Source: an uncultured Nitrososphaeraceae archaeon
Lineage (GTDB): Archaea > Thermoproteota > Nitrososphaeria > Nitrososphaerales > Nitrososphaeraceae
Length of the DNA stretch: 64,000 nt
Direction: 5' to 3'
NCBI GenBank assembly: GCA_963729045.1
Contig: CAVSMN010000020.1
Coordinates: 32,001 to 96,000, forward strand
Positions within the stretch are counted from its first letter, which is position 1. Each line of letters opens with the position of its first letter. A program made the position numbers and the translations under genes. Below are positions 1 through 64,000 of this stretch, one piece after another. The notes under the pieces are model-generated. The model searched no databases. It was not told the DNA's origin and worked only from the letters and a program-made list of their open reading frames with translations.

Positions 1-150
1 CACCTGGATTGGAAATATTTGATAAAGTTCTGATTAAGATCGCAATCTTGATCGGTTCGATGAGAATGGCTCACCTGGATTGGAAATATTTGATAAGGTT
101 CTGATCGATCGCAATCTTGATCAGGTATCGATGAGATGGCTCCCTGGATC
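1..150. repeat. ~71-bp tandem repeat (2 units plus partial) in the 3' part of a minus-strand membrane-anchored ORF running off the window edge
   Basis: cacctggattggaaatatttgataa...gatcgcaatcttgatc...cgatgaga..ggct starts at 1 and again at 72; partial third unit near 142. Confidence 0.8.
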
Positions 151-271
151 TGGATCTCAGTTCCGACTGGTAGGTAAGGATAAATATATTATTGCTGGAA
201 AGCAAAAGCAGAATCGCAATAACAAGAATTATGACTCCGAATGTTAAAATTGCTTTTTTCGTTATCAACAA
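71..271 (-). CDS. N-terminally membrane-anchored protein with repeats, probably frameshifted or partial
   Basis: Hydrophobic N-terminus (AILTFGVIILVIAILLLL) followed by the tandem repeat; indels between repeat units. Confidence 0.4.
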   Translation of the reverse strand: MLITKKAILTFGVIILVIAILLLLSSNNIFILTYQSELRSRSREPSHRYLIKIAIDQNLIKYFQSR

Positions 272-381
272 TTAGGGATATAGATATTATACGGATATAT
301 GATTTTTATTTTGTCTTTTATTAGTAGATTATCAAAGTACGATAGGTATATTTTAATACAAAAATCTTCATACGTAGAATC

Positions 382-1466
382 ATGACTGGACTAATAGAAC
401 GATTCTCTACAATTTTTAAAGCAAAAGCGAGTAAAATCGCAGATGATCTTGAAAATCCACAAGAAATGCTAAATTATTCATTTGAAAAACAAAATGAATT
501 AATAATTAAATTAAGACAAGATATTGCTCAGGTAGTTACATCAAAAAAAAGACTGGAAATGCAAAAGGCAAAACTGTTGGCAAATGTAAATACGTTAGAG
601 GATCTAGCTAAACGTTCATTAATTTCTAAGAGGGAGGATCTAACTAAACTTGCTCTCGAAAGAAAAAATGCTCTGATGGTGCAAGTAAAAGAACTCGAAT
701 CTCAAATATCGGGAATAGAAAAAGACCAGGCAAAATTGGAAGACGCAGAGAGGCGTCTCTCAACTAAAATTCAAGAATTTAAGACTAGAAAAGAAATAAT
801 TAAAGCTGAATATTCCGCGGCAGAGGCTCAAGTAAAAATTAAAGAAAACATCACGGGGCTTTCTGAAGAGTTTAGCGATGTAGGTAATATTTTGAATAGG
901 GTGGAAGAAAAAACTGAAAATATGAAGGCAAAGGCGCAAGCACTTGATGAAATGATTGACTCAGGAACTCTTACAGACTTTGCTTCATCCTTTCCATCCT
1001 CAAAAGATTCCGACATAGAGAGCGGACTGAATAAGGTCTCATCTAGTCAAGCAGTCGAAGAAGAGATTAAGAAAATGAAAAATGATCTGCAGACAAATGC
1101 GTCAAACACTGTTGAAAAAGATTCATCCACTATCAAAAATGTAGAAACTAAAACAAAGGAAAACATAACTATCATTAGAATTTCTGGTGGGGGTCAATAT
1201 GAAATTGACAATAATCTATTAACACAAATTAATGATATTGACAATAAGGTTGTCAACTCTGAAAAATCATAGTAATGGTCAATCTAACCTGAAGTAGTTA
1301 AAAAGGAACTAAAAGGGAAATTAGAGGAAATTATATCATTTATAAAAAATAACGGTCGGCCGTAATGGAAACAGATATAGTAAAATCTAACCTTTATATT
1401 CCACAGCCGGACATTTCTGTTGACGAAGCACAAAATGTATTCAAAGATGAAGGAATAATAAAATAA
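382..1466 (+). CDS. pspA: PspA/IM30 family protein fused to a C-terminal PspAA-like domain (frameshifted after ~1260)
   Basis: Coiled-coil PspA (MTGLIERFSTIFKAKASKIADDLENPQEML...ALERK); tail IIRISGGGQYEID, and in shifted frames LEEIISFIKNNG...SNLYIPQPDISVDEAQNVFKDEGIIK* ending at 1466. Confidence 0.85.
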
Positions 1467-1496
1467 AAAGATGGGTGCGGATCAATTACAAAAAAG

Positions 1497-2186
1497 TCAG
1501 AATGGTATATTCCAAACAGGAAACCATTTGCTCAAATCTTTTTCAAATATGATTTCATTCGATAATTCTTCCATTAGTTTAATCTCCTGATCATGATTGC
1601 GTTTCTTTAGATTAGTATCATGAGATTTATCACTAATAGGTAAAAAGGATAAAATTTGTTCGACTTATCATTGTAAATTAAATATTGTCGGTTAGAACCA
1701 CTGCCATTATTTTTGAAACCGTCATTTTGATATCCTGAAGTAAACTCAAATATTGTTGCTAACAGTTGCTTTGAAAAACCCTTTTCATGGATTGTATCAC
1801 CTATGGATGATATCGACTTATCAGATCCTCTAATTTAGTCCCTTTTAATAAGAACCATAGATACCCATACTCATCAATTAACGAACTATAGGAAATAGTT
1901 ATTTCACTTTTCTCTTTGTTTGCTGTTGCAATTGAAAGAAATTTGTCTATAAATTCTTTCATTTCTTTAAATTGTTCTGTTTCAACAGCTTTTACGCAAA
2001 TTCCGCATTTTCCTGAACTTTTTAGTCCAAACTTTTCATCAAGTTTGATGCTTGCTCTTGATAGTGATTCTATAGCATCGCTATAATAAAGGAATTGGTT
2101 ATGTTTGCCGATGACTTTTCAGATACAGATTTATCATGCTCAGATTTGCCTCTCATTGTTGATAAAATTTTTTTAAAAAAGGTCAA
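1497..2186 (-). CDS. PspAB-like (PspA-associated) protein, multiply frameshifted, absent from the ORF track
   Basis: Manual translation: MTFFKKILSTMRGKS..., LDEKFGLKSSGKCGICVK, DEYGYLWF, KGFSKQLL, RNHDQEIKLMEELSNEIIFEKDLSKWFPVWNIPF*. Confidence 0.75.
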
Positions 2187-2458
2187 TGATAGTATTGTAT
2201 CTTAGAACAATTTATCCATTCCCGTATAACTAAATATCTAATTACGATGAACTTTATATCAACTTGCAGTTATTGTTCATCTTATAAAATCAAAATACAA
2301 TTAAAAACATTAATTTTCGACCTTTTATTTTTTATATATGATAGTATGTATTAAAAACTAACTTATTGTTACATTATATGGAATATCAAACTATTACAAT
2401 AAATCAAAAATGCATTCTAATCCAGAATCCTTTAATTTACGTTATTGCAGGCACTTTG

Positions 2459-2674
2459 ATGAATTCGAAAATTATTGCCACAATCGTAATTATTCAATGC
2501 TTGCAGGCTTTACAGCCTTAGTCGGTCAAATATCTCAACAGGTTTCTGCCACCAGCATGGTATTTGTGATAGCAAAGGGTGAGTGGTCAAGGAGCTGAAC
2601 ATTGTAACTTTGGAGATTGTAAGGTAATAATTACACCAAGTGGTCAAATAAACTCAAATAGCAAGTGCCGATAA
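2459..2674 (+). CDS. Small secreted Cys-containing protein (frameshifted)
   Basis: Joined frames: MNSKIIATIVII / MLAGFTALVGQISQQVSA / GQGAEHCNFGDCKVIITPSGQINSNSKCR*. Confidence 0.45.
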
Positions 2675-2966
2675 TACCTACAATAATCAACAATTGTATG
2701 TATAACTTTTTTTTATTACACTAAAATTAAAATTGGGTTAGAGTAATTATCAAGATATTTTATTATCGTTTTTGTGCCTGTAAATATAAGATTTCAGTAT
2801 TTGACAATATGATGAAAACAAAAGGTCAGAATATAAATAAGTTATATTAGTAATAAAATCAAATATTCTCAGGTTATCAATCCATTCACCGGACTGACTC
2901 CAGTTATAAAAACCTGTTAAACCCATGTGGATATCCTCATGATTTTACCGAACCCGTCATAGTATA

Positions 2967-2990
2967 CGGGACTTAAGCCCACCGGACCCA
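2967..2990 (+). repeat. Degenerate tRNA 3'-end-like (att-like) repeat copy
   Basis: cgggacttaagcccaccggaccca; a second partial copy accgaacccgtca at 2947. Confidence 0.6.
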
Positions 2991-3128
2991 TTGTAATTTA
3001 CTATTTATCAAAAAAACTAGGCAAACGTAAACATATTATCAACTACCGGAGGAGAGATAACATTATGTGATACTATTATTCAGAGACTAATTTTAAATGC
3101 AATGAGGATTAATTAAATTAGATATTAT

Positions 3129-3569
3129 TTGTTCACTGAAAAAGAAAAAGAGTATATTAAATCACAAAGACTTGCAAGAATAGCTACTGCCTCCGCAGTT
3201 TCCCCCTCAGATATTGCAAGTTGTCAACCAGATGTTGCTCCTGTGGGTTTTGATTTTGATGGAGAGTACTTTTATGTGGGTGGAATAAATATTTTAAAAT
3301 CTACTAAATACAAAAATATTCTAAAGAATAATAAAGTTGCCCTAGTTATCGATGATTTAAAGACTATCAATCCTTGGGACCCACGAGGTATTAGGATTTA
3401 TGGAATAGCAGACACCGTTGATCGTCAAGGAGGGTATATGTCCAATACGGACCATCCACAATCTCGATATATAAGAATAAAGCCTAGTAAAAAATGGGGT
3501 TGGGGAATTGATGAACCCGTTTTTGTAGAAGGCAAATTTAATGTGAAAAAATCTACTACTAGTACCTAA
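3129..3569 (+). CDS. PPOX-class F420-dependent oxidoreductase (split-barrel)
   Basis: MFTEKEKEYIKSQRLARIATA, QPDVAPVGF, KYKNI...KVALVIDD, PWDPRGIRIYG. Confidence 0.85.
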   Translation: MFTEKEKEYIKSQRLARIATASAVSPSDIASCQPDVAPVGFDFDGEYFYVGGINILKSTKYKNILKNNKVALVIDDLKTINPWDPRGIRIYGIADTVDRQGGYMSNTDHPQSRYIRIKPSKKWGWGIDEPVFVEGKFNVKKSTTST

Positions 3570-3768
3570 AAAAATAAAACCATTGCTTTTTGAAGTAAAT
3601 ATAAAATTAATAATATTTACTAGATAAATCAACCTATTCTAAAGTATCGACATCATCTCGAAGTATCGAGATAAATTATATCTATATCTTTGTAGATATC
3701 CGCTATAAATCGATTAGTATTATCCATCCCAAAATTAAAGATAATCGTTAAATTTGAATTTGTATTAG

Positions 3769-3993
3769 ATGGTATATATGAAGATACGCGAATGTTGCGA
3801 TGGAATGAAAACTATGATAAGGGAAAATGCATTTTGGATATCAAGTATTAGTCAAAAAGGATGGTTAAAGGTGATAGAACACGACGGTACTATGGAGTTA
3901 GGGATAGATCCAAAACTCCATAATTACGATATTATCTATTGTCCATTTTGCGGAATTCAAATAGAGGGACAAGCGGATCCATTTACCAAATAG
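3769..3993 (+). CDS. Small Cys-containing hypothetical protein (CC...CPFC)
   Basis: ECCDGM and IIYCPFCG motifs; TATA-like ttaaa ~20 nt upstream. Confidence 0.55.
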   Translation: MVYMKIRECCDGMKTMIRENAFWISSISQKGWLKVIEHDGTMELGIDPKLHNYDIIYCPFCGIQIEGQADPFTK

Positions 3994-4183
3994 ATTAATC
4001 CTTAATACCTCGAATTATTTCGGAATTAAAAAAGATCCATCTTTAATATGTTAAACATCGCATGCACTAAAATTGTATTTAATCTTGAATCATATCACTC
4101 ACGGAAGTTAACAAATAGTATAAACCCCCTGAATGAAGGATTTGCTCCCATAGAGTTCCCATATACAACGGAATATATCAGAA

Positions 4184-4831
4184 TTGGACAACAGTAACAG
4201 TAACAGAACTTTCTTCGGTGAATTAATAAAATTACAAAACGAATTTTCAAAAAGAGTTATAGTTAGAGATGATTTTGATAGTAATATCGAATTTATTTGT
4301 GGAGTAGATGTATCTTACAGGAAAAAAACTGCGTTCTGTTCAGCTGTTGTAATCAATAAAGAAAAGTTTGAAATTACAGAGACAGCCATTAGCAAAAGCG
4401 AGATAAAGAATCCATATATTCCAGGCTTGTTTATTCTAAGGGAATCTGCGCCCATCCTTCAAACTTTGAAATTGATCACAAAGCCTTTCCAACTTTTGCT
4501 AGTGGACGGTCATGGGATACTTCATCCTAGGAGATGTGGGTTAGCAAGTTACATAGGCATAGTTACAAACTTGCCAACAATAGGTGTCGCAAAAAATTTG
4601 TTATGCGGTTGTGTCCAATCAAGCAACTTTGTAAGCCATAAAGGTGAAATTCTTGGGTACGCATTAAAGGGTAAAAACAACTCGAATAAAATTGCATACA
4701 TCAGTGTTGGACATAAGATTAGTTTAACAACGTCAATACAATTAGTTGAATCAATGACAAGAACAAATCAATTCATTCCAGAGCCTCTTAGAGTCGCGGA
4801 CAAGTTATCAAAACAACAAGACTGTAAATAA
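4184..4831 (+). CDS. nfi: Endonuclease V
   Basis: GVDVSY, PYIPGLFILRE, LLVDGHGILHPRRCGLAS, PTIGVAK, YISVGHKISL, IPEPLRVAD. Confidence 0.95.
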   Translation: MDNSNSNRTFFGELIKLQNEFSKRVIVRDDFDSNIEFICGVDVSYRKKTAFCSAVVINKEKFEITETAISKSEIKNPYIPGLFILRESAPILQTLKLITKPFQLLLVDGHGILHPRRCGLASYIGIVTNLPTIGVAKNLLCGCVQSSNFVSHKGEILGYALKGKNNSNKIAYISVGHKISLTTSIQLVESMTRTNQFIPEPLRVADKLSKQQDCK

Positions 4832-5060
4832 TCTTCAGCCGCTTCCAAACGAATTATGTGCGGTCAAAATAGTAAAAAAGCAATTTCTTTTGTAAGGTCG
4901 ATTTTATCGGATTGTGTAATAATCAGCAAAACTAAAAAAGATAAGGACTTATATCGTCCTGAAGTCCACCAAACCTGTTATAATTTTGCTGTTATATTAT
5001 AAAATTACTAAATAGGTTTCTTTGAATAAATATTTATTTAATTAATTAACAGTTCATATA

Positions 5061-5090
5061 TACCGCGTGGATTTGAAGTCCACTGAGCCA
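5061..5090 (+). repeat. Degenerate tRNA 3'-end-like repeat copy with intact T-arm hairpin
   Basis: taccgc GTGGA tttgaag TCCAC tgagcca; another weak copy gaagtccaccaaacctgtta at 4961. Confidence 0.55.
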
Positions 5091-5387
5091 GATACCCATT
5101 CTAGTACCGACATTAATATTCTCTCGATTGCGCTTTATCTGACTTATAATGAATCCAACATCTTCTTGAATAATGGAAAATTATAAAAATAATTTTCTAG
5201 AAAAACTATAATCAGTGTGGTAAACATTTCCATCAATGATAGTTCCAGTTCTGATTTGTCCTACTTCATAATTTCCTGCTCCAAAAGTTATTTGCACTCT
5301 CAATACGAGATTATCCATCACCGATATTTAGGATTCATATTTACTTCATTTATATAAATTTTAATTATACATGATCAATATGTCAAT

Positions 5388-5942
5388 ATGGCAAATCAGT
5401 CAAATGTAAAGGAGGTAGCTCAATTAAAAGTACCTATTGTTTTTGTTAGCATCATCGCATTATTTGGAATGGTGAGCTTTGGAGGTGTGTCAGTCTATGT
5501 TGCAAGTGGCCAAAACGTAACAACGACAACGACCCATTTGCAAGCTTCGGATTTTGCGATAGTTCCTATCCAGCAACACCTTGGAGACAATAAAAACGAC
5601 ATATTTGCTCCAGGTTATCCATACAGGGGAGATGTGTCCGACACTTTTAATTTTACAATTGACAGCATACCCGATGGAAGTGGATATCTCTTGGTACAAA
5701 TATATGGATCGTACTTTGAGGGACATACAATAATAATTAATGGACAAAGTGTAACTAGTCCCGGCGGCAACTTTGGAAATTCTGGTTCTGCAAACTGGGC
5801 AACACTAACAGTCTTGTTGGATGAGAATGTGCTAAAACAGGGCCAGAACAGTATACAGTTCTTAAGGAATCCGAATACAGAAGACAACTTTCTAATAGAC
5901 AATGTTGTGGTTAACTGGAAGTATCAGTTGCCCCAACAATAA
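5388..5942 (+). CDS. Secreted beta-sandwich hypothetical protein
   Basis: N-terminal TM/signal; HLGD motif; LKQGQNSIQF...DNFLIDNVVVNW. Confidence 0.8.
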   Translation: MANQSNVKEVAQLKVPIVFVSIIALFGMVSFGGVSVYVASGQNVTTTTTHLQASDFAIVPIQQHLGDNKNDIFAPGYPYRGDVSDTFNFTIDSIPDGSGYLLVQIYGSYFEGHTIIINGQSVTSPGGNFGNSGSANWATLTVLLDENVLKQGQNSIQFLRNPNTEDNFLIDNVVVNWKYQLPQQ

Positions 5943-6557
5943 CTAATACACTCATCTATCCTTTTTTTAAAATGTAAACTGGTATCAATAATACTACAAT
6001 ACAAAAACTTTATCATAATAAGCTTCATCTACATTGGGCCTTCCCCCAGCATAACCAATCAAATGAAAAGTTTTGGTCCCAAGTTACGTGCTTTTCCTCC
6101 GGCAAAATTTCAACCCCTTTTAGAATTCCAAAAAGTGATCCAAAGAAGCAAAGACAAATTATTAATACTATCGCTATTAATGGAGGAACAGTCTCATCGT
6201 CACTAGAAATTTAGAAACTATATCGTTACGACACAAATATTTTTTTTGATTTATCTACGTTAGTTTCTGTTCATTTACCGTTACCATAAAAATCAATAAA
6301 CCCTACAAAAATGATATTAATAGTGATAGAATTCTATTTTAAAATAAATTGTAATTGCAAAAGCATTGGCGAGCATTTCAATGTAACATCACGATTACGC
6401 AATAAAACCATCGATTTTAAAGTAAACATTTTTTAGCTAATCTATTAGATCAGTTTATTAATTAACCGAACCAATAAATTCAAAAAATATTATCTCTTTG
6501 GAAGTTAGTTAATCTTGCTAATAACTTTAAGAAAAAAGGATAGTTTATTTTTCTCTT

Positions 6558-7187
6558 CTAATTTTTAGACTGATAATTTTTTTGAGTTGATAACAATGCA
6601 TCGTTGTTGTCTCTTTCGATTCTCTCATATGCTGATACATTTCTTTTTCCTATTTCTGCAAGATGTTTAGATTGTTTCTTTGTGTTATCAACTACATTTT
6701 TGAATAATTCAATATTAGAAAATGCCATATCATTAAAAATTCTACTCATTGCTATTGTATTTTCTGCACAATTATTTACTAATTTCGAGTACATTTCTGG
6801 CATTCTTCTAAAGTAATCTTGGTTATTCAATAATTGGTTATTTACATTTTGTATATATGGAGTGGATAATGATTGAAAAGAATCAATTGTTTGTTTTTGA
6901 TATTCAAGATAGTTTTCTGCAATATCTTTAGTAGCTTGAAGTGTCTGTTCTTGAACTTGATTAACAGTTTCAGTATAACGTGGAATCTGATTTCTTGCTT
7001 CTCTAATACTTTCATCTATACTTTTTTTTGACTCATCAAAAGCTTGTTCAAGTGATTCGGTGTTTTGTTCTATAATTCTATTATATAATCTTTGATTACT
7101 TTGGTAAATATCTTGTTGATTACTAACATTATCATTATTTAAAGATGAAGTTTGGTAATTAATTTCTTTTTTATCGTTCTTAGACAT
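6558..7187 (-). CDS. Helical Q/N-rich hypothetical protein (possibly phasin-like)
   Basis: 209-aa ORF of amphipathic helices with Q/N/E-rich composition; function inferred only. Confidence 0.7.
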   Translation of the reverse strand: MSKNDKKEINYQTSSLNNDNVSNQQDIYQSNQRLYNRIIEQNTESLEQAFDESKKSIDESIREARNQIPRYTETVNQVQEQTLQATKDIAENYLEYQKQTIDSFQSLSTPYIQNVNNQLLNNQDYFRRMPEMYSKLVNNCAENTIAMSRIFNDMAFSNIELFKNVVDNTKKQSKHLAEIGKRNVSAYERIERDNNDALLSTQKNYQSKN

Positions 7188-7647
7188 TGTAATAATTTGT
7201 AATTATTATACTATATAAACAGAGGTATCCATTGGTTTTTAATACCCGGCAAGAGATTTATTCGTCCTAATCAACTCATATTGATCAAAAGTCTACTAGA
7301 GTTTTCCTTTACAAATGATTGTTATCCGAGAATAATTAAGTCAAACTAAATCATTCTAAACGGTATCGATCCTAGACCCTCAGTCAAGATTTTTTTTCTC
7401 TAAAGTTCGAGTTGTGAGTCATAATAGTCATCTAGACATTTTGACAATCAGATCATCTTCTCATTCTCTAACATTTACCAAATGTAAACGTTACAGGTAT
7501 GAGCGATTTAAAAAAATAGTAATCAGTTAATGCCCAAAGATTTCAAATAATCCAATATCAAAATAATTTTGAATCACTACCATCGCAAAGAGAATACATA
7601 ACAATATATACAAGATCTTAAATCCTCGACTGAGAAGGCTATAAAGT

Positions 7648-8037
7648 ATGAGTTACAATAAGCTAACACCAGAAGAAGAGAGAATAATTGTAGATAAAGC
7701 TACTGAAGCTCCCTTCATTGGTAAGTATGACAATTTTTATGAAGATGGAACGTTTATCTGTCGAAGATGCAATATCCCCCTCTTTTCATCCAAAAGCAAG
7801 TTTGATGCGGGGTGTGGATGGCCAAGCTTTGATGAAAGCATTCAAAATGCAATAAAACGTATACCTGATCCTGATGGAATAAGAACAGAAATAGAATGTG
7901 AAAATTGTGGTGCGCATCTAGGACATGAATTTCTGGGAGAACATTTGACAGATAAAAATACACGGGAATGTGTCAATTCATTATCTATACACTTTATTCC
8001 AAAGGGAAAAGAATTGCCAAAAATAATTCATGAATAA
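7648..8037 (+). CDS. msrB: Methionine-R-sulfoxide reductase
   Basis: TEAPFIG, CRRC, KFDAGCGWPSF, RTEIECENCGAHLGHEF, RECVNSLS. Confidence 0.95.
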   Translation: MSYNKLTPEEERIIVDKATEAPFIGKYDNFYEDGTFICRRCNIPLFSSKSKFDAGCGWPSFDESIQNAIKRIPDPDGIRTEIECENCGAHLGHEFLGEHLTDKNTRECVNSLSIHFIPKGKELPKIIHE

Positions 8038-8218
8038 CGATATCAAAATCTTAACAGCCGTCAACGGCTATATCAGTGCAATGAAGAGATCTTAAAAGAA
8101 TCTAAGGTATCGAATTTGTTCCACATAACTATGCATGAGGAACAGTTAAAAATCCTTATCATGGTCATGTATGATGAATATATATATTAACGAAATTCTA
8201 TAAATCCTATTCATATTC

Positions 8219-8764
8219 TTATTTATTGATCTTGTATTTATTTTGAACGAAACCAAAGTTATATACTGTCGTTTTTAAATGTTGCAAAGACAAATCTTTT
8301 GATAATAATCCACTAAATGATTTTCCTTTTCCTATAAGTATTGGTACTATAGTAACAGTAATTTCGTCAACCAATCTTGCTGATAAAAAATCCTGAATCA
8401 CCATGCCCCCATCTACATATATATGGTTAACAGATTGATAAGATAGTTCTTTAACTAATTGTTTAGGTGATGATATGTTAGATGTTGTTACAGTTTCCTT
8501 TAATTTCTCAGGAATTTCAACATTCTTTGAGGTCAATACAATCATTTTGGTATTATTATACGGCCAGTTGTCAAAGGTCATTACCTGCTCGAAAGTTTTC
8601 CTCCCCATAATTATTTGATCCACAGACTCTAGGAAACTCTTGAATCCAAAATTCTCATCAAGAGTTACTTTCTTGTTAGCATCATCTAACCAGCCTATAT
8701 CTCCATTCTCTCTTGCAATGAATCCATCTAGACTAGTACCAATAAATATAGAGACTTTTACCAT
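8219..8764 (-). CDS. Dihydrofolate reductase-like (RibD C-terminal) family protein
   Basis: Likely start MVKVSIFIGTSLDGFIAR; IIMGRKTF, IYVDGG, LVDEITVTIVPILIGKG. Confidence 0.88.
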   Translation of the reverse strand: MVKVSIFIGTSLDGFIARENGDIGWLDDANKKVTLDENFGFKSFLESVDQIIMGRKTFEQVMTFDNWPYNNTKMIVLTSKNVEIPEKLKETVTTSNISSPKQLVKELSYQSVNHIYVDGGMVIQDFLSARLVDEITVTIVPILIGKGKSFSGLLSKDLSLQHLKTTVYNFGFVQNKYKINK

Positions 8765-9392
8765 TGATACTTTTTTAAAAATCATTAAGATAAATGTATT
8801 TAACCCCTCACTTGAAATAGATTTGTTGAGCGTTCTATTCATTTTTTTGTATCTTATCAGTTCGACTTTGGTTTTAAATAGAATAGCATTATTGGCTATC
8901 TCATCATAAGATTTGCAAGAAGGGCACTGAAAAACTAATCGTTTTAAGCATTTGAAATAATATTCTTCCCCAGGAATATAGTTGTGAAAATCCGAAATGT
9001 AAAGATTGTTTGTATGATTCACAATCAGATTTTGTCAGATTGTCTGATTTTATATGACTACGTAGAGAGAGTTCATAATCTTTTATGAATATTTTAATAA
9101 TAAAACATTTTAAACTTTAGAATACTTGATTGATTAGTAGAGAGAAAATAATATCTCAAGTATATTTCCTTATTCCTACAGGTTTCTATTACAGTGAATG
9201 CTATAAAACTCTATTATCAATATCTTAGTTTCTATGGACTTTTAAAAAGAATCATAAAACCTTCATCTGATAAAAGGAAAGCAATAGGTTACCTTAAGGG
9301 TCGAGATTTTGAAGAATCTATTGCCAATTACTAAATCGGATGAAAAAATGATCAAATAGATAAATAAGTTAAATCAAATCATCAATTGATAG

Positions 9393-9770
9393 TTGTATAT
9401 TAGAATAAAGGACATTTTTTATTCATTATTTTTCTTTTTTATTGCTGGCGTATGTGAGATAGGAGGCGGTTACCTGGTATGGTTATGGTTAAGGGAAAGC
9501 TATAGTTGGATATTTGGAGTACTAGGCGGTTTTGTTTTATTTTTGTATGGCGTAATTCCTACATTACAAAAAACACATTTCCATAGAACATATGCAGCTT
9601 ATGGAGGAATTTTTATTATAATGGCTTTAGGCTGGGGCTATCTCTTTGAAGGATTGATTCCGGATATTTATGATATAGTTGGAACTATTGTCGCTGCTAT
9701 TGGAGTCATCATTATTTTTTACTATCCACGTAAAAGGGGGGAAAAAATTGGAATCAACACTTCCGGATAA
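9393..9770 (+). CDS. YnfA/UPF0060 (SMR-related) membrane protein, copy 1
   Basis: AGVCEIGGGYLVWLWLRE, RTYAAYGGIF; 4 TM segments. Confidence 0.9.
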   Translation: MYIRIKDIFYSLFFFFIAGVCEIGGGYLVWLWLRESYSWIFGVLGGFVLFLYGVIPTLQKTHFHRTYAAYGGIFIIMALGWGYLFEGLIPDIYDIVGTIVAAIGVIIIFYYPRKRGEKIGINTSG

Positions 9771-10110
9771 TTATAACCTAATCTTTATCATTTCAACCTT
9801 CGGATTGTTTTTGGTTGCTGCAATTGCTGAAATAGGAGGAGGATATCTTGTATGGCAATGGCTAAGAGAAAGAAAAACGATAGGCATTGGACTTGTTGGA
9901 GGTATCATACTATTTGTATACGGAATAATTCCAACTCTTCAGCCATCAAATTTTGGTAGAGTGTATGCTGCTTACGGAGGAATATTTGTTGTGATGGCAA
10001 TCATTTGGGGTTTGCTGATAGACAAAAAAAGACCCGACAGATTTGAAATAGTTGGAGGTTTTATAGTTCTTATAGGTGCATTCATAATATTCTATGCCCC
10101 CAGACAGTAA
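9748..10110 (+). CDS. YnfA/UPF0060 membrane protein, copy 2
   Basis: AAIAEIGGGYLVWQWLRE, FGRVYAAYGGIF, PDRFE; likely TTG start at 9748 overlapping copy 1. Confidence 0.9.
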   Translation: MESTLPDNYNLIFIISTFGLFLVAAIAEIGGGYLVWQWLRERKTIGIGLVGGIILFVYGIIPTLQPSNFGRVYAAYGGIFVVMAIIWGLLIDKKRPDRFEIVGGFIVLIGAFIIFYAPRQ

Positions 10111-10623
10111 CTAAATATTGTAAAATCAATCTACTTTTATATAAACTGCAGTTCCCCTTCAATTCTTTTAGAGAACATCTATAAATGGATTTTCTATATC
10201 CTTGTCAGACATTAAATGTGTTGTACATCTGTAAGTTATCATTCAAGACAACTTTTTTTGAAAGGCAATAAGGTTTCAATAAAGGCCTTGTTTTTTATGA
10301 TAGTACTTAGCATCACTATTATATAGCATGCCTCAGACCTTCTCATGCTTTTGTTTTCCTACTGGCGGTAAACTTATGGCATGATTGTAACCTTATCACA
10401 CCTTATATAGAAAACAACCGATTCTTAACGACTCGGTGTGTCCACATAAGGTAGAGTATTTTATATAACATAGTATTTAACCCCTAATCATTTGGTGCAT
10501 CTTTTAATGTATCATTGAAATTTGAAAGTTTGAAAAAGTTAGACCCAGGTAAATGTCACTAATATTATTTGTATATTATTCACTTATCCATCAAGGCTTG
10601 GTGTCTAACGATGTAAAAAACTT

Positions 10624-10914
10624 TCATCCGCTAAGTGGTATCGCCTCTTTCTTTCTATTTTCTAGTTCATTAATACCATCCGGAGTAATTTGGTAATTTT
10701 CGCCATCTTCAGAATGTATAAGACTTTGAGCAATCAAATCTTCAATTGCTTGATCTAGTAGAGGGAACATAGTTTTATCTATGGAATCCATTAAGTCTCC
10801 AATGCTGGTTGAAGAGTTTTTGGAGTCAAACTTGGTAGATAATTTCTCTAACACAAAACCTTCAACATTGTGAAGAGCATCTGTCTCATCTTTGGAATCG
10901 GATATTTTATCCAT
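10624..10914 (-). CDS. Small winged-helix-like protein
   Basis: LDQAIEDLIAQSLI...YQITPDGINEL wing pattern. Confidence 0.65.
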   Translation of the reverse strand: MDKISDSKDETDALHNVEGFVLEKLSTKFDSKNSSTSIGDLMDSIDKTMFPLLDQAIEDLIAQSLIHSEDGENYQITPDGINELENRKKEAIPLSG

Positions 10915-11498
10915 AATAATAAGTGTGTGCTACGCTTAAATTCTTATCTTTGTAACTTGATCAAGGTATTACAATCGAGAAGAATAATAGGCCAAAATGA
11001 GATATATATCTTGTTTCAACCGATCGTGTTGTGATTTCTATCAATGAAATATTAATAGAATTTATGCAACTGTAATATAGTGTCATAATCTCAAATGAAA
11101 ACTAAACAATTTCTAATAGCATTCTAAATATTATTGAATACTCATAATCAATATACAATGATAATTCTTATGAGAAAGATTTTGAGTTTAGGCTCGGAAT
11201 ATATCTACTACTAAACCCACCAGGTCCGTCTCATAATTGATCCAAATCATGGCCCGATGTGCATTTTAATATTTTTTAATTCGATGATTATTTCCCTCTG
11301 ACAGATAAATGTATAATGTATGGCATATGTTTCTCTATATTCTGTTTTATTTTTTAATTTATGGTCATACAATATACACCAGATCGTTAATTACATCAAT
11401 CTAAAAGACATATAATTACAAATCTACAAAAATAGCAGCTCAGATAGAAATGTTATCCAATAGACAATATTGGAAATAAAAGGATTGTTTATTTCTTT

Positions 11499-12377
11499 CT
11501 ATTTGGTCTTATTTACAATATTGGTATTATTTGAGCTTTGAGATAGAGTCTTATTGTAATGTGCAATAGATTCAGTCTGATTCCCAATATGAGAAAGCAC
11601 ATTCCCTTTACCTTTTATCGCATCTGTATTTTCAGGATCTATGGCTAAAGCTTTATCATAGTAAATAATCGCAAGTTTATAGTTTCCAATCTTATCAAGG
11701 AAATTAGCTTTGTTAGTTAAATCAGGAATATATCTTGGATCTGTGGCCTTTGCCTTGTCATAATAGAAAACGGCTTGTGTATGATTTCCCAGTTTATCAA
11801 GTGCGTATCCTTTACCAATCATTGCAAGAACATGTTTTGGATCCAAAGCTAATGCCTTGTCAAAATATGTTATAGCACCTGAATAATTTTCAAGAGCCTC
11901 AAGAGCATTTCCTTTGTCATATGAAGCAAAAACCACAGTTGGGTCTATAGATAAGGCCAGATCATAGTAAGGAATAGCCTCAGTATAATTGCCTAAATGA
12001 TAAAAAACTACACCTTTATTATCTAATATAGTAGCGTTCTTGGGATCCAAAGCCAGAGCTTTGTCGTAAGAGGCAATAGCCTGTGTGTAATTTCCTAAGC
12101 CACCATAAGCATTACCCTTCTCATTTAGCGCAAGAACATTCTTTGGATCTATAGCAAGAGCCTTGTCAAAGTAGACAATAGATTCATTGTAGTTACCTAC
12201 TTTATTAAGTTCTACTCCCTTGTTAGTCATAATTGCAGAATCATTAGATGTGGAATTTGAAATTGAGGCTTCTGATGGCAAGCCATAACTTTTCAATGGT
12301 ACAGAAAAAATAATCACCATACAAGATAGAATAGCGAATAATGAAAACAAGTAAGGGGTTTTTAGCCGGTTATTCAT
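11499..12377 (-). CDS. Secreted or membrane-anchored tetratricopeptide-repeat protein
   Basis: Repeated NKG.....GNY..AI.Y.DKALA.DP units after a hydrophobic N-terminus. Confidence 0.9.
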   Translation of the reverse strand: MNNRLKTPYLFSLFAILSCMVIIFSVPLKSYGLPSEASISNSTSNDSAIMTNKGVELNKVGNYNESIVYFDKALAIDPKNVLALNEKGNAYGGLGNYTQAIASYDKALALDPKNATILDNKGVVFYHLGNYTEAIPYYDLALSIDPTVVFASYDKGNALEALENYSGAITYFDKALALDPKHVLAMIGKGYALDKLGNHTQAVFYYDKAKATDPRYIPDLTNKANFLDKIGNYKLAIIYYDKALAIDPENTDAIKGKGNVLSHIGNQTESIAHYNKTLSQSSNNTNIVNKTK

Positions 12378-12631
12378 CACATTATCTGATAAAAAAGATA
12401 GTTTATAACAATTGCTAATAAGCAGACTTTTAACTGTTATATTATTGTAGAAACCCTTAGTATAGGTTTTATTAAACAATTCACCAAATAAATTATTGAC
12501 TATTTTCTCTTTCTTCTTTCTACGGCTAATTTGAATAAGAATTTGTTCTACTGCCCAAAATGACCCTGTTTGAATTGTTTGACGCTAGATCGCAATTCTT
12601 GATGGACTAAAAAAGTACTCCATCCTGATAA

Positions 12632-13284
12632 TCATCGTGATTCAAAATTCTTTAATTGTTCTTTGAGTTGCGCTATTTCGGCATCCTTTACTTTTATTAT
12701 CATGTCTCTTTTTGATATCTCATTTTCTGCTTTAATGAGCTTTTCATGAATTGGTTTAAGTTGTTGAAACTCTTCTAATTCCGGAATTGTAGTTTTGTAG
12801 ACTGATGCCATGGCAGTTCATTCTTAGCCAAATTTAAAATATCCGTATCAAGACGTTTTAATTGTTCTATCTTCTCAAAAATATATTTATCAAGGTTCTC
12901 TATTGGAACACCTATTCTATTAGAAAGGTCAATTAGATGATCTAGCCTAGATAAAAATTCTGAAATTTCAAGATTTCTAGTAAAACAATGGATATGTAAT
13001 TTCTCTATAGCTGATTCAGCAAGATCTTCATTAATTCCTAAATTATTAAGCTTATTTTGCAATCTAACAGTAAAAGCAAACCTATTCAAATCAAGTCCTG
13101 TTTTTCTCAAATTCAGGGCAACTTCCCTCATTAAATCTATATCTCTAATTTGACTCCTTGTTTCATTGATGATAGCAGAAATCATTCCAACACTAATTTT
13201 ATTATTTGTTGCTATTTCATCTCTGAGAATACCATCTAACCATTGCGAGATTACATTTTTCTTTATTGAATCAGGTATTACCAT
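12632..13284 (-). CDS. HTH-like N-terminus plus coiled-coil hypothetical protein (frameshift near 12820)
   Basis: QWLDGILRDEIATNNKISVGMISAII; continuation LEEFQQLKPIHEKLIKAENE...LKNFESR* in another frame ending at 12632. Confidence 0.65.
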
Positions 13285-13519
13285 ACTATATATGAAACCG
13301 TAGATATTTAGGACTTACAGGGATAGTGATTTTCTTTATTATATTTCCCACTTTTTTCTTTTTGACACATTCTTGAACCCATTTTGACATTGAATTAATC
13401 TTGAATTGACCAAATATTGACACAGGTCTGGTATTAAATACCAAAGGCCAAACACCTAGTCCCAATTTTAAGAGGTAAAACATGGATCATGATAACAAAA
13501 TAAAGTAGCAGATCACATA

Positions 13520-13552
13520 TACCTACTAGATTCCAAGCCCACTAGGCTTGCT
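13520..13552 (+). repeat. Degenerate tRNA 3'-end-like repeat copy
   Basis: tacctactagattccaagcccactaggcttgct aligns with tacctcctggattcgaagcccaccgggcccgcc (reverse complement of 46226-46258). Confidence 0.65.
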
Positions 13553-14824
13553 GCAAATTTATAAAATTGTTATTAGATATTTATAATAATTATAATGCTT
13601 TATATAATTTTGATAAATTTTATAATAACTTGCTTGATAATTCCAAAATTATTAGAATATTAGAATATTGCAATTAGTTAGCAAATTCAATATATTTTTT
13701 CTTCGGAATTGTATATATGAGTAAAGAATACAATCCTGCCTCACACATTCTGACACTCTTCGCAATTTGGTCAGAATATATGCGGGCTTGCAAAGAGATA
13801 AACAGACAAGCATATGATTCTGCTGAAGAATCTTTTCACAGCGGAATGTATCTTCTTATATGTTGCGGTCCATAATAATCCATTCTTTATTTTTTACATA
13901 ATTTTCTAAAAAATAATTACCAATCCATTATGGTCTATATCATTTCGTAATAGTTTGAATATCGAAAGATTGAAAAACTAACGCAGATCCATTAATATAG
14001 TTATTACGGACAAAGGATTGTTCTATATATTGCCTTAAATTTGCGTTATACCTAAAGAAGAATTAAACGCATTGTCATTGAGAATTATTTTAGGAGAGTA
14101 GTATTTGAGAATTCATGACATAAGTTATATGAAGCAGTAATAATGTTACATGGACCCTCAACTAGAGTACTTCACTTTTTTTATAGCTTTACTATGGAAG
14201 TGTAAATATGGTGAAAATAATATCAAGGATATCTAGACTAAAAGGGCGACAATTGAATACATACGATAATGAATTGTCAAGAAATACTAATCAGATCAGG
14301 AATGAGTTGTCTATCAATCCAAATGACTACAAAACAAATAGTTTGAATGTGAGAGATGAGCCTAATGGGACTATCGAATCAGATCTACTAAGTACCTAAT
14401 AATACGAAACAGGAATTATCAAATCGAAAAGATTCAGGAAAGGATACTAGTATCTTTCTGATAGAGAATTATGCAGAATTACTTATACAAAAACTTAGAC
14501 ATTCGAATAATAATAATACTAAATTATCTTACTATTCTCCCAACAATGTATAGAATCATGTCAAGTAAGAACGTTGATAGAATGAGTAATGAAAAATGAA
14601 TATTTCTATGTATGAATCACGAGTGATTTGTGTGGGGAAAATTTGTGCTTGTAAAAGTGATAATAGGATTGGATATAGATTTACTGAACCAATTAATAGC
14701 ATATGTATCGATAGGAAGCAATTGATACTATCACAAATCCAAGTACCAGGAATCTATTAAAATGTACCACTGATAAACTTGAATTGAACATGGCTAAGAA
14801 GGAGGGAGAAGGGAGAGGAACTAA

Positions 14825-15031
14825 ATGCACTCTATAAAATTTACTAGATGTATATACGATAGCTGTTCGGCCAAACCCATTGCACGATGCCTTCGTTGTT
14901 CAAAATATTATTGTTATGTCCATTTACAGTTATGTTTTCAGACTCACCCAAATGAAATTGAGATCATTAATCCATTAAAAAATAAGATGAATGTCGGAGC
15001 AATTATGATAATAGGTCAAAAATCGAGTTAA
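14825..15031 (+). CDS. Small Cys/His zinc-finger protein (AN1/B-box-like spacing)
   Basis: C-x4-C-x7-C-x2-C-x4-C-x2-H-x3-C-x3-H. Confidence 0.55.
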   Translation: MHSIKFTRCIYDSCSAKPIARCLRCSKYYCYVHLQLCFQTHPNEIEIINPLKNKMNVGAIMIIGQKSS

Positions 15032-15094
15032 CTAATTAATATAAAAGAATAATCTTATTTCTCTAGATTAAAATAGTTTATTTTTGTTGAAAAA

Positions 15095-15132
15095 GTGGGT
15101 TCGTATCAATTATTAAAACCACCGGGCCAGCA
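15095..15132 (+). repeat. tRNA 3'-end-like repeat copy with an insertion in the T-loop
   Basis: GTGGGTTCG-tatcaattattaaaa-CCACCGGGCCAGCA. Confidence 0.55.
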
Positions 15133-15727
15133 ATTCATTTTAGTAACTATTTTTTGACATATATGTGTCTTAATGCAAACTAAAAATCCACTTATTAAAT
15201 AATGGTATTAGTATGAGATTTTTAAGAAACTTGGAACGAATCTCATATTATATTATCTACCCACATTTCATTAAAAAACGGAAATCAGAAGATAAGTTTA
15301 CTATCCTTACTAGGTGATTGTCTTTGGGATACAGATTAAGTATGAATTACCATCTACTGATGTCTGTGCTAGAGAATTATTGTCTGTATTTTCCTGACCC
15401 TATTATGCCTCCTATTGGGGAGTTGGCATTATTGGTGACTCATCTCCTATCCATATAAGGAAAGAGATTTGGGATATGTATGAATTATCTGCAATCATCA
15501 AGTATGAATCATACAAAGGAAAAAGGCCATTATATCTTTATTATGGAATTTGGACGCAAGATCTCAAGACATTGCGTTACTAAAATTTAACAAATATAAT
15601 TAAATGAAAAGTACGGAGAAATCATTGATTGACTTTATCCTAGAAATAAAGTTTTTAGAACGATAAGAAAACACAAGATAGGTAAAACAAATACATGAGA
15701 TAAATCATAAATTAACATTGTATTTGG

Positions 15728-17220
15728 ATGAAGAGACTTGTTATGTCCTTAATTGCCTTAATTGCCTTAATTGTCATTACAATCATTGTGATCAAATATT
15801 TTGATTATTATCATATTATTGAAAGTTATATAAATCCACTACAAGACAAGAAACAAATAGAAATTAGCCCAAATTACAAGGATAGGATCAACGTGGATCT
15901 TTATGTGACGGGTTTGTCGTTTCCCACTAGTATGATATTTGTTAGATAATAATTCCATACTAGTAACGGAGAAGGATGAAGGTAAGGTTCGCCTGATATC
16001 TAATGGCACATTGCAAAAAGATCCTATTTACACAATAAATAACATTTCAAATGAAAAAGAACAGGGTTTGTTGGGGATTACCTCATCAAGCAAATACGAA
16101 TCTAAAAAAGAGACTCCAGTAGATTATCTAAATTTTAATTCAACCTCTTACCCAGTCTCTGACAGGGATGTATTAATCTCCTCTCATAAGCCCATGAGTC
16201 ACGATTCCAACTATATGATTTACCTATATTTTACTGAGAAAATATACGACCCTAAGGATAACAATAATCTCAAAGTACAACAAGAAGATTCGAATTATAC
16301 TATCCGGAATAGGGTTTATGAATATACCTGGGATGGAATAGGTTCTTTCTCAAATCCAAGACTTATTATGGATATGCCCGCAGAACCTGGGCCCTATCAC
16401 AACGGTGGGAAAATACACATGGATAAATTAGGTAATTTATATGCAATAATAGGAGACCTCACGGCTATAAATAATACACTCCAAAACTATCCGGAAGGAA
16501 AAAATCCATCTACTTCTATACCTAATAATTCCTCTGTCATTATCCGAATGAATCCATCAATAGAATCGTTCATGCCATCCCATAATCCACTCTATCCATA
16601 TCATTCTAATAATGCTAAACTTAATTTGACAGAATATTATTATGCATACGGAATTAGAAATAGTTTTGGAATGGATATCGATCCTCTAACTGGAAAACTA
16701 TGGGATACTGAAAATGGCGAGGACAACTATGATGAAATTAACCTTGTCCAACCAGGTTTTAATAGTGGATGGTCCAAAATAATGGGCCCTATCTCAAGAA
16801 ATAACGACACTTTAGTTTCTGATCTTGTTATTTTGGATGGTTCTCACTATTCAGATCCAGAATTTAGTTGGAGGCTGCCTGTTGGGGTAACAGACATTGA
16901 ATTTTTAGAATCTTCGTTGTTAGGCGATGACCTGGAAAATAACATATTCGTAGGAGACATTAATAATGGGAATTTGTATTTCCTTAAAATAGATTCAAAC
17001 AGATCTGGAATTGATATAAATAAAAGTGTTCATTGATGATAGGAATGAAAAAGGGCTGCAAGATTTAGTAGCGGACGATAAGGACGAACTAGAAAAAGTC
17101 ATATTTGCAAAAGGATTTGATGGAAGAATTACGGATATTGAAACTGGATTGGATGGTAATTTGTATATACTAACTTATTTTGATGGGAACATTTATCGAA
17201 TAACCCACACAGAAAAGTAA
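15728..17220 (+). CDS. PQQ-dependent sugar dehydrogenase (glucose/sorbosone dehydrogenase family), split by two frameshifts (~15940, ~17030)
   Basis: Three consecutive overlapping ORFs: TM anchor + GLSFPTSM; EQGLLGI, HNGG, YAYGIRNSFG, DEINLV..GFNSGW; ITDIETGLDGNLY. Confidence 0.9.
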
Positions 17221-17424
17221 TACAAATTATTTCAAATATTGTATTTATCGGGCCTTTTTCAAAAATATGGATTCTCCAAAATCAGTAAACGAAATTCGGA
17301 TCAGATTTCATATCAGTCACTTAATTCTTTTAGAATTCAAAATAAAATGATTCAGCAATTCATAGGATAAGAATGATTTGAATTAATACCTGATTGAAAA
17401 TATATATACATTTTATTTCATAGT

Positions 17425-17694
17425 CTATTGTCTCTCTATTATCTCTAAATCAGCAATACCACGATGAGTTATTTGAAACTCATTTTGATCATTCATTTCT
17501 ATTAATCCATTATTTTGCAAGATTAGAATTGCTTGATTGAAATATGTATGAACTGCTCTGGTACTATCTTGCAATGTCTGTCTTGACACCCAAGGAGTTT
17601 GAACAATATGTTCACTATTCAATTTCCTCATGATTGCAATCGCTGTCCTTTTAAGATCATCATTGATACCACCTACATTTCCTAAAATAGACAT
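17425..17694 (-). CDS. Small winged-helix-like protein
   Basis: FNQAILILQNNGLIE...FQITHRGIADLE, similar to the 10624 protein. Confidence 0.65.
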   Translation of the reverse strand: MSILGNVGGINDDLKRTAIAIMRKLNSEHIVQTPWVSRQTLQDSTRAVHTYFNQAILILQNNGLIEMNDQNEFQITHRGIADLEIIERQ

Positions 17695-18232
17695 ACAGTC
17701 TGTATAAATATCGACCTTATAACCTTAGCTTCAAGAAAACACCAATGGTTGCTCATTTGTGTTGTGTGTGTGCTAGTCTAAATAGGACCGAATCAAAATG
17801 GTGGAATACAGTACGAGAATTATAGTTATCAAGCCCAAGAGAATCAAAGAGTTCTAATAAATTCGGATCCACAGTAATCGAGTCCTGCTTTAGTGGATGA
17901 TAATACATCAGAAACCACCTAGCCCGTTATATACTACCATATCATTTTAAATGAGTCTTAAATGAATTCTCTATCAATAGGCAGCCAAAATTGGGATTTA
18001 ATCTTATCCTGATTTTGCCTAGAATTTCATATTGCATAATTTTTAGTGTTCAACTATAGATAGCAAATAATAAATCAATTAAGATATAAATTAGATGGTA
18101 AATTGACAGAAAGCAAAGAGAGGCACTTGTCTTGGCATTAGCTGAAAAGGGGAAAAATTGTAGAGAAATCACGAAAGAGTTATTGGGGTTTCCAAACACA
18201 ATCAAGACAGTCACTGGAACGTGTAGTTTACC

Positions 18233-19521
18233 ATGACAGTAGAACCAGACGTTCCTTCGAAGATCGGCTTTATCAATATTGATGATCCTTGCAGCACTAT
18301 TCGGCGCCTTATCTTCCCTGCTTACCGTGGGTTATATCACCCTCTATAATCAAGGCATCAAGATCTTTGAGCAAGTAAGCCTCATGGTGCTTAATATCAA
18401 CATATGGCCACTCGTCTTACTCACTAGTGCGGGGGTATTAATCGGCCTAGTTATCAAATTTTTTGGTCAGAATGGGGGACTTGGAATTGCCCAGAGCCAG
18501 TATGCCCAAACTGGCCGAATCAATCCTCGCAAAGTGCCGAGCATTATGCTTCAAGCATTCATATCTCTATGGAGTGGTGCTCCCGTTGGTCCTGAAGGGC
18601 CTCTAACTTTTCTGACTGGAGGCTTTGGAACCTATCTTTCAGAACGACTCAGGCGCAATAAGGATGATGTTCAGATACTTGTTTACAGTTCCATAGCTGG
18701 AGCTTTTGGCGGCTTCTTTGGTTCACCAGTTATTGGAGCTGTTGGAGCCATCGAGTACATGTTCATTAAAGAGCTGGATCTCTATCGTCATTTGATTCCA
18801 GGCCTATTGGCTGCTGCTGTTGGATACGGCGTCTACTCCGCAATATTGCAGGATTCATTTCTTGGAATTTACAGCTTCCCTGACTATGCTTCACCACGCC
18901 TTGTTGACTTGTGGTGGGCTTTGCTTGTTGGAATAATTGCGTGGGTTTGTCGGGATCATGTTCAAATTAATGTTCGGTATCGTTCACCGTGTCTTTGCCC
19001 CCCTTGCCAATAGACCGGTTAGCCGTGCGGTCATAGGTGGTATAATCATAGGCCTCATCGGAACGTTCCTCCCACTGACTCTGTACTCTGGTCAAAATCA
19101 ACTACTGCAAATTATCCATAACCCTGCCGCCTTTGGCATAGGAATTTTGCTTATTATGGTTGTTGTTAAAGCCCTCCTAACAAGCACATCATTTGCCACA
19201 GGATTTGATGGTGGACCCATATTTCCGTTACTTTTCATAGGTGGAGCGTTAGGGCTTGCGATTTCTAAGGGCCTTACATTCATTCCAGAAGGTGTAGGAG
19301 TGACCGTGGGGATGGCAGCGGTTGCGTGTGCTGTTTTCCCGCTTCCTTTGACGATAGCTCTCTTACTAGGGTTTATGGGAGGACAGACAGATCTTTTGCC
19401 AGTGATTGTTATTGGGGCAGTCATCGGTTTCGTGATATCAAAAGCGATCACTCCCCTCCTTCCGAAACCTCATTCACAGCCGACTGGTAACGAAGGAGAT
19501 AAGCAGCAAGCATCAAAATAA
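18233..19521 (+). CDS. CLC-family chloride channel/transporter (frameshifts near 18280 and 18940)
   Basis: GAPVGPEGP, GAFGGFFGSPVIG, TGFDGGPIFP; two overlapping ORFs make one CLC; GC higher than surroundings. Confidence 0.85.
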
Positions 19522-20205
19522 TTTTGTCTCTGTCGGCAACGAATCAAAATAGTCACATCTTATAGAGGTTAAAAGAAACAATAGACATTTTTGTTTATAT
19601 GGTAAAACACAATAGCTAGCAATAGTAACAACGGTGACATCATAGTCTTTTTCTGTCTGTTGAGTTTATCAATGCAAAATCAGTGGTACTATTGGTGTTT
19701 TCATTCACCATCCCAATAATCTTCAACATAGGAATAGGAACAGATTGAAGGATATTCGATAGGAAGGACATGAATTTATTAAGTTGTCATTCAATAAATT
19801 CCTGAAAGACATCACCATGGATTGCAAAGAAAGAACTCCATTTATTTCCAAATATTATTATTATTTGAATTTAAAAATAGTGAGGCACAATGTCTATCAT
19901 ATGTATACTTTACATATGATGGGGACATTTGTAAGAGGGGTTCATATACACTGTCATAAATGGAAGCCAAATGGAATTTAAGATTGACCCCTGAGGCTAA
20001 ATCTTTCTAACCCTTTCAATCATATTTAGTTTATCCTGTAAATGATAATTTTCTATAAATTAGACTGTTATGTTTTTATAAATTTCGTTCTGACATTTCG
20101 ACTCGTAATATTATTTACTGCTAAACTCACCAGCATCGTCAACTATCTTAGTAACATCGTTTAATAAGATTGAAAGGATAGTATTTTCCTGAATTTGACT
20201 CTTAT

Positions 20206-20754
20206 TTATTTCAATTTTGCGCTTACCTTAATTATGTGACTCATACTGTAAATAGCAGGACATCTCTCTTCAGCCATAATAATCAGTTCTCGAATTTTTT
20301 GGTCATTTGTAGTATTATCCCCTTCGTGCTCATTTTTACCAATATCAATTTCAAAATTTATCCCTTCTGTAATAGGTTCATCTGAAATATCAAATGTCTT
20401 GGCAAAATTAACGTTACATTCTGCATTTATTCGTAGTTTATTGAGTTTGATTCCATGGCTTGATAAAATACTTACTAATGTGGTAATAAAACAAGAGGTT
20501 ATTCCTACCACACAATATCCCATAGGTCCTAATCTGTTACCACTACCTCCTAAGAATGACGGCGAATCTATTTCAATCACTTCTTTGCCTTTCTCATATG
20601 CTAGTTCTGTTTTGAATTGGTATCCTTTTTGAATATCAAAATTCCATTCCCCTTCCAATCTTATTGGTTTCTTTAAAAATTGTGGGTCTTTATGTCCACT
20701 TTCTATGGTTTTTTGTATTTTGTCAAGGTCGATATTATTCATTATATTTGACAT
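20206..20754 (-). CDS. OsmC/Ohr family protein
   Basis: DSPSFLGGSGNRLGP, ITSC, AEERCPA Cys pair. Confidence 0.88.
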   Translation of the reverse strand: MSNIMNNIDLDKIQKTIESGHKDPQFLKKPIRLEGEWNFDIQKGYQFKTELAYEKGKEVIEIDSPSFLGGSGNRLGPMGYCVVGITSCFITTLVSILSSHGIKLNKLRINAECNVNFAKTFDISDEPITEGINFEIDIGKNEHEGDNTTNDQKIRELIIMAEERCPAIYSMSHIIKVSAKLK

Positions 20755-21066
20755 GGTAGTGTTATATTCTTACAATTATTATTTAATGAAATCTATCTTT
20801 AACTATCCTTTTGAATAAATCAGTGCTGCCTTTCACGATTATTTGGCTCTGTTGTGATTCTATCACTAATTGAACTAAAGAATATTCAAAAAAAACTATA
20901 ACCATGGATTTAAATGAATTAAATCAAAGTGGATCGTGCAACAGAGCGGTGCATCTTATATAATTTGTTCTTTCTCATGACTTATGCAGAGTGAAAAGGA
21001 CGATATGTCAACTAGAAGTATTTATTATGGAATATTATTTTTTCTGTGGCAAGAAGGAGAGAAACA

Positions 21067-21972
21067 ATGACTGATCACAAGATCGGAACACGAGAAGAGT
21101 GGCTCGCCGACCGGCTGGAGCTACTCAAAGCCGAGAAGGAGCTAACCCGGCGTAGCGACGAACTGGCCCAATGGCGGCAGAAGCTACCGTGGGTTCGAAT
21201 TGACAAAAAGTACCTTTTCGAGACTGATGATGGCACGATGTCTCTAGCCGATCTATTCAGAGGACGCTCGCAGCTTCTCGTTTATCACTTCATGTTTGGC
21301 CCCGACTATACGGGTGGCTGCCCCGCATGCTCTGCCATCGCGGACGGCTTCAACGGATATGCCGTGCATCTAGAACACCACGATGTAGCAATGATCGCTG
21401 TCTCACGTGCCCCCATCGCTGCGCTTCAGGCCTATAAGCGCCGTATGGGCTGGACGTTTACTTGGGCGTCATCTCTGGACAGCGACTTTAACTACGACTT
21501 CAATACATCTTTCACAGAGGAGCAACAACTCTCCGGTAGTGTAGATTACAACTACCGCGCGCTCAGCGCGATCCCAGACTCTGAGGCAGGTTCAAATAAG
21601 TTCGCTGCCATGAGTGGCACTGACGTCCTAACCTACACTCGCGAGGCACCGGGTATGAGCGCGTTTGCATTTTCTGATGGTGTTGTCTACCACACCTACT
21701 CCGCCTATGCGCGAGGCCTTGATGCGCTATGGGGGATGTATCAGTGGCTCGACCGGGCGCCGAAGGGGCGCAACGAAACGGGACTGTGGTTTCGTCGACA
21801 CGATGAGTACCAGACATGCGAAACGAACCATCTTAATGATGATAATCAGGCAGGGCCGATGATGGACAGGGTAGTGAATTTAAGTTGCGACAGTGTTGTG
21901 GTTAGAGCCAAACTATCTTGCCTTGTGATAGCAGAGTGCATGTCTATATGCAACAACATTGCACAAGTATAA
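21067..21972 (+). CDS. DUF899 thioredoxin-like protein, high GC; the real end may be near 21820
   Basis: REEWLADR..LL..EKELTR, LFRGRSQLLVYHFMF, CPACS, HTYSAYARG, WLDRAPKGRNE, RRHDEY. Confidence 0.9.
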   Translation: MTDHKIGTREEWLADRLELLKAEKELTRRSDELAQWRQKLPWVRIDKKYLFETDDGTMSLADLFRGRSQLLVYHFMFGPDYTGGCPACSAIADGFNGYAVHLEHHDVAMIAVSRAPIAALQAYKRRMGWTFTWASSLDSDFNYDFNTSFTEEQQLSGSVDYNYRALSAIPDSEAGSNKFAAMSGTDVLTYTREAPGMSAFAFSDGVVYHTYSAYARGLDALWGMYQWLDRAPKGRNETGLWFRRHDEYQTCETNHLNDDNQAGPMMDRVVNLSCDSVVVRAKLSCLVIAECMSICNNIAQV

Positions 21973-22309
21973 TCTGGCAATGCTTTTCCTTTTACCATGC
22001 GTGCTAATGCAGCATACTTCTTTTGATCGTTAGTGGGTTTACTCTTTTCATTAAAAGTAAAAAGGGCCATTACGATAAGCCTTTGGATTGTGTTTCTCTG
22101 TGATATGAACGAATCTACAGAAAGATGAATAAGATCTATCGAACCATCGAGAATCATTTTTAATCAAATGCTATTCTGCAAAATAAATAGGAGCATCATT
22201 AATTGAAGAATCACATTATATTATAAAGTGTAAAATAAAGAAAAGGAAAATCTCAGGAACATCTTTATTTATTGATGAAACCGGAGGTCGTAAGCTGTTA
22301 GTGATTAGA

Positions 22310-22633
22310 TTATCTGGCGGATGTATTTGTATTAGAGTTTGTATTATTGGAGTAAGTAGGTGTATTTTCAGATGGTGGCCTAACATTCTCAGTATTGGTA
22401 ACATTGTATACCGGATTAGTAGGGGTGTTCGAGAAACAGTTAGATCTGGATACATTTATTCCCGTATCCGGAGTACACTTTGCTTGAAGAGTCTGGGCGG
22501 TTACATTACTATAGGTCAAATTAAAAGACGAAATCCCTAAAAATCCTGTAACTATAATTACCAGAACCAATTTTATGGATATTTTATGAAAATGTATGTA
22601 ATGCAGTTCTGATTTGATATTTGAATTCCTCAT
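22310..22633 (-). CDS. Small secreted N/T-rich protein with a Cys pair
   Basis: Signal-like hydrophobic stretch, then AKC...SNC and a low-complexity tail. Confidence 0.55.
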   Translation of the reverse strand: MRNSNIKSELHYIHFHKISIKLVLVIIVTGFLGISSFNLTYSNVTAQTLQAKCTPDTGINVSRSNCFSNTPTNPVYNVTNTENVRPPSENTPTYSNNTNSNTNTSAR

Positions 22634-22976
22634 TTATGGCTTTAGTATAGTATAGTATTTAACATTCAGTATTAGACTAATTAATTAAAAGTCAACTTAA
22701 AATAAATGTGGGTAGTATGGTATATACTACTTATGAATATTGGACTAGTATTAACAACGTGTTTGCAGCCTGGGCAGTTATTCCAGCAGTTTATATCATG
22801 AAATAACATGATAGGTGTTCTTTTATCTTTCAAGTTGATTACTATTTAATGAATTATAAAACGAGTAAACAACGATACCGTTATTATTATTAGATATTAC
22901 TAAATTTCCTAATCACTAGTTTTACTATTTGTCACTTAACCTAGACTTTGGTAAAACTAGATATAAAAAAAGGAAG

Positions 22977-23600
22977 TTATGTGTCGGTTCCATTTAGCGC
23001 TTGAGCAATTTCGTGTTGGGATGTATAGGGTTCTGGGAATCCGATTCTATCGTCTGGACATTCTAGTCCACCAATCAAAGCCATTCTCTCAACTCCATTG
23101 GAGATTTTTACAGTAGAGTTATCTGGAGGAACATCCTCACCTAAAATTGGATTACAACTAACTGTGTTATCGAAACTTGTTCCGTTTATGTCTCCATATA
23201 CTCTAAAACTAAATGTTGTTGGAATGGTAGGATAAAATGTCTCTGATTCATATACACCCAGTTCTCCAAATGCTGGATCTAGGTTTGATGATAAGGTTTT
23301 ATTTCCAGCCATTATGTCTACCTTTAATGAATTTTCAAGTCCTGTAATTGGTTGTGTACCATTTGCTTCTGCATTAGTTGGATCTGTCATATTTGGTGAG
23401 ACAACTGTTAATACTACGTTCGTCTTGTCATCAACAGCGACCGGTTCATTTGCCCATTCCACCTCCATAAGATAGTCTTTTCCATTTATAGAGTACAGAG
23501 ATATCTGATGTGCAAAGGAGGATTGTAAAGTCGGCAAAACTAGTAAAAGTGTTGAAATTCCAAAACAAAGGACCAGATTCCTGAGAATTTTATTGGTCAA
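22977..23600 (-). CDS. Secreted protein with His at the predicted mature N-terminus
   Basis: Signal ...QSSFA|HQISLY, WANEP, GVYES.F.PT; TATA-like ttatata ~25-30 nt upstream of TTG 23600. Confidence 0.8.
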   Translation of the reverse strand: MTNKILRNLVLCFGISTLLLVLPTLQSSFAHQISLYSINGKDYLMEVEWANEPVAVDDKTNVVLTVVSPNMTDPTNAEANGTQPITGLENSLKVDIMAGNKTLSSNLDPAFGELGVYESETFYPTIPTTFSFRVYGDINGTSFDNTVSCNPILGEDVPPDNSTVKISNGVERMALIGGLECPDDRIGFPEPYTSQHEIAQALNGTDT

Positions 23601-23854
23601 TGTTACCTTTAATATGTTAAAAGAGTATATAACCAATCTTGTTCAATCATCGAAGTAAATAAATGGGGACAAAAAATAGAATTGCTTTTTTTATCCTTCA
23701 TCAAAATGGAGAATTGGATTTGAACCTAATACAACCACGCGTATTAGCGGATTTATATTCATAACTAGAATTACATTCTAGGTAACATATAAACTGGTCT
23801 TCTTACTTGTATTGGGCTACAAATATTTTCTCACACATTTCATTTTGTCAGTAT

Positions 23855-24496
23855 CTACGCAGTCTTTCTTCCAAAATATTTGTCTGGTATAATCTCGGGT
23901 ATCAAAACTAGTAATAAAAGAAACAGACTAGCAGGCAAGTATATAAATGAAAATCCTATAGCTACCGAGTACGTTAATATCGTGGCTACTACACGTCTAC
24001 TGGAGCTTTTCTCAATCAAAGCCTGTACCGACTTGTCAACTAATTCGGGGTGATGTTTGACATAGTAGTATATTGCATATATTAGTAAACCTGCAAGAAT
24101 TGCATTGAATGAAAATGCGAAGATCGAATTTTGACTATCCATATACTGTGTAAGCAAAGTAGTCGAGAAAGGTATTAATCCAATAATCATTAGAAAAGAG
24201 ATGTTAATCCAGATCAAAGGGCGATCTACAGAAAGTATCCAGCGGAAAATTCTATGATGTGCAACCCAAAAAGCACCAAGTGTTGAAAAGCTAATCACGT
24301 AAGCTAGGAAATCAGGCCATAAATCAACAAATTTAGCAGAAAGTCTATCTGATGCGTACTCTCCCCCTTCAAATAAAATGAGTTCCGGGACGCTGATGTT
24401 GAACACCAATATTGTCATAATTATTGCAAATACTCCATCAGTAAGAGATACAAGTCGTCCCTTGTCAAAATCTAAAGTCTTTTTTTCAAAACCCAT
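23855..24496 (-). CDS. TMEM175-family potassium channel
   Basis: RLVSLTDGVFAIIMTIL, YVISF...FWVAHHRIF, LIPFST. Confidence 0.9.
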   Translation of the reverse strand: MGFEKKTLDFDKGRLVSLTDGVFAIIMTILVFNISVPELILFEGGEYASDRLSAKFVDLWPDFLAYVISFSTLGAFWVAHHRIFRWILSVDRPLIWINISFLMIIGLIPFSTTLLTQYMDSQNSIFAFSFNAILAGLLIYAIYYYVKHHPELVDKSVQALIEKSSSRRVVATILTYSVAIGFSFIYLPASLFLLLLVLIPEIIPDKYFGRKTA

Positions 24497-25177
24497 TCTA
24501 AATCAATCATGTAATAGCAAAGAAAAGTATGATAAGTGAGAGTAAAATTCTGAATCAAAATAAGAGCGCATGCGAATATATAGGTAAAGTCATACTTATT
24601 AATAAATTAGTAGTCATAACATGATAGTTAGAAAGCAAGATTTGATACTAACGTCCACAATCTGACCTAAAGTAGCCTGTAGTTTAGCCTACAGATGTAT
24701 ACATTCCCATCAAAGATTAGTTTCAATATGTCAATCAACTAATCCGTGTTCAACCATACATTAATATTTTCAGTAGTAAAGTTATCATCAATTAGTGTTC
24801 TTTGAACCGACCAATTATGCCCTTCATTAAATGGACTTGGTTACACTATGTGGATATATCATATAATTAGAGGTTATTATTAATTGGCCTTATTCATTTA
24901 ACTATAAATATATCATTAGATGATGCCTATCTCTTTTATGAATACAAGAAACGGAATACCTTCAAAGTATGTATGAAATCAAAATTGCTAGAGTGGTAAC
25001 ATTTAAACTAGAACCTCAAATTGATTCACAAAACAACGTTGAAACAGCATTACTTTTGAAAAATCATTTTTTTATTATGTGGTCAAACAATACTGTTTAA
25101 TAAGTTCTGAAAATCCAAAACAGAAAAAAATAGAGAATTGAAAAATGTTTGTGGCTACTAACTGAGTAGTTACTAGC

Positions 25178-25381
25178 CTACATAGGTGCTGTTGAGTTAT
25201 CTGTACCAGTAACATTTCCATCTGTTGCGGTCATGTTTGATGACATTGGATCTGTTGTAGAACCCATTTCACTATCTGGCGTAGTTGGAGCTTGGGCTAT
25301 TGCTGCTGATGTAAAAGTGCCCGCCATTAAAGAAGCTGTTGCAAGAATACTTGCGATTGCAAATAAGTAGATTTTATTCAT
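25178..25381 (-). CDS. Small secreted low-complexity protein
   Basis: Signal MNKIYLFAIASILATASLMAG...AIA, then a T/S/D/M-rich tail. Confidence 0.65.
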   Translation of the reverse strand: MNKIYLFAIASILATASLMAGTFTSAAIAQAPTTPDSEMGSTTDPMSSNMTATDGNVTGTDNSTAPM

Positions 25382-26135
25382 GCGATTTTACTGTATAATT
25401 TATATCATATATTTATTATCTAAAATGATACTATATTTTTATGATGTTACTTCTTATATAGTATGTTTGAATAGATAGAGATTTCAGAAAATAGATTGAT
25501 AGGAATATTATGAAGAACGATTGTGAATTATATCTGTTAATTGAATTTAATGTGTCCGTTGCGAATGCGAATGTTTATTACTAATAATTGGTTCTGTTGA
25601 TATAATAGTTATTTACATATCTTTTATCAACTATCCAAGAACCATACATTACTACGATACTAGCATTTGCTATTCGTTAAATTAATTATATATTAAAATG
25701 AAACCTTGTTCTTATGTCACAATATCTAATAAATGATAAGTATTACTGCTAATGATTTATTGATGGGAGTTAAAAATAAGCATTAAATATTAATAATATA
25801 AATTATAATATGTCAAAAGTTGTTCGTTCTAAACGCATCCAAATTAAAATGATATACAAGAGTGCATAGTCAAAAGGTAATCATCTAATGTTCGTTTCGA
25901 TGGCCACGACAAACTTATACTCAAGTATTTCAATTTACCTAATAGATTAACATTTCTAATATCAGAAACTTATTTAATTAAAAACAAGATATAAAATGAG
26001 ATGATATAGATTAAATATAAAATAACAATAAATAAGTAATAGTATGAAGCAAAAGTTACTTTTAAATTCCAATTAGAATAGTTTTATTATTGACTTTACT
26101 AAAGACATTTAGTAATGTGAATGAATGTATGATTC

Positions 26136-26876
26136 TTAAACAAACCATTTCGACCAAAAGGTATTATCATCAGGAGACGAGTCAATTAGATAATCTGGCT
26201 GCTTATCAAGAAAAGTATCATTTACTCTAATCATAACTGCTGTTGTGTAATTGAAATCGAGGATACCGCCTATGAAATTAGGATCGATTGTAATCTCCAC
26301 TTTATTATCAGTCATTTTGTCTATTCTTGATAAGGGAAATGAATATTCGTTATTGATATTATCATAGATTGCCAAATACCATCCTTTAATTCTAAAATTA
26401 GATTCGCTGCCAAAGTTAGGGATAATTATGGTAAAGACCTTATTCTGGTTATTTACTGGATCAAGATGACTTATTAGCCAAAGATATGTTGATTCATACT
26501 TTTTATTCTGATTTGGATCATCATCCAGATTAATGGTGAAAACCAAATCATTGTTATACATCTTGCTAATCTGGGTGGAAACAATGTCATAAAATCCATG
26601 GATTTCAGGCATTTGAGTAGTCTTATCAAGAGTAATGAGATGAGTATCATATTTGGCATCTACAGTGTTACCGATTAGGACTTTGGTCAAATTTTTTGAA
26701 TTGATTAGGAACGGCAAGCCGCTATTATCATTATCATTATCATTATTATTGCAATCAATACTGCAAATAGGGTTAGAATGTAATTTGGTGTTAGTGGTAA
26801 GAAGAAATGAGGTAAGAATTGATATTGAAAAAGAAATTATGGTGATTAAAGTGATTATTGATTGTTGACTTTTCAT
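26136..26876 (-). CDS. Secreted or surface hypothetical protein
   Basis: 246 aa with N-terminal TM and NDNDN microsatellite. Confidence 0.75.
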   Translation of the reverse strand: MKSQQSIITLITIISFSISILTSFLLTTNTKLHSNPICSIDCNNNDNDNDNSGLPFLINSKNLTKVLIGNTVDAKYDTHLITLDKTTQMPEIHGFYDIVSTQISKMYNNDLVFTINLDDDPNQNKKYESTYLWLISHLDPVNNQNKVFTIIIPNFGSESNFRIKGWYLAIYDNINNEYSFPLSRIDKMTDNKVEITIDPNFIGGILDFNYTTAVMIRVNDTFLDKQPDYLIDSSPDDNTFWSKWFV

Positions 26877-27060
26877 AGTACAGATAATAATTTAGCATTG
26901 AAGATCGAGATTAAGATTTTCCCTGATAACAAATTGCGATAAATACCTCAACGAATTATTGCCATAAGTAAATTCAGATCCGTGATTTCGATGTCATATA
27001 CATCAAAAGGAATTTCTTTAAGATCAGGTTTCATCGAAAAATTGAATTCGGAATATATCA

Positions 27061-27795
27061 CTAATCACTATCACTTATTATCTTTAACAATAATCTAGAT
27101 AGTTCTTCTGGTGCCGTAATCATAGAATCATGACCTCTTCGAAGTTCAAAATAACCCCAGCTATCTGTTTCTTTTGACCTCATACTATGAAACATAGAAT
27201 CTCCGAAATCAGTACATGTGATGTAAGTTCTTGATAACCTCTTGGATTTGATTTCTTGGATCGATAACGCCTCATCATGAGTATGGAAAGGCATTGGACA
27301 TAAACGACTTTTCATCCAATTAATATCATCTTTATTAGTAACTCCAAATTCCTCCGGTGTGTAGGAGAGTACAAGCCAATCTTTACCTTCTTCTTTTAAT
27401 CTTCTTTGCTCATAAATATCTCTTAAACCAGGTATTAGATCAAATCCACTCTTACCATCTTGTGGAATATATGCGTCAAGAAAAATCATGGATTTGATTC
27501 TATCAGGGATTTTCTCTGCTACGCCGCCAATGACCATCCCTCCATAGCTGTGACCCACCAAGACAACATCACAAAGATCTTGATACTCAAATACTTGAAC
27601 TATGTCATTAATATGGGTAGATAAATTAATAGATTCATATAATATATGACTTCTTTCGCCTAAACCGGTAAGTGTAGGAGTATAGATTTCATGATCGTAT
27701 ACCTTTAGAAAAGGTTTCATCTTATTCCAACACCATCCTCCATGACAAGAACCATGGACTAAAACAAGTGATTTATCAATGGAATACGTTGACAA
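27061..27795 (-). CDS. Alpha/beta hydrolase (esterase-like)
   Basis: LVHGSCHGGWCW, PTLTGLGER, GHSYGG nucleophile elbow, GHDSM. Confidence 0.92.
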   Translation of the reverse strand: MSTYSIDKSLVLVHGSCHGGWCWNKMKPFLKVYDHEIYTPTLTGLGERSHILYESINLSTHINDIVQVFEYQDLCDVVLVGHSYGGMVIGGVAEKIPDRIKSMIFLDAYIPQDGKSGFDLIPGLRDIYEQRRLKEEGKDWLVLSYTPEEFGVTNKDDINWMKSRLCPMPFHTHDEALSIQEIKSKRLSRTYITCTDFGDSMFHSMRSKETDSWGYFELRRGHDSMITAPEELSRLLLKIISDSD

Positions 27796-28117
27796 TGCTT
27801 TATTATTATTGTATAAATATTTAAGAATAATTAGTATTATGGTTATTGGTAATCTAATTAGAAATAGTACGATATCATGCGATTTCTACATTAATGAATT
27901 TTCAAATACAGGCATGATAATGGCAGAATCCACATTAAAGGACCGATATTGTCTTGAAGGCAATTGTTAAGGATGAGGAGCTAATCCATTATAGATGATA
28001 AAGACAGATCATAATAAAATTTGTACGATGTTGCAACTACAATTTTTCAACTAAAATTTTACTTCTATCAAGTTAACCTTTGAATACAATAGTTTTTGAG
28101 AGGATTCATTGATTCAA

Positions 28118-28441
28118 TCATTTGTCCATACAGGTAGGCAAACTTCCACCATGACTTTCACGGTATTCCTTTAGCAATTGATCCTTTACATGTAGGGCGT
28201 TTTCCGTAATCAAATAACTAAATCTCCTTGCTTTGCTTATGCAAGGATCTGATAACGATTCTAAAAGAGATTGTTTTAGGTTGGTACTACTTCCAATAAA
28301 TAGAATTTTCATGTTTGCATGAACCTTAAAGACTCCGGGTTTGTCAAGAGTAGTAGTTGCATCGATATTAGAGTGATCAAAATCTAACCATTCGGACCAA
28401 ACATCTCCTCCTTTTTCTTCTTTGTTGTTCATATTCTGCAA
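28118..28441 (-). CDS. Degenerate GIY-YIG-like domain protein
   Basis: PGVFKV...ILFIGSSTNLKQSL; catalytic Tyr residues replaced. Confidence 0.55.
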   Translation of the reverse strand: MQNMNNKEEKGGDVWSEWLDFDHSNIDATTTLDKPGVFKVHANMKILFIGSSTNLKQSLLESLSDPCISKARRFSYLITENALHVKDQLLKEYRESHGGSLPTCMDK

Positions 28442-28957
28442 TTAACTTTAAATGAATACGTATAAAAAGAATTCAAGATTTAATGAAATGTCAAGTCAAG
28501 TTAAAATCTAATCCAAAACATAAACTTCTAATGAGGTTAACAAAAATGTTCTAAAGGCAACATAAACAAATCAATCGTTTGTAGTAGAAACGCAACGGAA
28601 ACCATCCGGCCAGTATCAAACTCGAATAGAAGATACGACTAGTTGATGATTTATAGAAATCTGTTATTTTAAATGAACCTCCTAATGGAACCCACAAGAG
28701 GGAAAGTTTGACCATTTTCCACTAATAACTATTATTGAAATATTAGTTAATCATAATCATAAAGTATCTTTTACAGCTTTAACAACATTAAATGATGAGG
28801 ATAAAGACACAAAAGTTCAAGACATGAAAGCACGTCCTCAAGATTCAACAATATTTATTTTGGTTAGTGCTTCATTCATTCATGTTAAAGAAATGATGTT
28901 AAATGAAGCCATAAAGAAGGAAGGAAATTTTATCTATAAGTATGCAAGTTATCTTTT

Positions 28958-29428
28958 ATGAAAATTATTAGTGCTACTTCCGAAATTCCTAGTATGACCA
29001 AAGAAGAAGCAGAGAAATTTCTTGAAAGTAAATTGAATTTGCAGTTGGCCACTATCGATGAACAAGGTGATCCAAATATCCAACCTGTCTGGTTTTACTA
29101 TGACAAAGATGGAGAAAAACTCTGGATAAACACTTCTAAATTTGCTAAGAAAACTCAAAATATTCTAAAGAAATCAACTATTTATTTTTCAATAGACGAT
29201 GAAAATCCCCCAGTTAGAGGAGTTAAAGGTAAGGGGGTTGCAACCATAATAGATGATTTAAAAACAGTCGTTCCACTAGGAGAAAGAATTAGTTTGAAAT
29301 ATCTTGGTACGCTAGATCATCCAATAGCAAAAATGATTGCCGAAGATTCAAAGAAGGGAGGAGTTGTACTTGTTGAAATTAGTCCAAAGTTCCTTTCTAC
29401 TTGGGATTATGGTAAAATGCAGTTTTGA
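28958..29428 (+). CDS. Pyridoxamine 5'-phosphate oxidase-like (FMN/F420 split-barrel) protein
   Basis: LATIDEQGDPNIQPVWF, KKTQNI, RGVKGKG, STWDYGK. Confidence 0.88.
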   Translation: MKIISATSEIPSMTKEEAEKFLESKLNLQLATIDEQGDPNIQPVWFYYDKDGEKLWINTSKFAKKTQNILKKSTIYFSIDDENPPVRGVKGKGVATIIDDLKTVVPLGERISLKYLGTLDHPIAKMIAEDSKKGGVVLVEISPKFLSTWDYGKMQF

Positions 29429-29906
29429 CTTGCTTATGATTAGGTTTGTTCTCTCTTTTGTTTTGGTAATAAAATTCTAGATCAAATATGTCTATTAATG
29501 GATTATATTTGTTAAACTGATCTACCGATCTATAAATATCATCAATAACCGATTTTTGATTGACATTAAAATCCGGATAATTTAACTACTAATTCTTTTT
29601 GGGATAAACCTATCGAAAGATATGATATTAATCTTCTATATTCAAAATCCCCACGAGAGGACCGATATAGTCTTGAGGTCTACCGGTCCTACTATAATTT
29701 TACTACATAATAAAACCACATAGTACAGTTTAAACTATTAATTAGATTCTCAATAAAATACTTTGTACCATCTGAGTGTTCAGTAGTTAGAAGACAGACA
29801 GACAGATTAATAAAATTACATGCTGGATAAACATAAATTGTAATTGAGGATCGGTATAGAATTTGTAAAAAAATAAATAGGCTTATCTGGTCTATACAAG
29901 AGTATT

Positions 29907-30299
29907 TTAAGGCTTTTTGTTCTTAGGATAATTTTCGATTTGTTTTTTTGATTTCATTGCAACTAAAAGCCCTAATAGTACGATAAACGCTATTTGAAAG
30001 ACTTCGATAGCAATTGCTGTATCTCCAACCATTCCTGCCCTACCTGTTATTGGATTTTCCGGTATCCTTGTAATAACCCATATAAGTACAAATGCAATCG
30101 TTCCTACTATGCCAATATAATCCCATATTTTACCCCAATTCTTTACTGTGGGAATTATCCAGAATATTTGTGCTAATCCGCCAACTAGAAACAAAATAGT
30201 CATTTGAGTATTAAAAGCTGGCAGCATATTTAGATGAAGAATGCCTGCGATTCCTGTACATATCGCCGCTACTATGGAAATTAACAGAATCTTGTTCAT
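29907..30299 (-). CDS. Four-TM membrane protein with an intramembrane His
   Basis: GIAGILHL, LFLVGGLAQIFW, GIVGT, WVITR; resembles the C-terminal domain of 59960-61130. Confidence 0.8.
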   Translation of the reverse strand: MNKILLISIVAAICTGIAGILHLNMLPAFNTQMTILFLVGGLAQIFWIIPTVKNWGKIWDYIGIVGTIAFVLIWVITRIPENPITGRAGMVGDTAIAIEVFQIAFIVLLGLLVAMKSKKQIENYPKNKKP

Positions 30300-30531
30300 T
30301 ATTAGTACAAAGTTATAAAACTATATAACGTATTAATAAATACTTTTTACAAAATAGGAAAAATGAAAGAGGTATCTCCTTAGACCTTGTTTATCCCTTA
30401 CTAGACTCTCTTCTTAGATCAAAAAATGAGAATCTAGATAAATGATAAATAGGAATTTCTCTTAAGTAATACTTACACCTGAACCTCAAAGGGTGAAACT
30501 CAAGTCTCATCACTTTTGCGCGTAGTGAGCC

Positions 30532-30743
30532 AGAAAAGTAGTAAAGGCTACATTCATGTGATAAGCATCTTGACAGTTGAGCTAATATGGGTCATGATAC
30601 CACAATCTGATAACCATGATGACAGCAAAAAAATAGATAGGTAACACTCCAATCTATCTTACCATTCTTGCATGAGAGAAAGATACAAAAGCATGAGAAA
30701 GTTCCCCATGTGAACTTCTAATTGATGCCTTTACTACTTTTCT
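30532..30743 (+). ncRNA. Candidate structured non-coding RNA, copy 1
   Basis: Perfect 17-bp closing stem agaaaagtagtaaaggc/gcctttactacttttct, internal hairpins, motifs shared with 51096-51223, followed by a T-tract. Confidence 0.6.
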
Positions 30744-31129
30744 TTTTTTTTATTAAGTTGATTCCCTAAATGATGGAATAAGTCGGAAAAACTGTTCCTT
30801 TGAGAATTCTATATTTGACACCCATAATAATTCAACATGATGGAGAAATAGAGATCTGAAAATATCCACTATACAAAAAACTTATTTTCTAATTCAATAC
30901 TCACAATACAAACTAAATATTTTCAGGTCCTAACAAAATGTTGCACTAGACTGTATGTTGTATTCATAATCCACTCCAACGCATCAAGCCAAACATACAT
31001 TCTTTTAGTTTCCGAGTGCATGGAAGGGAAGTAAGACATCTAGGGTTTCTCACCAGTTCTCCTCTATTACTTCCCATTCCATTTCTACTCATCCATACTT
31101 TGGTGTTAAAATTAGTCATTAACCCCTAA

Positions 31130-31284
31130 ATGCATTTAACCCAAAAATGGTCACCTTCTGGGACAATACACAAGGTCCCCAGATGTTGATTGCATCAATG
31201 AAAAGCGGTGTGACATATGTTAATTATCATACCGAATAAAATTCAAATAGTGAAATTAGAGGACAAATAATGAGCATAAGGTAG
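31130..31284 (+). pseudogene. CHRD-domain C-terminal remnant
   Basis: LIASMKSGVTYVNYHTE*NSNSEIRGQI resembles the CHRD YVNVHT..NP.GEIRGQI motif, with an in-frame stop. Confidence 0.6.
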
Positions 31285-31675
31285 ATACTTCAGTCATAGC
31301 TTCTAGAAGGATGAAAGTTAAAATGGACGATAGTATAGGGTTTGAATAGGGAATTGGAAATACATCAGTAAAAACACCAGGAATAGATGTATGAGTAGTA
31401 AGAGATTAGCGTGTTTTTTCCCTCGATTTTACTAGGATAGCCCTACACAAAGAAACCAGAGTAGATAAAATAACTCTTTGCGATCATTAAACCAGCAATC
31501 TTTTGATTTTCAAGTTAAACTCTTCCAAAATTACTATCAATTTCATAATTTATTCACATTATTAAAAGTCTATAAAACTAATCATGAAGAAAAAAATGGC
31601 TCTATTAGTATAGTTCTTTCCTTTGTGCTTCAGCAAAAATTAGCTATTTAGTTGGAAAAAAATATGGTATATAAA

Positions 31676-31870
31676 TTAAGTTGTTTTTATTACTTTTCTA
31701 AAATGTTCTAGGTTCTTTGCCATTTCTTCTTTGAATGACTCTTCTGTATACCCATGAACTTCTATCCCATGTTTTTTCGCATTTTCCATCAATTCTTCTT
31801 CTGTTTGGCCATACATGGTATGTGTACACACAGGGTCTCCCGCATCCTTGCAATTGAGGCTTAATGTCAT
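31676..31870 (-). CDS. DUF1059 small metal-binding protein
   Basis: CKDAG..C...GQTEEELM....KHGIEVHG. Confidence 0.85.
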   Translation of the reverse strand: MTLSLNCKDAGDPVCTHTMYGQTEEELMENAKKHGIEVHGYTEESFKEEMAKNLEHFRKVIKTT

Positions 31871-32103
31871 AAATTGTAAATGCTATGCATTAAGTTAAGG
31901 ATATCTATCAACTTCCAAGTTTGAACGGAATCACTCATGAAAGACTGACACAGTCTTGATATATCGAGTTAGTTTCACGTATTGATAAATCAGATCAAAA
32001 ATTCCAGAAACAGCTATCAAATAATGATAATGAAATTAATAGAGATGCTTAGTTGTGAGCTACGGATAATAATAATCCTGTCAATATTGGACTTTTTCTA
32101 CTA

Positions 32104-33366
32104 TTATTCTATCACATTAAATAACCCCATCCATCCTAAATCTGAAAATTCATTAATATGCGAATGGAACATGTATTTTCCAGGATAATGATAATTGAAT
32201 TCCAATATGCCTCTGTCACCTTGACCTAGTGTCACTATGTCGTTTTCAAAAGAAGGTTCTTTAGAAGTTCCACTGGGGTAGTATTTGTACATATTTCCAT
32301 GCAAATGAAATGAATTGACTTGGTCAAACTCTAACATATTAATCAGGTAGATACGATAGTTCGTGTTCATGTTAATAGGAATTGGGTTTTCCACATAATC
32401 AAATGCTTTACCATTAGCTGTATAGACTTCATTTCCGTGTTCAAATTCTTGTGGCATATAGTCTTCTATTACTTCTTGAGGAGTTGGAATACGGCTGGGA
32501 CCAATTCCTTCTTTTTCATAGTCTAAATCATATCCGTTCATCATCATTACCATCTCAGTCATATTTTGTCTGGGTGTCTTTGGATCAATAATAAAGGCAC
32601 CATACAAACCTTTGTTGATATGCTGATCAATTGGAGAAACATGACAGTGATATGGATAAACACCATATGGCTGGGCTGTAAAGACATAGGTAAAGTTTTG
32701 ACCGGGTTTAATATATCCCCCAGGTCCATCTATTCCATCCATATTAGAAGGATGTGTGGAATGTAAATGCAGTGAATGCGTATGGTTGTTTTCTTTACTG
32801 TTTATTACATTTATTTTCACTAAATCGCCTTCTGTTACCCGCATAGTGGGACCAGGTATCGTACCATTAAAAGTCCATGCATCAAAAAATGTTAAACCAT
32901 TACTTGCAATCGGTATGGATTGATTTTCCTCTATAATCAAAGTAAATTCCCTAACTGTTTGATTGATTCTGTTATCATCAGTTGTAATACTATTTGACTT
33001 TACATGACCACAGTTAAAAAAAGTCAAATATTCTATTGAAGATGGTTTCTTATCGGTATCAGGACTACAATTCTTAATCTTGTCATACTCCTCAGTAGAG
33101 AGTAAATTCTTGCTGGTACTACTACTGCTATTATTATTGGAGGCAACAAGAGAACTGTCGTTAACCAAATTACTTTGTAAACCTGAAAGAGAATTAGGAT
33201 TTAAAGTAGAATTTATCTGTGAATTCTCATTGATTGGACCTTGAAAAGTCGTCAAATTATTATTAGTTGCCATTATAGGATGAAGCGAATAAGATAAAAA
33301 AGATATAGCAATGAAAGCTACTAACAATAGGATAAGATTCATTGTCAAAAAATTTGGATTTCGCAT
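32104..33366 (-). CDS. Secreted two-domain multicopper oxidase (T1 site in domain 1)
   Basis: WTFNGTIPGPT, HSLHLH, YPYHCH...H..KGL, NSFHLHG, YMFHSH. Confidence 0.92.
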   Translation of the reverse strand: MRNPNFLTMNLILLLVAFIAISFLSYSLHPIMATNNNLTTFQGPINENSQINSTLNPNSLSGLQSNLVNDSSLVASNNNSSSSTSKNLLSTEEYDKIKNCSPDTDKKPSSIEYLTFFNCGHVKSNSITTDDNRINQTVREFTLIIEENQSIPIASNGLTFFDAWTFNGTIPGPTMRVTEGDLVKINVINSKENNHTHSLHLHSTHPSNMDGIDGPGGYIKPGQNFTYVFTAQPYGVYPYHCHVSPIDQHINKGLYGAFIIDPKTPRQNMTEMVMMMNGYDLDYEKEGIGPSRIPTPQEVIEDYMPQEFEHGNEVYTANGKAFDYVENPIPINMNTNYRIYLINMLEFDQVNSFHLHGNMYKYYPSGTSKEPSFENDIVTLGQGDRGILEFNYHYPGKYMFHSHINEFSDLGWMGLFNVIE

Positions 33367-33421
33367 AAATAAAACCTTTGATTTATTGCGACATCATATC
33401 ATTATTTCATATCATATCTTA

Positions 33422-34350
33422 CTACTTATATGGCAACTTTTCACCTATATCTTTTAATGCCGAAATTGCAGTATCAACGGTCATGCTTGGACCTGCTGTC
33501 CATACCAACAGTGTCTGTTCTGAACCCGTATCTCTGGCTAATCCACGAAGATCCTTAAAAGAATATGTGCTGTCTATTGAAAACCCATTACTTTTAAAAT
33601 CCTGAACATATTCATCGATATCTTTTGTTGGAACCATAAAGACTCCAACGGTTTCTATGTTGGTATCGGATGCAGTCGTGATGATGATGGAGTATTAGTG
33701 GCCTGAGTCTGTGTTTCTTCATTTGACGGAGTAATAGGGGCACTGGTACTAGATCCAATAACAGTGTTATTTGCATTTGAATTTAAGACATTGGGTTGGT
33801 CTACTACTTTAATATCGCCCTTCATTACAAATCCTTTTTGTACTGCTTCTTGGTCAATATCTGGACTCATATATCCAAAATCCCCTACTGTATTGAAAAC
33901 CATTGGGTTAGATGCAGTAAACTCTGGTAACGTTCCACTATCAAATAAACTTTGATCATCATTTAGTATAATGCTATGTTCGTGGCTTACGTCACCGCTA
34001 AACCAAATAACCTGGGTTCCTTTATTTATTATTGCTGTTTGGGGTAGAAAAGATTGCTCAATGAATCTGTTTTCTTTGGCTTCTCCGTTACCATGATGGG
34101 CTTCATCAGGTATCAATATTATTAAATTCTTGACATTATTTCCTAATACAGCAGTTCCCGTATCGTAAATGGATTTAGCATCTATATTCGGTTGAGTTTG
34201 GGTATTATTTAATGTTGTAGCAAATGCATTAATGTCATCAGTGGAATCATAATTTAAACTAGTTAATGCCACTGTCAAGATAAATACAAAAATTCCAGAC
34301 AAAGCTATCGTTTTATTTCCTTCACCTAAGGTCATAATTTTCTTATACAT
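33422..34350 (-). CDS. Cupredoxin-like secreted protein, frameshift near 33670, directly upstream of the multicopper oxidase
   Basis: IPDEAHHG, FLPQ.A.INKGTQVIW, DVSHEHSI, FDSG, MKGDIKV; C-terminal part in ORF 33422-33637. Confidence 0.75.
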
Positions 34351-34841
34351 TTGTTTACTTAAATAATGAGTATTATAATATACATCCAACAAATTACGTT
34401 TCCCTAATTATAACTTCATTCTACTAAAGTAAGTTTCTATAAATTATTATGTAACAATATATCGATCATAATCTAAAGGATAACCAGAGAAAGACAGATA
34501 ATAATTTTGAATCAGAATAAAAATCCTATCTTTATAGATTCAATCCAAGATTAAATGTCGACCGTAGATTAGAGTGTACTTTAACATATATAATCACCAT
34601 TATTTTTGAATAAATATTTAAAGATAAACAGTATTACGATTAGTAATATGCGAGTTAATAATATAAGATCCGATTATCAATAACCATTTCTAAAATATTG
34701 AATTTTCAAATACAGAGATGATTATGGTGGAACCCGCATTAAATGACTGATATAATCCCAAAGTCCAACAGGTTCATTGAAATATCATTAATGCATGACT
34801 AGATTCAATTAAAGATAATTATTCTGAAATTGACTATCCCT

Positions 34842-35049
34842 AATTTTTCAAAATTTTTTTTCTCTTTGCATCGAGTTGTGAGTCATATTGTTTATCAAGA
34901 CATTTTGATACTTTTAGATCGTTTTCAACTTCATTTTTTTCCGCCATGAGCTCCTAAATATCCGTCTGTAGATCTTCAAGTTCCTTAATTTTTTCATGAT
35001 GATGTGGATTTTCTACTAGATATTGAACTAAGTCGATTATCGTAGCCAT
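34842..35049 (-). pseudogene. Coiled-coil gene remnant with an in-frame stop; homologous remnant at ~7390-7470
   Basis: MATIIDLVQYLVENPH...DI*ELMAEKNEVENDLKVSKCLDKQYDSQLDAKRKK. Confidence 0.45.
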
Positions 35050-35433
35050 GTCTTTTTGATTTATTAATTAACTGACAATTTTTCCTATATTTACTAAATC
35101 CAAACATTTTTCTTGGATTTTTATAACCTAAAATAAAAAAAATATTAGCTATTACTAATATCCTATCTAATAGCTCGATACTACTGTTATTTTCTTTAGA
35201 GCTATGTTGTTTAAGCCGAAAAACAACATGGCTTTAGGTTTATTTATAATTTCAAAACTATTCAAAGATAGATGAATTGTAAAGATAGGAAACATAGAAG
35301 TATTATTGGTTGCTTGCTAATTCTTTTTCTTGTGTAAAGACAGAGATAAAATGCCAGGACATGTTTGTGTCATGTTTCAACTGTTTTGCCTGTTAGATAA
35401 GATTATTAATAAATATCATAAAATATAACCCAA

Positions 35434-35459
35434 GGATTCGAAGCCCATCGGGTCGATTA
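35434..35459 (+). repeat. tRNA 3'-end-like repeat copy (well conserved)
   Basis: ggattcgaagcccatcgggtcgatta; 20/26 identity to the 46225 copy. Confidence 0.75.
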
Positions 35460-35509
35460 AGTAATAGGCTATACTAGATCAAGTTTTAAAAATATAGTCA
35501 TTTTAACCA

Positions 35510-36262
35510 CTACTGTTTTAAAGTGAGATTAAATGCCATTTGTAAATTTGGGTGTACTTTCCCATGAACGATTTCCATAATTTTCGAAGGTTGTGAAATG
35601 TTCTCAATATTTTCTCTCAGCTCATGCAACGATTTTTTGAGAAAGGGAACTGTGTTATTATCTACGAATGTTGTATCTTCAGGCTCTAGTTCTTTTTCAT
35701 AAATTTCAATCATCCTTAATGAGGTTTCCAAGGCATTATTATATTGAGATTTGTCTTTAACAAGTACAACATGTTGATTTTCTAAATCTGGTGAATCGTG
35801 ACTAGAGTGATTAGCAGTATCTACCACTTGACTACTATTCATTTCTAACCCGTTGGCTAATGAGAAATTCATATTAAGCATAATGTTTGAAGGTATCCCA
35901 AATGCATAACCATATTTTCTAAGAACTTCATCTCCTAAATTGGCCATCATAGTTGCGATTATGGTGTTGTTATAGAACTGATCACTATCAACAAGAAGAG
36001 AATCCTCGCTTACGAGGATATCATCAATTATCTCATTAATGTTATCCACATGGTCATTTGACAATGATTCGCTTTCATTATTTGAACCATCTACCAAGCT
36101 ATTGTTTATGAGTCGGTTTTCAATCAATATCATGTTTATGAATGTAAGAAAAGTTGAATTGTCATCTGTATCAAAGTTATGAGCAGTAACAATAATTCCA
36201 AATACATTTACAAATAACAAAGACAAAATTAAGAAAAGTGAAAAAAGTAAGTGGATTTTCAT
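35510..36262 (-). CDS. Secreted helical protein with His at the predicted mature N-terminus
   Basis: Signal ...IIVTA|HNF; C-terminal MEIVHGKVHPNL. Confidence 0.8.
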   Translation of the reverse strand: MKIHLLFSLFLILSLLFVNVFGIIVTAHNFDTDDNSTFLTFINMILIENRLINNSLVDGSNNESESLSNDHVDNINEIIDDILVSEDSLLVDSDQFYNNTIIATMMANLGDEVLRKYGYAFGIPSNIMLNMNFSLANGLEMNSSQVVDTANHSSHDSPDLENQHVVLVKDKSQYNNALETSLRMIEIYEKELEPEDTTFVDNNTVPFLKKSLHELRENIENISQPSKIMEIVHGKVHPNLQMAFNLTLKQ

Positions 36263-36343
36263 TTATGGAACACACTTATATCCTGAATGTAAGATCAAGA
36301 TAGTCATTCAAAGACATTTATAAAAAAAATAAGATTAAGATTG

Positions 36344-37402
36344 CTAATTAGGCTTGAATACGACTATACGTGAGTTACCTGTATCAGCAATATACACCGT
36401 CCCAGAGTCTTTATCAACACCTACGCCTTCGGGATCAAGTAATTTCCCCTCATCCTCATTGGGTCCACCAAATTGTGTAATGTATTGGCCATCACTTGTA
36501 AACACTTGAACTCTGTTATTATTCTTGTCAGTAACGTAAATATTATCGTTACTATCTATAGATAATCCAGAAGGCCCTTGAAATTCACCATTGGCTACAC
36601 CTTTTGTGCCCCATTGAGAAAGGTAGGTACCATCGTTACTAAACTTCTGTATCCTGTTGTTGCCATAATCAGCTATATACACATTCCCATTGGAATCTAC
36701 TATAGAACTTTCAGGATTTGAAAGCTGGCCATCACCCTCACCTTCAGAACCCCATCTATTTAGAAATTCACCATTTGTTGAAAATACTTGGACACTTGGG
36801 TGGTCCCTGTCTGTTACAAACAGCTGACCTTGTGCATCATTTGCTGGAACATGTGGATGTAAGAATTGGCCATCACCCTCACCTTCAGAGCCCCATTTTG
36901 TTAGAAAGGTACCATTATTATCAAATTTTTGTACCCTAAAATTGAATTGGTCTGCCACATAAATATTACCTTCGGAATCCATTGACAATGCAGATGCTTT
37001 ATGAAATTGGCCATCACCCTCACCGCCTTCTCCAAATTTAGCTAAGAAATTGCCTTCAGGATCAAATATTTGGATTCTATGGTTTGCATAATCTGGAACA
37101 AATACCCTTCCATCAAAATAGTCAACATCATTCTGACCACTAAATTGGCCATCACCCTCACCTTCAGAGCCCCAATTAGTATAATAAGTAAAGGATAGAT
37201 TCTGAGGTTGAGATATAGATTGTCCAAAAGCCATCGGAGAATAGAAATCCAATGTAGTCATCATTGTAATACCAAATAAGGCTAATGCCATGGGCATGAA
37301 ACATCCCGATACCCATTTACCTTCATTGACATTAAACAAATTCAACATTTGTTCATTTCCATAACTTTTCATACCAGTTATATTCTTTTTATCAGACGAC
37401 AT
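36344..37402 (-). CDS. NHL-repeat six-bladed beta-propeller protein
   Basis: Repeated WGSEGEGDGQF...D..GNIYVAD..N.R.QKF units. Confidence 0.92.
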   Translation of the reverse strand: MSSDKKNITGMKSYGNEQMLNLFNVNEGKWVSGCFMPMALALFGITMMTTLDFYSPMAFGQSISQPQNLSFTYYTNWGSEGEGDGQFSGQNDVDYFDGRVFVPDYANHRIQIFDPEGNFLAKFGEGGEGDGQFHKASALSMDSEGNIYVADQFNFRVQKFDNNGTFLTKWGSEGEGDGQFLHPHVPANDAQGQLFVTDRDHPSVQVFSTNGEFLNRWGSEGEGDGQLSNPESSIVDSNGNVYIADYGNNRIQKFSNDGTYLSQWGTKGVANGEFQGPSGLSIDSNDNIYVTDKNNNRVQVFTSDGQYITQFGGPNEDEGKLLDPEGVGVDKDSGTVYIADTGNSRIVVFKPN

Positions 37403-37684
37403 ATTTTTACGCTGAATGAATGTTACTATTGGTACTATAAGTATTTTTCCTTGATTCTCATTGTTACTATTGTGAAGTATATATTCAATATATTTAACAT
37501 AAGTAATAATTTATCATGTATTTTAGAAATCAAAACTTAATGGACTATGAGGTTGATCACATGTAATCGATCCTTGAGCCATCGCGATGATATCAATGCA
37601 AATAAATTGTAAATAGTATTACAGATACAAAAATCAAATAATTCATTACTTTTTATGATAGTAGAACTGTTTTCATGATCTGAA

Positions 37685-37870
37685 TTAAGATTCATAATTA
37701 TCAACACTCTCGCTAGACAAGGACAAAATCTTGTAGGATATATTTGAGTATAAATCATTTTCACTACTTTCTGCGAAATTGTTTCCTTTAGTTAGATAAA
37801 TAGTAATAAAAAAGCCAAGAGAAATAACAAAACCAAGTAGTGCAAGTAGTAACAGATCATTACCCTTCAT
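37685..37870 (-). CDS. Small single-TM protein (possibly continues into 37537-37764 by frameshift)
   Basis: MKGNDLLLLALLGFVISLGFFITIYL. Confidence 0.4.
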   Translation of the reverse strand: MKGNDLLLLALLGFVISLGFFITIYLTKGNNFAESSENDLYSNISYKILSLSSESVDNYES

Positions 37871-38607
37871 GGAACCAACCCTTTATGTGGTCAATATATC
37901 CTTTACTAAATTTGATATTTACATTCTCTAAACATTTCAAAAACTATTAGACTGGTTTGTTAAAAGTATTAAAAATTTTTAATAATCGAGTAGAAAAGAC
38001 TCAACCATGGCAAATGATCATTACCCAATTCTATCCAGAAATCATTTTATGCAAATAACAATAATAGTTATGGTTATGTTTTTATTTTAATCTGTGATGG
38101 TAGCAGAATGATAAGGGGCTCCACATTTAGGACACATTGCGTGATCACAAAGACATTCTTTGCAGTAATCATTACTTGCCTCAAATTCAGTTTTATCTCC
38201 TTTATAATAACATATCTCGCATACTAATTCCACCATTATTATAAAGTTAAGTTGTCGCAACTTAATAATTTATTCATGATTTACATAGAAGGAAGGTCAT
38301 TGACAATTAACTTTTCTTGATATAATACCTCCTATGGTCATTATTGACTATAAGAAAAGATAATTGAAATTGTATATTCTCAGCGGGATATAGGTTGTTG
38401 ACAGATTAATGATCTTGTATTTTTATTTGCTAATTAATTGTATTTTCTATTACTCTATTATCTTAATGTCTTGATTTATTGCATTATTAATTAGATCACC
38501 GAAAAAACACTTCAACTAAACAATAAAAGAAAGGAATAGATCTCATAAATCAGTGGATTAGGAACCGGTGTTTCTTATGTCACATATTTTTGCTAAAGTG
38601 TTGCTTG

Positions 38608-39168
38608 TCAGTGTAGTTTCTTGACTAAAAATAAAATAGCTCCTATTGGTATGAAAAGAACAAAAAGTAGTAACAAATAAGGAGTATCTTCCGTATATAA
38701 GTGGCTCGAAACTAAAAGTATTCCGTAGATATTAATCACTATTGAAGGGGCAACTAGTGCTACTATTAATAATTCATAATACTTTGTAATCACAGATGAT
38801 TTACTCGTTGGAGATCCTTGATCTGATACCGCTATTGTTTTAGCTGCACTCTGAATTCTTAATCCCAAAATAAAAGACGATGTTCCTATCAGGAAAGAAA
38901 CTGCAGTAAGAATATTACCAGTAAGTCCAGGAACAATAGCTAGCGGCGCGCCTGTCCTTGTTTGTGATTGTGATTGTATTTGTTGTTGTGCTTTTACAAT
39001 ATATTCATCGTCAAACGATAGTAAAGAGAGGAATATAAGTAGAAATGTAAATGTCAACAAAGAAAAAAACATTAAGTTCATTAAATGACTAGCCAACAAC
39101 ATTATCGACATACTCACAAATTTATTCATTCTGAAAGTTCGGTAGAAAATGAATGTAGAATTATCCAT
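38608..39168 (-). CDS. Membrane hypothetical protein
   Basis: Several hydrophobic segments; start uncertain. Confidence 0.7.
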   Translation of the reverse strand: MDNSTFIFYRTFRMNKFVSMSIMLLASHLMNLMFFSLLTFTFLLIFLSLLSFDDEYIVKAQQQIQSQSQTRTGAPLAIVPGLTGNILTAVSFLIGTSSFILGLRIQSAAKTIAVSDQGSPTSKSSVITKYYELLIVALVAPSIVINIYGILLVSSHLYTEDTPYLLLLFVLFIPIGAILFLVKKLH

Positions 39169-39547
39169 AATTATTCAAAATGTGTGATTATATTGCTAAT
39201 TCAGCAAATTGATGGAATAATAGGTTTTTAGAATGTTTATAACTTTAACATCCTAACTATGACCCCTCAGGAATTATTATTTATCTAACTTCTTTTCTAA
39301 TTTGAATTGCAAAAAAAATTAATTTATGCCAAAAGTTTTATCTAATATTTTGTCTGTTACCGGTATCTACCATAAATCACTTTTTCACCTTAATTGAAAA
39401 ATAACAAATCAGTATCATCCAATAAGGTCTGTGGCAGGATCAATGTCAAAAATTATTTACCGAAGGAAAAAGTGTAATCTATGTTAGATCAGAAAAAACA
39501 TCATTATTTCATATTGGTGAAATTTAAATACCAATGCTTCTAGAGGA

Positions 39548-40093
39548 ATGATAATGAAAACCATTTATAAAATGATTCCAGCAATTTTTTTGCTGGCAGT
39601 TTCTGTTTCTATGATTGCAACATTTAATTTGAATCAGGTTCTTGCTCAAAATCCTTCTAATCTTGACCCTACTGTCTTGAAGGGAGCCATCTCGGGCCAC
39701 TCAAATAACGGCAACACAACAGAACCAGCATGGATAATGAGCGGAGTGTATAAATTTGCTGATGTTAATGCATCTAATCCTACATTAAACGCTACTTTCT
39801 ATATGATCAGGCTTGACGGTACAGCAGAGCATACTCATTCAATATACGATTTGAAGTTATCTGGAGATCCAGTTATTGACAGCGATTCCAACTCTACGAC
39901 ATATAATGGAACTACTACAGTCACATTAAAGGATGGACCAGTTTCTAATGTACCAACACAAATAAGTTTACTAGATGATAGTGCGATAGTCATTACTGTT
40001 GATAGTAATTTAACCAATAAGCACTTTGGAAGTACTCCGATTTATGGAACTCAGCATCTCATCTGTGTAGAAGTTCCAGACCTGTGTAAATAA
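39548..40093 (+). CDS. Secreted HxH-motif beta protein, paralog 1
   Basis: Signal; WIMSG, MIRLDGTAEHTHSI, NGTTTV, HFGSTPIYG. Confidence 0.8.
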   Translation: MIMKTIYKMIPAIFLLAVSVSMIATFNLNQVLAQNPSNLDPTVLKGAISGHSNNGNTTEPAWIMSGVYKFADVNASNPTLNATFYMIRLDGTAEHTHSIYDLKLSGDPVIDSDSNSTTYNGTTTVTLKDGPVSNVPTQISLLDDSAIVITVDSNLTNKHFGSTPIYGTQHLICVEVPDLCK

Positions 40094-40552
40094 ACCTATA
40101 AGGTTTATTACTTTTTTGTGCTAATCGATTAACAATTTCAGTTCAGCATTTTCTCTTTATTTTCAACCTACGATAATAGCCTGATCAGTGGGGCATTTGA
40201 CCGAACATCTTTAGTCTATATAACAGGAGTAGGTGATAACCTAGTGATGCATGGTTTACAGGACAATGACTATAATCATAATTTTTAAGCATAATATCAT
40301 TCAAATACCAGTAAAGGATCAGAACCGCTCAATTTAGAAAACAAACCGTCCCTCGACGACAGTATGTCAGTAATGTCCTAATTAATCCTTTTAATAGTGA
40401 AAATATCTTAACACAGGACTATGCTAGATATGGCAGTAAGATGCTTCTAATTTATCAAGATTTTGTCAAATTGAACTATTTTTTACATTTTATGAAAATA
40501 AATGTACAAATAATATTACATTATTAAATCATTATTAAGTTGTAGTTAACCG

Positions 40553-42340
40553 TTATTGAATTATCAAATCGACTATTTTTGATATTGCTATGTCACCTCC
40601 ATATCTTGCAGTAATTGTTAAGGTATAATTTCCCGGTGTAACGTCTCCTTCAGTGGGTTTAACTTCCAAAGAGATTTTGTACAGTGTAGAGGGTCCTATT
40701 TGAGGACTATTTGATGATACTGATCCTAAATCTTCAATAGGTACACTATCTTGACTAAAATTACTTGTAAGATTACCAAGCTTTCCATCTTTAGATATAG
40801 AAGAGGTTATCGACAAAGTAATATTTACAGGTTCAATTAACCCTTTATCACTACTGCTTCCATTAGCATTACCAGTTGTAGGATCCATGATCTTGGAGGT
40901 GTTAAGGATATTTTTGTTTATGAATATATCAATTGCATCACCAGTCTTGTTTTTACCATCAATGGTCATTTTGTCTTTGGAAACTGATAGTGTAATTGGA
41001 ATTTGATCTAATTTTTCTTTAGGAATGACACCGAGCTTGTTCTCGGTCCATTCTGTAAACCAAACAGAACCGTTATGGTCAAGAATAAATCTTAATGGAT
41101 TTGAAGAATTAACCCATAATGGATTTTTGGATGGAATATAATATTCAACAAGAGTCCTATCTTGGGGATTGTATGAAGCTATGGCATTTCCATAATGTTC
41201 ATTAAACCATACTTTTCCATCTCTATAGGTATTAACATACGGCAATGTGGTCAAATTGCCTGATTTGGATGGGTTTGATGTAGCATATTGCATGACTGCC
41301 CCTGTTTTGGGATCTAAAGATAGGAAAAGATTTGCTACATGGCTATTAAACCAAAGAAGTCCATTTTCATCTTCAGCAATACTGAATGGAACACTATGAG
41401 TATGATTTACATCATGAATAGTTAGTGCTCCATTTGGTATATCATATTTAATTAACTGTCCTCCTACAGGAAAAATAGAAGTCGAAAACCATAGTGTTTC
41501 ATTGACATTGCTGTTACTATTATTTTCCATTTCATTAGGATGAGGGAATCCAATTCCATTGGATATAGGACCCATCGTTTGAAAGTTGATCTGTTTAGAC
41601 ATATCCAGTTCTGAAATGCCCTCTGTTGTATTGTTAATAACCTTTGAGGGCTCCAGAAATCCAAGTCTTTGGCCAAAGACCTGTGTAAACCATACGTTAT
41701 TGTCAGAATCAAATGCTATTGATAAAGGATATCCCCCTTCTTGAAGTAACCTATAGTTTTCAAACTTTCCTTCTTTAACAAAATATTTCCATATGGAATT
41801 GCTTAATTCGTCGGTAAACCACAAGTCACCGTTTCGATCAAACTTCATTTCCCAAATCATAGAACCTAAGTTTCTTTCCTGCTTTGGCCAATTAGGTATC
41901 TTTATTATTTTGTCAAACTTTTGGGTTTGAGTATTAAAAATGAGGAGATTTCCTGATTTTCCAGATGCTATCCAGATATTGTTATCCTTATCTACGGCCA
42001 ATCCAACGGGTTGGCTACAAAGAATCGGAGTAATAAACTCGTTAAAGTAAAAGTTAGAGTTTTGAACATTATCTCCACATAGCAATGGCTTGTCTTTTTC
42101 TGTCAGTGTTTTTATAACATCGGTATTAACATTAGTAGAGTTAGAATAAGGGTTATTATTGATTGCTGATTGATTGATATTTGTTAAAGGATTTGAATTA
42201 GAAGAATTTGAGGTTGCATATGCATTTACGAATTCAAATAACTTGGGATTCTCATTATTTACAAGGAAATGACTTATTCCGATGATCATTATAATGCTAA
42301 AGAGAAAAACCCCAAGAATCTTACGTAGGCAACAATACAT
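40553..42340 (-). CDS. Secreted Vgb (virginiamycin B lyase)-like beta-propeller protein
   Basis: Repeated D..G..WF(T/N)E blades; WFNEHYGNAIA; C-terminal Ig-like PGNYTLTI. Confidence 0.85.
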   Translation of the reverse strand: MYCCLRKILGVFLFSIIMIIGISHFLVNNENPKLFEFVNAYATSNSSNSNPLTNINQSAINNNPYSNSTNVNTDVIKTLTEKDKPLLCGDNVQNSNFYFNEFITPILCSQPVGLAVDKDNNIWIASGKSGNLLIFNTQTQKFDKIIKIPNWPKQERNLGSMIWEMKFDRNGDLWFTDELSNSIWKYFVKEGKFENYRLLQEGGYPLSIAFDSDNNVWFTQVFGQRLGFLEPSKVINNTTEGISELDMSKQINFQTMGPISNGIGFPHPNEMENNSNSNVNETLWFSTSIFPVGGQLIKYDIPNGALTIHDVNHTHSVPFSIAEDENGLLWFNSHVANLFLSLDPKTGAVMQYATSNPSKSGNLTTLPYVNTYRDGKVWFNEHYGNAIASYNPQDRTLVEYYIPSKNPLWVNSSNPLRFILDHNGSVWFTEWTENKLGVIPKEKLDQIPITLSVSKDKMTIDGKNKTGDAIDIFINKNILNTSKIMDPTTGNANGSSSDKGLIEPVNITLSITSSISKDGKLGNLTSNFSQDSVPIEDLGSVSSNSPQIGPSTLYKISLEVKPTEGDVTPGNYTLTITARYGGDIAISKIVDLIIQ

Positions 42341-42618
42341 TATGATATAGTAAGATGTTATATAGAGTTAATATCTGTTATTGTACAACTACAGTATTAC
42401 GAAATTACGTTTAACATAGTCATACGGATAAAAATTATAATATGTTTTAAATACAAAAATATTATCAACTTTATCTAGTTTCAATCATTTCCAGGAGATA
42501 TAGTTAGACGTAATAACAGAATTCAGGTCTTGAAGCAATCTGGGCCGTTTGCTATAATCGCTCTTTATGGTCTAGATTATTAATAAGATGTAAACATGAC
42601 AGCATTGGATTAGATGAT

Positions 42619-44112
42619 CTATCCACTCTTTGCTCTTTGAGTAGTAGAAAGGGACGCTACTTCATAAATTTGCTTTTGATTCTTCCTAAAATTTATTATG
42701 CCAAAGATTGATATAATTATTGACAAAAATATTACAACGTATAGAAGAGTCAAATTTGATGCAAATATATCATTTGAACTATGGACATTCAGGGTACTTT
42801 GATTCAAATTTTGGTCCATCGATTCTAAAGAGGGTGGAGAAGTTACTGTTAAAAATGACGCAGCGACAAGGACCAGTATCCCTAACACGGATTCTATTTT
42901 TAAGGATTTATTAATTTTTCTCAAGAATACCCCACTGTTTGACTTTAATTCCGAATCTTGATAGGCTGCTGAATTGCGTTTAATATTGGCGTTACTAGTT
43001 GAAATTAGTTTTGCATAATCGTATATCTTGACTTGGTTATAACGACCGATAAATATCATTGGAAAAGCCAATGAAAGTTTTATTACAAGTATTAGACCGT
43101 AAACGGAAGTAAACAAGGATGACAAATTTTGCAAGTGTACGAAGGCCAAGTACAATCCGGTTATACCTATTACACTGATAGCAGTAACAGCGATAAAAGA
43201 GAAATACATCAAACCTTGAGTCATTTGTTCTAAAACTCTCTTTTCTGAGCTAGGCGGTACAACATTTGAATCAATATTATTGTTGCCATCCGCAGGTTTA
43301 GAATGCCTCTTTACAAATAAGACTGTAAGGTAGAATAATCCACCTATCCAAATAGATACAGACATGAAATGAATCCAATCTACCGAAACTGCTAAAGATG
43401 AAAATGAATCTAATGAGTTACTATGACTTATCATACTATTAGAATAAAGATTGAACGAACCCAATACAAGAATGGAAAACAAAAGTATCCGATCCAATTT
43501 ACCGTAGCTAGGGGCAATTTGGTTCGGGTCTAGATCTTTCCCTTGATTCAATCTATTTTTCTTGTTGATCTTTTTCCTTATCTTGATGTGATATGATATT
43601 AAGATGGCAATTATTATAAAAGAAGTAACAATCCTCAACATCCACACATCTCCAACAGGAGTTGAATAAATAATCCAAAACGCTGATGACAAATCAAGTT
43701 CCAAATTTTGTGCTAATTCATAAGACGAAAGTAGCATTATTCCTGTAGAAAATACGATAATTGATATGCAGCAAATCAGAAGAAAGACCACCAACTTGCC
43801 CGACGTATGATAGAAAGAAGTAGAAACGAATTGAACTACACTATTTTCTTGAGCTTTCTTATTATTACGAAGAGTTCTTTGTAAAATGAGATGATTAAAT
43901 ATTAATCCAATAAGTGCAACCTGTGAAATAATTAGCATAGCCTTTAACACTGCGTCATAGGTAGAAGTTACCGATTCGGTTGATGCATCAGAAGTAAAAG
44001 TGTCATCCAATACCTCTTGTGCTAGAGCAACGGGTGATACAAATGATAATGTATATAGTACGGAAATAATTAGAAAAAAAGAAACAAAAGATTTCATTGA
44101 AATCACAATCAA
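42619..44112 (-). CDS. copD: CopD-family copper transport membrane protein
   Basis: MISHS, DWIHFMSVSIWIGGL, GITGLY, YGLILVIKL, IESVLGILVL..A..LT..PP. Confidence 0.85.
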   Translation of the reverse strand: MIVISMKSFVSFFLIISVLYTLSFVSPVALAQEVLDDTFTSDASTESVTSTYDAVLKAMLIISQVALIGLIFNHLILQRTLRNNKKAQENSVVQFVSTSFYHTSGKLVVFLLICCISIIVFSTGIMLLSSYELAQNLELDLSSAFWIIYSTPVGDVWMLRIVTSFIIIAILISYHIKIRKKINKKNRLNQGKDLDPNQIAPSYGKLDRILLFSILVLGSFNLYSNSMISHSNSLDSFSSLAVSVDWIHFMSVSIWIGGLFYLTVLFVKRHSKPADGNNNIDSNVVPPSSEKRVLEQMTQGLMYFSFIAVTAISVIGITGLYLAFVHLQNLSSLFTSVYGLILVIKLSLAFPMIFIGRYNQVKIYDYAKLISTSNANIKRNSAAYQDSELKSNSGVFLRKINKSLKIESVLGILVLVAASFLTVTSPPSLESMDQNLNQSTLNVHSSNDIFASNLTLLYVVIFLSIIISIFGIINFRKNQKQIYEVASLSTTQRAKSG

Positions 44113-44474
44113 ATCCCTCTAAATTCATGTATGAGAAAAAATAATGTAGGTTCCAATTCTGAAGCAAGAGTATTTTTCTCAGCCAAAGTGTCTACCTTTA
44201 ATGAATTTTCAAGTCCTGTAACTGGTTGTGTGGTATCTGCTTCTGTACTTATCAGATCTATCATATTTGGTAAGACAACTGTTAATTCTACGTTAGTCCT
44301 ATCATCAACAGCCACCTGTTCGTTGGCCCACTTCACATTCATCAGATGATTTTTTCCATCAAAAGAATACAAAGGTATCTGTCGTCCAAATAAGAATTGT
44401 GAATTAGGTAAATTGAACAAAAGTGTTAAAATCCCAAAACAAAGGACCATATTCCTTAGAATTTGATGGATCAA
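44109..44474 (-). pseudogene. Truncated duplicate of the 22977-23600 gene
   Basis: LRNMVLCFGI, WANEQVAVDDRTNVELTVV, QPVTGLENSLKVD; homology stops at ELEP; upstream sequence also duplicated. Confidence 0.8.
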
Positions 44475-45701
44475 CGTTATGTCTAATGTGTACAAAAAAG
44501 TATATAACCAATCTAGTTCAATCATCGAAGTCGATTTTTGACGATAAAAGGAAATTAAATCAAAATTTTTTTAGAAACAGAACAGGCAATTTGTTTGCAT
44601 TAGCAGCAATAGGCACAGATTTATTTTTATGTCTAAAAGTAATTTGCGGACTGTTGATCGACAAAATATGACTAATACGCCTAAGAATATGATGTATCAG
44701 CGGGTCAATTTATTGATTTGGGAGTTCTTGATGCAGGCGAATATGGTAGTTATCGAATCAATTGATTCCTAATTTATCTTGATCCGATTTGTAATACATT
44801 CGTTGAATGTACAAGAAGTCATATTAATTATGAATTTGAATAAAGATATGACCTTGACCTAGTCATAGAAACAAACAACAAAGCAAAGATACAAATGTCT
44901 CTTCGTGGTAGTAAATAATGGCAATAAATCTACGCAATCTTTGTCATTATTTACTATCTTGCTGCAATTAATCGAAAATGATCCTATAATAAACATTTTC
45001 CAAATAGATAAAAATGAAGGCGTTTCATCAGTAACGTCTATACACCAAGGAATATATAAATAGATACTGTTAGAGAAGAACTTTACAATCAATTTTAGAA
45101 AAATAAACCATTGTATAGAATGGAGGATGGCAATCGATCACAGGTATTTCCTAATATTCAATGGCTGTTATTCAACTTTCTTTTTCAAGTAACTTGTTAT
45201 CATTATGTTTGTCAACTGAAGTGTGGCAAAATATGATGATCCAATTATTATAAATCTCCCGATTTCATTTAATTGCAATTACTATTTTATAGTAAATATT
45301 TTAATTGAGTATCTGTTGGTTAATATTTATGAAACAAATTATGAATATGATGACAAATCCACTGTAAGATCACCAGTAGCAATTTATTGAAAATTAAATG
45401 TAGGAACAAAAGATTTCTGATTAAAAATATCCTGGAATTCTTGTCTATTTAATATCTGTAAATTCGTCTATTTATGGATGGCTTATATTGAAAGGAATAT
45501 GCCCGACATTAATTCATGTCAATTATCATAATATTATGTCCCCCGAATGTCGAAATTATTTCGTCCTATTATATGAAAATAATCTATATGTTAGAACAAC
45601 ATACTTTAACAATATAAGAATTCAAACTAGGGGATTGATGCAGTTGAAGTTCCCGGTAATGTAAAAATTGGGCCTAGTGTATAACATTTCTCGTTTGTTC
45701 T

Positions 45702-45878
45702 TTATAGACGTACTCCAGAAGAATACCAATTTCCATGCGAAGCTTCTGTAAAAAGTACTATAACTTCTTCTTTGCCAACCTTCAATATTTTAACTAAATC
45801 TTCAGTAATTGCTTCTGCTAATCTATCCTTTTCTCTCTGAGTTCTCCCACTATACATTTGTATATTAACTATGGGCAT
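45702..45878 (-). CDS. 4-oxalocrotonate tautomerase family protein (58 aa, below the ORF-track cutoff)
   Basis: MPIVNIQMYSGRTQREKDRLAEAITEDLVKILKVGKEEVIVLFTEASHGNWYSSGVRL*; Pro1, GRT, NW motifs. Confidence 0.9.
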   Translation of the reverse strand: MPIVNIQMYSGRTQREKDRLAEAITEDLVKILKVGKEEVIVLFTEASHGNWYSSGVRL

Positions 45879-46224
45879 GATAATTAATCATCATCGATAC
45901 TAATAAGATTTCAGCTGAGGCAGAGTCTAGCGCTACACCCTCATGTAATAAAATACTTGAACAAAAAAGAGAAAATGGTCTTTAATCAACAATGTATTAA
46001 GTCAGCCCAGGTAATTCAAATTATAATCAATCCAAACTACAAGGACAGTTCACAGACCAGAATAGCAACGTTGTTTCCTGATGTCCTTTTTTCATTTAAA
46101 ATGCAGAAAACCTGACAGAATATTAAAATTTTTTACTTCAAATGAACCAATACTATACTTTTTTGGTAATCCAAAGATTCAATATCGTATATATTGTCTA
46201 TCAATAAATTGCTACTAAAACAAA

Positions 46225-46250
46225 TGGCGGGCCCGGTGGGCTTCGAATCC
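46225..46250 (-). repeat. tRNA 3'-end fragment (T-loop, acceptor strand, CCA), att-like; best-preserved copy
   Basis: Reverse complement GGATTCGAAGCCCACCGGGCCCGCCA; no tRNA 5' half adjacent. Confidence 0.8.
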
Positions 46251-46623
46251 AGGAGGTAGTTGAGAACTGATGTTTTATTTATTGTTTGGATACCATCAAT
46301 ACAATATTACTAATTCACTTAAAGAATTGTTGTTACAATAGGTCCTGTTCGTTAAGTGTAGACATGTTTCGTGGAGTTAGCCAAACTACTAATGCTTTGA
46401 TTACAATAATAAGATGACAATTTGATTGGGTGATTTCTAACTCACACGAATCTCAGCATTACTTACTATAAAATATATGTTCTAAATTGATTTTCTAACA
46501 CATTTATTTCAATATCTCGACTACCTTCCTAGCTAATGCTTTCCAAATTAAAAAATTTTGGTTGGAAGTCTGCAGATGTTTTGGTAAATGATGCACCTTA
46601 AATTTGTATATGATAATAATATC

Positions 46624-46725
46624 TTGATCTACTAGGTATTGACACCTAATCAAATGTTTGATACTTTGATCTACTAGGTATTGATACCTAATCAAATGTT
46701 TGATACTTTGATCTACTAGGTATTG
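46624..46725. repeat. 42-bp tandem repeat (2 units plus partial)
   Basis: ttgatctactaggtattga(c/t)acctaatcaaatgtttgatact at 46624, 46666 and partial at 46708. Confidence 0.9.
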
Positions 46726-47599
46726 CCTTCGATATTCTATCCCGAGGATACAAAGGCTACCATATTGTCTGGTGCAGATGGATCAACAGGAAATGCTTAT
46801 GAGGACCTCTATATTGCGGAAGAAGAAAACGCTACAATCACGTCAGGATCGAATCAAACAACGAATACAAATAATACTAAAATAAAATAGTAACGATAAA
46901 ATCTATTCTCTATTACTCAATGTAATTTATTATTTTTGAGAATCAGCCATAGAACATCATAACCACTTTTCTATTATCCTCATTATTCATGGTATGAATA
47001 TGGTGTATGGTCGAGGGAGAGTAAATGGTAGTATTATTACCTAATGACAATCTGTTGTAGTTGATCTGGTATAAAATCCCCATTATTGAGCAGCCCGTGG
47101 GGACTAACGACAAATTTGAATGGACTTGAATTCTTATCGAATAAACTGATAAAATAGAATAAAAGTTAAAAGGAAATAGACCACGTTAACAAGAATCACC
47201 ATCGAGTCATAGTTGAACTATTTTTAGAACTGACATGGTGTAGACTTAGAGGTTTCGAATGTATATGATATTTAAGCTTTAAAATTTTCACAAAAATTTA
47301 CTCTAAAAAAGGAAGATAATTTGGAAATTTTGCTACAAGAATTTTTTAGAAAAGTTGCATAGACTTTTATCTTGATAATAAAAATATTGTTTATGGATAC
47401 CAAGTTTTAATTGAACTATTTTAGGGTTGAAATACACCAATCACTTTGATGTAAGGTTGATAAAATAAGAAAAGGATTATCAATTATTTGGAAACAGATA
47501 CTCCCTCAGCAAGATTGATAAAAAGTTCTTTAGGAATATGTCCTTTTTGATTTGTGACTTGTTCGCGACAACTTTTTCTGTCGTATCCTTATTGAAAAT

Positions 47600-48781
47600 T
47601 CATTCATTTTCTTTTTTTCTCTTTGCTTTATCAAACATCTGTCTAGCAAATGCACCCACAAACGCACCTGCAAAAATGCCGATGAACTGTCCATATGTCC
47701 CCCAGAAGTCTTTAAATTGATCATCGATACCCTTGGGTGGAATTACTGTTACTGTCAAGTTTACTGGCTTTGTTAAATAGCCTACAGTTGGATATTTTTT
47801 GGATAATTCAAACTTCGGATCTACCGTCCCACCTAGTGGCGCGTTAAATGTTGGTTTTGTTGTTGTGGCCATGGATGGCTCCCTTATTGTAACAACCAAA
47901 GGAATCGTGTAAATGCCAACAGGAGTTTGTTGAGGAACATCTATATTAATTAAAGGAGGTTGATTTCTTTGGATAGTCACATGAAGTTCACTTGAATTAA
48001 AACCGGATCGAATATTGTAATCATTAATTTTGCTGTTAAAACTGCTAGTATCACCCAAGGTTATATTAATGACATCATTAGAAAAACCAGAAGTGGATTT
48101 TATCCGAGCTGGAATTAACTGTTCTTCACCTTGCCTAATAGTTATATCACTTGGTGAAGTGGATATTTCCAGGCTAGGAGGAGGTATAGTCACCCAGTTA
48201 GTAAATTGTCTAACTTCATTGGGTCCGATTGACTCTGCTGAATAGAATAATAAATTATATTCAACGGGTGAGTTTATAGAACTCAGATCCAAATTTATCC
48301 TAACATAACCAGGACCTACAGATGATTCGGTATGGGATTGAGTAAAGTTCGTTTTAGATCCTATTAACATATAACCACCGGTCGAGGACAATTGGTAAAG
48401 ATATCCACTTAATTTTCCATCCACTGATTCGATATAAAAATCATAATCTGCACCGTTATATCCTGTTTTTGTGTTGGCGTCTGCATCAATAAGCATGCCG
48501 TAACTTAATTTTCTAGAAGATTGATTATCAGTAGAATTAAAAGTAGAAGAATAATTGCCAAAACCAGAATTCAACCAAATAGTAGTGTTTAAAATCTGTC
48601 CATCGCTAATATAATTGACTGCCAGTATGTCGGTATAGCTTGATTTTAAATATGCATTACTGTTGCCATATGTTTGAACCCAGTTACGATTTTCATTTAT
48701 TAGTTCTTGAAGCTCAAAAGCGGGTGACAAAGCCATAGCTACATTATGCAAAAAATCTTTGCTCAAAAATGATAATAACAA
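47600..48781 (-). CDS. Surface protein with Ig-like domain and C-terminal TM anchor
   Basis: TDILAVNYISDG, IDADANTKTG, GIYTIP, FWGTYGQFIGIFAGAFVG followed by a basic tail. Confidence 0.8.
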   Translation of the reverse strand: MLLSFLSKDFLHNVAMALSPAFELQELINENRNWVQTYGNSNAYLKSSYTDILAVNYISDGQILNTTIWLNSGFGNYSSTFNSTDNQSSRKLSYGMLIDADANTKTGYNGADYDFYIESVDGKLSGYLYQLSSTGGYMLIGSKTNFTQSHTESSVGPGYVRINLDLSSINSPVEYNLLFYSAESIGPNEVRQFTNWVTIPPPSLEISTSPSDITIRQGEEQLIPARIKSTSGFSNDVINITLGDTSSFNSKINDYNIRSGFNSSELHVTIQRNQPPLINIDVPQQTPVGIYTIPLVVTIREPSMATTTKPTFNAPLGGTVDPKFELSKKYPTVGYLTKPVNLTVTVIPPKGIDDQFKDFWGTYGQFIGIFAGAFVGAFARQMFDKAKRKKENE

Positions 48782-49289
48782 AAAGAAAGAAATAACTGCA
48801 ATTGAACTAAGAAGATCGTATTTATTAAACTGTATTTACCCCTAACGTTGTAAATTGTATTATAGGGGACTAAAAACTTTTTCTTATGAGGATTTCTTGA
48901 ACAAGGATAAAATTCTTATCCGGTCTTTTCCCATATCCATTTTATCATAGATTATTTAAGGTTCCTAATTATCTATCAAATCTAATAGCATTAATTTTGA
49001 TACAATTTTAATCAATTAGCTATAGACACCATATGTCCACAAAATGAAAAAGAGTGTGTCAAATCATGAAGACTTGCAAGTGTAGTTACAACCGTTTCTA
49101 TTTTCCATCTGTTCGGGTGGAATTAGTCAACCTGATGTTGTTCCGTTGGTTTTGACTTTTATGGACAGCATTTTTTAATGTAGGTAGAATAAATATTTAT
49201 GAATCTACAAAATGTAAAAAGTTTTTCATAATAATATTTATTGAAGATTATTTATAGTATCAAAAGGCAATACCAAAAAATAAAAACTG

Positions 49290-49908
49290 TTAGTGTTTGA
49301 ATTTGTGTCTTATATAAATACTCAAGGGAATTATAATCAACCAAAAATATTGCGCGATATTTAAGTTGACAAAAGAAACGATGACGGATAATAAAAATAC
49401 TAAAGGAAGAACTAACAGTTGGATAAACAAACCTTTCTTGAACAGGGGATGAAGGTTTTCACCTACGGCATTGATCCTTATTGCATACCACCAAATTACA
49501 ACAAGTGATGTACTTGCGGCAATAACCACTCCATAATAAATCAAATATGCGACCCGATATGAATCAAAAGTTATGACCAAAGATGTGGAGATGGATAAAA
49601 GGGTTATTAAGAGCAGAAAAAACAAGTTCAGATAAACCATAGAGAGATATGAATCCTTAATGTGATTGAATACCTGATGATATGAAACCCAGAACATGGC
49701 AATAATAAAGAAACTAAGAACGTAGCTTTCTACTTGGGAAGACATATCAAATAACTTTTCAATGAGTTGTGGTTCAGTAAGGTTTGAACTGAGATCCAGG
49801 AATATCAATTGTCAAGGCCATCAGAGTTATAGCGAATGCGAATACTGCATCACTAAATGATATAACGTGTTCTAATCTTATTCTGGGTGTGAATGCCTTT
49901 GTTGACAA
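49290..49908 (-). CDS. TMEM175-family potassium channel (frameshift near 49800)
   Basis: Upstream frame MSTKAFTPRIRLEHVISFSDAVFAFAITLMALTIDIP joins the ORF with SYVLSFFIIAMFWVSYHQVF. Confidence 0.88.
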
Positions 49909-50315
49909 ATTGAATAACTCAAATTAAAAAGATACCATTTTAAACTTTGTTCTATGCTTTTTGTATATTTCGTATCGAATCAATGTACGTACTTTTTTTG
50001 AATCTAATAAGCAATCACTTGCACTGTTCTTAGAGTTTAAATGAATTGATTTCAATAGTTTGAAAATGCTTTATTAATAAAAACTTTGTAACAGAGTTTC
50101 TAACGCAAATGTTGAAAGAATGAATGATGCTGTTGATTGGATTACGTGCTTTGGCATAATGGTTCCTCCCTCATGACTATACAATACTATTAGACTATTG
50201 GTTGTTTATCTGGATTAATAACAATAAGACAGGTAATATCGTATAATTACAATTATTTGCATCCGCTTGCATAAGATACGTCGTAATTAATACCAATGAA
50301 ATTGCTTTTTGTATT

Positions 50316-50879
50316 ATGCAGAATCTTAAACCATTAATATTTTTATTTGCTGTTATCATAGTTTCTAGTTTTGTTTTTATCGGATCCATCTCAAATCCTG
50401 TAATGGCTATTCCTCCACAATTAATCGATGACCAGTTTGTTTTTGGTCCAATTGCTGGACTTTCAGAAAATGAAAGTGGTGCTGTTGATTGGATTATGAT
50501 AGGAAACTGGAGATTAAACATAGCAAATGATACGGATATTCAGAATAATCAATCCTCAGATGTCTTTAATGCTGCTATTGAAATGATAAAACCTGATGGC
50601 ACAGCAAGACATACACATACCCTAACAGATTTTGTTGTTTTAAATGTGTCTCATCCAGACAACAACTCTACGCTATATAATGGAACATCGACGATAAGTT
50701 TGCAAGCTGGTCCCGCAACCGATATTCCTACCTCTATACAAAAATCAAATGACAAAGTAATAATCATAAATATCGATCCGGAAAGTGTGGATAATCATTT
50801 TGGTAAGTTACCTATTTACGGTATTCGATCTGATCCCCAATTTATGCATAATTCACCCATGTCAAAACTAGTCAAGTGA
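50316..50879 (+). CDS. Secreted HxH-motif beta protein, paralog 2
   Basis: WIMIGNW, MIKPDGTARHTHTL, NGTSTI, HFGKLPIYG. Confidence 0.8.
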   Translation: MQNLKPLIFLFAVIIVSSFVFIGSISNPVMAIPPQLIDDQFVFGPIAGLSENESGAVDWIMIGNWRLNIANDTDIQNNQSSDVFNAAIEMIKPDGTARHTHTLTDFVVLNVSHPDNNSTLYNGTSTISLQAGPATDIPTSIQKSNDKVIIINIDPESVDNHFGKLPIYGIRSDPQFMHNSPMSKLVK

Positions 50880-51095
50880 ATTGGGTATCGAGTTTTCCAT
50901 CAGTATTCTGCCCTCCCTTTCCTAGTTTGGATTTCTCGATAAGTCGAATAGTCACAATATTGTTATTACTATTTGAAATTTAGAGTATCAGATTGGAGAT
51001 TATTGGCAATCTATAAATAACCGATGAATCATCTATTATATACCTACCAATTCATGGAAGAGGATCACTCTTTCAATTGAACGAATACCTACCAG

Positions 51096-51223
51096 TGTGG
51101 AGTAATAAAGGCTACATTCATGTGATAAGTATGATGAAAAAAAAGTCAGTAATGACCTTGTTTATCAAAATACAAAAACGTGGAGGGTTACGAGACACCT
51201 ATTGATGCCTTTATTACTCCGCA
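51096..51223 (+). ncRNA. Candidate structured non-coding RNA, copy 2
   Basis: 17-bp closing stem tgtggagtaataaaggc/gcctttattactccgca (one G.U pair); GTCA-GTAA-TGAC GNRA hairpin; shared motifs with copy 1. Confidence 0.6.
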
Positions 51224-51878
51224 GTTTTTATCATCACTTTTAACCAGTAATTCATGTTCTTTGTTATCAGAATTTTAATTGAGTGATAGTATTTCTCAAA
51301 ACTGAGGATAATAATAATGACAATAGTAAGTATGTGTATGTAAAATATTTCTGCAACCAAAATTGACAATATTCACACCCAAGTCCTATAGATTCGTTAG
51401 ATTTTGAAAAGTCAATAAATTTGAATACCCATTTCATATAATCGATCATCAATGATCAGATTTTTAAATTGATAATACTATAATCGTTCCTTTCAACCAT
51501 AAGAAAAGAATTATTCCAGGCTAATTGGCTTTTTTGTGCCTAATAAAATAACTAATAGAGTTTTTCTGATGCCATATTTTATCATGCATTTTTAGATCTG
51601 CTTCTGTCCATATACTCAATCCACCATGGCATAAATTACATGTAACCATGGAATTTCTATCCCCCTTTCTCCCCTTTAGATTCATCGTGTACATTAAGCA
51701 TGCTCAGTGTTAAGCATTGCTATCATAACATTGGTTGCATAGCGAACAGTTTAGATCTAATTGAACTTTCTGAAATATTATTTTTCCCTCAAAGATTCAA
51801 AGATTTGTATACTATGTCTTGAAAGTGGCATTGGTTGTGATTTCGTGAATGGTATACAAAAATCTATTTAAAAAATAT

Positions 51879-52103
51879 TCAAAATGGTCCTTTCCACCAT
51901 CTTACTTCCTTCTTAAAACATGTTGGGCAACGTAATCTTACAGTATCTAGGTGAATATTTCCAGACGCTTCATAAAAGGATGTGCTCCATGAACAACTGT
52001 CACATTTTATAAAGTACTTAAAAAGGACGTCTTGATCTGATTGATCCTCTTTATTCATTGGTTGTTGGATGGCATTTTCTTGCTCACGGATCATCTTAAT
52101 CAA
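51879..52103 (-). CDS. Small zinc-ribbon protein
   Basis: CDSC...CPTC. Confidence 0.6.
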   Translation of the reverse strand: MIKMIREQENAIQQPMNKEDQSDQDVLFKYFIKCDSCSWSTSFYEASGNIHLDTVRLRCPTCFKKEVRWWKGPF

Positions 52104-52813
52104 ACATACTCTATCATTCGAACAATAAAAATAATGTCAAACATTAGAAGATGAAAATGTATATGCTAAATATTCATACTATATGCTGAGGAAGAAAGCA
52201 ATCTATAATTCATTCTCAATAACATATTTTACATTATTGTATAATCACATGAATAACACCAGATTAGTAATATCTTGTTGCCACGAGTATTAAGAGATTC
52301 TAAATTTCCATCAGGTTCTAAGTGAACAGTCTTTGTATTTTTGTATAATTATATCTCATAGAAAGACCCGTCTGTTGAAAACATAGCCAGGTAGATGTAC
52401 GTTACTAATGTTCATTATGAACAGACAAATGCCATTGTTCTTTTTTTGAAAACATCATACAATTGCGTGTGAATCAATATGTGAATCTAGAAAAAGAATG
52501 TTTTCTATTATTGTTACAGTTATGAAGCATTAAGAGAAAAACAAATGTTAAGATAATTAATATAAATAATAAATGCCTCTTCCGGATAGTGCATGGTTGG
52601 AGTTTGAACTAAATCACAGGTTCCACCCACAATTTCAATTTTAGATAATGTCATCTCATATTTTTATGAAAGCGATATTATGGTATGACAAATAAGTCAT
52701 TAACTAACAAAACATCCCCTATAGATGTGAGAAAAGAAAGATAATTTCAATCATTGAATTTCAGTAAACAATACAAGAGTAGTTTTCCATACTGCTATGA
52801 ATATTTACAACAT

Positions 52814-53821
52814 TTATCTAAAAATATAGTTAAAAACTACGAAAACTAAGGCAGCAACAGCAGCGCTAGCAGGTATGGTTATTATCCATGCATAAATAAT
52901 TCTCCTGCCTACACCCCATCGCACGGCGGAAAGCCTCCGAGTCGCTCCCACTCCCATTATTGCTCCAGAAATAGCATGTGTTGTGCTGACAGGTATCCCC
53001 AGCCATGCCATGGCTGCAAGAATCACTCCACCCCCAGTTTCTGCGCAGAATCCCTGATAGGGTTTTAGATCTGTAAGCTTAAATGCCATCGTTTTTACAA
53101 TTCGCCATCCACCGAAAAAGGTACCTAATCCCATCGCAATTGCTGCACTTAATATCACCCAAAGAGGAACAACGAATTCATTTGACTGCAAAAACCCTCC
53201 TGCTATCAACAATGCCGTTATTATACCCATCGTTTTTTGTCCGTCGTTAGCACCATGGGTCAGTGAAAAAAAAATTGATGAGCATATTTGTAGTTTGCCA
53301 AACACTCTATTGATTGATCGTGGTTTTTTTCTTTTTAGAAAATACACCAATAGTGTAGCAAAAATAAATGCCAGTAAAAATCCCAAGGCCGGTGAGGCAA
53401 TCATGAAAATAATGGTTTTTTCTACCCCTTCAAATACTATAGTTTGAATCCCACCTGAAATTAATGCGGAGCCAATTAAACCTCCAATCAATGCATGGCT
53501 GCTGGAAGAAGGCAATCCAAAATACCAAGTAATCAAATTCCATACAATAGCTCCAATTAAACCAGCCAATATCACTTCAGTGGTTGCAAATTCTGGCTGA
53601 ATTATTCCTTTTCCAACAGTTGCGGCTACAGCAGTTCCGAAAATAAACGGCCCTATAAAATTTGTAATAGATGCCATGGTCACTGCGTGTAATGGTTTAA
53701 GAGTTCTAGTTCCAACCACTGTTGCAATTGCATTTGCTGAATCATGAAAGCCATTTACGAAATCAAACAAAAGGGCTAAAGATATAGTCCCAATGGTGAT
53801 ATATAACAAACTCTCCTCCAT
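52814..53821 (-). CDS. pit: PiT-family inorganic phosphate transporter
   Basis: NGFHDSANAIAT, GLPSSSSHALIGG, HGANDGQK, GIPVSTTH. Confidence 0.95.
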   Translation of the reverse strand: MEESLLYITIGTISLALLFDFVNGFHDSANAIATVVGTRTLKPLHAVTMASITNFIGPFIFGTAVAATVGKGIIQPEFATTEVILAGLIGAIVWNLITWYFGLPSSSSHALIGGLIGSALISGGIQTIVFEGVEKTIIFMIASPALGFLLAFIFATLLVYFLKRKKPRSINRVFGKLQICSSIFFSLTHGANDGQKTMGIITALLIAGGFLQSNEFVVPLWVILSAAIAMGLGTFFGGWRIVKTMAFKLTDLKPYQGFCAETGGGVILAAMAWLGIPVSTTHAISGAIMGVGATRRLSAVRWGVGRRIIYAWIITIPASAAVAALVFVVFNYIFR

Positions 53822-53915
53822 GGTTAAATATTCAAATTATTAAAGAGACTATATCTTTCTATCCAACAATTACACTATTCTAAATATCACCTGAAATAAC
53901 ATACAGAGAAATACA

Positions 53916-54611
53916 TTATCCATATTTAAGGACAATATCTTCTATTATATCAGCTACATCTTGACATTTATCTAATGAAGACTCAAAATTCTCGTATATT
54001 TCTTTTAATTTTATTACTTCAATGGCATCTGTGTTGGTTTCAAATAATTCAGCAATTGCTCTTCTGTACAATTTATCCGCTTGTTGCTCATAATTCTTAA
54101 TATTATTACAATGAGGCAGCAATTCAAAAGCATTCTTCATATTATATAGTGCTTTGGTAACAAAATGTATTTCCTGGGTTGCGCCAAGTAGAATCTTAGA
54201 AAGGTCGATCATAATAGAAGTAGGTCTTTCAATGTTAAACAGCAAAAACCTATCTGCTATCCCATCTGTATAATCCAACACTTCATCTATCGCACTAGCG
54301 AGTCCAGCGATATCCTCCCGATCCAAGGGAGTTACAAACGTTTGAGATAAAGTAGTAAATAAATTATGAGTTATATTATCACCTTCGTGTTCCAAATCCT
54401 TGATTTTCGATATCTTCCCTTTACTAATGTTTTTTTCCTGACTTTCTAGTATGATTTCAACCAAAGATGTTGTTGCATTTACTAAATTAGCAGATTGTTT
54501 TTCCAACATTTCGATTATTACTTTATCATTGCCTTTCAACCATGAGAGCCATTTTTTAGAAACCACGTATGATTCATGAACGTAATTTCTTCTTTTATCT
54601 TTATCGACCAA
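53916..54611 (-). CDS. DUF47 PhoU-like phosphate transport regulator
   Basis: LEHEGD, TFVTPLDREDI, EQQAD, KEIYE..E...DKCQDVA; upstream of pit. Confidence 0.92.
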   Translation of the reverse strand: MVDKDKRRNYVHESYVVSKKWLSWLKGNDKVIIEMLEKQSANLVNATTSLVEIILESQEKNISKGKISKIKDLEHEGDNITHNLFTTLSQTFVTPLDREDIAGLASAIDEVLDYTDGIADRFLLFNIERPTSIMIDLSKILLGATQEIHFVTKALYNMKNAFELLPHCNNIKNYEQQADKLYRRAIAELFETNTDAIEVIKLKEIYENFESSLDKCQDVADIIEDIVLKYG

Positions 54612-54756
54612 ATAAATGCATTAATCCTGTTCTATATATTCGAGGTTGCTTGGTTTGGGTTGAAGAATTAATGGGTTCAATTTGAATTTATTATTATCAT
54701 TTGAGACAGTTTACATATAAAAAAAGTGGGTTTGTGATTAATTTGGAGGTAATTAT

Positions 54757-55974
54757 CTAGTTGTTATCACCATCATCGTTACTACCATTGTCTTCATTGC
54801 TATCTGTGTTATCATCGTCATTGCTTCCATCGCCATCGTCAGTATCTTCTCCAGTGTTATCTCCTGAAGAGTCGGAGTTAGATGGGGGACCTTGATCCTT
54901 TTCTGAAGAATCTTCATCTTCCCCCTCACTTTGTTCTTCATTTTCTGCATCCTGGCATTCAGACGAATTTCCTCCAGAAGAGCCGGATTCCTCATTACAA
55001 TTTTCGTCATTATAATATGGATTCCCATTATCATCTGTTTTCTTTTCTCCGCGCTGATTATCATCATTGTCATTATTATTTTGATCATCATTATCAGAAT
55101 CACTTCTAGTATTGCTTGAATCATTGTTACTGTTATCTATACTTGACAATCCAACTCCACTATTTGACGATGAAATATTACTCAAAGCACCAACACTATT
55201 TAAAGACTCTCCAGTTGAAACAAATGATGATTTTGAACTAAAAGGTAAACCCATAGAGCTTTGATCAGATTCAACATTTAGTGAATAGAATGCAGCTTGG
55301 GATTTAGTTTTATTGTCTGTAATGGTGATATCAAATGGAGCCATTTGATTCTGAGACAAATTAGCAACATTTAGTCCAAAACTTTGAGTTCCAACTATAC
55401 CAAGACTTGAATTGTCATAAAATGTTGCAACAAGATTTAAGAATTGTTCTGGGAATTGTCCTTGGTTTATTATATTACCTGTGATATGAGGATTACCAAC
55501 ATTGTCAAAGAAGGCACTGCTGCCGTTGATAATTAGGTTTGCAGGTTTTTCTATTGCAGGTTGAGAACTTGTAGCGAATTCAATAAAGTTAAACTTGCCT
55601 AATATTTGAGGGTCCTGTATCAATATATCAAATGGGGAGGATTCACCATGTCTCAGGGTTCCTATTGATGAGAAAGCAGAATGATTGCCTACTATAGTAT
55701 TGTTTGTTGTATTGGATAAAATTGTTGTAATTACAATATTTGTTTGAGGATCAAATGCAGTGTTATTTACTTCACCTATGACATGAAAATTTCCCATATC
55801 ATCTATGAAAGTCGAAGTACTAAGAATCTGGATGGTGTTAGAATCAAGATTTTGAGCAAATCCCAAATTGGCTCTTAACGAAGGGTCAGATCCGGCAAAA
55901 GTAAAAATGAAAGAGAGTGACGCTATCAAAGTAGTTAGTAGAAATATGCTTGTAGTTTTTTTCGACCTTAACAA
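54757..55974 (-). CDS. Secreted protein with two FxLYD-like domains and an acidic D/E/N/S tail
   Basis: FHVIGEVNN...GESSPF; HITGNIIN...VATFYD...QMAPF; long acidic tail. Confidence 0.82.
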   Translation of the reverse strand: MLRSKKTTSIFLLTTLIASLSFIFTFAGSDPSLRANLGFAQNLDSNTIQILSTSTFIDDMGNFHVIGEVNNTAFDPQTNIVITTILSNTTNNTIVGNHSAFSSIGTLRHGESSPFDILIQDPQILGKFNFIEFATSSQPAIEKPANLIINGSSAFFDNVGNPHITGNIINQGQFPEQFLNLVATFYDNSSLGIVGTQSFGLNVANLSQNQMAPFDITITDNKTKSQAAFYSLNVESDQSSMGLPFSSKSSFVSTGESLNSVGALSNISSSNSGVGLSSIDNSNNDSSNTRSDSDNDDQNNNDNDDNQRGEKKTDDNGNPYYNDENCNEESGSSGGNSSECQDAENEEQSEGEDEDSSEKDQGPPSNSDSSGDNTGEDTDDGDGSNDDDNTDSNEDNGSNDDGDNN

Positions 55975-56547
55975 ATTAATTGTTAATTATTTAACAAAAA
56001 CAATTATTAAAATAATTTGTTAACATGGTTAACAAAAATAATACTACTCGTTAATTTTAGAACAATCATATAGAATAATTGTGATTTATTATTTAATTTG
56101 TTTGCCTTATTTTTGAGATTGATTAATACTATTTACTTTAATTGCGGTCTTAAAATTAAAAATCATTTAATTTATGGGTTCATGAAAAATTGTCTGTTGA
56201 TAAATCACAAGATAGCTAAATGGATTATCACAAATATGCAAATCCTTTTTCCTAATAGTAGATGTTAATAGCAGAATTTAATCTAGTTACTGGTACGCCA
56301 TTTCTTATTCTAATTTGCTCAATTGGCATTGCGTCAAACAACAACCATTAAAAAACATCATAAAATCACCGGAGAAAAGGCATTCAGTGGAACTATACTC
56401 ACCCCAAAAATCTTTTAAAATGATTATCAATGGTCAAGGACCAATTACAGCCATCCTAGGAAATATCGGACTAGTTATACAATCAATTGTTAGATAGGGA
56501 TTGTAAAGACCTGTACTCTTTTTAATATGGTAATACAAACATAATTT

Positions 56548-57045
56548 ATGAAATTTACATCTAAATTGTTTTTACTACCATTTTTATCCGTATTAATGAC
56601 TTCTCTTGTAACATTGACCTGTTTTGGTTCAGAATTAGATTCAAAATTAAGAAATGACACCTCCACTGGGGCCAATTTCAGCAAGACCAATCCCAATCAA
56701 ATCGATCTGGAAAGTAAACGTAGCACTGATAACTCATCATCAGCCTTGGGGACAGCGGAGAATAAAGGAGTAATGATAGTGAAAGTAACCACATTAAATG
56801 GAGAAAATGGAAGGAATGTCTCTTCTGATTTCACAGTGAATATTCATGCCAACGACCCAATCCCTGATACCTTTAAAGGAAATGCTTCTGGAACTACGGT
56901 AAAATTATCAATGGGAATGTACAGTGTTACTATATCATCTATTCCTAACTACAATTCTTCCTTCTCCAGTGACTGTAACGGTGGAATAATGAAAGTAGAG
57001 ACAAAGGATTGCAACATTGTAATGACATATATTAAATCTGATTAA
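56548..57045 (+). CDS. Secreted protein with prealbumin/SpaA-like domain
   Basis: SSDFTVNI, PDTFKG..SGTTV.L..GMYSV, FSSDCNG...C.I. Confidence 0.75.
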   Translation: MKFTSKLFLLPFLSVLMTSLVTLTCFGSELDSKLRNDTSTGANFSKTNPNQIDLESKRSTDNSSSALGTAENKGVMIVKVTTLNGENGRNVSSDFTVNIHANDPIPDTFKGNASGTTVKLSMGMYSVTISSIPNYNSSFSSDCNGGIMKVETKDCNIVMTYIKSD

Positions 57046-57434
57046 GTGATGCATTGTTTATACGTATGGATTCTTAAACATCACAGTATCGCTATGATTT
57101 TTAGATACCACTATACAATCTTTATATCTCATCATGACAGTCGACAAACCCATTGAACCAGTTAACTTTGTGTTATAGATTAGATCACGATTATTAAATG
57201 CAGAAAATGATGGATTTAGTGATTCAGGATCTGGATTAGTTTCTCAAGTCAACTTGATTAATTTCAAGATGCATGTTCATGGAGGTCTTTTCAGTAACAG
57301 TCCTTACGGATCAAGTTGTGACAAAACGTTCTCATATTATCCTTTTCTAACATTGGTCGTTTTGAATCAATCTTTAGAATCCAACTGATGATTATGAGAT
57401 TGAATTAAACTATTAATATCCAGAAAAAAACACA

Positions 57435-58095
57435 TCAAATTTTGAACTTGACAAGTCGTTCAATCATCTTATGAGCACTAGTTACTAAAAGTGCCGCTCC
57501 ACTTCCCAATAGAATACCGCCTATTAGATCAGTAGGATAATGAACTCCAAGGTATAAACGGGATAAACAAACTAATCCTGCTTCGATTACAAGAAGAGAG
57601 GATATCAATTTCTGCCTAGGACATTTTCTTAACAATAATAAAGCTGCTAATGCACCAGCTGATACCATACTGGCATGACCAGAAGGATAGGATTCATCTA
57701 CCGGTAATTTATTGACAGAAGTTTCGTAATAAACAAGCGGTCTATCCCTGTCAACCAAATCTTTCACCAAAGTAGTCAAAGGAATAACAAGTATAAATGA
57801 AATCAAGATAATTATGGCAACTATTCTACCATCAATTCCTCCAAATACAAACAACAGGATAGGAACAATAATCCAAAAATACTCTCGACCAAAATCGGAC
57901 AAAATATTCATAAATTCGGTTACGACAGGGGAAAAGAAATAGCTTCGAGCCTGTAACACACCAGTATCAAATTCATAAAAGAAACTGCCCTCAGATGAAT
58001 TATCATGCAATTCAATAACATCATTATAAACTACAAAGTGTAAAGACTATGAAAATTCCAAATACGATAATAGAGGAAACTAAATATTTATTCAT
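57435..58095 (-). CDS. PAP2-family phosphatase (N-terminal frameshift near 58035)
   Basis: K.LVDRDRP, SYPSGH, SRLYLGVHYPTD; upstream frame MNKYLVSSIIVFGIFIVFTL. Confidence 0.9.
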
Positions 58096-58935
58096 AACAT
58101 CTTACTGATTGATTGAATAGGAATGATATCAATTTTTATCCGCAGTGGTAGAATCATTTGTTAAACATCACCATTCATTTGCTCTATAGTTTCTCTCAAA
58201 TTTAATTGTAAGAGCAAAAGAAGCCTTCAGTTATTATTCGCTTTCACTTCACATTAATGTAAATGAAAATCCATTAAAAAATACTATCCAAGACCCAATT
58301 ATGTGTGAATGAGGAATCCGTATCAAAATCTTTTTTTCCTGAATCCGTAGTAACTCTATGTCAAAACGAATTAGTCAATATTTACAAGAGGAGAGCCCCT
58401 GGATCTAATATTCATGGCTATTCATTTTTACCCCATGGATTTGGTTTTGATGAAGATGCAAATCTAATCAACTAAGGTCATATTATGTAAGATCTATAAT
58501 CAATATGCCAAACATAGTAATTTTTTTTCATTACTTTTGAAATGTCCGGGCTTTTGTATATAATAGGAGATTAATACCCCGTGGCAACAGCCATTAGTTT
58601 CTACAACGGGATTAGATGGTAATTGAAATGCTACTCATTCATTGTATGCTTAGTAATGGTTACCATCTCAGTAACAATAGCCTAAAATTCTCTATGGCTA
58701 TGAAAATCTAGACCAAGTAAAAGAAATACAAAACATTTTTTTGTAATCTGTCCTATTGGATTTACAGACTTTTTCAAGACAAAGTAGCAAAACCCTACAA
58801 AATAATTTATTGATAGTATTTAGACTTAGTTTACATTAAGGCATGATCACAATAAACATTGATAGGAAACATTTTGGGTAGGAAATACGATCCCCTTACG
58901 AAAAAAATTTATGTATTAATTTAATACATTCTCTA

Positions 58936-59683
58936 GTGAGCATATTTTTTTCCATATCAAAATATAATATATCAATCATCCTATCCCTTGTAATAATTTT
59001 GTTAGCCACTTCCGTCGGAATAGCACTTACGATTTTGGATCCCATACAGCAGAAACCGTACATGATAAAGGCGCATGCACAAATGATTTCCGAGCCAGTT
59101 CCCAATCCTACAGCCAGTTTTACTCGGGGCCATGATAACAATAACCTCACTATGAGTGGACAAAATGAGCCAATGTCTAGTATTGGCATCAGGACACTTC
59201 GCAAATAACCAGATGGAAAATGGCATAGTAACTTGGATTCAAGGGGGATTATGGAATTTGGAAATCAAAGATTCTAGCGACAAAAATATGAAAAATTCAA
59301 ACATGAGTGCAACTTTTAATGCTAATTTTACCATGATAAAACCCGATGGAAGCCTTTCCCATAATCATCTGATTAATAATTTTACCTCAAATAACGTTAT
59401 TTTTGCTGGAAATGACATCGTAGTTACAGGGTTATCAAGCATACATTCCGATAATGGAACCCAATACGCACAGGTGCCAATTACTATTCACCTTATGGGC
59501 AAAAAGGTTTTGGGTTTAATGATTGATGTTAACAAAACTGGAGGTCATTTTTCTAGTTCTAAGGAAATGTTTGGTACTCTAATCAGCGGAATAGGATTGG
59601 ATGGTTCTAATACCAACAATACTACTAATCCTAATCCCAGAGTTAATTCTACAAATTTGAATCACTCACACGCCTTGGATTAA
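58936..59683 (+). CDS. Secreted HxH-motif beta protein, paralog 3 (frameshift near 59175)
   Basis: Signal ORF 58936-59208 plus WIQGGLW, FTMIKPDGSLSHNHLI, GHF in 59156-59683. Confidence 0.75.
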
Positions 59684-59959
59684 GTGACCAGTACTATAAA
59701 CTAAACATAAAATTTTACATCTCTAGTAAAATATCTTGACAGGCATAGGCAACGTACCTTGGTCTACATGTTTAAAACTATCTTTAACATGTCGTATCAA
59801 GTATATGATGCTAATTCAGTTAAAAGTGCCAGAATTTTGTTGCCAACGCAATTATTGAACGGCAATTCGGCATAAATTTTCTAGTAATAGCTATTAGACA
59901 GATAAGTCTATAGTATTTGGAAGTTCGAAGATCGTAAATAAGATAACGGTATTTATAGC

Positions 59960-61130
59960 ATGATTTCGTATAATTATATAAAATTGAAAAATTATAGAAT
60001 AAATGATATTTATTCTTTTAAGCAAAATACTAAATTCTTGATTTCAATATCTTTAATGTTTTCTATTTGTTTTCTTATTTCAGGCTCATTTGGTTCGGCC
60101 GAGGCACATTTCAGCCACTCTGCTCACTATAATAATGGAGATACAGGAATTGGGGATAAGTACATGGTTCTTCAACAAATAGAGCCAGAATATACCAAAC
60201 CAAATGAATTATCGCAGATCCAATTTAGCATTCAAGATAAGCAAGGTAAAGACACGAGCAATTTGGTAGGGATGGTTGAAATTTATTCAACACTTACCAA
60301 TGAACGGTTGTCTGCTTATCCTTGGACAAGGCTAGCAGTAGGCGATTTCCAAGTTCCATACATATTTCCAAAGGTAGGAAATTATCAAATTGTTCTAAGC
60401 ATACTAGATGATAATTCCAATAATTCTACTGATGATATCATCAATACAATTCCTCCTGCACGTACAATATTAGGTGATAATTCAAATTGCAACTGTGAAA
60501 GAGCCGTATTTAATGTCTCTATAACTGAATCGTTTGGCTTCATTTTTACTACAGTGATTTATGGTTCAGCTGTAGGCGTTATCTTGATTGTCGGATTAGT
60601 TTTAAGCTGGATGTTTCTAAGCAGAAGAAAAAGCAAAACAAATCCGATATCGAATGATGAATTTATTAAATATTCAGTCTTGTTTTTAGCACTTGGTGCG
60701 GCCATAGTTCACCTTGCAGTATATTCGGGTCACGCAACGTTAAGGTATGAATATAGCATATTTCTAATATCCGCCGCAGGTGGACAACTTTTCTATGGGA
60801 TTTCATATATCTTGCTAATTTTCTCTGATGATAAACTAACGGTCAAAAAAACTGACAAAAAGTATATTTCAAAAGAGTATTACAAAAAATCTTTAATCTT
60901 AAACTGGATTGGATTAGTAGGGTCTTTGGTTCTAATAGTCTTATACTTGTTACTCAGTCATTTTCCCCCCTCCCCTTTCACCAAATTCAACTCCCGAAGA
61001 TGTCGATCTTGCCGGAATTATGGCCAAGGCATTAGAGATAGTATTAGTAATTGGAATCATTTATTTAATGCGAACAGAAAAGAAGAGATATTTATACAGT
61101 ATTCAGACATACGATGAGAAAAGTACATGA
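59960..61130 (+). CDS. Membrane protein with His-rich mature N-terminus, Ig-like ectodomain and multi-TM C-terminus (frameshift near 60950)
   Basis: AEA|HFSHSAHY, FPKVGNYQIV, CNC, AAIVHLAVYSGH; continuation PPPLSPNSTPEDVDLAGIMAKALEIVL...* to 61130. Confidence 0.8.
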
Positions 61131-61409
61131 TTTTTTATGTAAAAATACTTGTCGATCCACATATCGAATAGATACTAAAATCGAGTGATATCATCTAAGG
61201 AACGATTTGATTGATACAGGATAAGACTTTACTCAAGAAGGAAGCACTCAGTAGCCCTGGAAATATTTTTTTGTCCTATGATTTATTACGATTTATCGAT
61301 CAATAAAACGCTAAATTCTAAATTCATCTTGCAATTCAGACGAGAAAATAAGTAGAGGAGATATGATTTCTATCATCACAAAGGTTACCCATATTGTAGT
61401 TGTCGAATT

Positions 61410-62051
61410 TTAGTCGTCATCGTCGTTAGTACCATCTGGGTCATCCTCATTGTTTGAGTCTATAAATCTGAAGGAACTCAATATGTGTCCTATTGTTTCT
61501 TGACTTTGCTTTGAATCAAATTCATCCACGGTATTTTGGTAAGTAAGAATATACAAAATATCATCATGTATCAATAGAATTCTTTCCAAACCTTTGTCAG
61601 GAATATTAGTCAATCCCTCCATTGCAGTTAGCACTGACACGGTATCTGAACCATCTATCGCATACCTGTTCTCCTCTATATCTCCTACTACCCTTTCTTC
61701 TGGTGGCAAAATTATTTCCACTACTTCCTTTAATCCTCCTAGTTTCTCTGCCATTACTGCATCGGAATTTGATTGAGATTTCATGATTTTGAATGAATTA
61801 TTACCATTATACACTAGTACATCGGAATATTTTGAAAACCGATTAATTTTCTCCTCAACGTTCCAGTCAGAAGGATATTCAAAACTGATTCCCAACCGAT
61901 CATCAGAGTAGATAGTATAATTCAAATTGTTTTCAGTGGAATTATTTGATGCCAACGAACCATAGACATTACCGTATTCATAATATGTTAGAGTTATTAA
62001 CCCAAAACAGAAAACAACACTAAAAAGTACCAATACTTTAAGACCATACAT
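61410..62051 (-). CDS. PsbP-related secreted protein
   Basis: GISFEYPSDW, IDG, LYILTY, ILSSFRF. Confidence 0.82.
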   Translation of the reverse strand: MYGLKVLVLFSVVFCFGLITLTYYEYGNVYGSLASNNSTENNLNYTIYSDDRLGISFEYPSDWNVEEKINRFSKYSDVLVYNGNNSFKIMKSQSNSDAVMAEKLGGLKEVVEIILPPEERVVGDIEENRYAIDGSDTVSVLTAMEGLTNIPDKGLERILLIHDDILYILTYQNTVDEFDSKQSQETIGHILSSFRFIDSNNEDDPDGTNDDDD

Positions 62052-62479
62052 CTCATAAATACTATAGACATTAATTTAAAAATGATAACGCAAGATTGTT
62101 CATAACATTTTTCTATACAGAAAATACAGTAGCTCCGTCAATGGATCTCACTTTTCATATCAACAATTTAGTCTAACCACCTGATCGGGATTTTGCAATT
62201 ACCATATTCTACATACAAGGATTTTTTACCAATTAATTTTAGACTATTTTTATGGTGAGATGGGCTTTAAGACTTCAAATCGACCGTCATAGTATTATTT
62301 ATTTGTCACTGAAACTTCAACAAAGCTTTACCTTTTCTTCTATTCTAACCATTCATATATTACTTACAAAGTGATTATCAATCAATTCGAAAAATAGATA
62401 AGAATAGTTCAAACTATTTGAAAGAGGCAAAATTAAATCTATATCAAAGGTTAGCCCCATATCACGATGAAGCGATAAA

Positions 62480-62995
62480 ATGGACATTGTTGCGTCATTT
62501 TCAGAATATTTGAATACCGCATTGAGTTTTGAACCTGCATTAGTATTATCCATAATCATGAGGACTTTGATTGTATCTGGAATTCTTCTTTTTGTGATAA
62601 AATGGATTGGAAGTAAAGGAGTCAGTCAATTAACCATTTATCAATTAATCATAATATTGAGTCTTGGAAACATAGTGGCAGAACCTATGATCAATAGTGA
62701 CACACCTATACTATCTATGGTTACTGTCGTCGTCATCATCATCGTAGTATTCAAGCTGTTAGATTATGTAAGTGCCAAAAACAAAAGGATGGAGAAAATA
62801 ATAAATCCAGAAGTCATAGAATTGGTCAAGGATGGGCAGATGGATAAGGAGGGAATGATAAAAGCTAGAATAGGCATAAAAGAATATCAATCATTCATGC
62901 GATTGGCGGGAATAAGAGACATAAATGAGATAGAAATATCAAATTTAGAGATAAATGGTCAAATAAGTTTCATTAAAAAAGAACGACATGGTTGA
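62480..62995 (+). CDS. DUF421/YetF family membrane protein
   Basis: GSKGVSQLT, LGNIV, P..LVKDG, LEINGQISF. Confidence 0.88.
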   Translation: MDIVASFSEYLNTALSFEPALVLSIIMRTLIVSGILLFVIKWIGSKGVSQLTIYQLIIILSLGNIVAEPMINSDTPILSMVTVVVIIIVVFKLLDYVSAKNKRMEKIINPEVIELVKDGQMDKEGMIKARIGIKEYQSFMRLAGIRDINEIEISNLEINGQISFIKKERHG

Positions 62996-64000
62996 CGCAC
63001 AACCAAGGTCATATCTGATAGATTGATAACTAGATCTTTTCATTATAATGACAACACAGCAAGATCATTTGAATAAAGTATGAATGTATTATTATAATAT
63101 GATATCAATAATTTCAGAAAGAACTTGTTTGATATGATTCATTTTGGGATATACCCTTTGACCCTGACCCCATCTTCATGCTAATACCATGACAGCATTT
63201 TTTAACACTTAACTTAAGAAAAATAGGGAAAGAAAGGTCATGTAAATTGTTGGCACTTACATAAAAGACACCTATGATCGTAAAATTTTGGACCATTAGG
63301 TTCATCCCTGTGTTCTTTCTTTGAATGTGTACAATTTTTACATATTAATAATTGAAAACTAGCATCATTCATTACTTATTATTCGCCCTACAAATATATT
63401 AATGGTTGGAAAATTACTAGACAATAGTAATTTCTGGCTATAGATAAAGACCTCTAGATCCACTAGAATTTGAAAAAGTCCTCTCAAAATGCGTTGCTGT
63501 TTTACCCCATAAAGGTGACAAGTTATGATTCAAACGTATGTCAAGAATATAGACAATTATGTAGACTATATCGTAAAATCCAGTCTACGAGATCAGGATA
63601 GGAAATTCAGTGTATATCGATCGACACGCAATAATTGATTGATTTTTGGATGTGCTGGACTCTGGATTGATAGTAATTCCATCGAGAGACTTCATTTACA
63701 AACCACGTTTGCTTCCTGCACAAGATAAAAAAAGTGAACTCTAGTAAAAATATCATCAGCCTGTTGAATTATAGGCCAATCAACCCAAAAATACATTGAC
63801 TTCTGAAAATACCTCAAATTCCAAAAAAGATAAGATCAACATTTGAATTTGAATTTGATGAAAAATTCTATCGCCAAGTGATTGCAGAAGGCCTTCCCGT
63901 TAGATTGCCTTTCAAAATAACGAATTTCCCATGGAAACTAGAACCTAATATAATCTTATATAAGATGAATCCGAATAGTAATTGATGTCATATAGCAAGA

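What the first reader, a model, noticed from the sequence alone, without database searches (positions are those of the whole stretch)
2947..46258. About 12 dispersed, decaying copies of one tRNA 3' end between accessory genes
Seen: the best copy is at 46225-46250 (minus, GGATTCGAAGCCCACCGGGCCCGCCA). Related intergenic + strand copies occur at about 2967, 4961, 5067, 11213, 13528, 15095, 17911, 20123, 28598, 29668, 35434 and weakly 42526. Differences are mostly C>T and G>A. Several copies also share a non-tRNA 5' flank (TACCtcCTGGA, TACCtaCTAGA, TACCgcGTGGA), as hybrid att junctions would. Established: tyrosine integrases target tRNA 3' ends and duplicate them; a CGGGCCC-G-CCA end fits archaeal tRNA-Lys or tRNA-Arg. 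Inference: repeated integration and cargo accretion left a cassette-like array of accessory genes separated by att scars, or this is a tRNA-derived interspersed repeat. No integrase is in the window, and the weakest copies could be chance.
Basis: partly seen in the sequence, partly recalled or inferred. Interest (0 to 1): 0.8.

Follow-up and report, generated by a model that had tools for sequence, protein, structure and literature searches.

The report
Integration scars downstream of tRNA-Arg gene
The dispersed tRNA-like repeats are attachment-site scars left by many successive insertions of mobile DNA next to one arginine tRNA gene of a soil ammonia-oxidising archaeon, so this stretch is the old, decaying end of a long array of captured accessory genes.

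Summary
The repeats share a 13-17 nt core (GAAGCCCACCGGGCCCG). This core is the exact 3' end of tRNA-Arg(TCG) in related genomes. Their non-tRNA 5' flanks fall into four classes, which I call L, S, A and B.

In complete relatives the intact tRNA heads a co-oriented array of about 20-40 such cores spread over 100-180 kb. In two relatives the tRNA is followed by a full-length integrase gene and a ~32-33 kb element that ends in an L-type copy. A third relative has that site empty.

In this genome:
- All cores lie in non-ORF DNA.
- They coincide with synteny breaks.
- They decay with distance along the contig.
- One is followed by a decayed integrase fragment (window 15398-15600).

The best reading is serial site-specific integration (tandem accretion) at tRNA-Arg(TCG), with the window holding the distal, oldest part.

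The closest analogue is the Dehalococcoides ssrA island array. That makes this a new archaeal member of a known kind.

One question stays open: whether the small integrase-less cassettes still move in trans. Near the array head their order is scrambled between species, yet their orientation is always kept.

The parts
2972..2996 (+). att-scar core (CTTAAGCCCACCGGACCCATTGTAA); 5' flank unclassified
   Evidence: Weight matrix 32.3 bits. S-profile partial hit E 1e-4. A homology block with G041 starts at 2975.
4943..4985 (+). S-type scar (AAGGACTTATATCGTCCT|GAAGTCCACCAAACCTG)
   Evidence: nhmmer E 1e-9 in a 3.1 Mb database. Matrix 21.2 bits.
5036..5088 (+). L-type scar, 52 nt after the S-type scar
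   Evidence: L profile 43.1 bits, E 1.3e-12.
11172..11239 (+). A-type scar (..CTCGGAATATATCTACTACT|AAACCCACCAGGTCCG)
   Evidence: A profile built from relatives, E 1.5e-11. Matrix 23.7 bits. A G041 block starts at 11225.
13498..13552 (+). L-type scar
   Evidence: L profile 38.3 bits. Matrix 20.6 bits. A G041 block starts at 13559.
15075..15146 (+). A-type scar, decayed
   Evidence: A profile E 1.2e-4. Matrix 19.7 bits at 15112.
15398..15600 (+). Decayed, frameshifted fragment of the integrase gene (profile positions 144-189), downstream of the scar at 15112
   Evidence: hmmsearch of six-frame pieces with the integrase profile: E 3.3e-6 (C20 47508-47600) and 8.5e-3 (C20 47398-47580). The orthologous fragment in G041 scores E 9e-4.
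17862..17945 (+). B-type scar (..TTTAGTGGATGATAATACATCA|GAAACCACCTAGCCCG)
   Evidence: B profile E 6.3e-9 (the profile includes its own G004 ortholog). Matrix 14.9 bits. Conserved in G004 and G041.
20077..20152 (+). A-type scar with a heavily decayed core
   Evidence: A profile E 3.7e-5. Paralogous flank match to G004 74408. Matrix below 6 bits.
27939..27959 (+). S-type 5' half only (AAGGACCGATATTGTCTTGAAG); core lost
Evidence: S profile E 9.9e-5. Ortholog in G041 at 970212-970232.
28548..28632 (+). B-type scar, decayed
   Evidence: B profile E 6e-10 (the profile includes its own G004 ortholog). Matrix 8.5 bits, borderline.
29658..29699 (+). S-type scar
   Evidence: nhmmer E 1.4e-8. Orthologs at G004 137672 and G041 968357.
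34741..34782 (+). Decayed S-type scar
Evidence: Matrix 7.5 bits at 34758. The sequence read aligns to the S consensus (by eye). The G004 homology block ends at 34753.
35423..35456 (+). L-like scar; 5' flank truncated
   Evidence: L profile 24.7 bits, E 7.9e-7. G004 and G041 blocks start at 35450 and 35458.
42526..42570 (+). Decayed S-type scar; the last scar shared with G004
   Evidence: Ortholog of the G004 S copy at 153098-153138 (E 2.5e-7), with aligned sequences. The 2.1-3.1 kb Vgb-lyase-like gene segment to its left is absent at this place in G004 and G041. Matrix below 6 bits.
46225..46287 (-). Best-kept L-type copy; the only inverted one, and absent at this place in G004 and G041
   Evidence: Exact 26-mer. 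L profile 46.3 bits. Not aligned in G004 or G041.

Best explanation
**What the repeats are.** They are attR/attL junction scars of integrative elements that inserted one after another into the 3' end of the tRNA-Arg(TCG) gene.

**How the array forms.** Each incoming circle recombines with the tRNA through a 13-19 nt identity (..TCGAAGCCCACCGGGCCCG). The tRNA is regenerated. The earlier tRNA end, and everything behind it, is pushed downstream. The result is an array of this form: tRNA - newest element - core - older element - core - and so on.
- The 5' flank of each internal core is the right end of the younger element. These right ends give the four classes L, S, A and B.
- The 3' flank of each internal core is the left end of the older element.

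**The enzyme.** For the L class it is a 447-453 aa divergent tyrosine-recombinase-type integrase. Its gene starts 64 nt after the core.

**Decay.** Over time the elements lose the integrase and most of their genes. What remains is 0.7-8 kb segments of accessory genes between scars, and the scars themselves decay, mostly by transitions.

**Where the window sits.** Window 2972-46287 is the distal, oldest part of an array of at least 78 kb. From about 49.2 kb onwards ordinary conserved synteny resumes.

**Shown.**
- Core identity with the tRNA.
- Co-orientation of the copies.
- Integrase next to the tRNA.
- The filled/empty site pair.
- Association of cores with synteny breakpoints.
- An integrase remnant in the window.

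**Inferred.**
- The order of events.
- That the S, A and B ends were made by the same or a similar integrase.
- That the intact tRNA lies in the assembly gap upstream of contig C20.
For: 1. **Parent tRNA.** The same-genus loci L013, L014, L015, L019 and L020 each hold a tRNA-Arg(TCG) ending in ..TCATGGGATCGAAGCCCACCGGGCCCG.

2. **Array anchored on the tRNA and strand-pure.**
   - Core with <=2 mismatches: 15 against 0 (G004) and 13 against 0 (G041), array strand against the other strand.
   - L+S profile hits: 21 of 21 on + in G004, 16 of 16 on - in G041, and 16 of 17 on + in C20:1-100 kb.
   - G041 has 10 more cores between the tRNA and 1,093 kb.
   - Of 8 genomes with the tRNA and a further copy on one contig, 7 have the copies downstream and co-oriented. 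G024 is the exception.

3. **Filled against empty site.**
   - G012 and G015: tRNA, then a full-length integrase, then ~32-33 kb, then an L-type copy.
   - G041: the tRNA is followed directly by the same 26 nt that follow the G012 attR.

4. **Integrase family.**
   - Invariant R179, K207, R298, H299, W320 and Y330 in 24 sequences.
   - NCBIfam XerA E 5.5e-5.
   - PF00589 in 5 of 24 members at E<=0.01.
   - The nearest named Atlas clusters are all PF00589 integrases, score 0.99.
   - Sources name relatives 'integrase/recombinase XerD'.

5. **Integrase N-terminal remnants** lie just downstream of cores in G004 (57.7, 76.5 and 150.8 kb), in G041, at C12:356.9-357.2 kb and at window 15398-15600.

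6. **Window statistics.**
   - Enrichment of matrix hits over shuffles.
   - 19 of 19 cores in C20:1-80 kb lie in non-ORF space, which is 51% of that DNA.
   - 8 of 19 have a homology-block end within 30 nt, against 1.95 for random non-ORF positions (P=0.0005, 2000 draws).

7. **Decay gradient.** Mismatches to the tRNA 17-mer rise with distance: rho 0.81 (p 5e-5) in C20 and rho 0.50 (p 0.005) in G004.

8. **24 metagenome loci with the exact L 23-mer.** All 24 keep the L 5' flank. The 3' flank falls into about 10 classes and diverges exactly after ..GGGCCCG.

9. **Published att lengths.** Thaumarchaeal att sites are reported as short, median 17 bp (PMC6563490, passages read).
Against: - **No intact parent tRNA in this assembly.** Only the 5' 43 nt are present, at C6:37740. 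The anchor is therefore inferred from relatives. The assembly is 87% complete.
- **Scars without any integrase trace.** No integrase or remnant lies near most scars. There was no tblastn hit on C20 and only one profile remnant.
- **Many segments are very small.** At 0.7-2 kb they are too small ever to have been autonomous elements. Simple 'integration then decay' does not explain why scars survive better than the elements between them.
- **Four different right ends, but only one tied to an integrase.** Only the L type is linked to an identified integrase.
- **Some L copies break inside the core.** These (C20:23858, C7:174068 and 177361, C10:42571) break at GAAGCCCA| and continue with a shared GAATTCTTAATC.. 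sequence. The model does not predict this.
- **The best-kept copy does not fit simply.** It is inverted, lies beyond the last shared scar, and is specific to this genome among the three compared.
- **The gradient is not significant in G041.** Only part of that array was covered (rho 0.17, p 0.37).
- **The comparison genomes are kin,** so counts across them are not independent.
- **The integrase is below Pfam's and NCBIfam's curated cut-offs,** and has no sequence match in the PDB.
Confidence: 0.85

Rival explanations
1. The array is not only a graveyard. It is a live, integron-like gene-capture platform. In this reading the short segments between cores are cis-mobilisable cassettes that carry no integrase. 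An integrase supplied in trans by a resident or incoming element excises them as circles and reinserts them at the tRNA or at other cores.
For: - **Order scrambled, orientation kept.** In the tRNA-proximal part (C20:1-32 kb) the segments shared with G004, G041 and G012 are scrambled in order. All 17 of 17 HSPs of >=250 nt still keep the array's orientation.
- **Some segments are much closer than the neighbouring core genome.** They are 94-96% identical to G041 or G004, while the core synteny next to the array is 85-87% (G041) and 90-91% (G004).
- **One cassette in two contexts.** The 0.87 kb one-gene segment C20:3397-4267 is bounded by cores in both G000 and G004 (115826-116693, 91.9%), but its neighbours differ.
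- **A recurring mini-cassette.** An HTH_7 gene sits between two cores twice in G004.
- **Metagenome contigs break at the cores.** Contigs at >=92% identity break or join at 1242-1252, 4234-4272, 5323-5377, 8135-8172 and 14075.
Against: - No circular form, attP-only contig or excision junction was found. Two viral-contig scans found nothing; in metagenome contigs the attP-form pattern found nothing and the L 23-mer found only junction copies.
- The joints have short sides (20-44 nt), come from contigs of mixed relatives, and can arise from the repeat itself.
- Independent acquisition from a shared pool, always at the tRNA, would also scramble the order while keeping the orientation.
- The window's own part of the array is collinear with G004 and G041 and is decaying, so it looks fixed.
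Confidence: 0.3
2. The repeats are a tRNA-derived transposable or retroposed short element (MITE- or SINE-like) that spread through the genome.
For: - The repeat is short (55-80 nt) and multi-copy, and it contains a tRNA 3' end.
- Copies also occur on other contigs: C7, C10, C12, C15, C17 and C8.
Against: - The copies are strand-pure and sit at one locus headed by the tRNA in every relative examined in detail.
- I saw no terminal inverted repeats and no target duplications in the aligned copies and flanks; no dedicated search was run.
- The constant part ends exactly at the tRNA end, and the other side is whatever lay there before.
- C20:1-78 kb holds 19 hits (>=10 bits), against 55 in the other 2.6 Mb. 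That is about 11-fold enrichment, and the 55 include real tRNAs.
Confidence: 0.03
3. The repeats are functional RNA or regulatory signals kept by selection: tRNA-like 3' processing signals, terminators or promoters.
For: - The L flank carries a TATA-like TAAATAAAA about 20 nt before an ATG inside the core.
- The S flank has a 5 bp + 7 nt + 5 bp inverted repeat that is paired in 93.7% of cells.
- AGGAC is invariant in all 19 S copies.
Against: - There is no Rfam match at E<=1.
- None of the 5 stem pairs shows a compensatory change.
- The short frames that start at the ATG differ by indels and stop after ~20 codons (read).
- The neighbouring genes lie on either strand with no rule.
- The cores decay with distance.
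- The invariance of AGGAC may come from how the copies were found.
Confidence: 0.03

Closest known systems
Tandem ssrA genomic islands of Dehalococcoides (PMC3146451; passages read)
   Same: - Over a dozen direct repeats of the 3' end of one small-RNA gene.
- All lie within ~100 kb downstream of that gene, in one orientation.
- They bound strain-specific accessory-gene islands.
- A conserved non-target motif sits just upstream of each repeat.
- Many islands lack an integration module and were proposed to be cis-mobilisable elements gathered by accretion.
- Beyond the last repeat lies a fixed, syntenic region.
   Different: - The target here is tRNA-Arg(TCG), not tmRNA.
- The host is an ammonia-oxidising archaeon.
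- The integrase is of the tyrosine-recombinase type, not a serine recombinase.
- The identity is 13-19 nt rather than 20.
- There are four right-end classes.
- The number of scars is larger (about 20-40 per genome) and many segments are smaller.
CIME / accretion-mobilisation at ICESt1-type elements (review PMC5704250; passages read)
   Same: Decayed elements that keep attL and attR but have lost integration genes. [quoted passage not shown]
   Different: Cis-mobilisation has been shown by experiment in streptococci and is only inferred here. No conjugation genes were seen in this array. Only the first ~6 kb of the ~32 kb G015 element was annotated; it has a Prim-Pol protein.
Integrated mobile elements of Thaumarchaeota (PMC6563490; passages read)
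   Same: - tRNA genes are the commonest targets.
- att sites are short (median 17 bp).
- The paper states that tyrosine-recombinase elements form arrays by re-using one site.
- It describes cryptic integrated elements.
   Different: The word 'Nitrosocosmicus' does not occur in that paper's main text. The passages I read describe tandem pairs, not arrays of tens of scars. I did not read its supplements.
Gene capture by SSV-type partitioned integrases in Sulfolobus (recalled; not read here)
   Same: Archaeal elements trapped next to tRNA genes and flanked by tRNA-derived repeats.
   Different: In the SSV type the att site lies inside the integrase ORF, which is split on integration. Here the integrase ORF starts 64 nt after the core and stays whole.
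Integrons, including the archaeal ones reported in 2022 (recalled; not read here)
   Same: An ordered, co-oriented array of small, mostly one- or two-gene cassettes separated by recombination sites.
   Different: The sites are copies of a tRNA end, not attC hairpins. No IntI-type integrase sits next to an attI with a cassette promoter. Cassette genes lie on either strand.

Membership tests
tRNA-targeting integrative elements (attL/attR direct repeats made by site-specific integration) | The direct repeat is identical to part of the target tRNA gene. | tested here: met
   GAAGCCCACCGGGCCCG equals the last 17 nt of tRNA-Arg(TCG). 21 nt (TCGAAGCCCACCGGGCCCGTT) are shared between the tRNA with its flank and the attR in G015.
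tRNA-targeting integrative elements (attL/attR direct repeats made by site-specific integration) | An intact target tRNA at one end, co-oriented with the repeats. | tested here: met
   Met in G004, G041, G012 and G015. Not testable in G000, where only the tRNA's 5' 43 nt are assembled.
tRNA-targeting integrative elements (attL/attR direct repeats made by site-specific integration) | An integrase gene next to an att site. | tested here: met
   A full-length integrase starts 64 nt after the tRNA in G015 and G012. Remnants follow cores in G004, G041, C12 and at window 15398-15600.
tRNA-targeting integrative elements (attL/attR direct repeats made by site-specific integration) | Occupied and empty versions of the same site in related genomes. 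| tested here: met
   In G012 the 26 nt TTTGATATCTCTTCCTTTTTTAAGAC follow the attR. In G041 the same 26 nt follow the tRNA directly.
tRNA-targeting integrative elements (attL/attR direct repeats made by site-specific integration) | Excision to a circle carrying attP. | not testable with these tools
   No attP-form contig was found. That is not evidence of absence.
Tyrosine recombinases (Pfam PF00589) | Match to the family profile above the curated cut-off. | tested here: not met
   - The G015 protein scores E 0.09, 13 bits, against a cut-off of 27.1.
- 5 of 24 relatives reach E<=0.01.
- NCBIfam XerA scores 22.8 bits against a cut-off of 220.
- The PDB sequence searches were empty.
Tyrosine recombinases (Pfam PF00589) | The catalytic R-K-H/Y-R-H/W-Y set, conserved and in order. 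| tested here: inconclusive
   R179, K207, R298, H299, W320 and Y330 are invariant in 24 sequences, in the expected order. Atlas neighbours are all PF00589 clusters at 0.99.
SSV-type (partitioned, 'suicidal') integrases | The att site lies inside the integrase ORF, which integration splits. | tested here: not met
   The ORF begins 64 nt downstream of the core and is whole in the integrated state.
Integrons | attC-type imperfect-palindrome sites between cassettes, and an intI-attI-Pc platform at the head. | tested here: not met
   The sites are tRNA-end copies with four unrelated 5' flanks. The head of the array is a tRNA gene. Genes lie on both strands. Whether the integrase has the extra domain of IntI was not tested.
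MITE/SINE-type interspersed repeats | Copies scattered in both orientations, with terminal repeats or target duplications. | tested here: not met
   The copies are strand-pure and sit at a single locus. The constant part stops at the tRNA end.

The most novel reading that the evidence does not exclude
tRNA-Arg(TCG) of Nitrosocosmicus-like archaea heads a working, integron-like capture array. Small cassettes without an integrase are each bounded by copies of the tRNA end. An element-borne tyrosine integrase excises and reinserts them in trans, and they are exchanged between species. This would explain why the order near the tRNA is scrambled while the orientation never changes, and why some cassettes are 94-96% identical between genomes whose adjacent core DNA is 85-91% identical.
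Probability: 0.3. Interest if true: 0.75.

Novelty: new member of a known kind. Interest (0 to 1): 0.5.

Why it matters
**Genome plasticity in a soil nitrifier.** The result locates and explains a 100-180 kb variable region in a genus of soil ammonia oxidisers. One tRNA gene acts as the entry point for most of this accessory DNA. In the window that DNA includes genes for copper handling (a multicopper oxidase and CopD), redox-stress proteins (MsrB, OsmC, a DUF899 thioredoxin-like protein), ion channels and hydrolases.

**A practical marker.** The 13-17 nt core, together with the four flank classes, can be used to delimit cassettes in metagenome-assembled genomes. It can also explain contig breaks, and the order of scars can be read as an order of acquisitions.

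**A possible archaeal parallel.** If the small cassettes prove mobile in trans, this would be an archaeal counterpart of accretion-mobilisation or integron-like gene capture. It could be tested in cultivated strains.

Tried and rejected
- **Sulfolobales assumption.** I first took the genome for a Sulfolobales genome with SSV-type att sites. An archaeal amoA gene and Nitrosocosmicus protein names corrected this.
- **Leaderless gene-start idea.** The ATG in the L core with a TATA-like box ~20 nt upstream suggested a gene start. I dropped it because the frames stop after ~20 codons and differ by indels between copies.
- **Split or intron-bearing tRNA at C6.** I dropped this when G015 showed both the 5'-part-plus-integrase junction and, 22 kb downstream, the intact tRNA.
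- **Phage and plasmid collections.** No match to the best copy and its flanks.
- **Rfam.** Nothing in the window at E<=1.
- **Window ORF 12775-13284.** It is not a relative of the HTH_7 cassette protein (BLASTP E 2.0).
- **Cassette X (C20:3397-4267).** It was not found next to the tRNA in G041, G012 or G015.
- **Collection scans.** The L junction and the bare core were absent from viral contigs, and the attP-form pattern was absent from metagenome contigs. This is no evidence of absence.
- **XerA as a comparison protein.** None was found in this genome at E<=1e-10.
- **Sequencing runs.** No run held more than 0.36 of the sampled words of C20:1-10000. The contig lay-out shows only breaks and short-sided joints. 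Uncovered parts say nothing.
- **Earlier notes of this scan.** None exist for this genome.

Full report
**1. What is in the window**

The window is G000:C20:32001-96000. Its G+C content is 32.7%. ARAGORN finds no tRNA gene in it, and Rfam finds nothing at E<=1.

The genome carries an archaeal amoA gene. The closest named relatives of one of its element proteins come from Candidatus Nitrosocosmicus. The host is therefore a soil-type ammonia-oxidising archaeon. My first guess, Sulfolobales, was wrong.

A Pfam scan of 56 ORFs shows a loose collection of accessory genes on both strands:
- PNPOx (two copies), endonuclease V, MsrB and a RibD_C protein;
- two UPF0060 genes, a TPR protein and a glucose/sorbosone dehydrogenase;
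- a split CLC channel, OsmC, DUF899 and TMEM175;
- an alpha/beta hydrolase, a multicopper oxidase, NHL and Vgb-lyase-like propellers, and CopD.

Only about half of the DNA lies in ORFs of >=80 aa.

The 26-mer at 46225-46250 (-) is exact and unique.

A plain mismatch scan with the first 23 nt gives these counts:

| Matches out of 23 | Observed | Expected (40 dinucleotide shuffles) |
|---|---|---|
| >=16 | 5 | 0.075 |
| >=14 | 10 (8 on +) | 3.8 |
| >=13 | 27 | 21.7 |

I then built a weight matrix from 28 cores found only in two relatives. At >=10 bits the window has 9 hits on + and 1 on -, against 0.6 expected (100 shuffles, maximum 3). The hits are 46222(-), 2972, 11210, 4959, 13532, 15112, 17908, 35438, 29673 and 5073. 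Site 28595 scores 8.5 bits.

The two sites that failed this test are rescued by their flanks:
- 20077-20152 matches the A-type flank profile (E 3.7e-5).
- 42526 is the ortholog of a clearer S-type copy in G004.

- 27939-27959 is an S-type 5' half.
- 34741-34782 is a decayed S copy.
- 4943-4985 (S) and 5036-5088 (L) are two separate neighbouring copies.

The total is 16 copies, 15 on + and 1 on -. No hit of >=6 bits lies beyond 46.3 kb.

**3. The repeat is four junction classes with one common core**

Profile searches separate four classes. The bar marks where the shared core begins.

| Class | Consensus |
|---|---|
| L | TAAATAAAAnTAACAGWTCCCATRTACCTCATGGATTC\|GAAGCCCACCGGGCCCG |
| S | AAGGACYGATATCGTCCT\|GAAGCCCACCGGGCCCG |
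| A | ..AGACTCGTAATATATCTATTACT\|AAACCCACCGGGCCCG |
| B | ..TTTAGTGGTAAAAATGCAGCG\|GAAACCACCGGGCCCG |

Only CCCACCGGGCCCG (13 nt) is common to all four classes.

In the window the classes fall as follows:
- L: 5036, 13498, 35423 and 46225(-).
- S: 4943, 27939, 29658, 34741 and 42526.
- A: 11172, 15075 and 20077.
- B: 17862 and 28548.
- Unclassified 5' flank: 2972.

Among non-orthologous S copies the shared stretch is only about 55 nt.

**4. The parent tRNA**

This assembly has no tRNA with this end. The nearest is tRNA-Lys(TTT), at 5 mismatches in 26.

In five genomes of the same genus the core is the 3' end of tRNA-Arg(TCG)..GGTCATGGGATCGAAGCCCACCGGGCCCG. The L class extends the likeness to TCATGGATTCGAAG.., which is 2 differences over 27 nt.

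In G000 only the first 43 nt of this tRNA are found, at C6:37740. They are followed by a frameshifted integrase of another family (PF16795-like, 25 bits, below the cut-off). G015 has the same kind of junction and, 22 kb downstream of it, the intact tRNA.

I read the C6 junction as the left end of an element that duplicates the tRNA's 5' part. I infer that the intact tRNA of G000 lies in the assembly gap behind C6 and in front of C20. This is an inference; the assembly is 87% complete.

**5. The array in relatives**

- **G004.** The tRNA is at C34:56.6 kb. It is followed by 20 L+S copies out to 153 kb, all on +. The core matrix finds 30 on the array strand at >=8 bits and 5 on the other. The matrix was trained on these genomes, so that count leans its way.
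- **G041 (complete genome).** The tRNA is at 1,132.9 kb on -. Ten further cores lie in the next 39 kb, and 29 lie between 1,075 and 958 kb.
- **Strand purity.** With the plain core at <=2 mismatches, the strand counts are 15:0 in G004 and 13:0 in G041.
- **Placement.** Of 8 genomes in which the tRNA and another copy share a contig, 7 have the copies downstream and co-oriented. In G024 two L copies lie upstream and inverted.

Window 7.4-46 kb is collinear with G004:C34:120-158 kb and with G041:989-947 kb, with segments present or absent. From 49.2 kb onwards the blocks become long: 3-10 kb at 90-91% (G004) and 85-87% (G041).

The window therefore holds the far end of the array.

**6. Mechanism: direct evidence for the L class**

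In G015 the tRNA (locus L034 positions 47-121) is followed at position 185 by a 453 aa ORF. A wHTH protein and an 867 aa Prim-Pol protein come next. 31.5 kb downstream lies an L-type copy..CACATGGATTCGAAGCCCACCGGGCCCG|TTTGATTTTT.

G012 has the same layout, with a 447 aa protein and an L copy at 33 kb.

In G041 the tRNA is followed at once by TTTGATATCTCTTCCTTTTTTAAGAC. These are the same 26 nt that follow the G012 attR. This is an occupied/empty pair.

The evidence that the protein is a tyrosine-recombinase-type integrase:
- It has 1658 relatives at E<=1e-5, many named integrase/XerD by their sources.
- R179, K207, R298, H299, W320 and Y330 are invariant in 24 sequences.
- It gives weak profile matches: XerA 5.5e-5, PF00589 0.09, and 5 of 24 relatives at <=0.01.
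- Its nearest Atlas clusters are all PF00589 integrases, score 0.99.

It misses the curated cut-offs and has no PDB sequence match. A fold test could not be run. I therefore call it a divergent tyrosine-recombinase-type integrase, with membership by catalytic pattern only.

It is not of the SSV split type, because the ORF starts 64 nt after the core.

**7. Support inside this genome**

- **Location.** 19 of 19 cores in C20:1-80 kb lie outside ORFs of >=80 aa, which cover 49% of that DNA.
- **Breakpoints.** 8 of 19 cores have an end of a homology block with G004 or G041 within 30 nt. The mean is 1.95 for random non-ORF positions (P=0.0005; 2000 draws). In the window these are at 2975, 11225, 13559 and 35450/35458. 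The segment with the Vgb-lyase-like gene, absent at that place in both relatives, ends at the scar at 42526.
- **Decay.** Mismatches to the tRNA 17-mer rise along C20 (rho 0.81, p 5e-5). This assumes that the tRNA lies before position 1. In G004, where the tRNA position is known, rho is 0.50 (p 0.005). In the part of G041 that was covered, the trend is not significant (rho 0.17). 157 of 255 mismatches overall are transitions, and 33 of 47 in the window.
- **Integrase remnants.** They lie just downstream of cores in G004 (57.7, 76.5 and 150.8 kb), in G041 (1,044.8 kb) and at C12:356.9-357.2 kb. In the window one lies at 15398-15600 (+), about 290 nt after the scar at 15112 (E 3.3e-6 and 8.5e-3).
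- **Independent metagenome loci.** 24 loci carry the exact L 23-mer. All 24 keep the L 5' flank, while the 3' side falls into about ten classes that diverge exactly after ..GGGCCCG. None has an integrase within 2 kb. This is what the model predicts: a constant right end of the newcomer, and a variable left neighbour.

**8. What the simple model leaves open**

*Small segments.* Many segments between scars are 0.7-2 kb, too small ever to have been autonomous.

*Proximal shuffling.* Near the head of the array the shared segments are shuffled between species:
- The C20 pieces at 3.4, 4.3, 4.4, 7.3, 21.5, 23.3 and 23.9 kb lie in G004 at 115.8, 127.9, 74.5, 106.2, 68.0, 78.3 and 75.2 kb.
- The order is likewise scrambled in G041.
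- All 17 of 17 HSPs of >=250 nt still keep the array's orientation.

*High identity.* Some segments are 94-96% identical to G041 or G004. This is well above the 85-91% of the adjoining core.

*One cassette in two contexts.* The 0.87 kb one-gene segment C20:3397-4267 is bounded by cores in both G000 and G004 but has different neighbours.

*A recurring small cassette.* A small gene with a resolvase-type HTH_7 motif sits between two cores twice in G004. A related short ORF lies at C20:22615-22857 (E 6e-6 over 22 residues).

*Metagenome contigs.* At >=92% identity they break or join at the cores. However, the joints have sides of only 20-44 nt and may come from the repeat itself or from other strains.

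Together these fit cassettes that are moved or acquired one at a time by site-specific recombination. They do not prove trans-mobilisation. No circle or attP-form contig was found.

Also unexplained:
- The L copies that stop at GAAGCCCA| and continue with a shared GAATTCTTAATC.. sequence.
- The window's inverted copy. It is the best kept, it lies beyond the last scar shared with G004, and it is missing at that place in G004 and G041.

**9. Rivals**

A MITE- or SINE-like repeat is excluded by three observations:
- the single locus;
- the strand purity;
- a constant part that stops at the tRNA end.

A functional RNA or signal has no support:
- there is no Rfam match;
- the S inverted repeat shows no compensatory change (0 of 5 pairs, although 93.7% of cells pair);
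- the short frames from the core ATG are not conserved;
- there is no rule of gene orientation;
- the cores decay.

**10. Comparison with what is known**

The closest described case is the array of ssrA genomic islands in Dehalococcoides (PMC3146451, passages read). It has:
- direct repeats of the tmRNA 3' end, all within 100 kb downstream;
- a conserved non-target motif upstream of each repeat;
- many islands without an integration module, proposed to be cis-mobilisable elements gathered by accretion;
- a fixed syntenic region beyond the last repeat.

The accretion/CIME concept is reviewed in PMC5704250 (passages read).

For Thaumarchaeota, PMC6563490 (passages read) reports tRNA targets, short att sites (median 17 bp) and tandem pairs. 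'Nitrosocosmicus' does not occur in its main text. Its supplements were not read.

Two full-text searches for Nitrosocosmicus together with integrase/tRNA/genomic island and with mobile genetic elements/integrated listed no paper on such an array. That is a statement about those listings only.

**11. Verdict**

The feature is a tRNA-Arg(TCG)-anchored accretion array of integrated-element scars, of which the window holds the old end.

It is a new archaeal member of a known kind. It stands out for the number of scars, the four junction classes, and the hint of cassette-level mobility near the array head.

Noticed in passing
G000 contig C6:37740-38716 (outside the window); G015:C1:2625534-2625930: A second element type uses the same tRNA from the other side. 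The first 43 nt of tRNA-Arg(TCG) are duplicated and followed by a PF16795-like integrase, which is frameshifted in G000. In G015 the intact tRNA lies 22 kb downstream. Related integrases sit next to tRNA-Thr(GGT) on C15 and tRNA-Ala(CGC) on C11.
   Followed up: partly
G000 contig C12:356600-361629 (outside the window): A tRNA with a 23 nt intron, which ARAGORN calls SeC(tca). With the intron at 37/38 it reads as Arg(TCT). It has an L-type scar 4.2 kb downstream whose core carries that tRNA's own variant (CCCTTCGGGCCCG). A decayed copy of the 453 aa-type integrase gene follows the scar.
   Followed up: partly
window 46225-46287 (-): The only inverted copy is also the best kept. It lies beyond the last scar shared with G004 and is missing at that place in G004 and G041. 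In G024 two L copies lie upstream of the tRNA and inverted. Inverted att copies could be substrates for integrase-driven inversion. This was not tested.
   Followed up: partly
C20:23858-23906; C7:174068-174119 and 177361-177412; C10:42571-42622; G004:67497; G041:1039755, 1110363, 1093762: L copies whose core stops at GAAGCCCA and is joined to a shared sequence (..GAATTCTTAATC..TAGTACGTCCCCAT..TTTAGAGAAC). This is a multi-copy junction that the simple model does not predict.
   Followed up: no
window 18279-19013 and 18937-19521 (+): A CLC chloride-channel gene is split into two overlapping ORFs covering profile positions 2-173 and 174-345. This is a probable frameshift.
   Followed up: no
window 9393-9770 and 9679-10110 (+): Two adjacent, overlapping UPF0060 (YnfA) genes. 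The 2.4 kb segment that holds them (8848-11225) is absent at this place in G041.
   Followed up: no
window 6529-7289: The 209 aa ORF without a Pfam match has copies at 90-93% identity on contigs C10 (38789-39548) and C8 (44889-45644), and in several relatives. It is a multi-copy gene.
   Followed up: no
window 3234-3583 and C20:25040-25386: Part of the PNPOx-like gene region is repeated at 94% identity 10 kb upstream of the window.
   Followed up: no
C20:7320-7345 (outside the window): An S copy with an internal deletion of the core (AAGGGATTGATATCGTCCCGAAGTC|TGTAAT). It sits exactly at the left edge of a segment that is 95.5% identical to G041 and 93.6% identical to G004.
   Followed up: partly
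G004:C34:56780-57247 and 63964-64512: A resolvase-type HTH_7 protein gene of 155-182 aa lies alone between two cores. One copy sits directly behind the tRNA in a 0.85 kb segment.
   Followed up: partly

Follow-up and report, generated by a model that had tools for sequence, protein, structure and literature searches.

The elements at positions 30532-30743 and 51096-51223 of the window (i.e. the whole stretch of 64,000 nucleotides that was analysed) belong to what is, as judged from sequence, a family of small structured non-coding RNAs in ammonia-oxidising archaea that had not been described before. That this is a real family of structured RNA genes appears highly probable. The best explanation, to which we attach a probability of about 0.6, is that they are independently transcribed structured RNA genes acting in trans, whose invariant core would bind a protein or a ligand. 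The specific reading, a protein- or ligand-binding scaffold acting in trans, is offered tentatively, at somewhat less than even odds.

Copy 1 (30532-30743, plus strand) is 212 nt long and has a long P3 arm; copy 2 (51096-51223, plus strand) is 128 nt long. The preliminary description had recognised these two copies by their shared motifs, all of which lie where it had placed them: AAAGGCTACATTCATGTGATAAG occurs both at 30543-30565 and at 51107-51129 (2 matches, 0 in 100 shuffles), the internal motifs ACAAAAGCATGAG / ACAAAAACGTGGA are found within copies 1 and 2, and ATTGATGCCTTT is the 3'-end motif common to both. Both copies are real, but a third one, which that description had missed, is present in the window on the minus strand, at about 10258-10406. 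The covariance model, seeded with 12 short copies, scores copy 1 at 64.1 bits (E 3e-12), copy 2 at 96.7 bits on the plus strand and 22.3 on the minus strand, and copy 3 at 63.8 bits (E 3.5e-12; match 10261-10403). At the top of P1, copy 3 has GGU/ACC, not GGC/GCC. The folding energy of copy 1 is -52.5 kcal/mol (z -4.06) and that of copy 2 is -42.6 kcal/mol (z -5.83), values equalled in each case by 0/200 shuffles. The window's own genome holds 11 copies of the family. On contig C7 a possible 12th copy (E 0.017) was discarded, the core motifs being absent from it, and searches with the 11-nt 3' core, too unspecific, were set aside.

The whole window gives no match to Rfam 15 at gathering score, and extending the search to E=10 adds chance-level matches only (the best being 17.3 bits for a cut-off of 47 and 17.9 for a cut-off of 45), in agreement with the initial view that the elements fit no known family. 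No description of the family was found in the literature, as judged from listings and the first parts of abstracts, and a full-text literature search gave, in the portions of text it returned, no structured RNAs of unknown function in this archaeal lineage.

The fold consists of four helices, P1 to P4, around a three-way junction, and the helices are kept by compensatory change. P1 is a long closing helix (14-17 bp or more) leading into the junction with P2 and P4. Within P2 lies an A-rich internal loop, where GAUAA faces AAAA, and P2 also bears the variable arm P3. Family members range in length from 95 to about 230 nt. In copy 1 the 5' strand of P1 (AGAAAAGTAGTAAAGGC, 30532-30548, plus strand, as for all features of copies 1 and 2 given here) pairs with the 3' strand (GCCTTTACTACTTTTCT, 30727-30743) at 17/17 positions, and in copy 2 TGTGGAGTAATAAAGGC (51096-51112) pairs with GCCTTTATTACTCCGCA (51207-51223), again at 17/17. 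The closing stem of 17 bp, different in sequence between the copies yet paired, is therefore as first described, down to the detail that the two stems differ at 5 pairs, exactly four of them compensatory and one a U.G. P2 is made in copy 1 by UCAUGU (30554-30559) and GCAUGA (30691-30696), and in copy 2 by UCAUGU (51118-51123) and ACGUGG (51178-51183), with two U.G pairs; the pairing of TTCATG with CATGAG or CGTGGA proposed at the outset corresponds to this family helix, at the three-way junction. In copy 1 the GAUAA side of the internal loop (30560-30564) faces AAAA (30687-30690), the P3 arm, variable in length and with G-C and U-A as its conserved pairs, spans 30565-30686, and the P4 hairpin (AAGUUC / GAACUU) lies at 30699-30717. 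The corresponding parts of copy 2 are at 51129-51173 (P3) and, from the fold and the model alignment, at 51185-51199 (P4). The junction strands of copy 1 are UACAU (30549-30553), in which column counts give U, A and the second A as near-invariant, and CUAAUUGAU (30718-30726), in which UUGAY is near-invariant; that of copy 2 is UAUUGAU (51200-51206), from its sequence and the column counts.

Among 87 copies, 90.6% of the pair cells are paired, a share that falls to 39.9-51% with slid partners, and both sides have changed at 27 of 29 pairs. Covariation is 0.578 against 0.208, a level reached by 0/500 shuffles, although such shuffle controls overstate significance because the sequences are related. 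The 11 copies of the own genome, aligned with MAFFT, are 83.3% paired (39.5-50% when slid), with changes to both partners at 20 of 28 pairs. RNAalifold recovers the same four helices from 16 copies aligned by MAFFT without fitting to the model, with 24/28 pairs compensated. Covariation is strong in alignments of 11, 64, 87 and 16 sequences, which upholds the proposal of a new structured RNA family. An alignment of 7 sequences (MAFFT) was dropped because its inner motif was misaligned.

The helices differ in how they vary. For P1, 12 of the 14 modelled pairs covary by changing on both sides (87 copies) and each of the outer 9 pairs shows 3-5 pair types beyond the commonest, while two G-C pairs are invariant (87/87 and 85/87). 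Cells of P2 are 96-98% paired, and each of its 6 pairs has, in some family member, changed on both sides; for P4 this is so at 5/5 pairs, with 80% of cells paired. Between genera P2 changes from UCAUG/CAUGA to GUAUG/CAUAC, and the top of P1 from C-G to A-U. G.U and U.G pairs outnumber A.C and C.A in the helices (163 vs 72), and in P2 alone the counts are 50 vs 5. From this excess and from the model score of copy 2, the given strand is therefore the RNA strand.

Two details of the preliminary description do not extend to the family. The GNRA loop of copy 2 does exist (GUAA, 51149-51152), but its place is in P3, a variable arm, and the family does not conserve it. As to the T-tracts after the stem, runs of T>=4 occur within 25 nt of it in 30/87 copies, against 10-14 in three controls, and runs of T>=5 in 9 copies, against 8 for downstream A runs; a T-tract terminator was rejected as a family feature, since it is not general among the 87 copies.

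About 20 unpaired bases are nearly invariant and, being invariant, lie outside the reach of covariation. This is the case of AUAA in the GAUAA loop (A 87/87, U 87/87, A 86/87, A 85/87), of the AAAA opposite (A in 79, 87, 85 and 85 of 87), and of UUGA in the junction strand (U 76, U 87, G 85 and A 87 of 87). In the junction the GA of UUGAY is invariant and the opposite strand reads UASA, where S covaries with the base after P2 (C30551 opposite G30697 in copy 1; at positions 19/238, C-G 49, G-C 24 and U-A 2). The covariation of S argues against a standard G.A tandem, and it lends no support to the reading of the junction as a K-turn.

Conservation of this degree is what ribozymes, riboswitch aptamers and core ribonucleoprotein RNAs typically show. 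A new catalytic or ligand-sensing class of RNA (e.g. a self-cleaving ribozyme or a stand-alone sensor), which in this genus a dedicated transcription factor would switch on by binding the ATCTAGAT box, is in our estimate unlikely. We consider it quite unlikely that the elements are a new class of small RNA that cleaves itself or has some other catalytic activity, with an active site formed by the invariant bases of junction and loop and with copies spread through the genome like hammerhead or twister ribozymes. The three-way junction and the near-invariant unpaired bases between covarying helices would suit such a role, and like hammerhead and twister-sister ribozymes the family has many copies, sometimes clustered and linked to no gene; the copy number changes and the clusters are in tandem. 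However, the Rfam ribozyme families are unmatched even at E=10, the words UASA, GAUAA/AAAA and UUGAY are not the cores of hammerhead or twister-sister, no cleavage site can be named, and a dedicated promoter box together with stable orthologous loci is atypical of known ribozyme repeats.

If they are instead RNA genes acting in trans, each copy would be its own transcription unit. Upstream of copy 1 a putative promoter region (30431-30453, plus strand) comprises a AATCTAGAT box at 30431-30439 and a TATA-like GATAAATAGG at 30444-30453. The AATCTAGAT box is found upstream of 23/54 copies of this genus and downstream of 4/54; in 19 of those 23 it lies 90-111 nt before the model start, and the best genome-wide matches to it are all upstream of copies. 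The spacing of the TATA-like box and P1 makes a 5' leader of roughly 55-80 nt probable in this genus. Copy 2 is preceded by a promoter-like AATCTATAAATAA (51008-51020), conserved in its counterparts of 4 species, and by a candidate second box, CTTTCAATTG (51070-51079). Its upstream box resembles the TATA-like TTTCAAAT box of other genera, which was seen by eye 21-31 nt before P1 in several copies of one of them. Paralogous small RNA genes with a shared upstream box, here ATCTAGAT plus a TATA-like element, recall Qrr1-5, but those have a free, conserved mRNA-pairing seed, whereas here the invariant bases are in loop and junction.

Contigs from RNA libraries cover copy 1 at 30461-30668, 30508-30701, 30482-30614 and 30677-30725. 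In all, 3 studies of soil have RNA-library contigs that cover the element, one of these being a paralogue, and metatranscriptomes may hold DNA. The contig of one relative extends 293 nt upstream of the element, so a longer transcript is possible. The metatranscriptome matches come from soil. The stretch 30839-31506 is an example without cover by RNA contigs; it was not counted as evidence.

Searching relatives with a covariance model, as had been suggested, detected the family in 50/151 genomes of the same archaeal family and in 11 of the 18 genera examined there (both counts including the unpublished genome G077), and in 0/147 genomes drawn from 11 further families of the class. Of the genus, the complete genomes G001, G032 and G043 have 3-9 scored copies. 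Matches per genome go from 0 to at least 17, and tandem copies and clusters occur. Pattern matches at four loci of other genera (L019-L022) gave no model match.

The variable copy number is also what a non-autonomous mobile DNA repeat would produce, a MITE or REPIN-like element whose inverted ends are mistaken for a stem and whose fold matters as single-stranded DNA or not at all. Like MITEs and REPINs the copies are interspersed, intergenic and bounded by inverted repeats, and in genus g11 many of them, with nearly identical P1, stand on short contigs or near contig ends, which fits repeat amplification. We nevertheless hold this reading to be improbable. Ends bound by a transposase should be conserved, whereas here the outer stem varies between paralogues yet stays paired, and the helices prefer G.U to A.C, a strand bias of RNA type. 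As had been remarked for the first two copies, there is no target-site duplication: the longest words shared by the flanks in 87 copies match the shuffled control. Homology does not stop at the "ends" but continues upstream as a promoter box at fixed distance, outside the repeat. The loci are orthologous between species: the sister species (G043) has counterparts with homologous flanks for 9/11 of the own copies, that of copy 1 included (in other genomes the flanks of the copy 1 locus are rearranged or on different contigs), and in genus g16 synteny holds in 4/4 cases for one locus, flanked by a proteasome gene and a Snf7-family gene within a housekeeping cluster. In viral contigs 82 pattern matches occur, and 0/80 loci scanned passed the model; BLAST against phages and plasmids gave no match. 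Finally, a 5'-core search of the own genome found no further convincing matches beyond the 11 copies.

Decidedly improbable is a cis-acting element of a neighbouring gene, such as a riboswitch-like leader or a 3' UTR structure. The closing helix with its junction resembles an aptamer, the single copy of genus g16 lies 96-108 nt upstream of the co-directional Snf7-family gene at 4/4 loci, and in the own genome the copy of contig C21 is followed after 74 nt by an aldo/keto reductase gene. Against this, at most 1/11 own copies has a downstream ORF in the same direction less than about 100 nt away, copies occur in tandem, and no expression platform was seen. The neighbours are unrelated: no Pfam neighbour is shared among the 84 + 38 flanking ORFs, and no neighbour protein family is common to the paralogues. 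Where neighbours do cluster, the loci are orthologous, or the cluster is of small secreted proteins and a multicopper oxidase seen twice. Several neighbours are genes with metal or redox functions. The elements thus stand apart from coding genes, as first observed, and the idea of a standalone non-coding RNA is supported.

The guide scaffold that had been proposed alongside it (C/D-box, H/ACA or TnpB/IscB-type, with the variable parts as guides) is very improbable: paralogues do differ in P1 and P3 and some copies contain UGAUGA and CUGA words, but the variable parts are base-paired, members of about 95 nt have only loops of 3-10 nt and no variable single-stranded stretch that could be a free guide, orthologues do not conserve the box words, the C/D-box models of Rfam reach 9-18 bits where the cut-offs stand at 40-75, and the 87%-complete own genome, where 8/14 controls were detected, has no TnpB-type zinc-ribbon domain (PF07282).

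We return to independently transcribed RNA genes acting in trans. Their invariant core would be the working part, a compact site for a protein or a small ligand, and the RNA would serve as a ribonucleoprotein scaffold, whose variable P1 end and P3 arm would merely stabilise or decorate the fold. Y RNAs and vault RNAs are small scaffold RNAs of ribonucleoproteins, about 100 nt in length, with their 5' and 3' ends in a long closing stem. The present family resembles them in these respects and in having conserved internal loops between variable parts and several paralogues per genome, each with its own (here putative) promoter; it differs by its three-way-junction core and by the absence of any sequence or Rfam match. 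A Ro/TROVE gene (PF05731) gave 0 matches in the own genome (87% complete), in which controls were detected. Within the core, an A-rich asymmetric loop coexists with two invariant G-C pairs of P1. By analogy, not homology, with the A-rich bulge in the P4-P6 domain of group I introns, this suggests minor-groove docking, in which those two G-C pairs may receive the GAUAA/AAAA loop.

To our knowledge, few structured RNAs of unknown function have been described from archaea. Soil ammonia-oxidising archaea are major players in the nitrogen cycle. The family described here, kept in at least 11 genera at 1 to 17 or more copies, combines four covarying helices with about 20 unpaired bases that are invariant or nearly so. 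Its covariance model provides a marker for annotating these genomes, and its partner or activity, once found, could reveal a new regulatory or catalytic system.

The two plus-strand stretches singled out in the preliminary description, copy 1 (30532-30743) and copy 2 (51096-51223), match the window sequence base for base. A 23-base 5' motif has two matches in the window against none in 100 shuffles, and a perfect 17-bp stem closes both copies alike. As had been described, these closing stems are unlike yet paired: five pairs differ, four being changed on both sides and one becoming U.G. Folding compared with shuffles gives z values of -4.06 (copy 1) and -5.83 (copy 2), with 0/200 shuffles as good in each case. 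Both copies are real, but their number has to be corrected: on the window's minus strand a covariance-model search detects a third, copy 3 (element 10258-10406, model match 10261-10403). In copy 3 a compensated U-A replaces C-G at the top of the closing helix P1 and the P4 region is long; just beyond the window (24023-24185 of contig C20, minus strand) is a close paralogue whose downstream sequence is similar. With up to three mismatches the 5' motif is matched eight times in the genome (reversed control, 0), and looser scans with inspection bring the total to 11 copies, including a tandem pair about 300 nt apart.

The common plan of these 11 copies was read from a MAFFT alignment made without fitting to any model. 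P1 has a variable outer part and a conserved inner part (AAGGC/GCCUU); its 5' strand is followed by a junction strand UASAN, P2 (UCAUGU/RCAUGA), an internal loop in which GAUAA faces AAAA, an arm P3 of very different lengths, the hairpin P4, and a strand (A)UUGAY that returns to P1. Paired cells make up 83.3% of all pair cells in this alignment and 39.5-50% in controls that slide the 3' partners by 1-3 columns; changes on both sides occur in 20/28 pairs and the observed values are reached by 0/500 shuffles. The covariance model (117 positions, 29 pairs, seeded with 12 short copies) extends these results, to alignments that lean towards the model itself: 89.4% paired versus 38.7-49.7% slid for 64 distinct matches, and 90.6% versus 39.9-51% for 87 matches from at least eight genera, where 27/29 pairs change on both sides (covariation 0.578 versus 0.208). 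RNAalifold, applied to 16 diverse copies newly aligned with MAFFT, returned the same four helices, with 24/28 pairs compensated. Across genera UCAUG/CAUGA in P2 gives way to GUAUG/CAUAC, and C-G at the top of P1 to A-U. Since the copies are kin, the shuffle control overstates the significance of covariation; the structure argument rests on the slid controls and on the many pair types per column.

The preliminary description noted a U.G wobble that works on the plus strand only. In agreement, G.U/U.G exceed A.C/C.A in the modelled pairs (163 versus 72 cells; 50 versus 5 in P2 alone), and the score of copy 2 is 96.7 bits for the plus strand versus 22.3 for the minus strand. Outside the helices, the U, the A and the second A of UASA are each kept in 86/87 copies, the loop AUAA in 85-87, the facing AAAA in 79-87, and the U, G and A of UUGAY in 85-87; two G-C pairs of P1 are present in 87/87 and 85/87 copies. 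Covariation also links S of UASA to the base directly after P2 (C-G 49, G-C 24, C.A 9, U-A 2, U.G 1), and the two probably form an extra pair; the swap tracks clades, which implies few independent events. The four-helix covarying fold, with its invariant junction and A-rich loop, is conserved.

Scanning the entire window against Rfam matched no known family at gathering scores, and only chance-level matches appeared at E up to 10. The portions of the literature reached by full-text search hold no account of such an RNA. In the archaeal family of the window's genome, represented by 151 genomes, a strict 5' pattern detects 29 and the covariance model 50, in 11/18 genera (the tally includes the unpublished genome G077, which contributed to no other result); genus g14 gives 0/20 and g4 1/21. 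Each positive genome has from 1 to at least 17 scored matches, these counts being lower bounds because 24 candidates were scored per genome. The RNA was not found in a class-wide sample of 147 genomes from 11 other families. With the covarying fold and the lack of an Rfam match, a new structured RNA family, the main interpretation proposed at the outset, is well supported.

A mobile DNA repeat is less likely. Copy number does differ among genomes, and genus g11 has short copies (about 95 nt) with nearly the same P1, arranged in tandem and often near contig ends; locus L097 (G036:C749:1970-3004) holds three on one strand within 1 kb. Many g11 copies lie at contig ends or on short contigs, suggesting arrays that break assemblies. 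Pairs of them have upstream or downstream flanks in common, which looks like whole-unit duplication rather than transposition of a bounded element. Against mobility, 9/11 copies of the window's genome have a counterpart in the sister-species genome G043, with near-identical P1 and homologous flanks, and orthologue sets of three types align through their flanks, the core being the best-conserved part. In g16 a lone copy sits between a proteasome-subunit gene and a Snf7-family gene at 4/4 loci (aconitase, CutA and an eRF1-like gene are close by). Direct repeats in the flanks show no excess over a shuffled control, in line with the claimed lack of target-site duplication; the outer stem sequence is not conserved, viral, phage and plasmid searches gave no match, and the own-genome search gave no convincing 5' cores beyond the 11 copies. 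The RNA thus occupies many paralogous loci, which are stable.

A cis-regulatory leader is also less likely: at most one copy of the window's genome has a co-directional ORF within 100 nt on its downstream side, and a Pfam scan of 84 ORFs around these copies and 38 around copies of other genera found no common neighbour. All-against-all comparison of 385 nearby ORFs yields groups that are mostly orthologous loci. By raw count, accessory metal/redox genes are often among the neighbours: multicopper oxidase (twice), ferritin, pirin, a cupredoxin-containing dehydrogenase, a phosphate transporter with PhoU, MsrB and FMN reductase. The ORFs adjoining copy 1 (29907-30299, minus strand, 130 aa, multi-pass membrane-like) and copy 2 (50316-50879, plus strand, 187 aa, secreted-looking) belong to no Pfam family; the latter protein has several paralogues per genome. 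Close to copy 1 there is an indel (window ~31177-31288) relative to G043, which carries about 6.7 kb more DNA between its matches to 30758-31176 and 31288-31995. Further on, 0.9-1.2 kb downstream of copy 1, the intergenic stretch 31656-31916 (more weakly 31285-31916) is matched at 78-84% identity by one place in each of four further genomes of this genus, two of which also have weaker second matches (68-69%). The ORFs that the stretch overlaps are all short (64 and 57 aa); it could represent either a small gene or a further conserved element that is non-coding.

Upstream of 23/54 copies in this genus stands a near-palindrome, the AATCTAGAT box, and after it a TATA-like TAAATAA; the box is 90-111 nt before the model start in 19 of the 23, and only 4/54 copies have it downstream. 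This upstream box is specific to the RNA family: of the best own-genome matches to a 25-base box (0-5 mismatches), five lie upstream of copies and comprise the sole ones with 0 or 3 mismatches, and four other sites have 4-5. In copy 1 the first box spans 30431-30439 and the TATA-like one 30444-30453; copy 2 has AATCTATAAATAA (51008-51020). From these positions a leader of roughly 55-80 nt would precede P1. By eye, a TTTCAAAT or TTTTTAATAA box can be seen in other genera about 21-38 nt before P1, which would place the start at the foot of P1. T-tracts, reported after both copies, are not general after P1 in the family. The presumed copy 1 leader (30474-30531, plus strand) holds CAAAGGGTGAAAC..CAAGTCTCATCAC; other species have this sequence upstream of their type-a copies too, and part of it resembles the family word ACAAAAGCATGAG on the opposite strand; the stretch may be a conserved leader hairpin or a relic of an inverted partial copy.

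Parts of the 5-kb stretch around copy 1 are present in soil metatranscriptome runs. Contigs cover 30461-30668 (X1, 2 differences), 30508-30701 (X4, 10 differences), 30482-30614 (X1, a relative, extending 293 nt upstream) and 30677-30725 (X2, joined to sequence of a paralogue on contig C12). These contigs, from three studies, show that the element is present in RNA libraries, which may hold carried-over DNA.

The guide scaffold suggested earlier is unlikely, because every variable part is engaged in base pairing and the shortest members lack any free variable stretch; neither a TnpB-type domain nor a TROVE protein was found in the genome (87% complete). For the new RNA family we favour a scaffold binding a protein or a small ligand: each copy would be transcribed on its own and the RNA would act in trans via its invariant core. 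The most interesting rival to this reading is a putative self-cleaving ribozyme. By analogy with the A-rich bulge of group I introns, the A-rich loop may dock on the invariant G-C pairs of P1. The window's genome encodes archaeal AmoA and hence belongs to an ammonia-oxidising archaeon; among the genomes searched, the RNA was found only in one family of ammonia-oxidising archaea.
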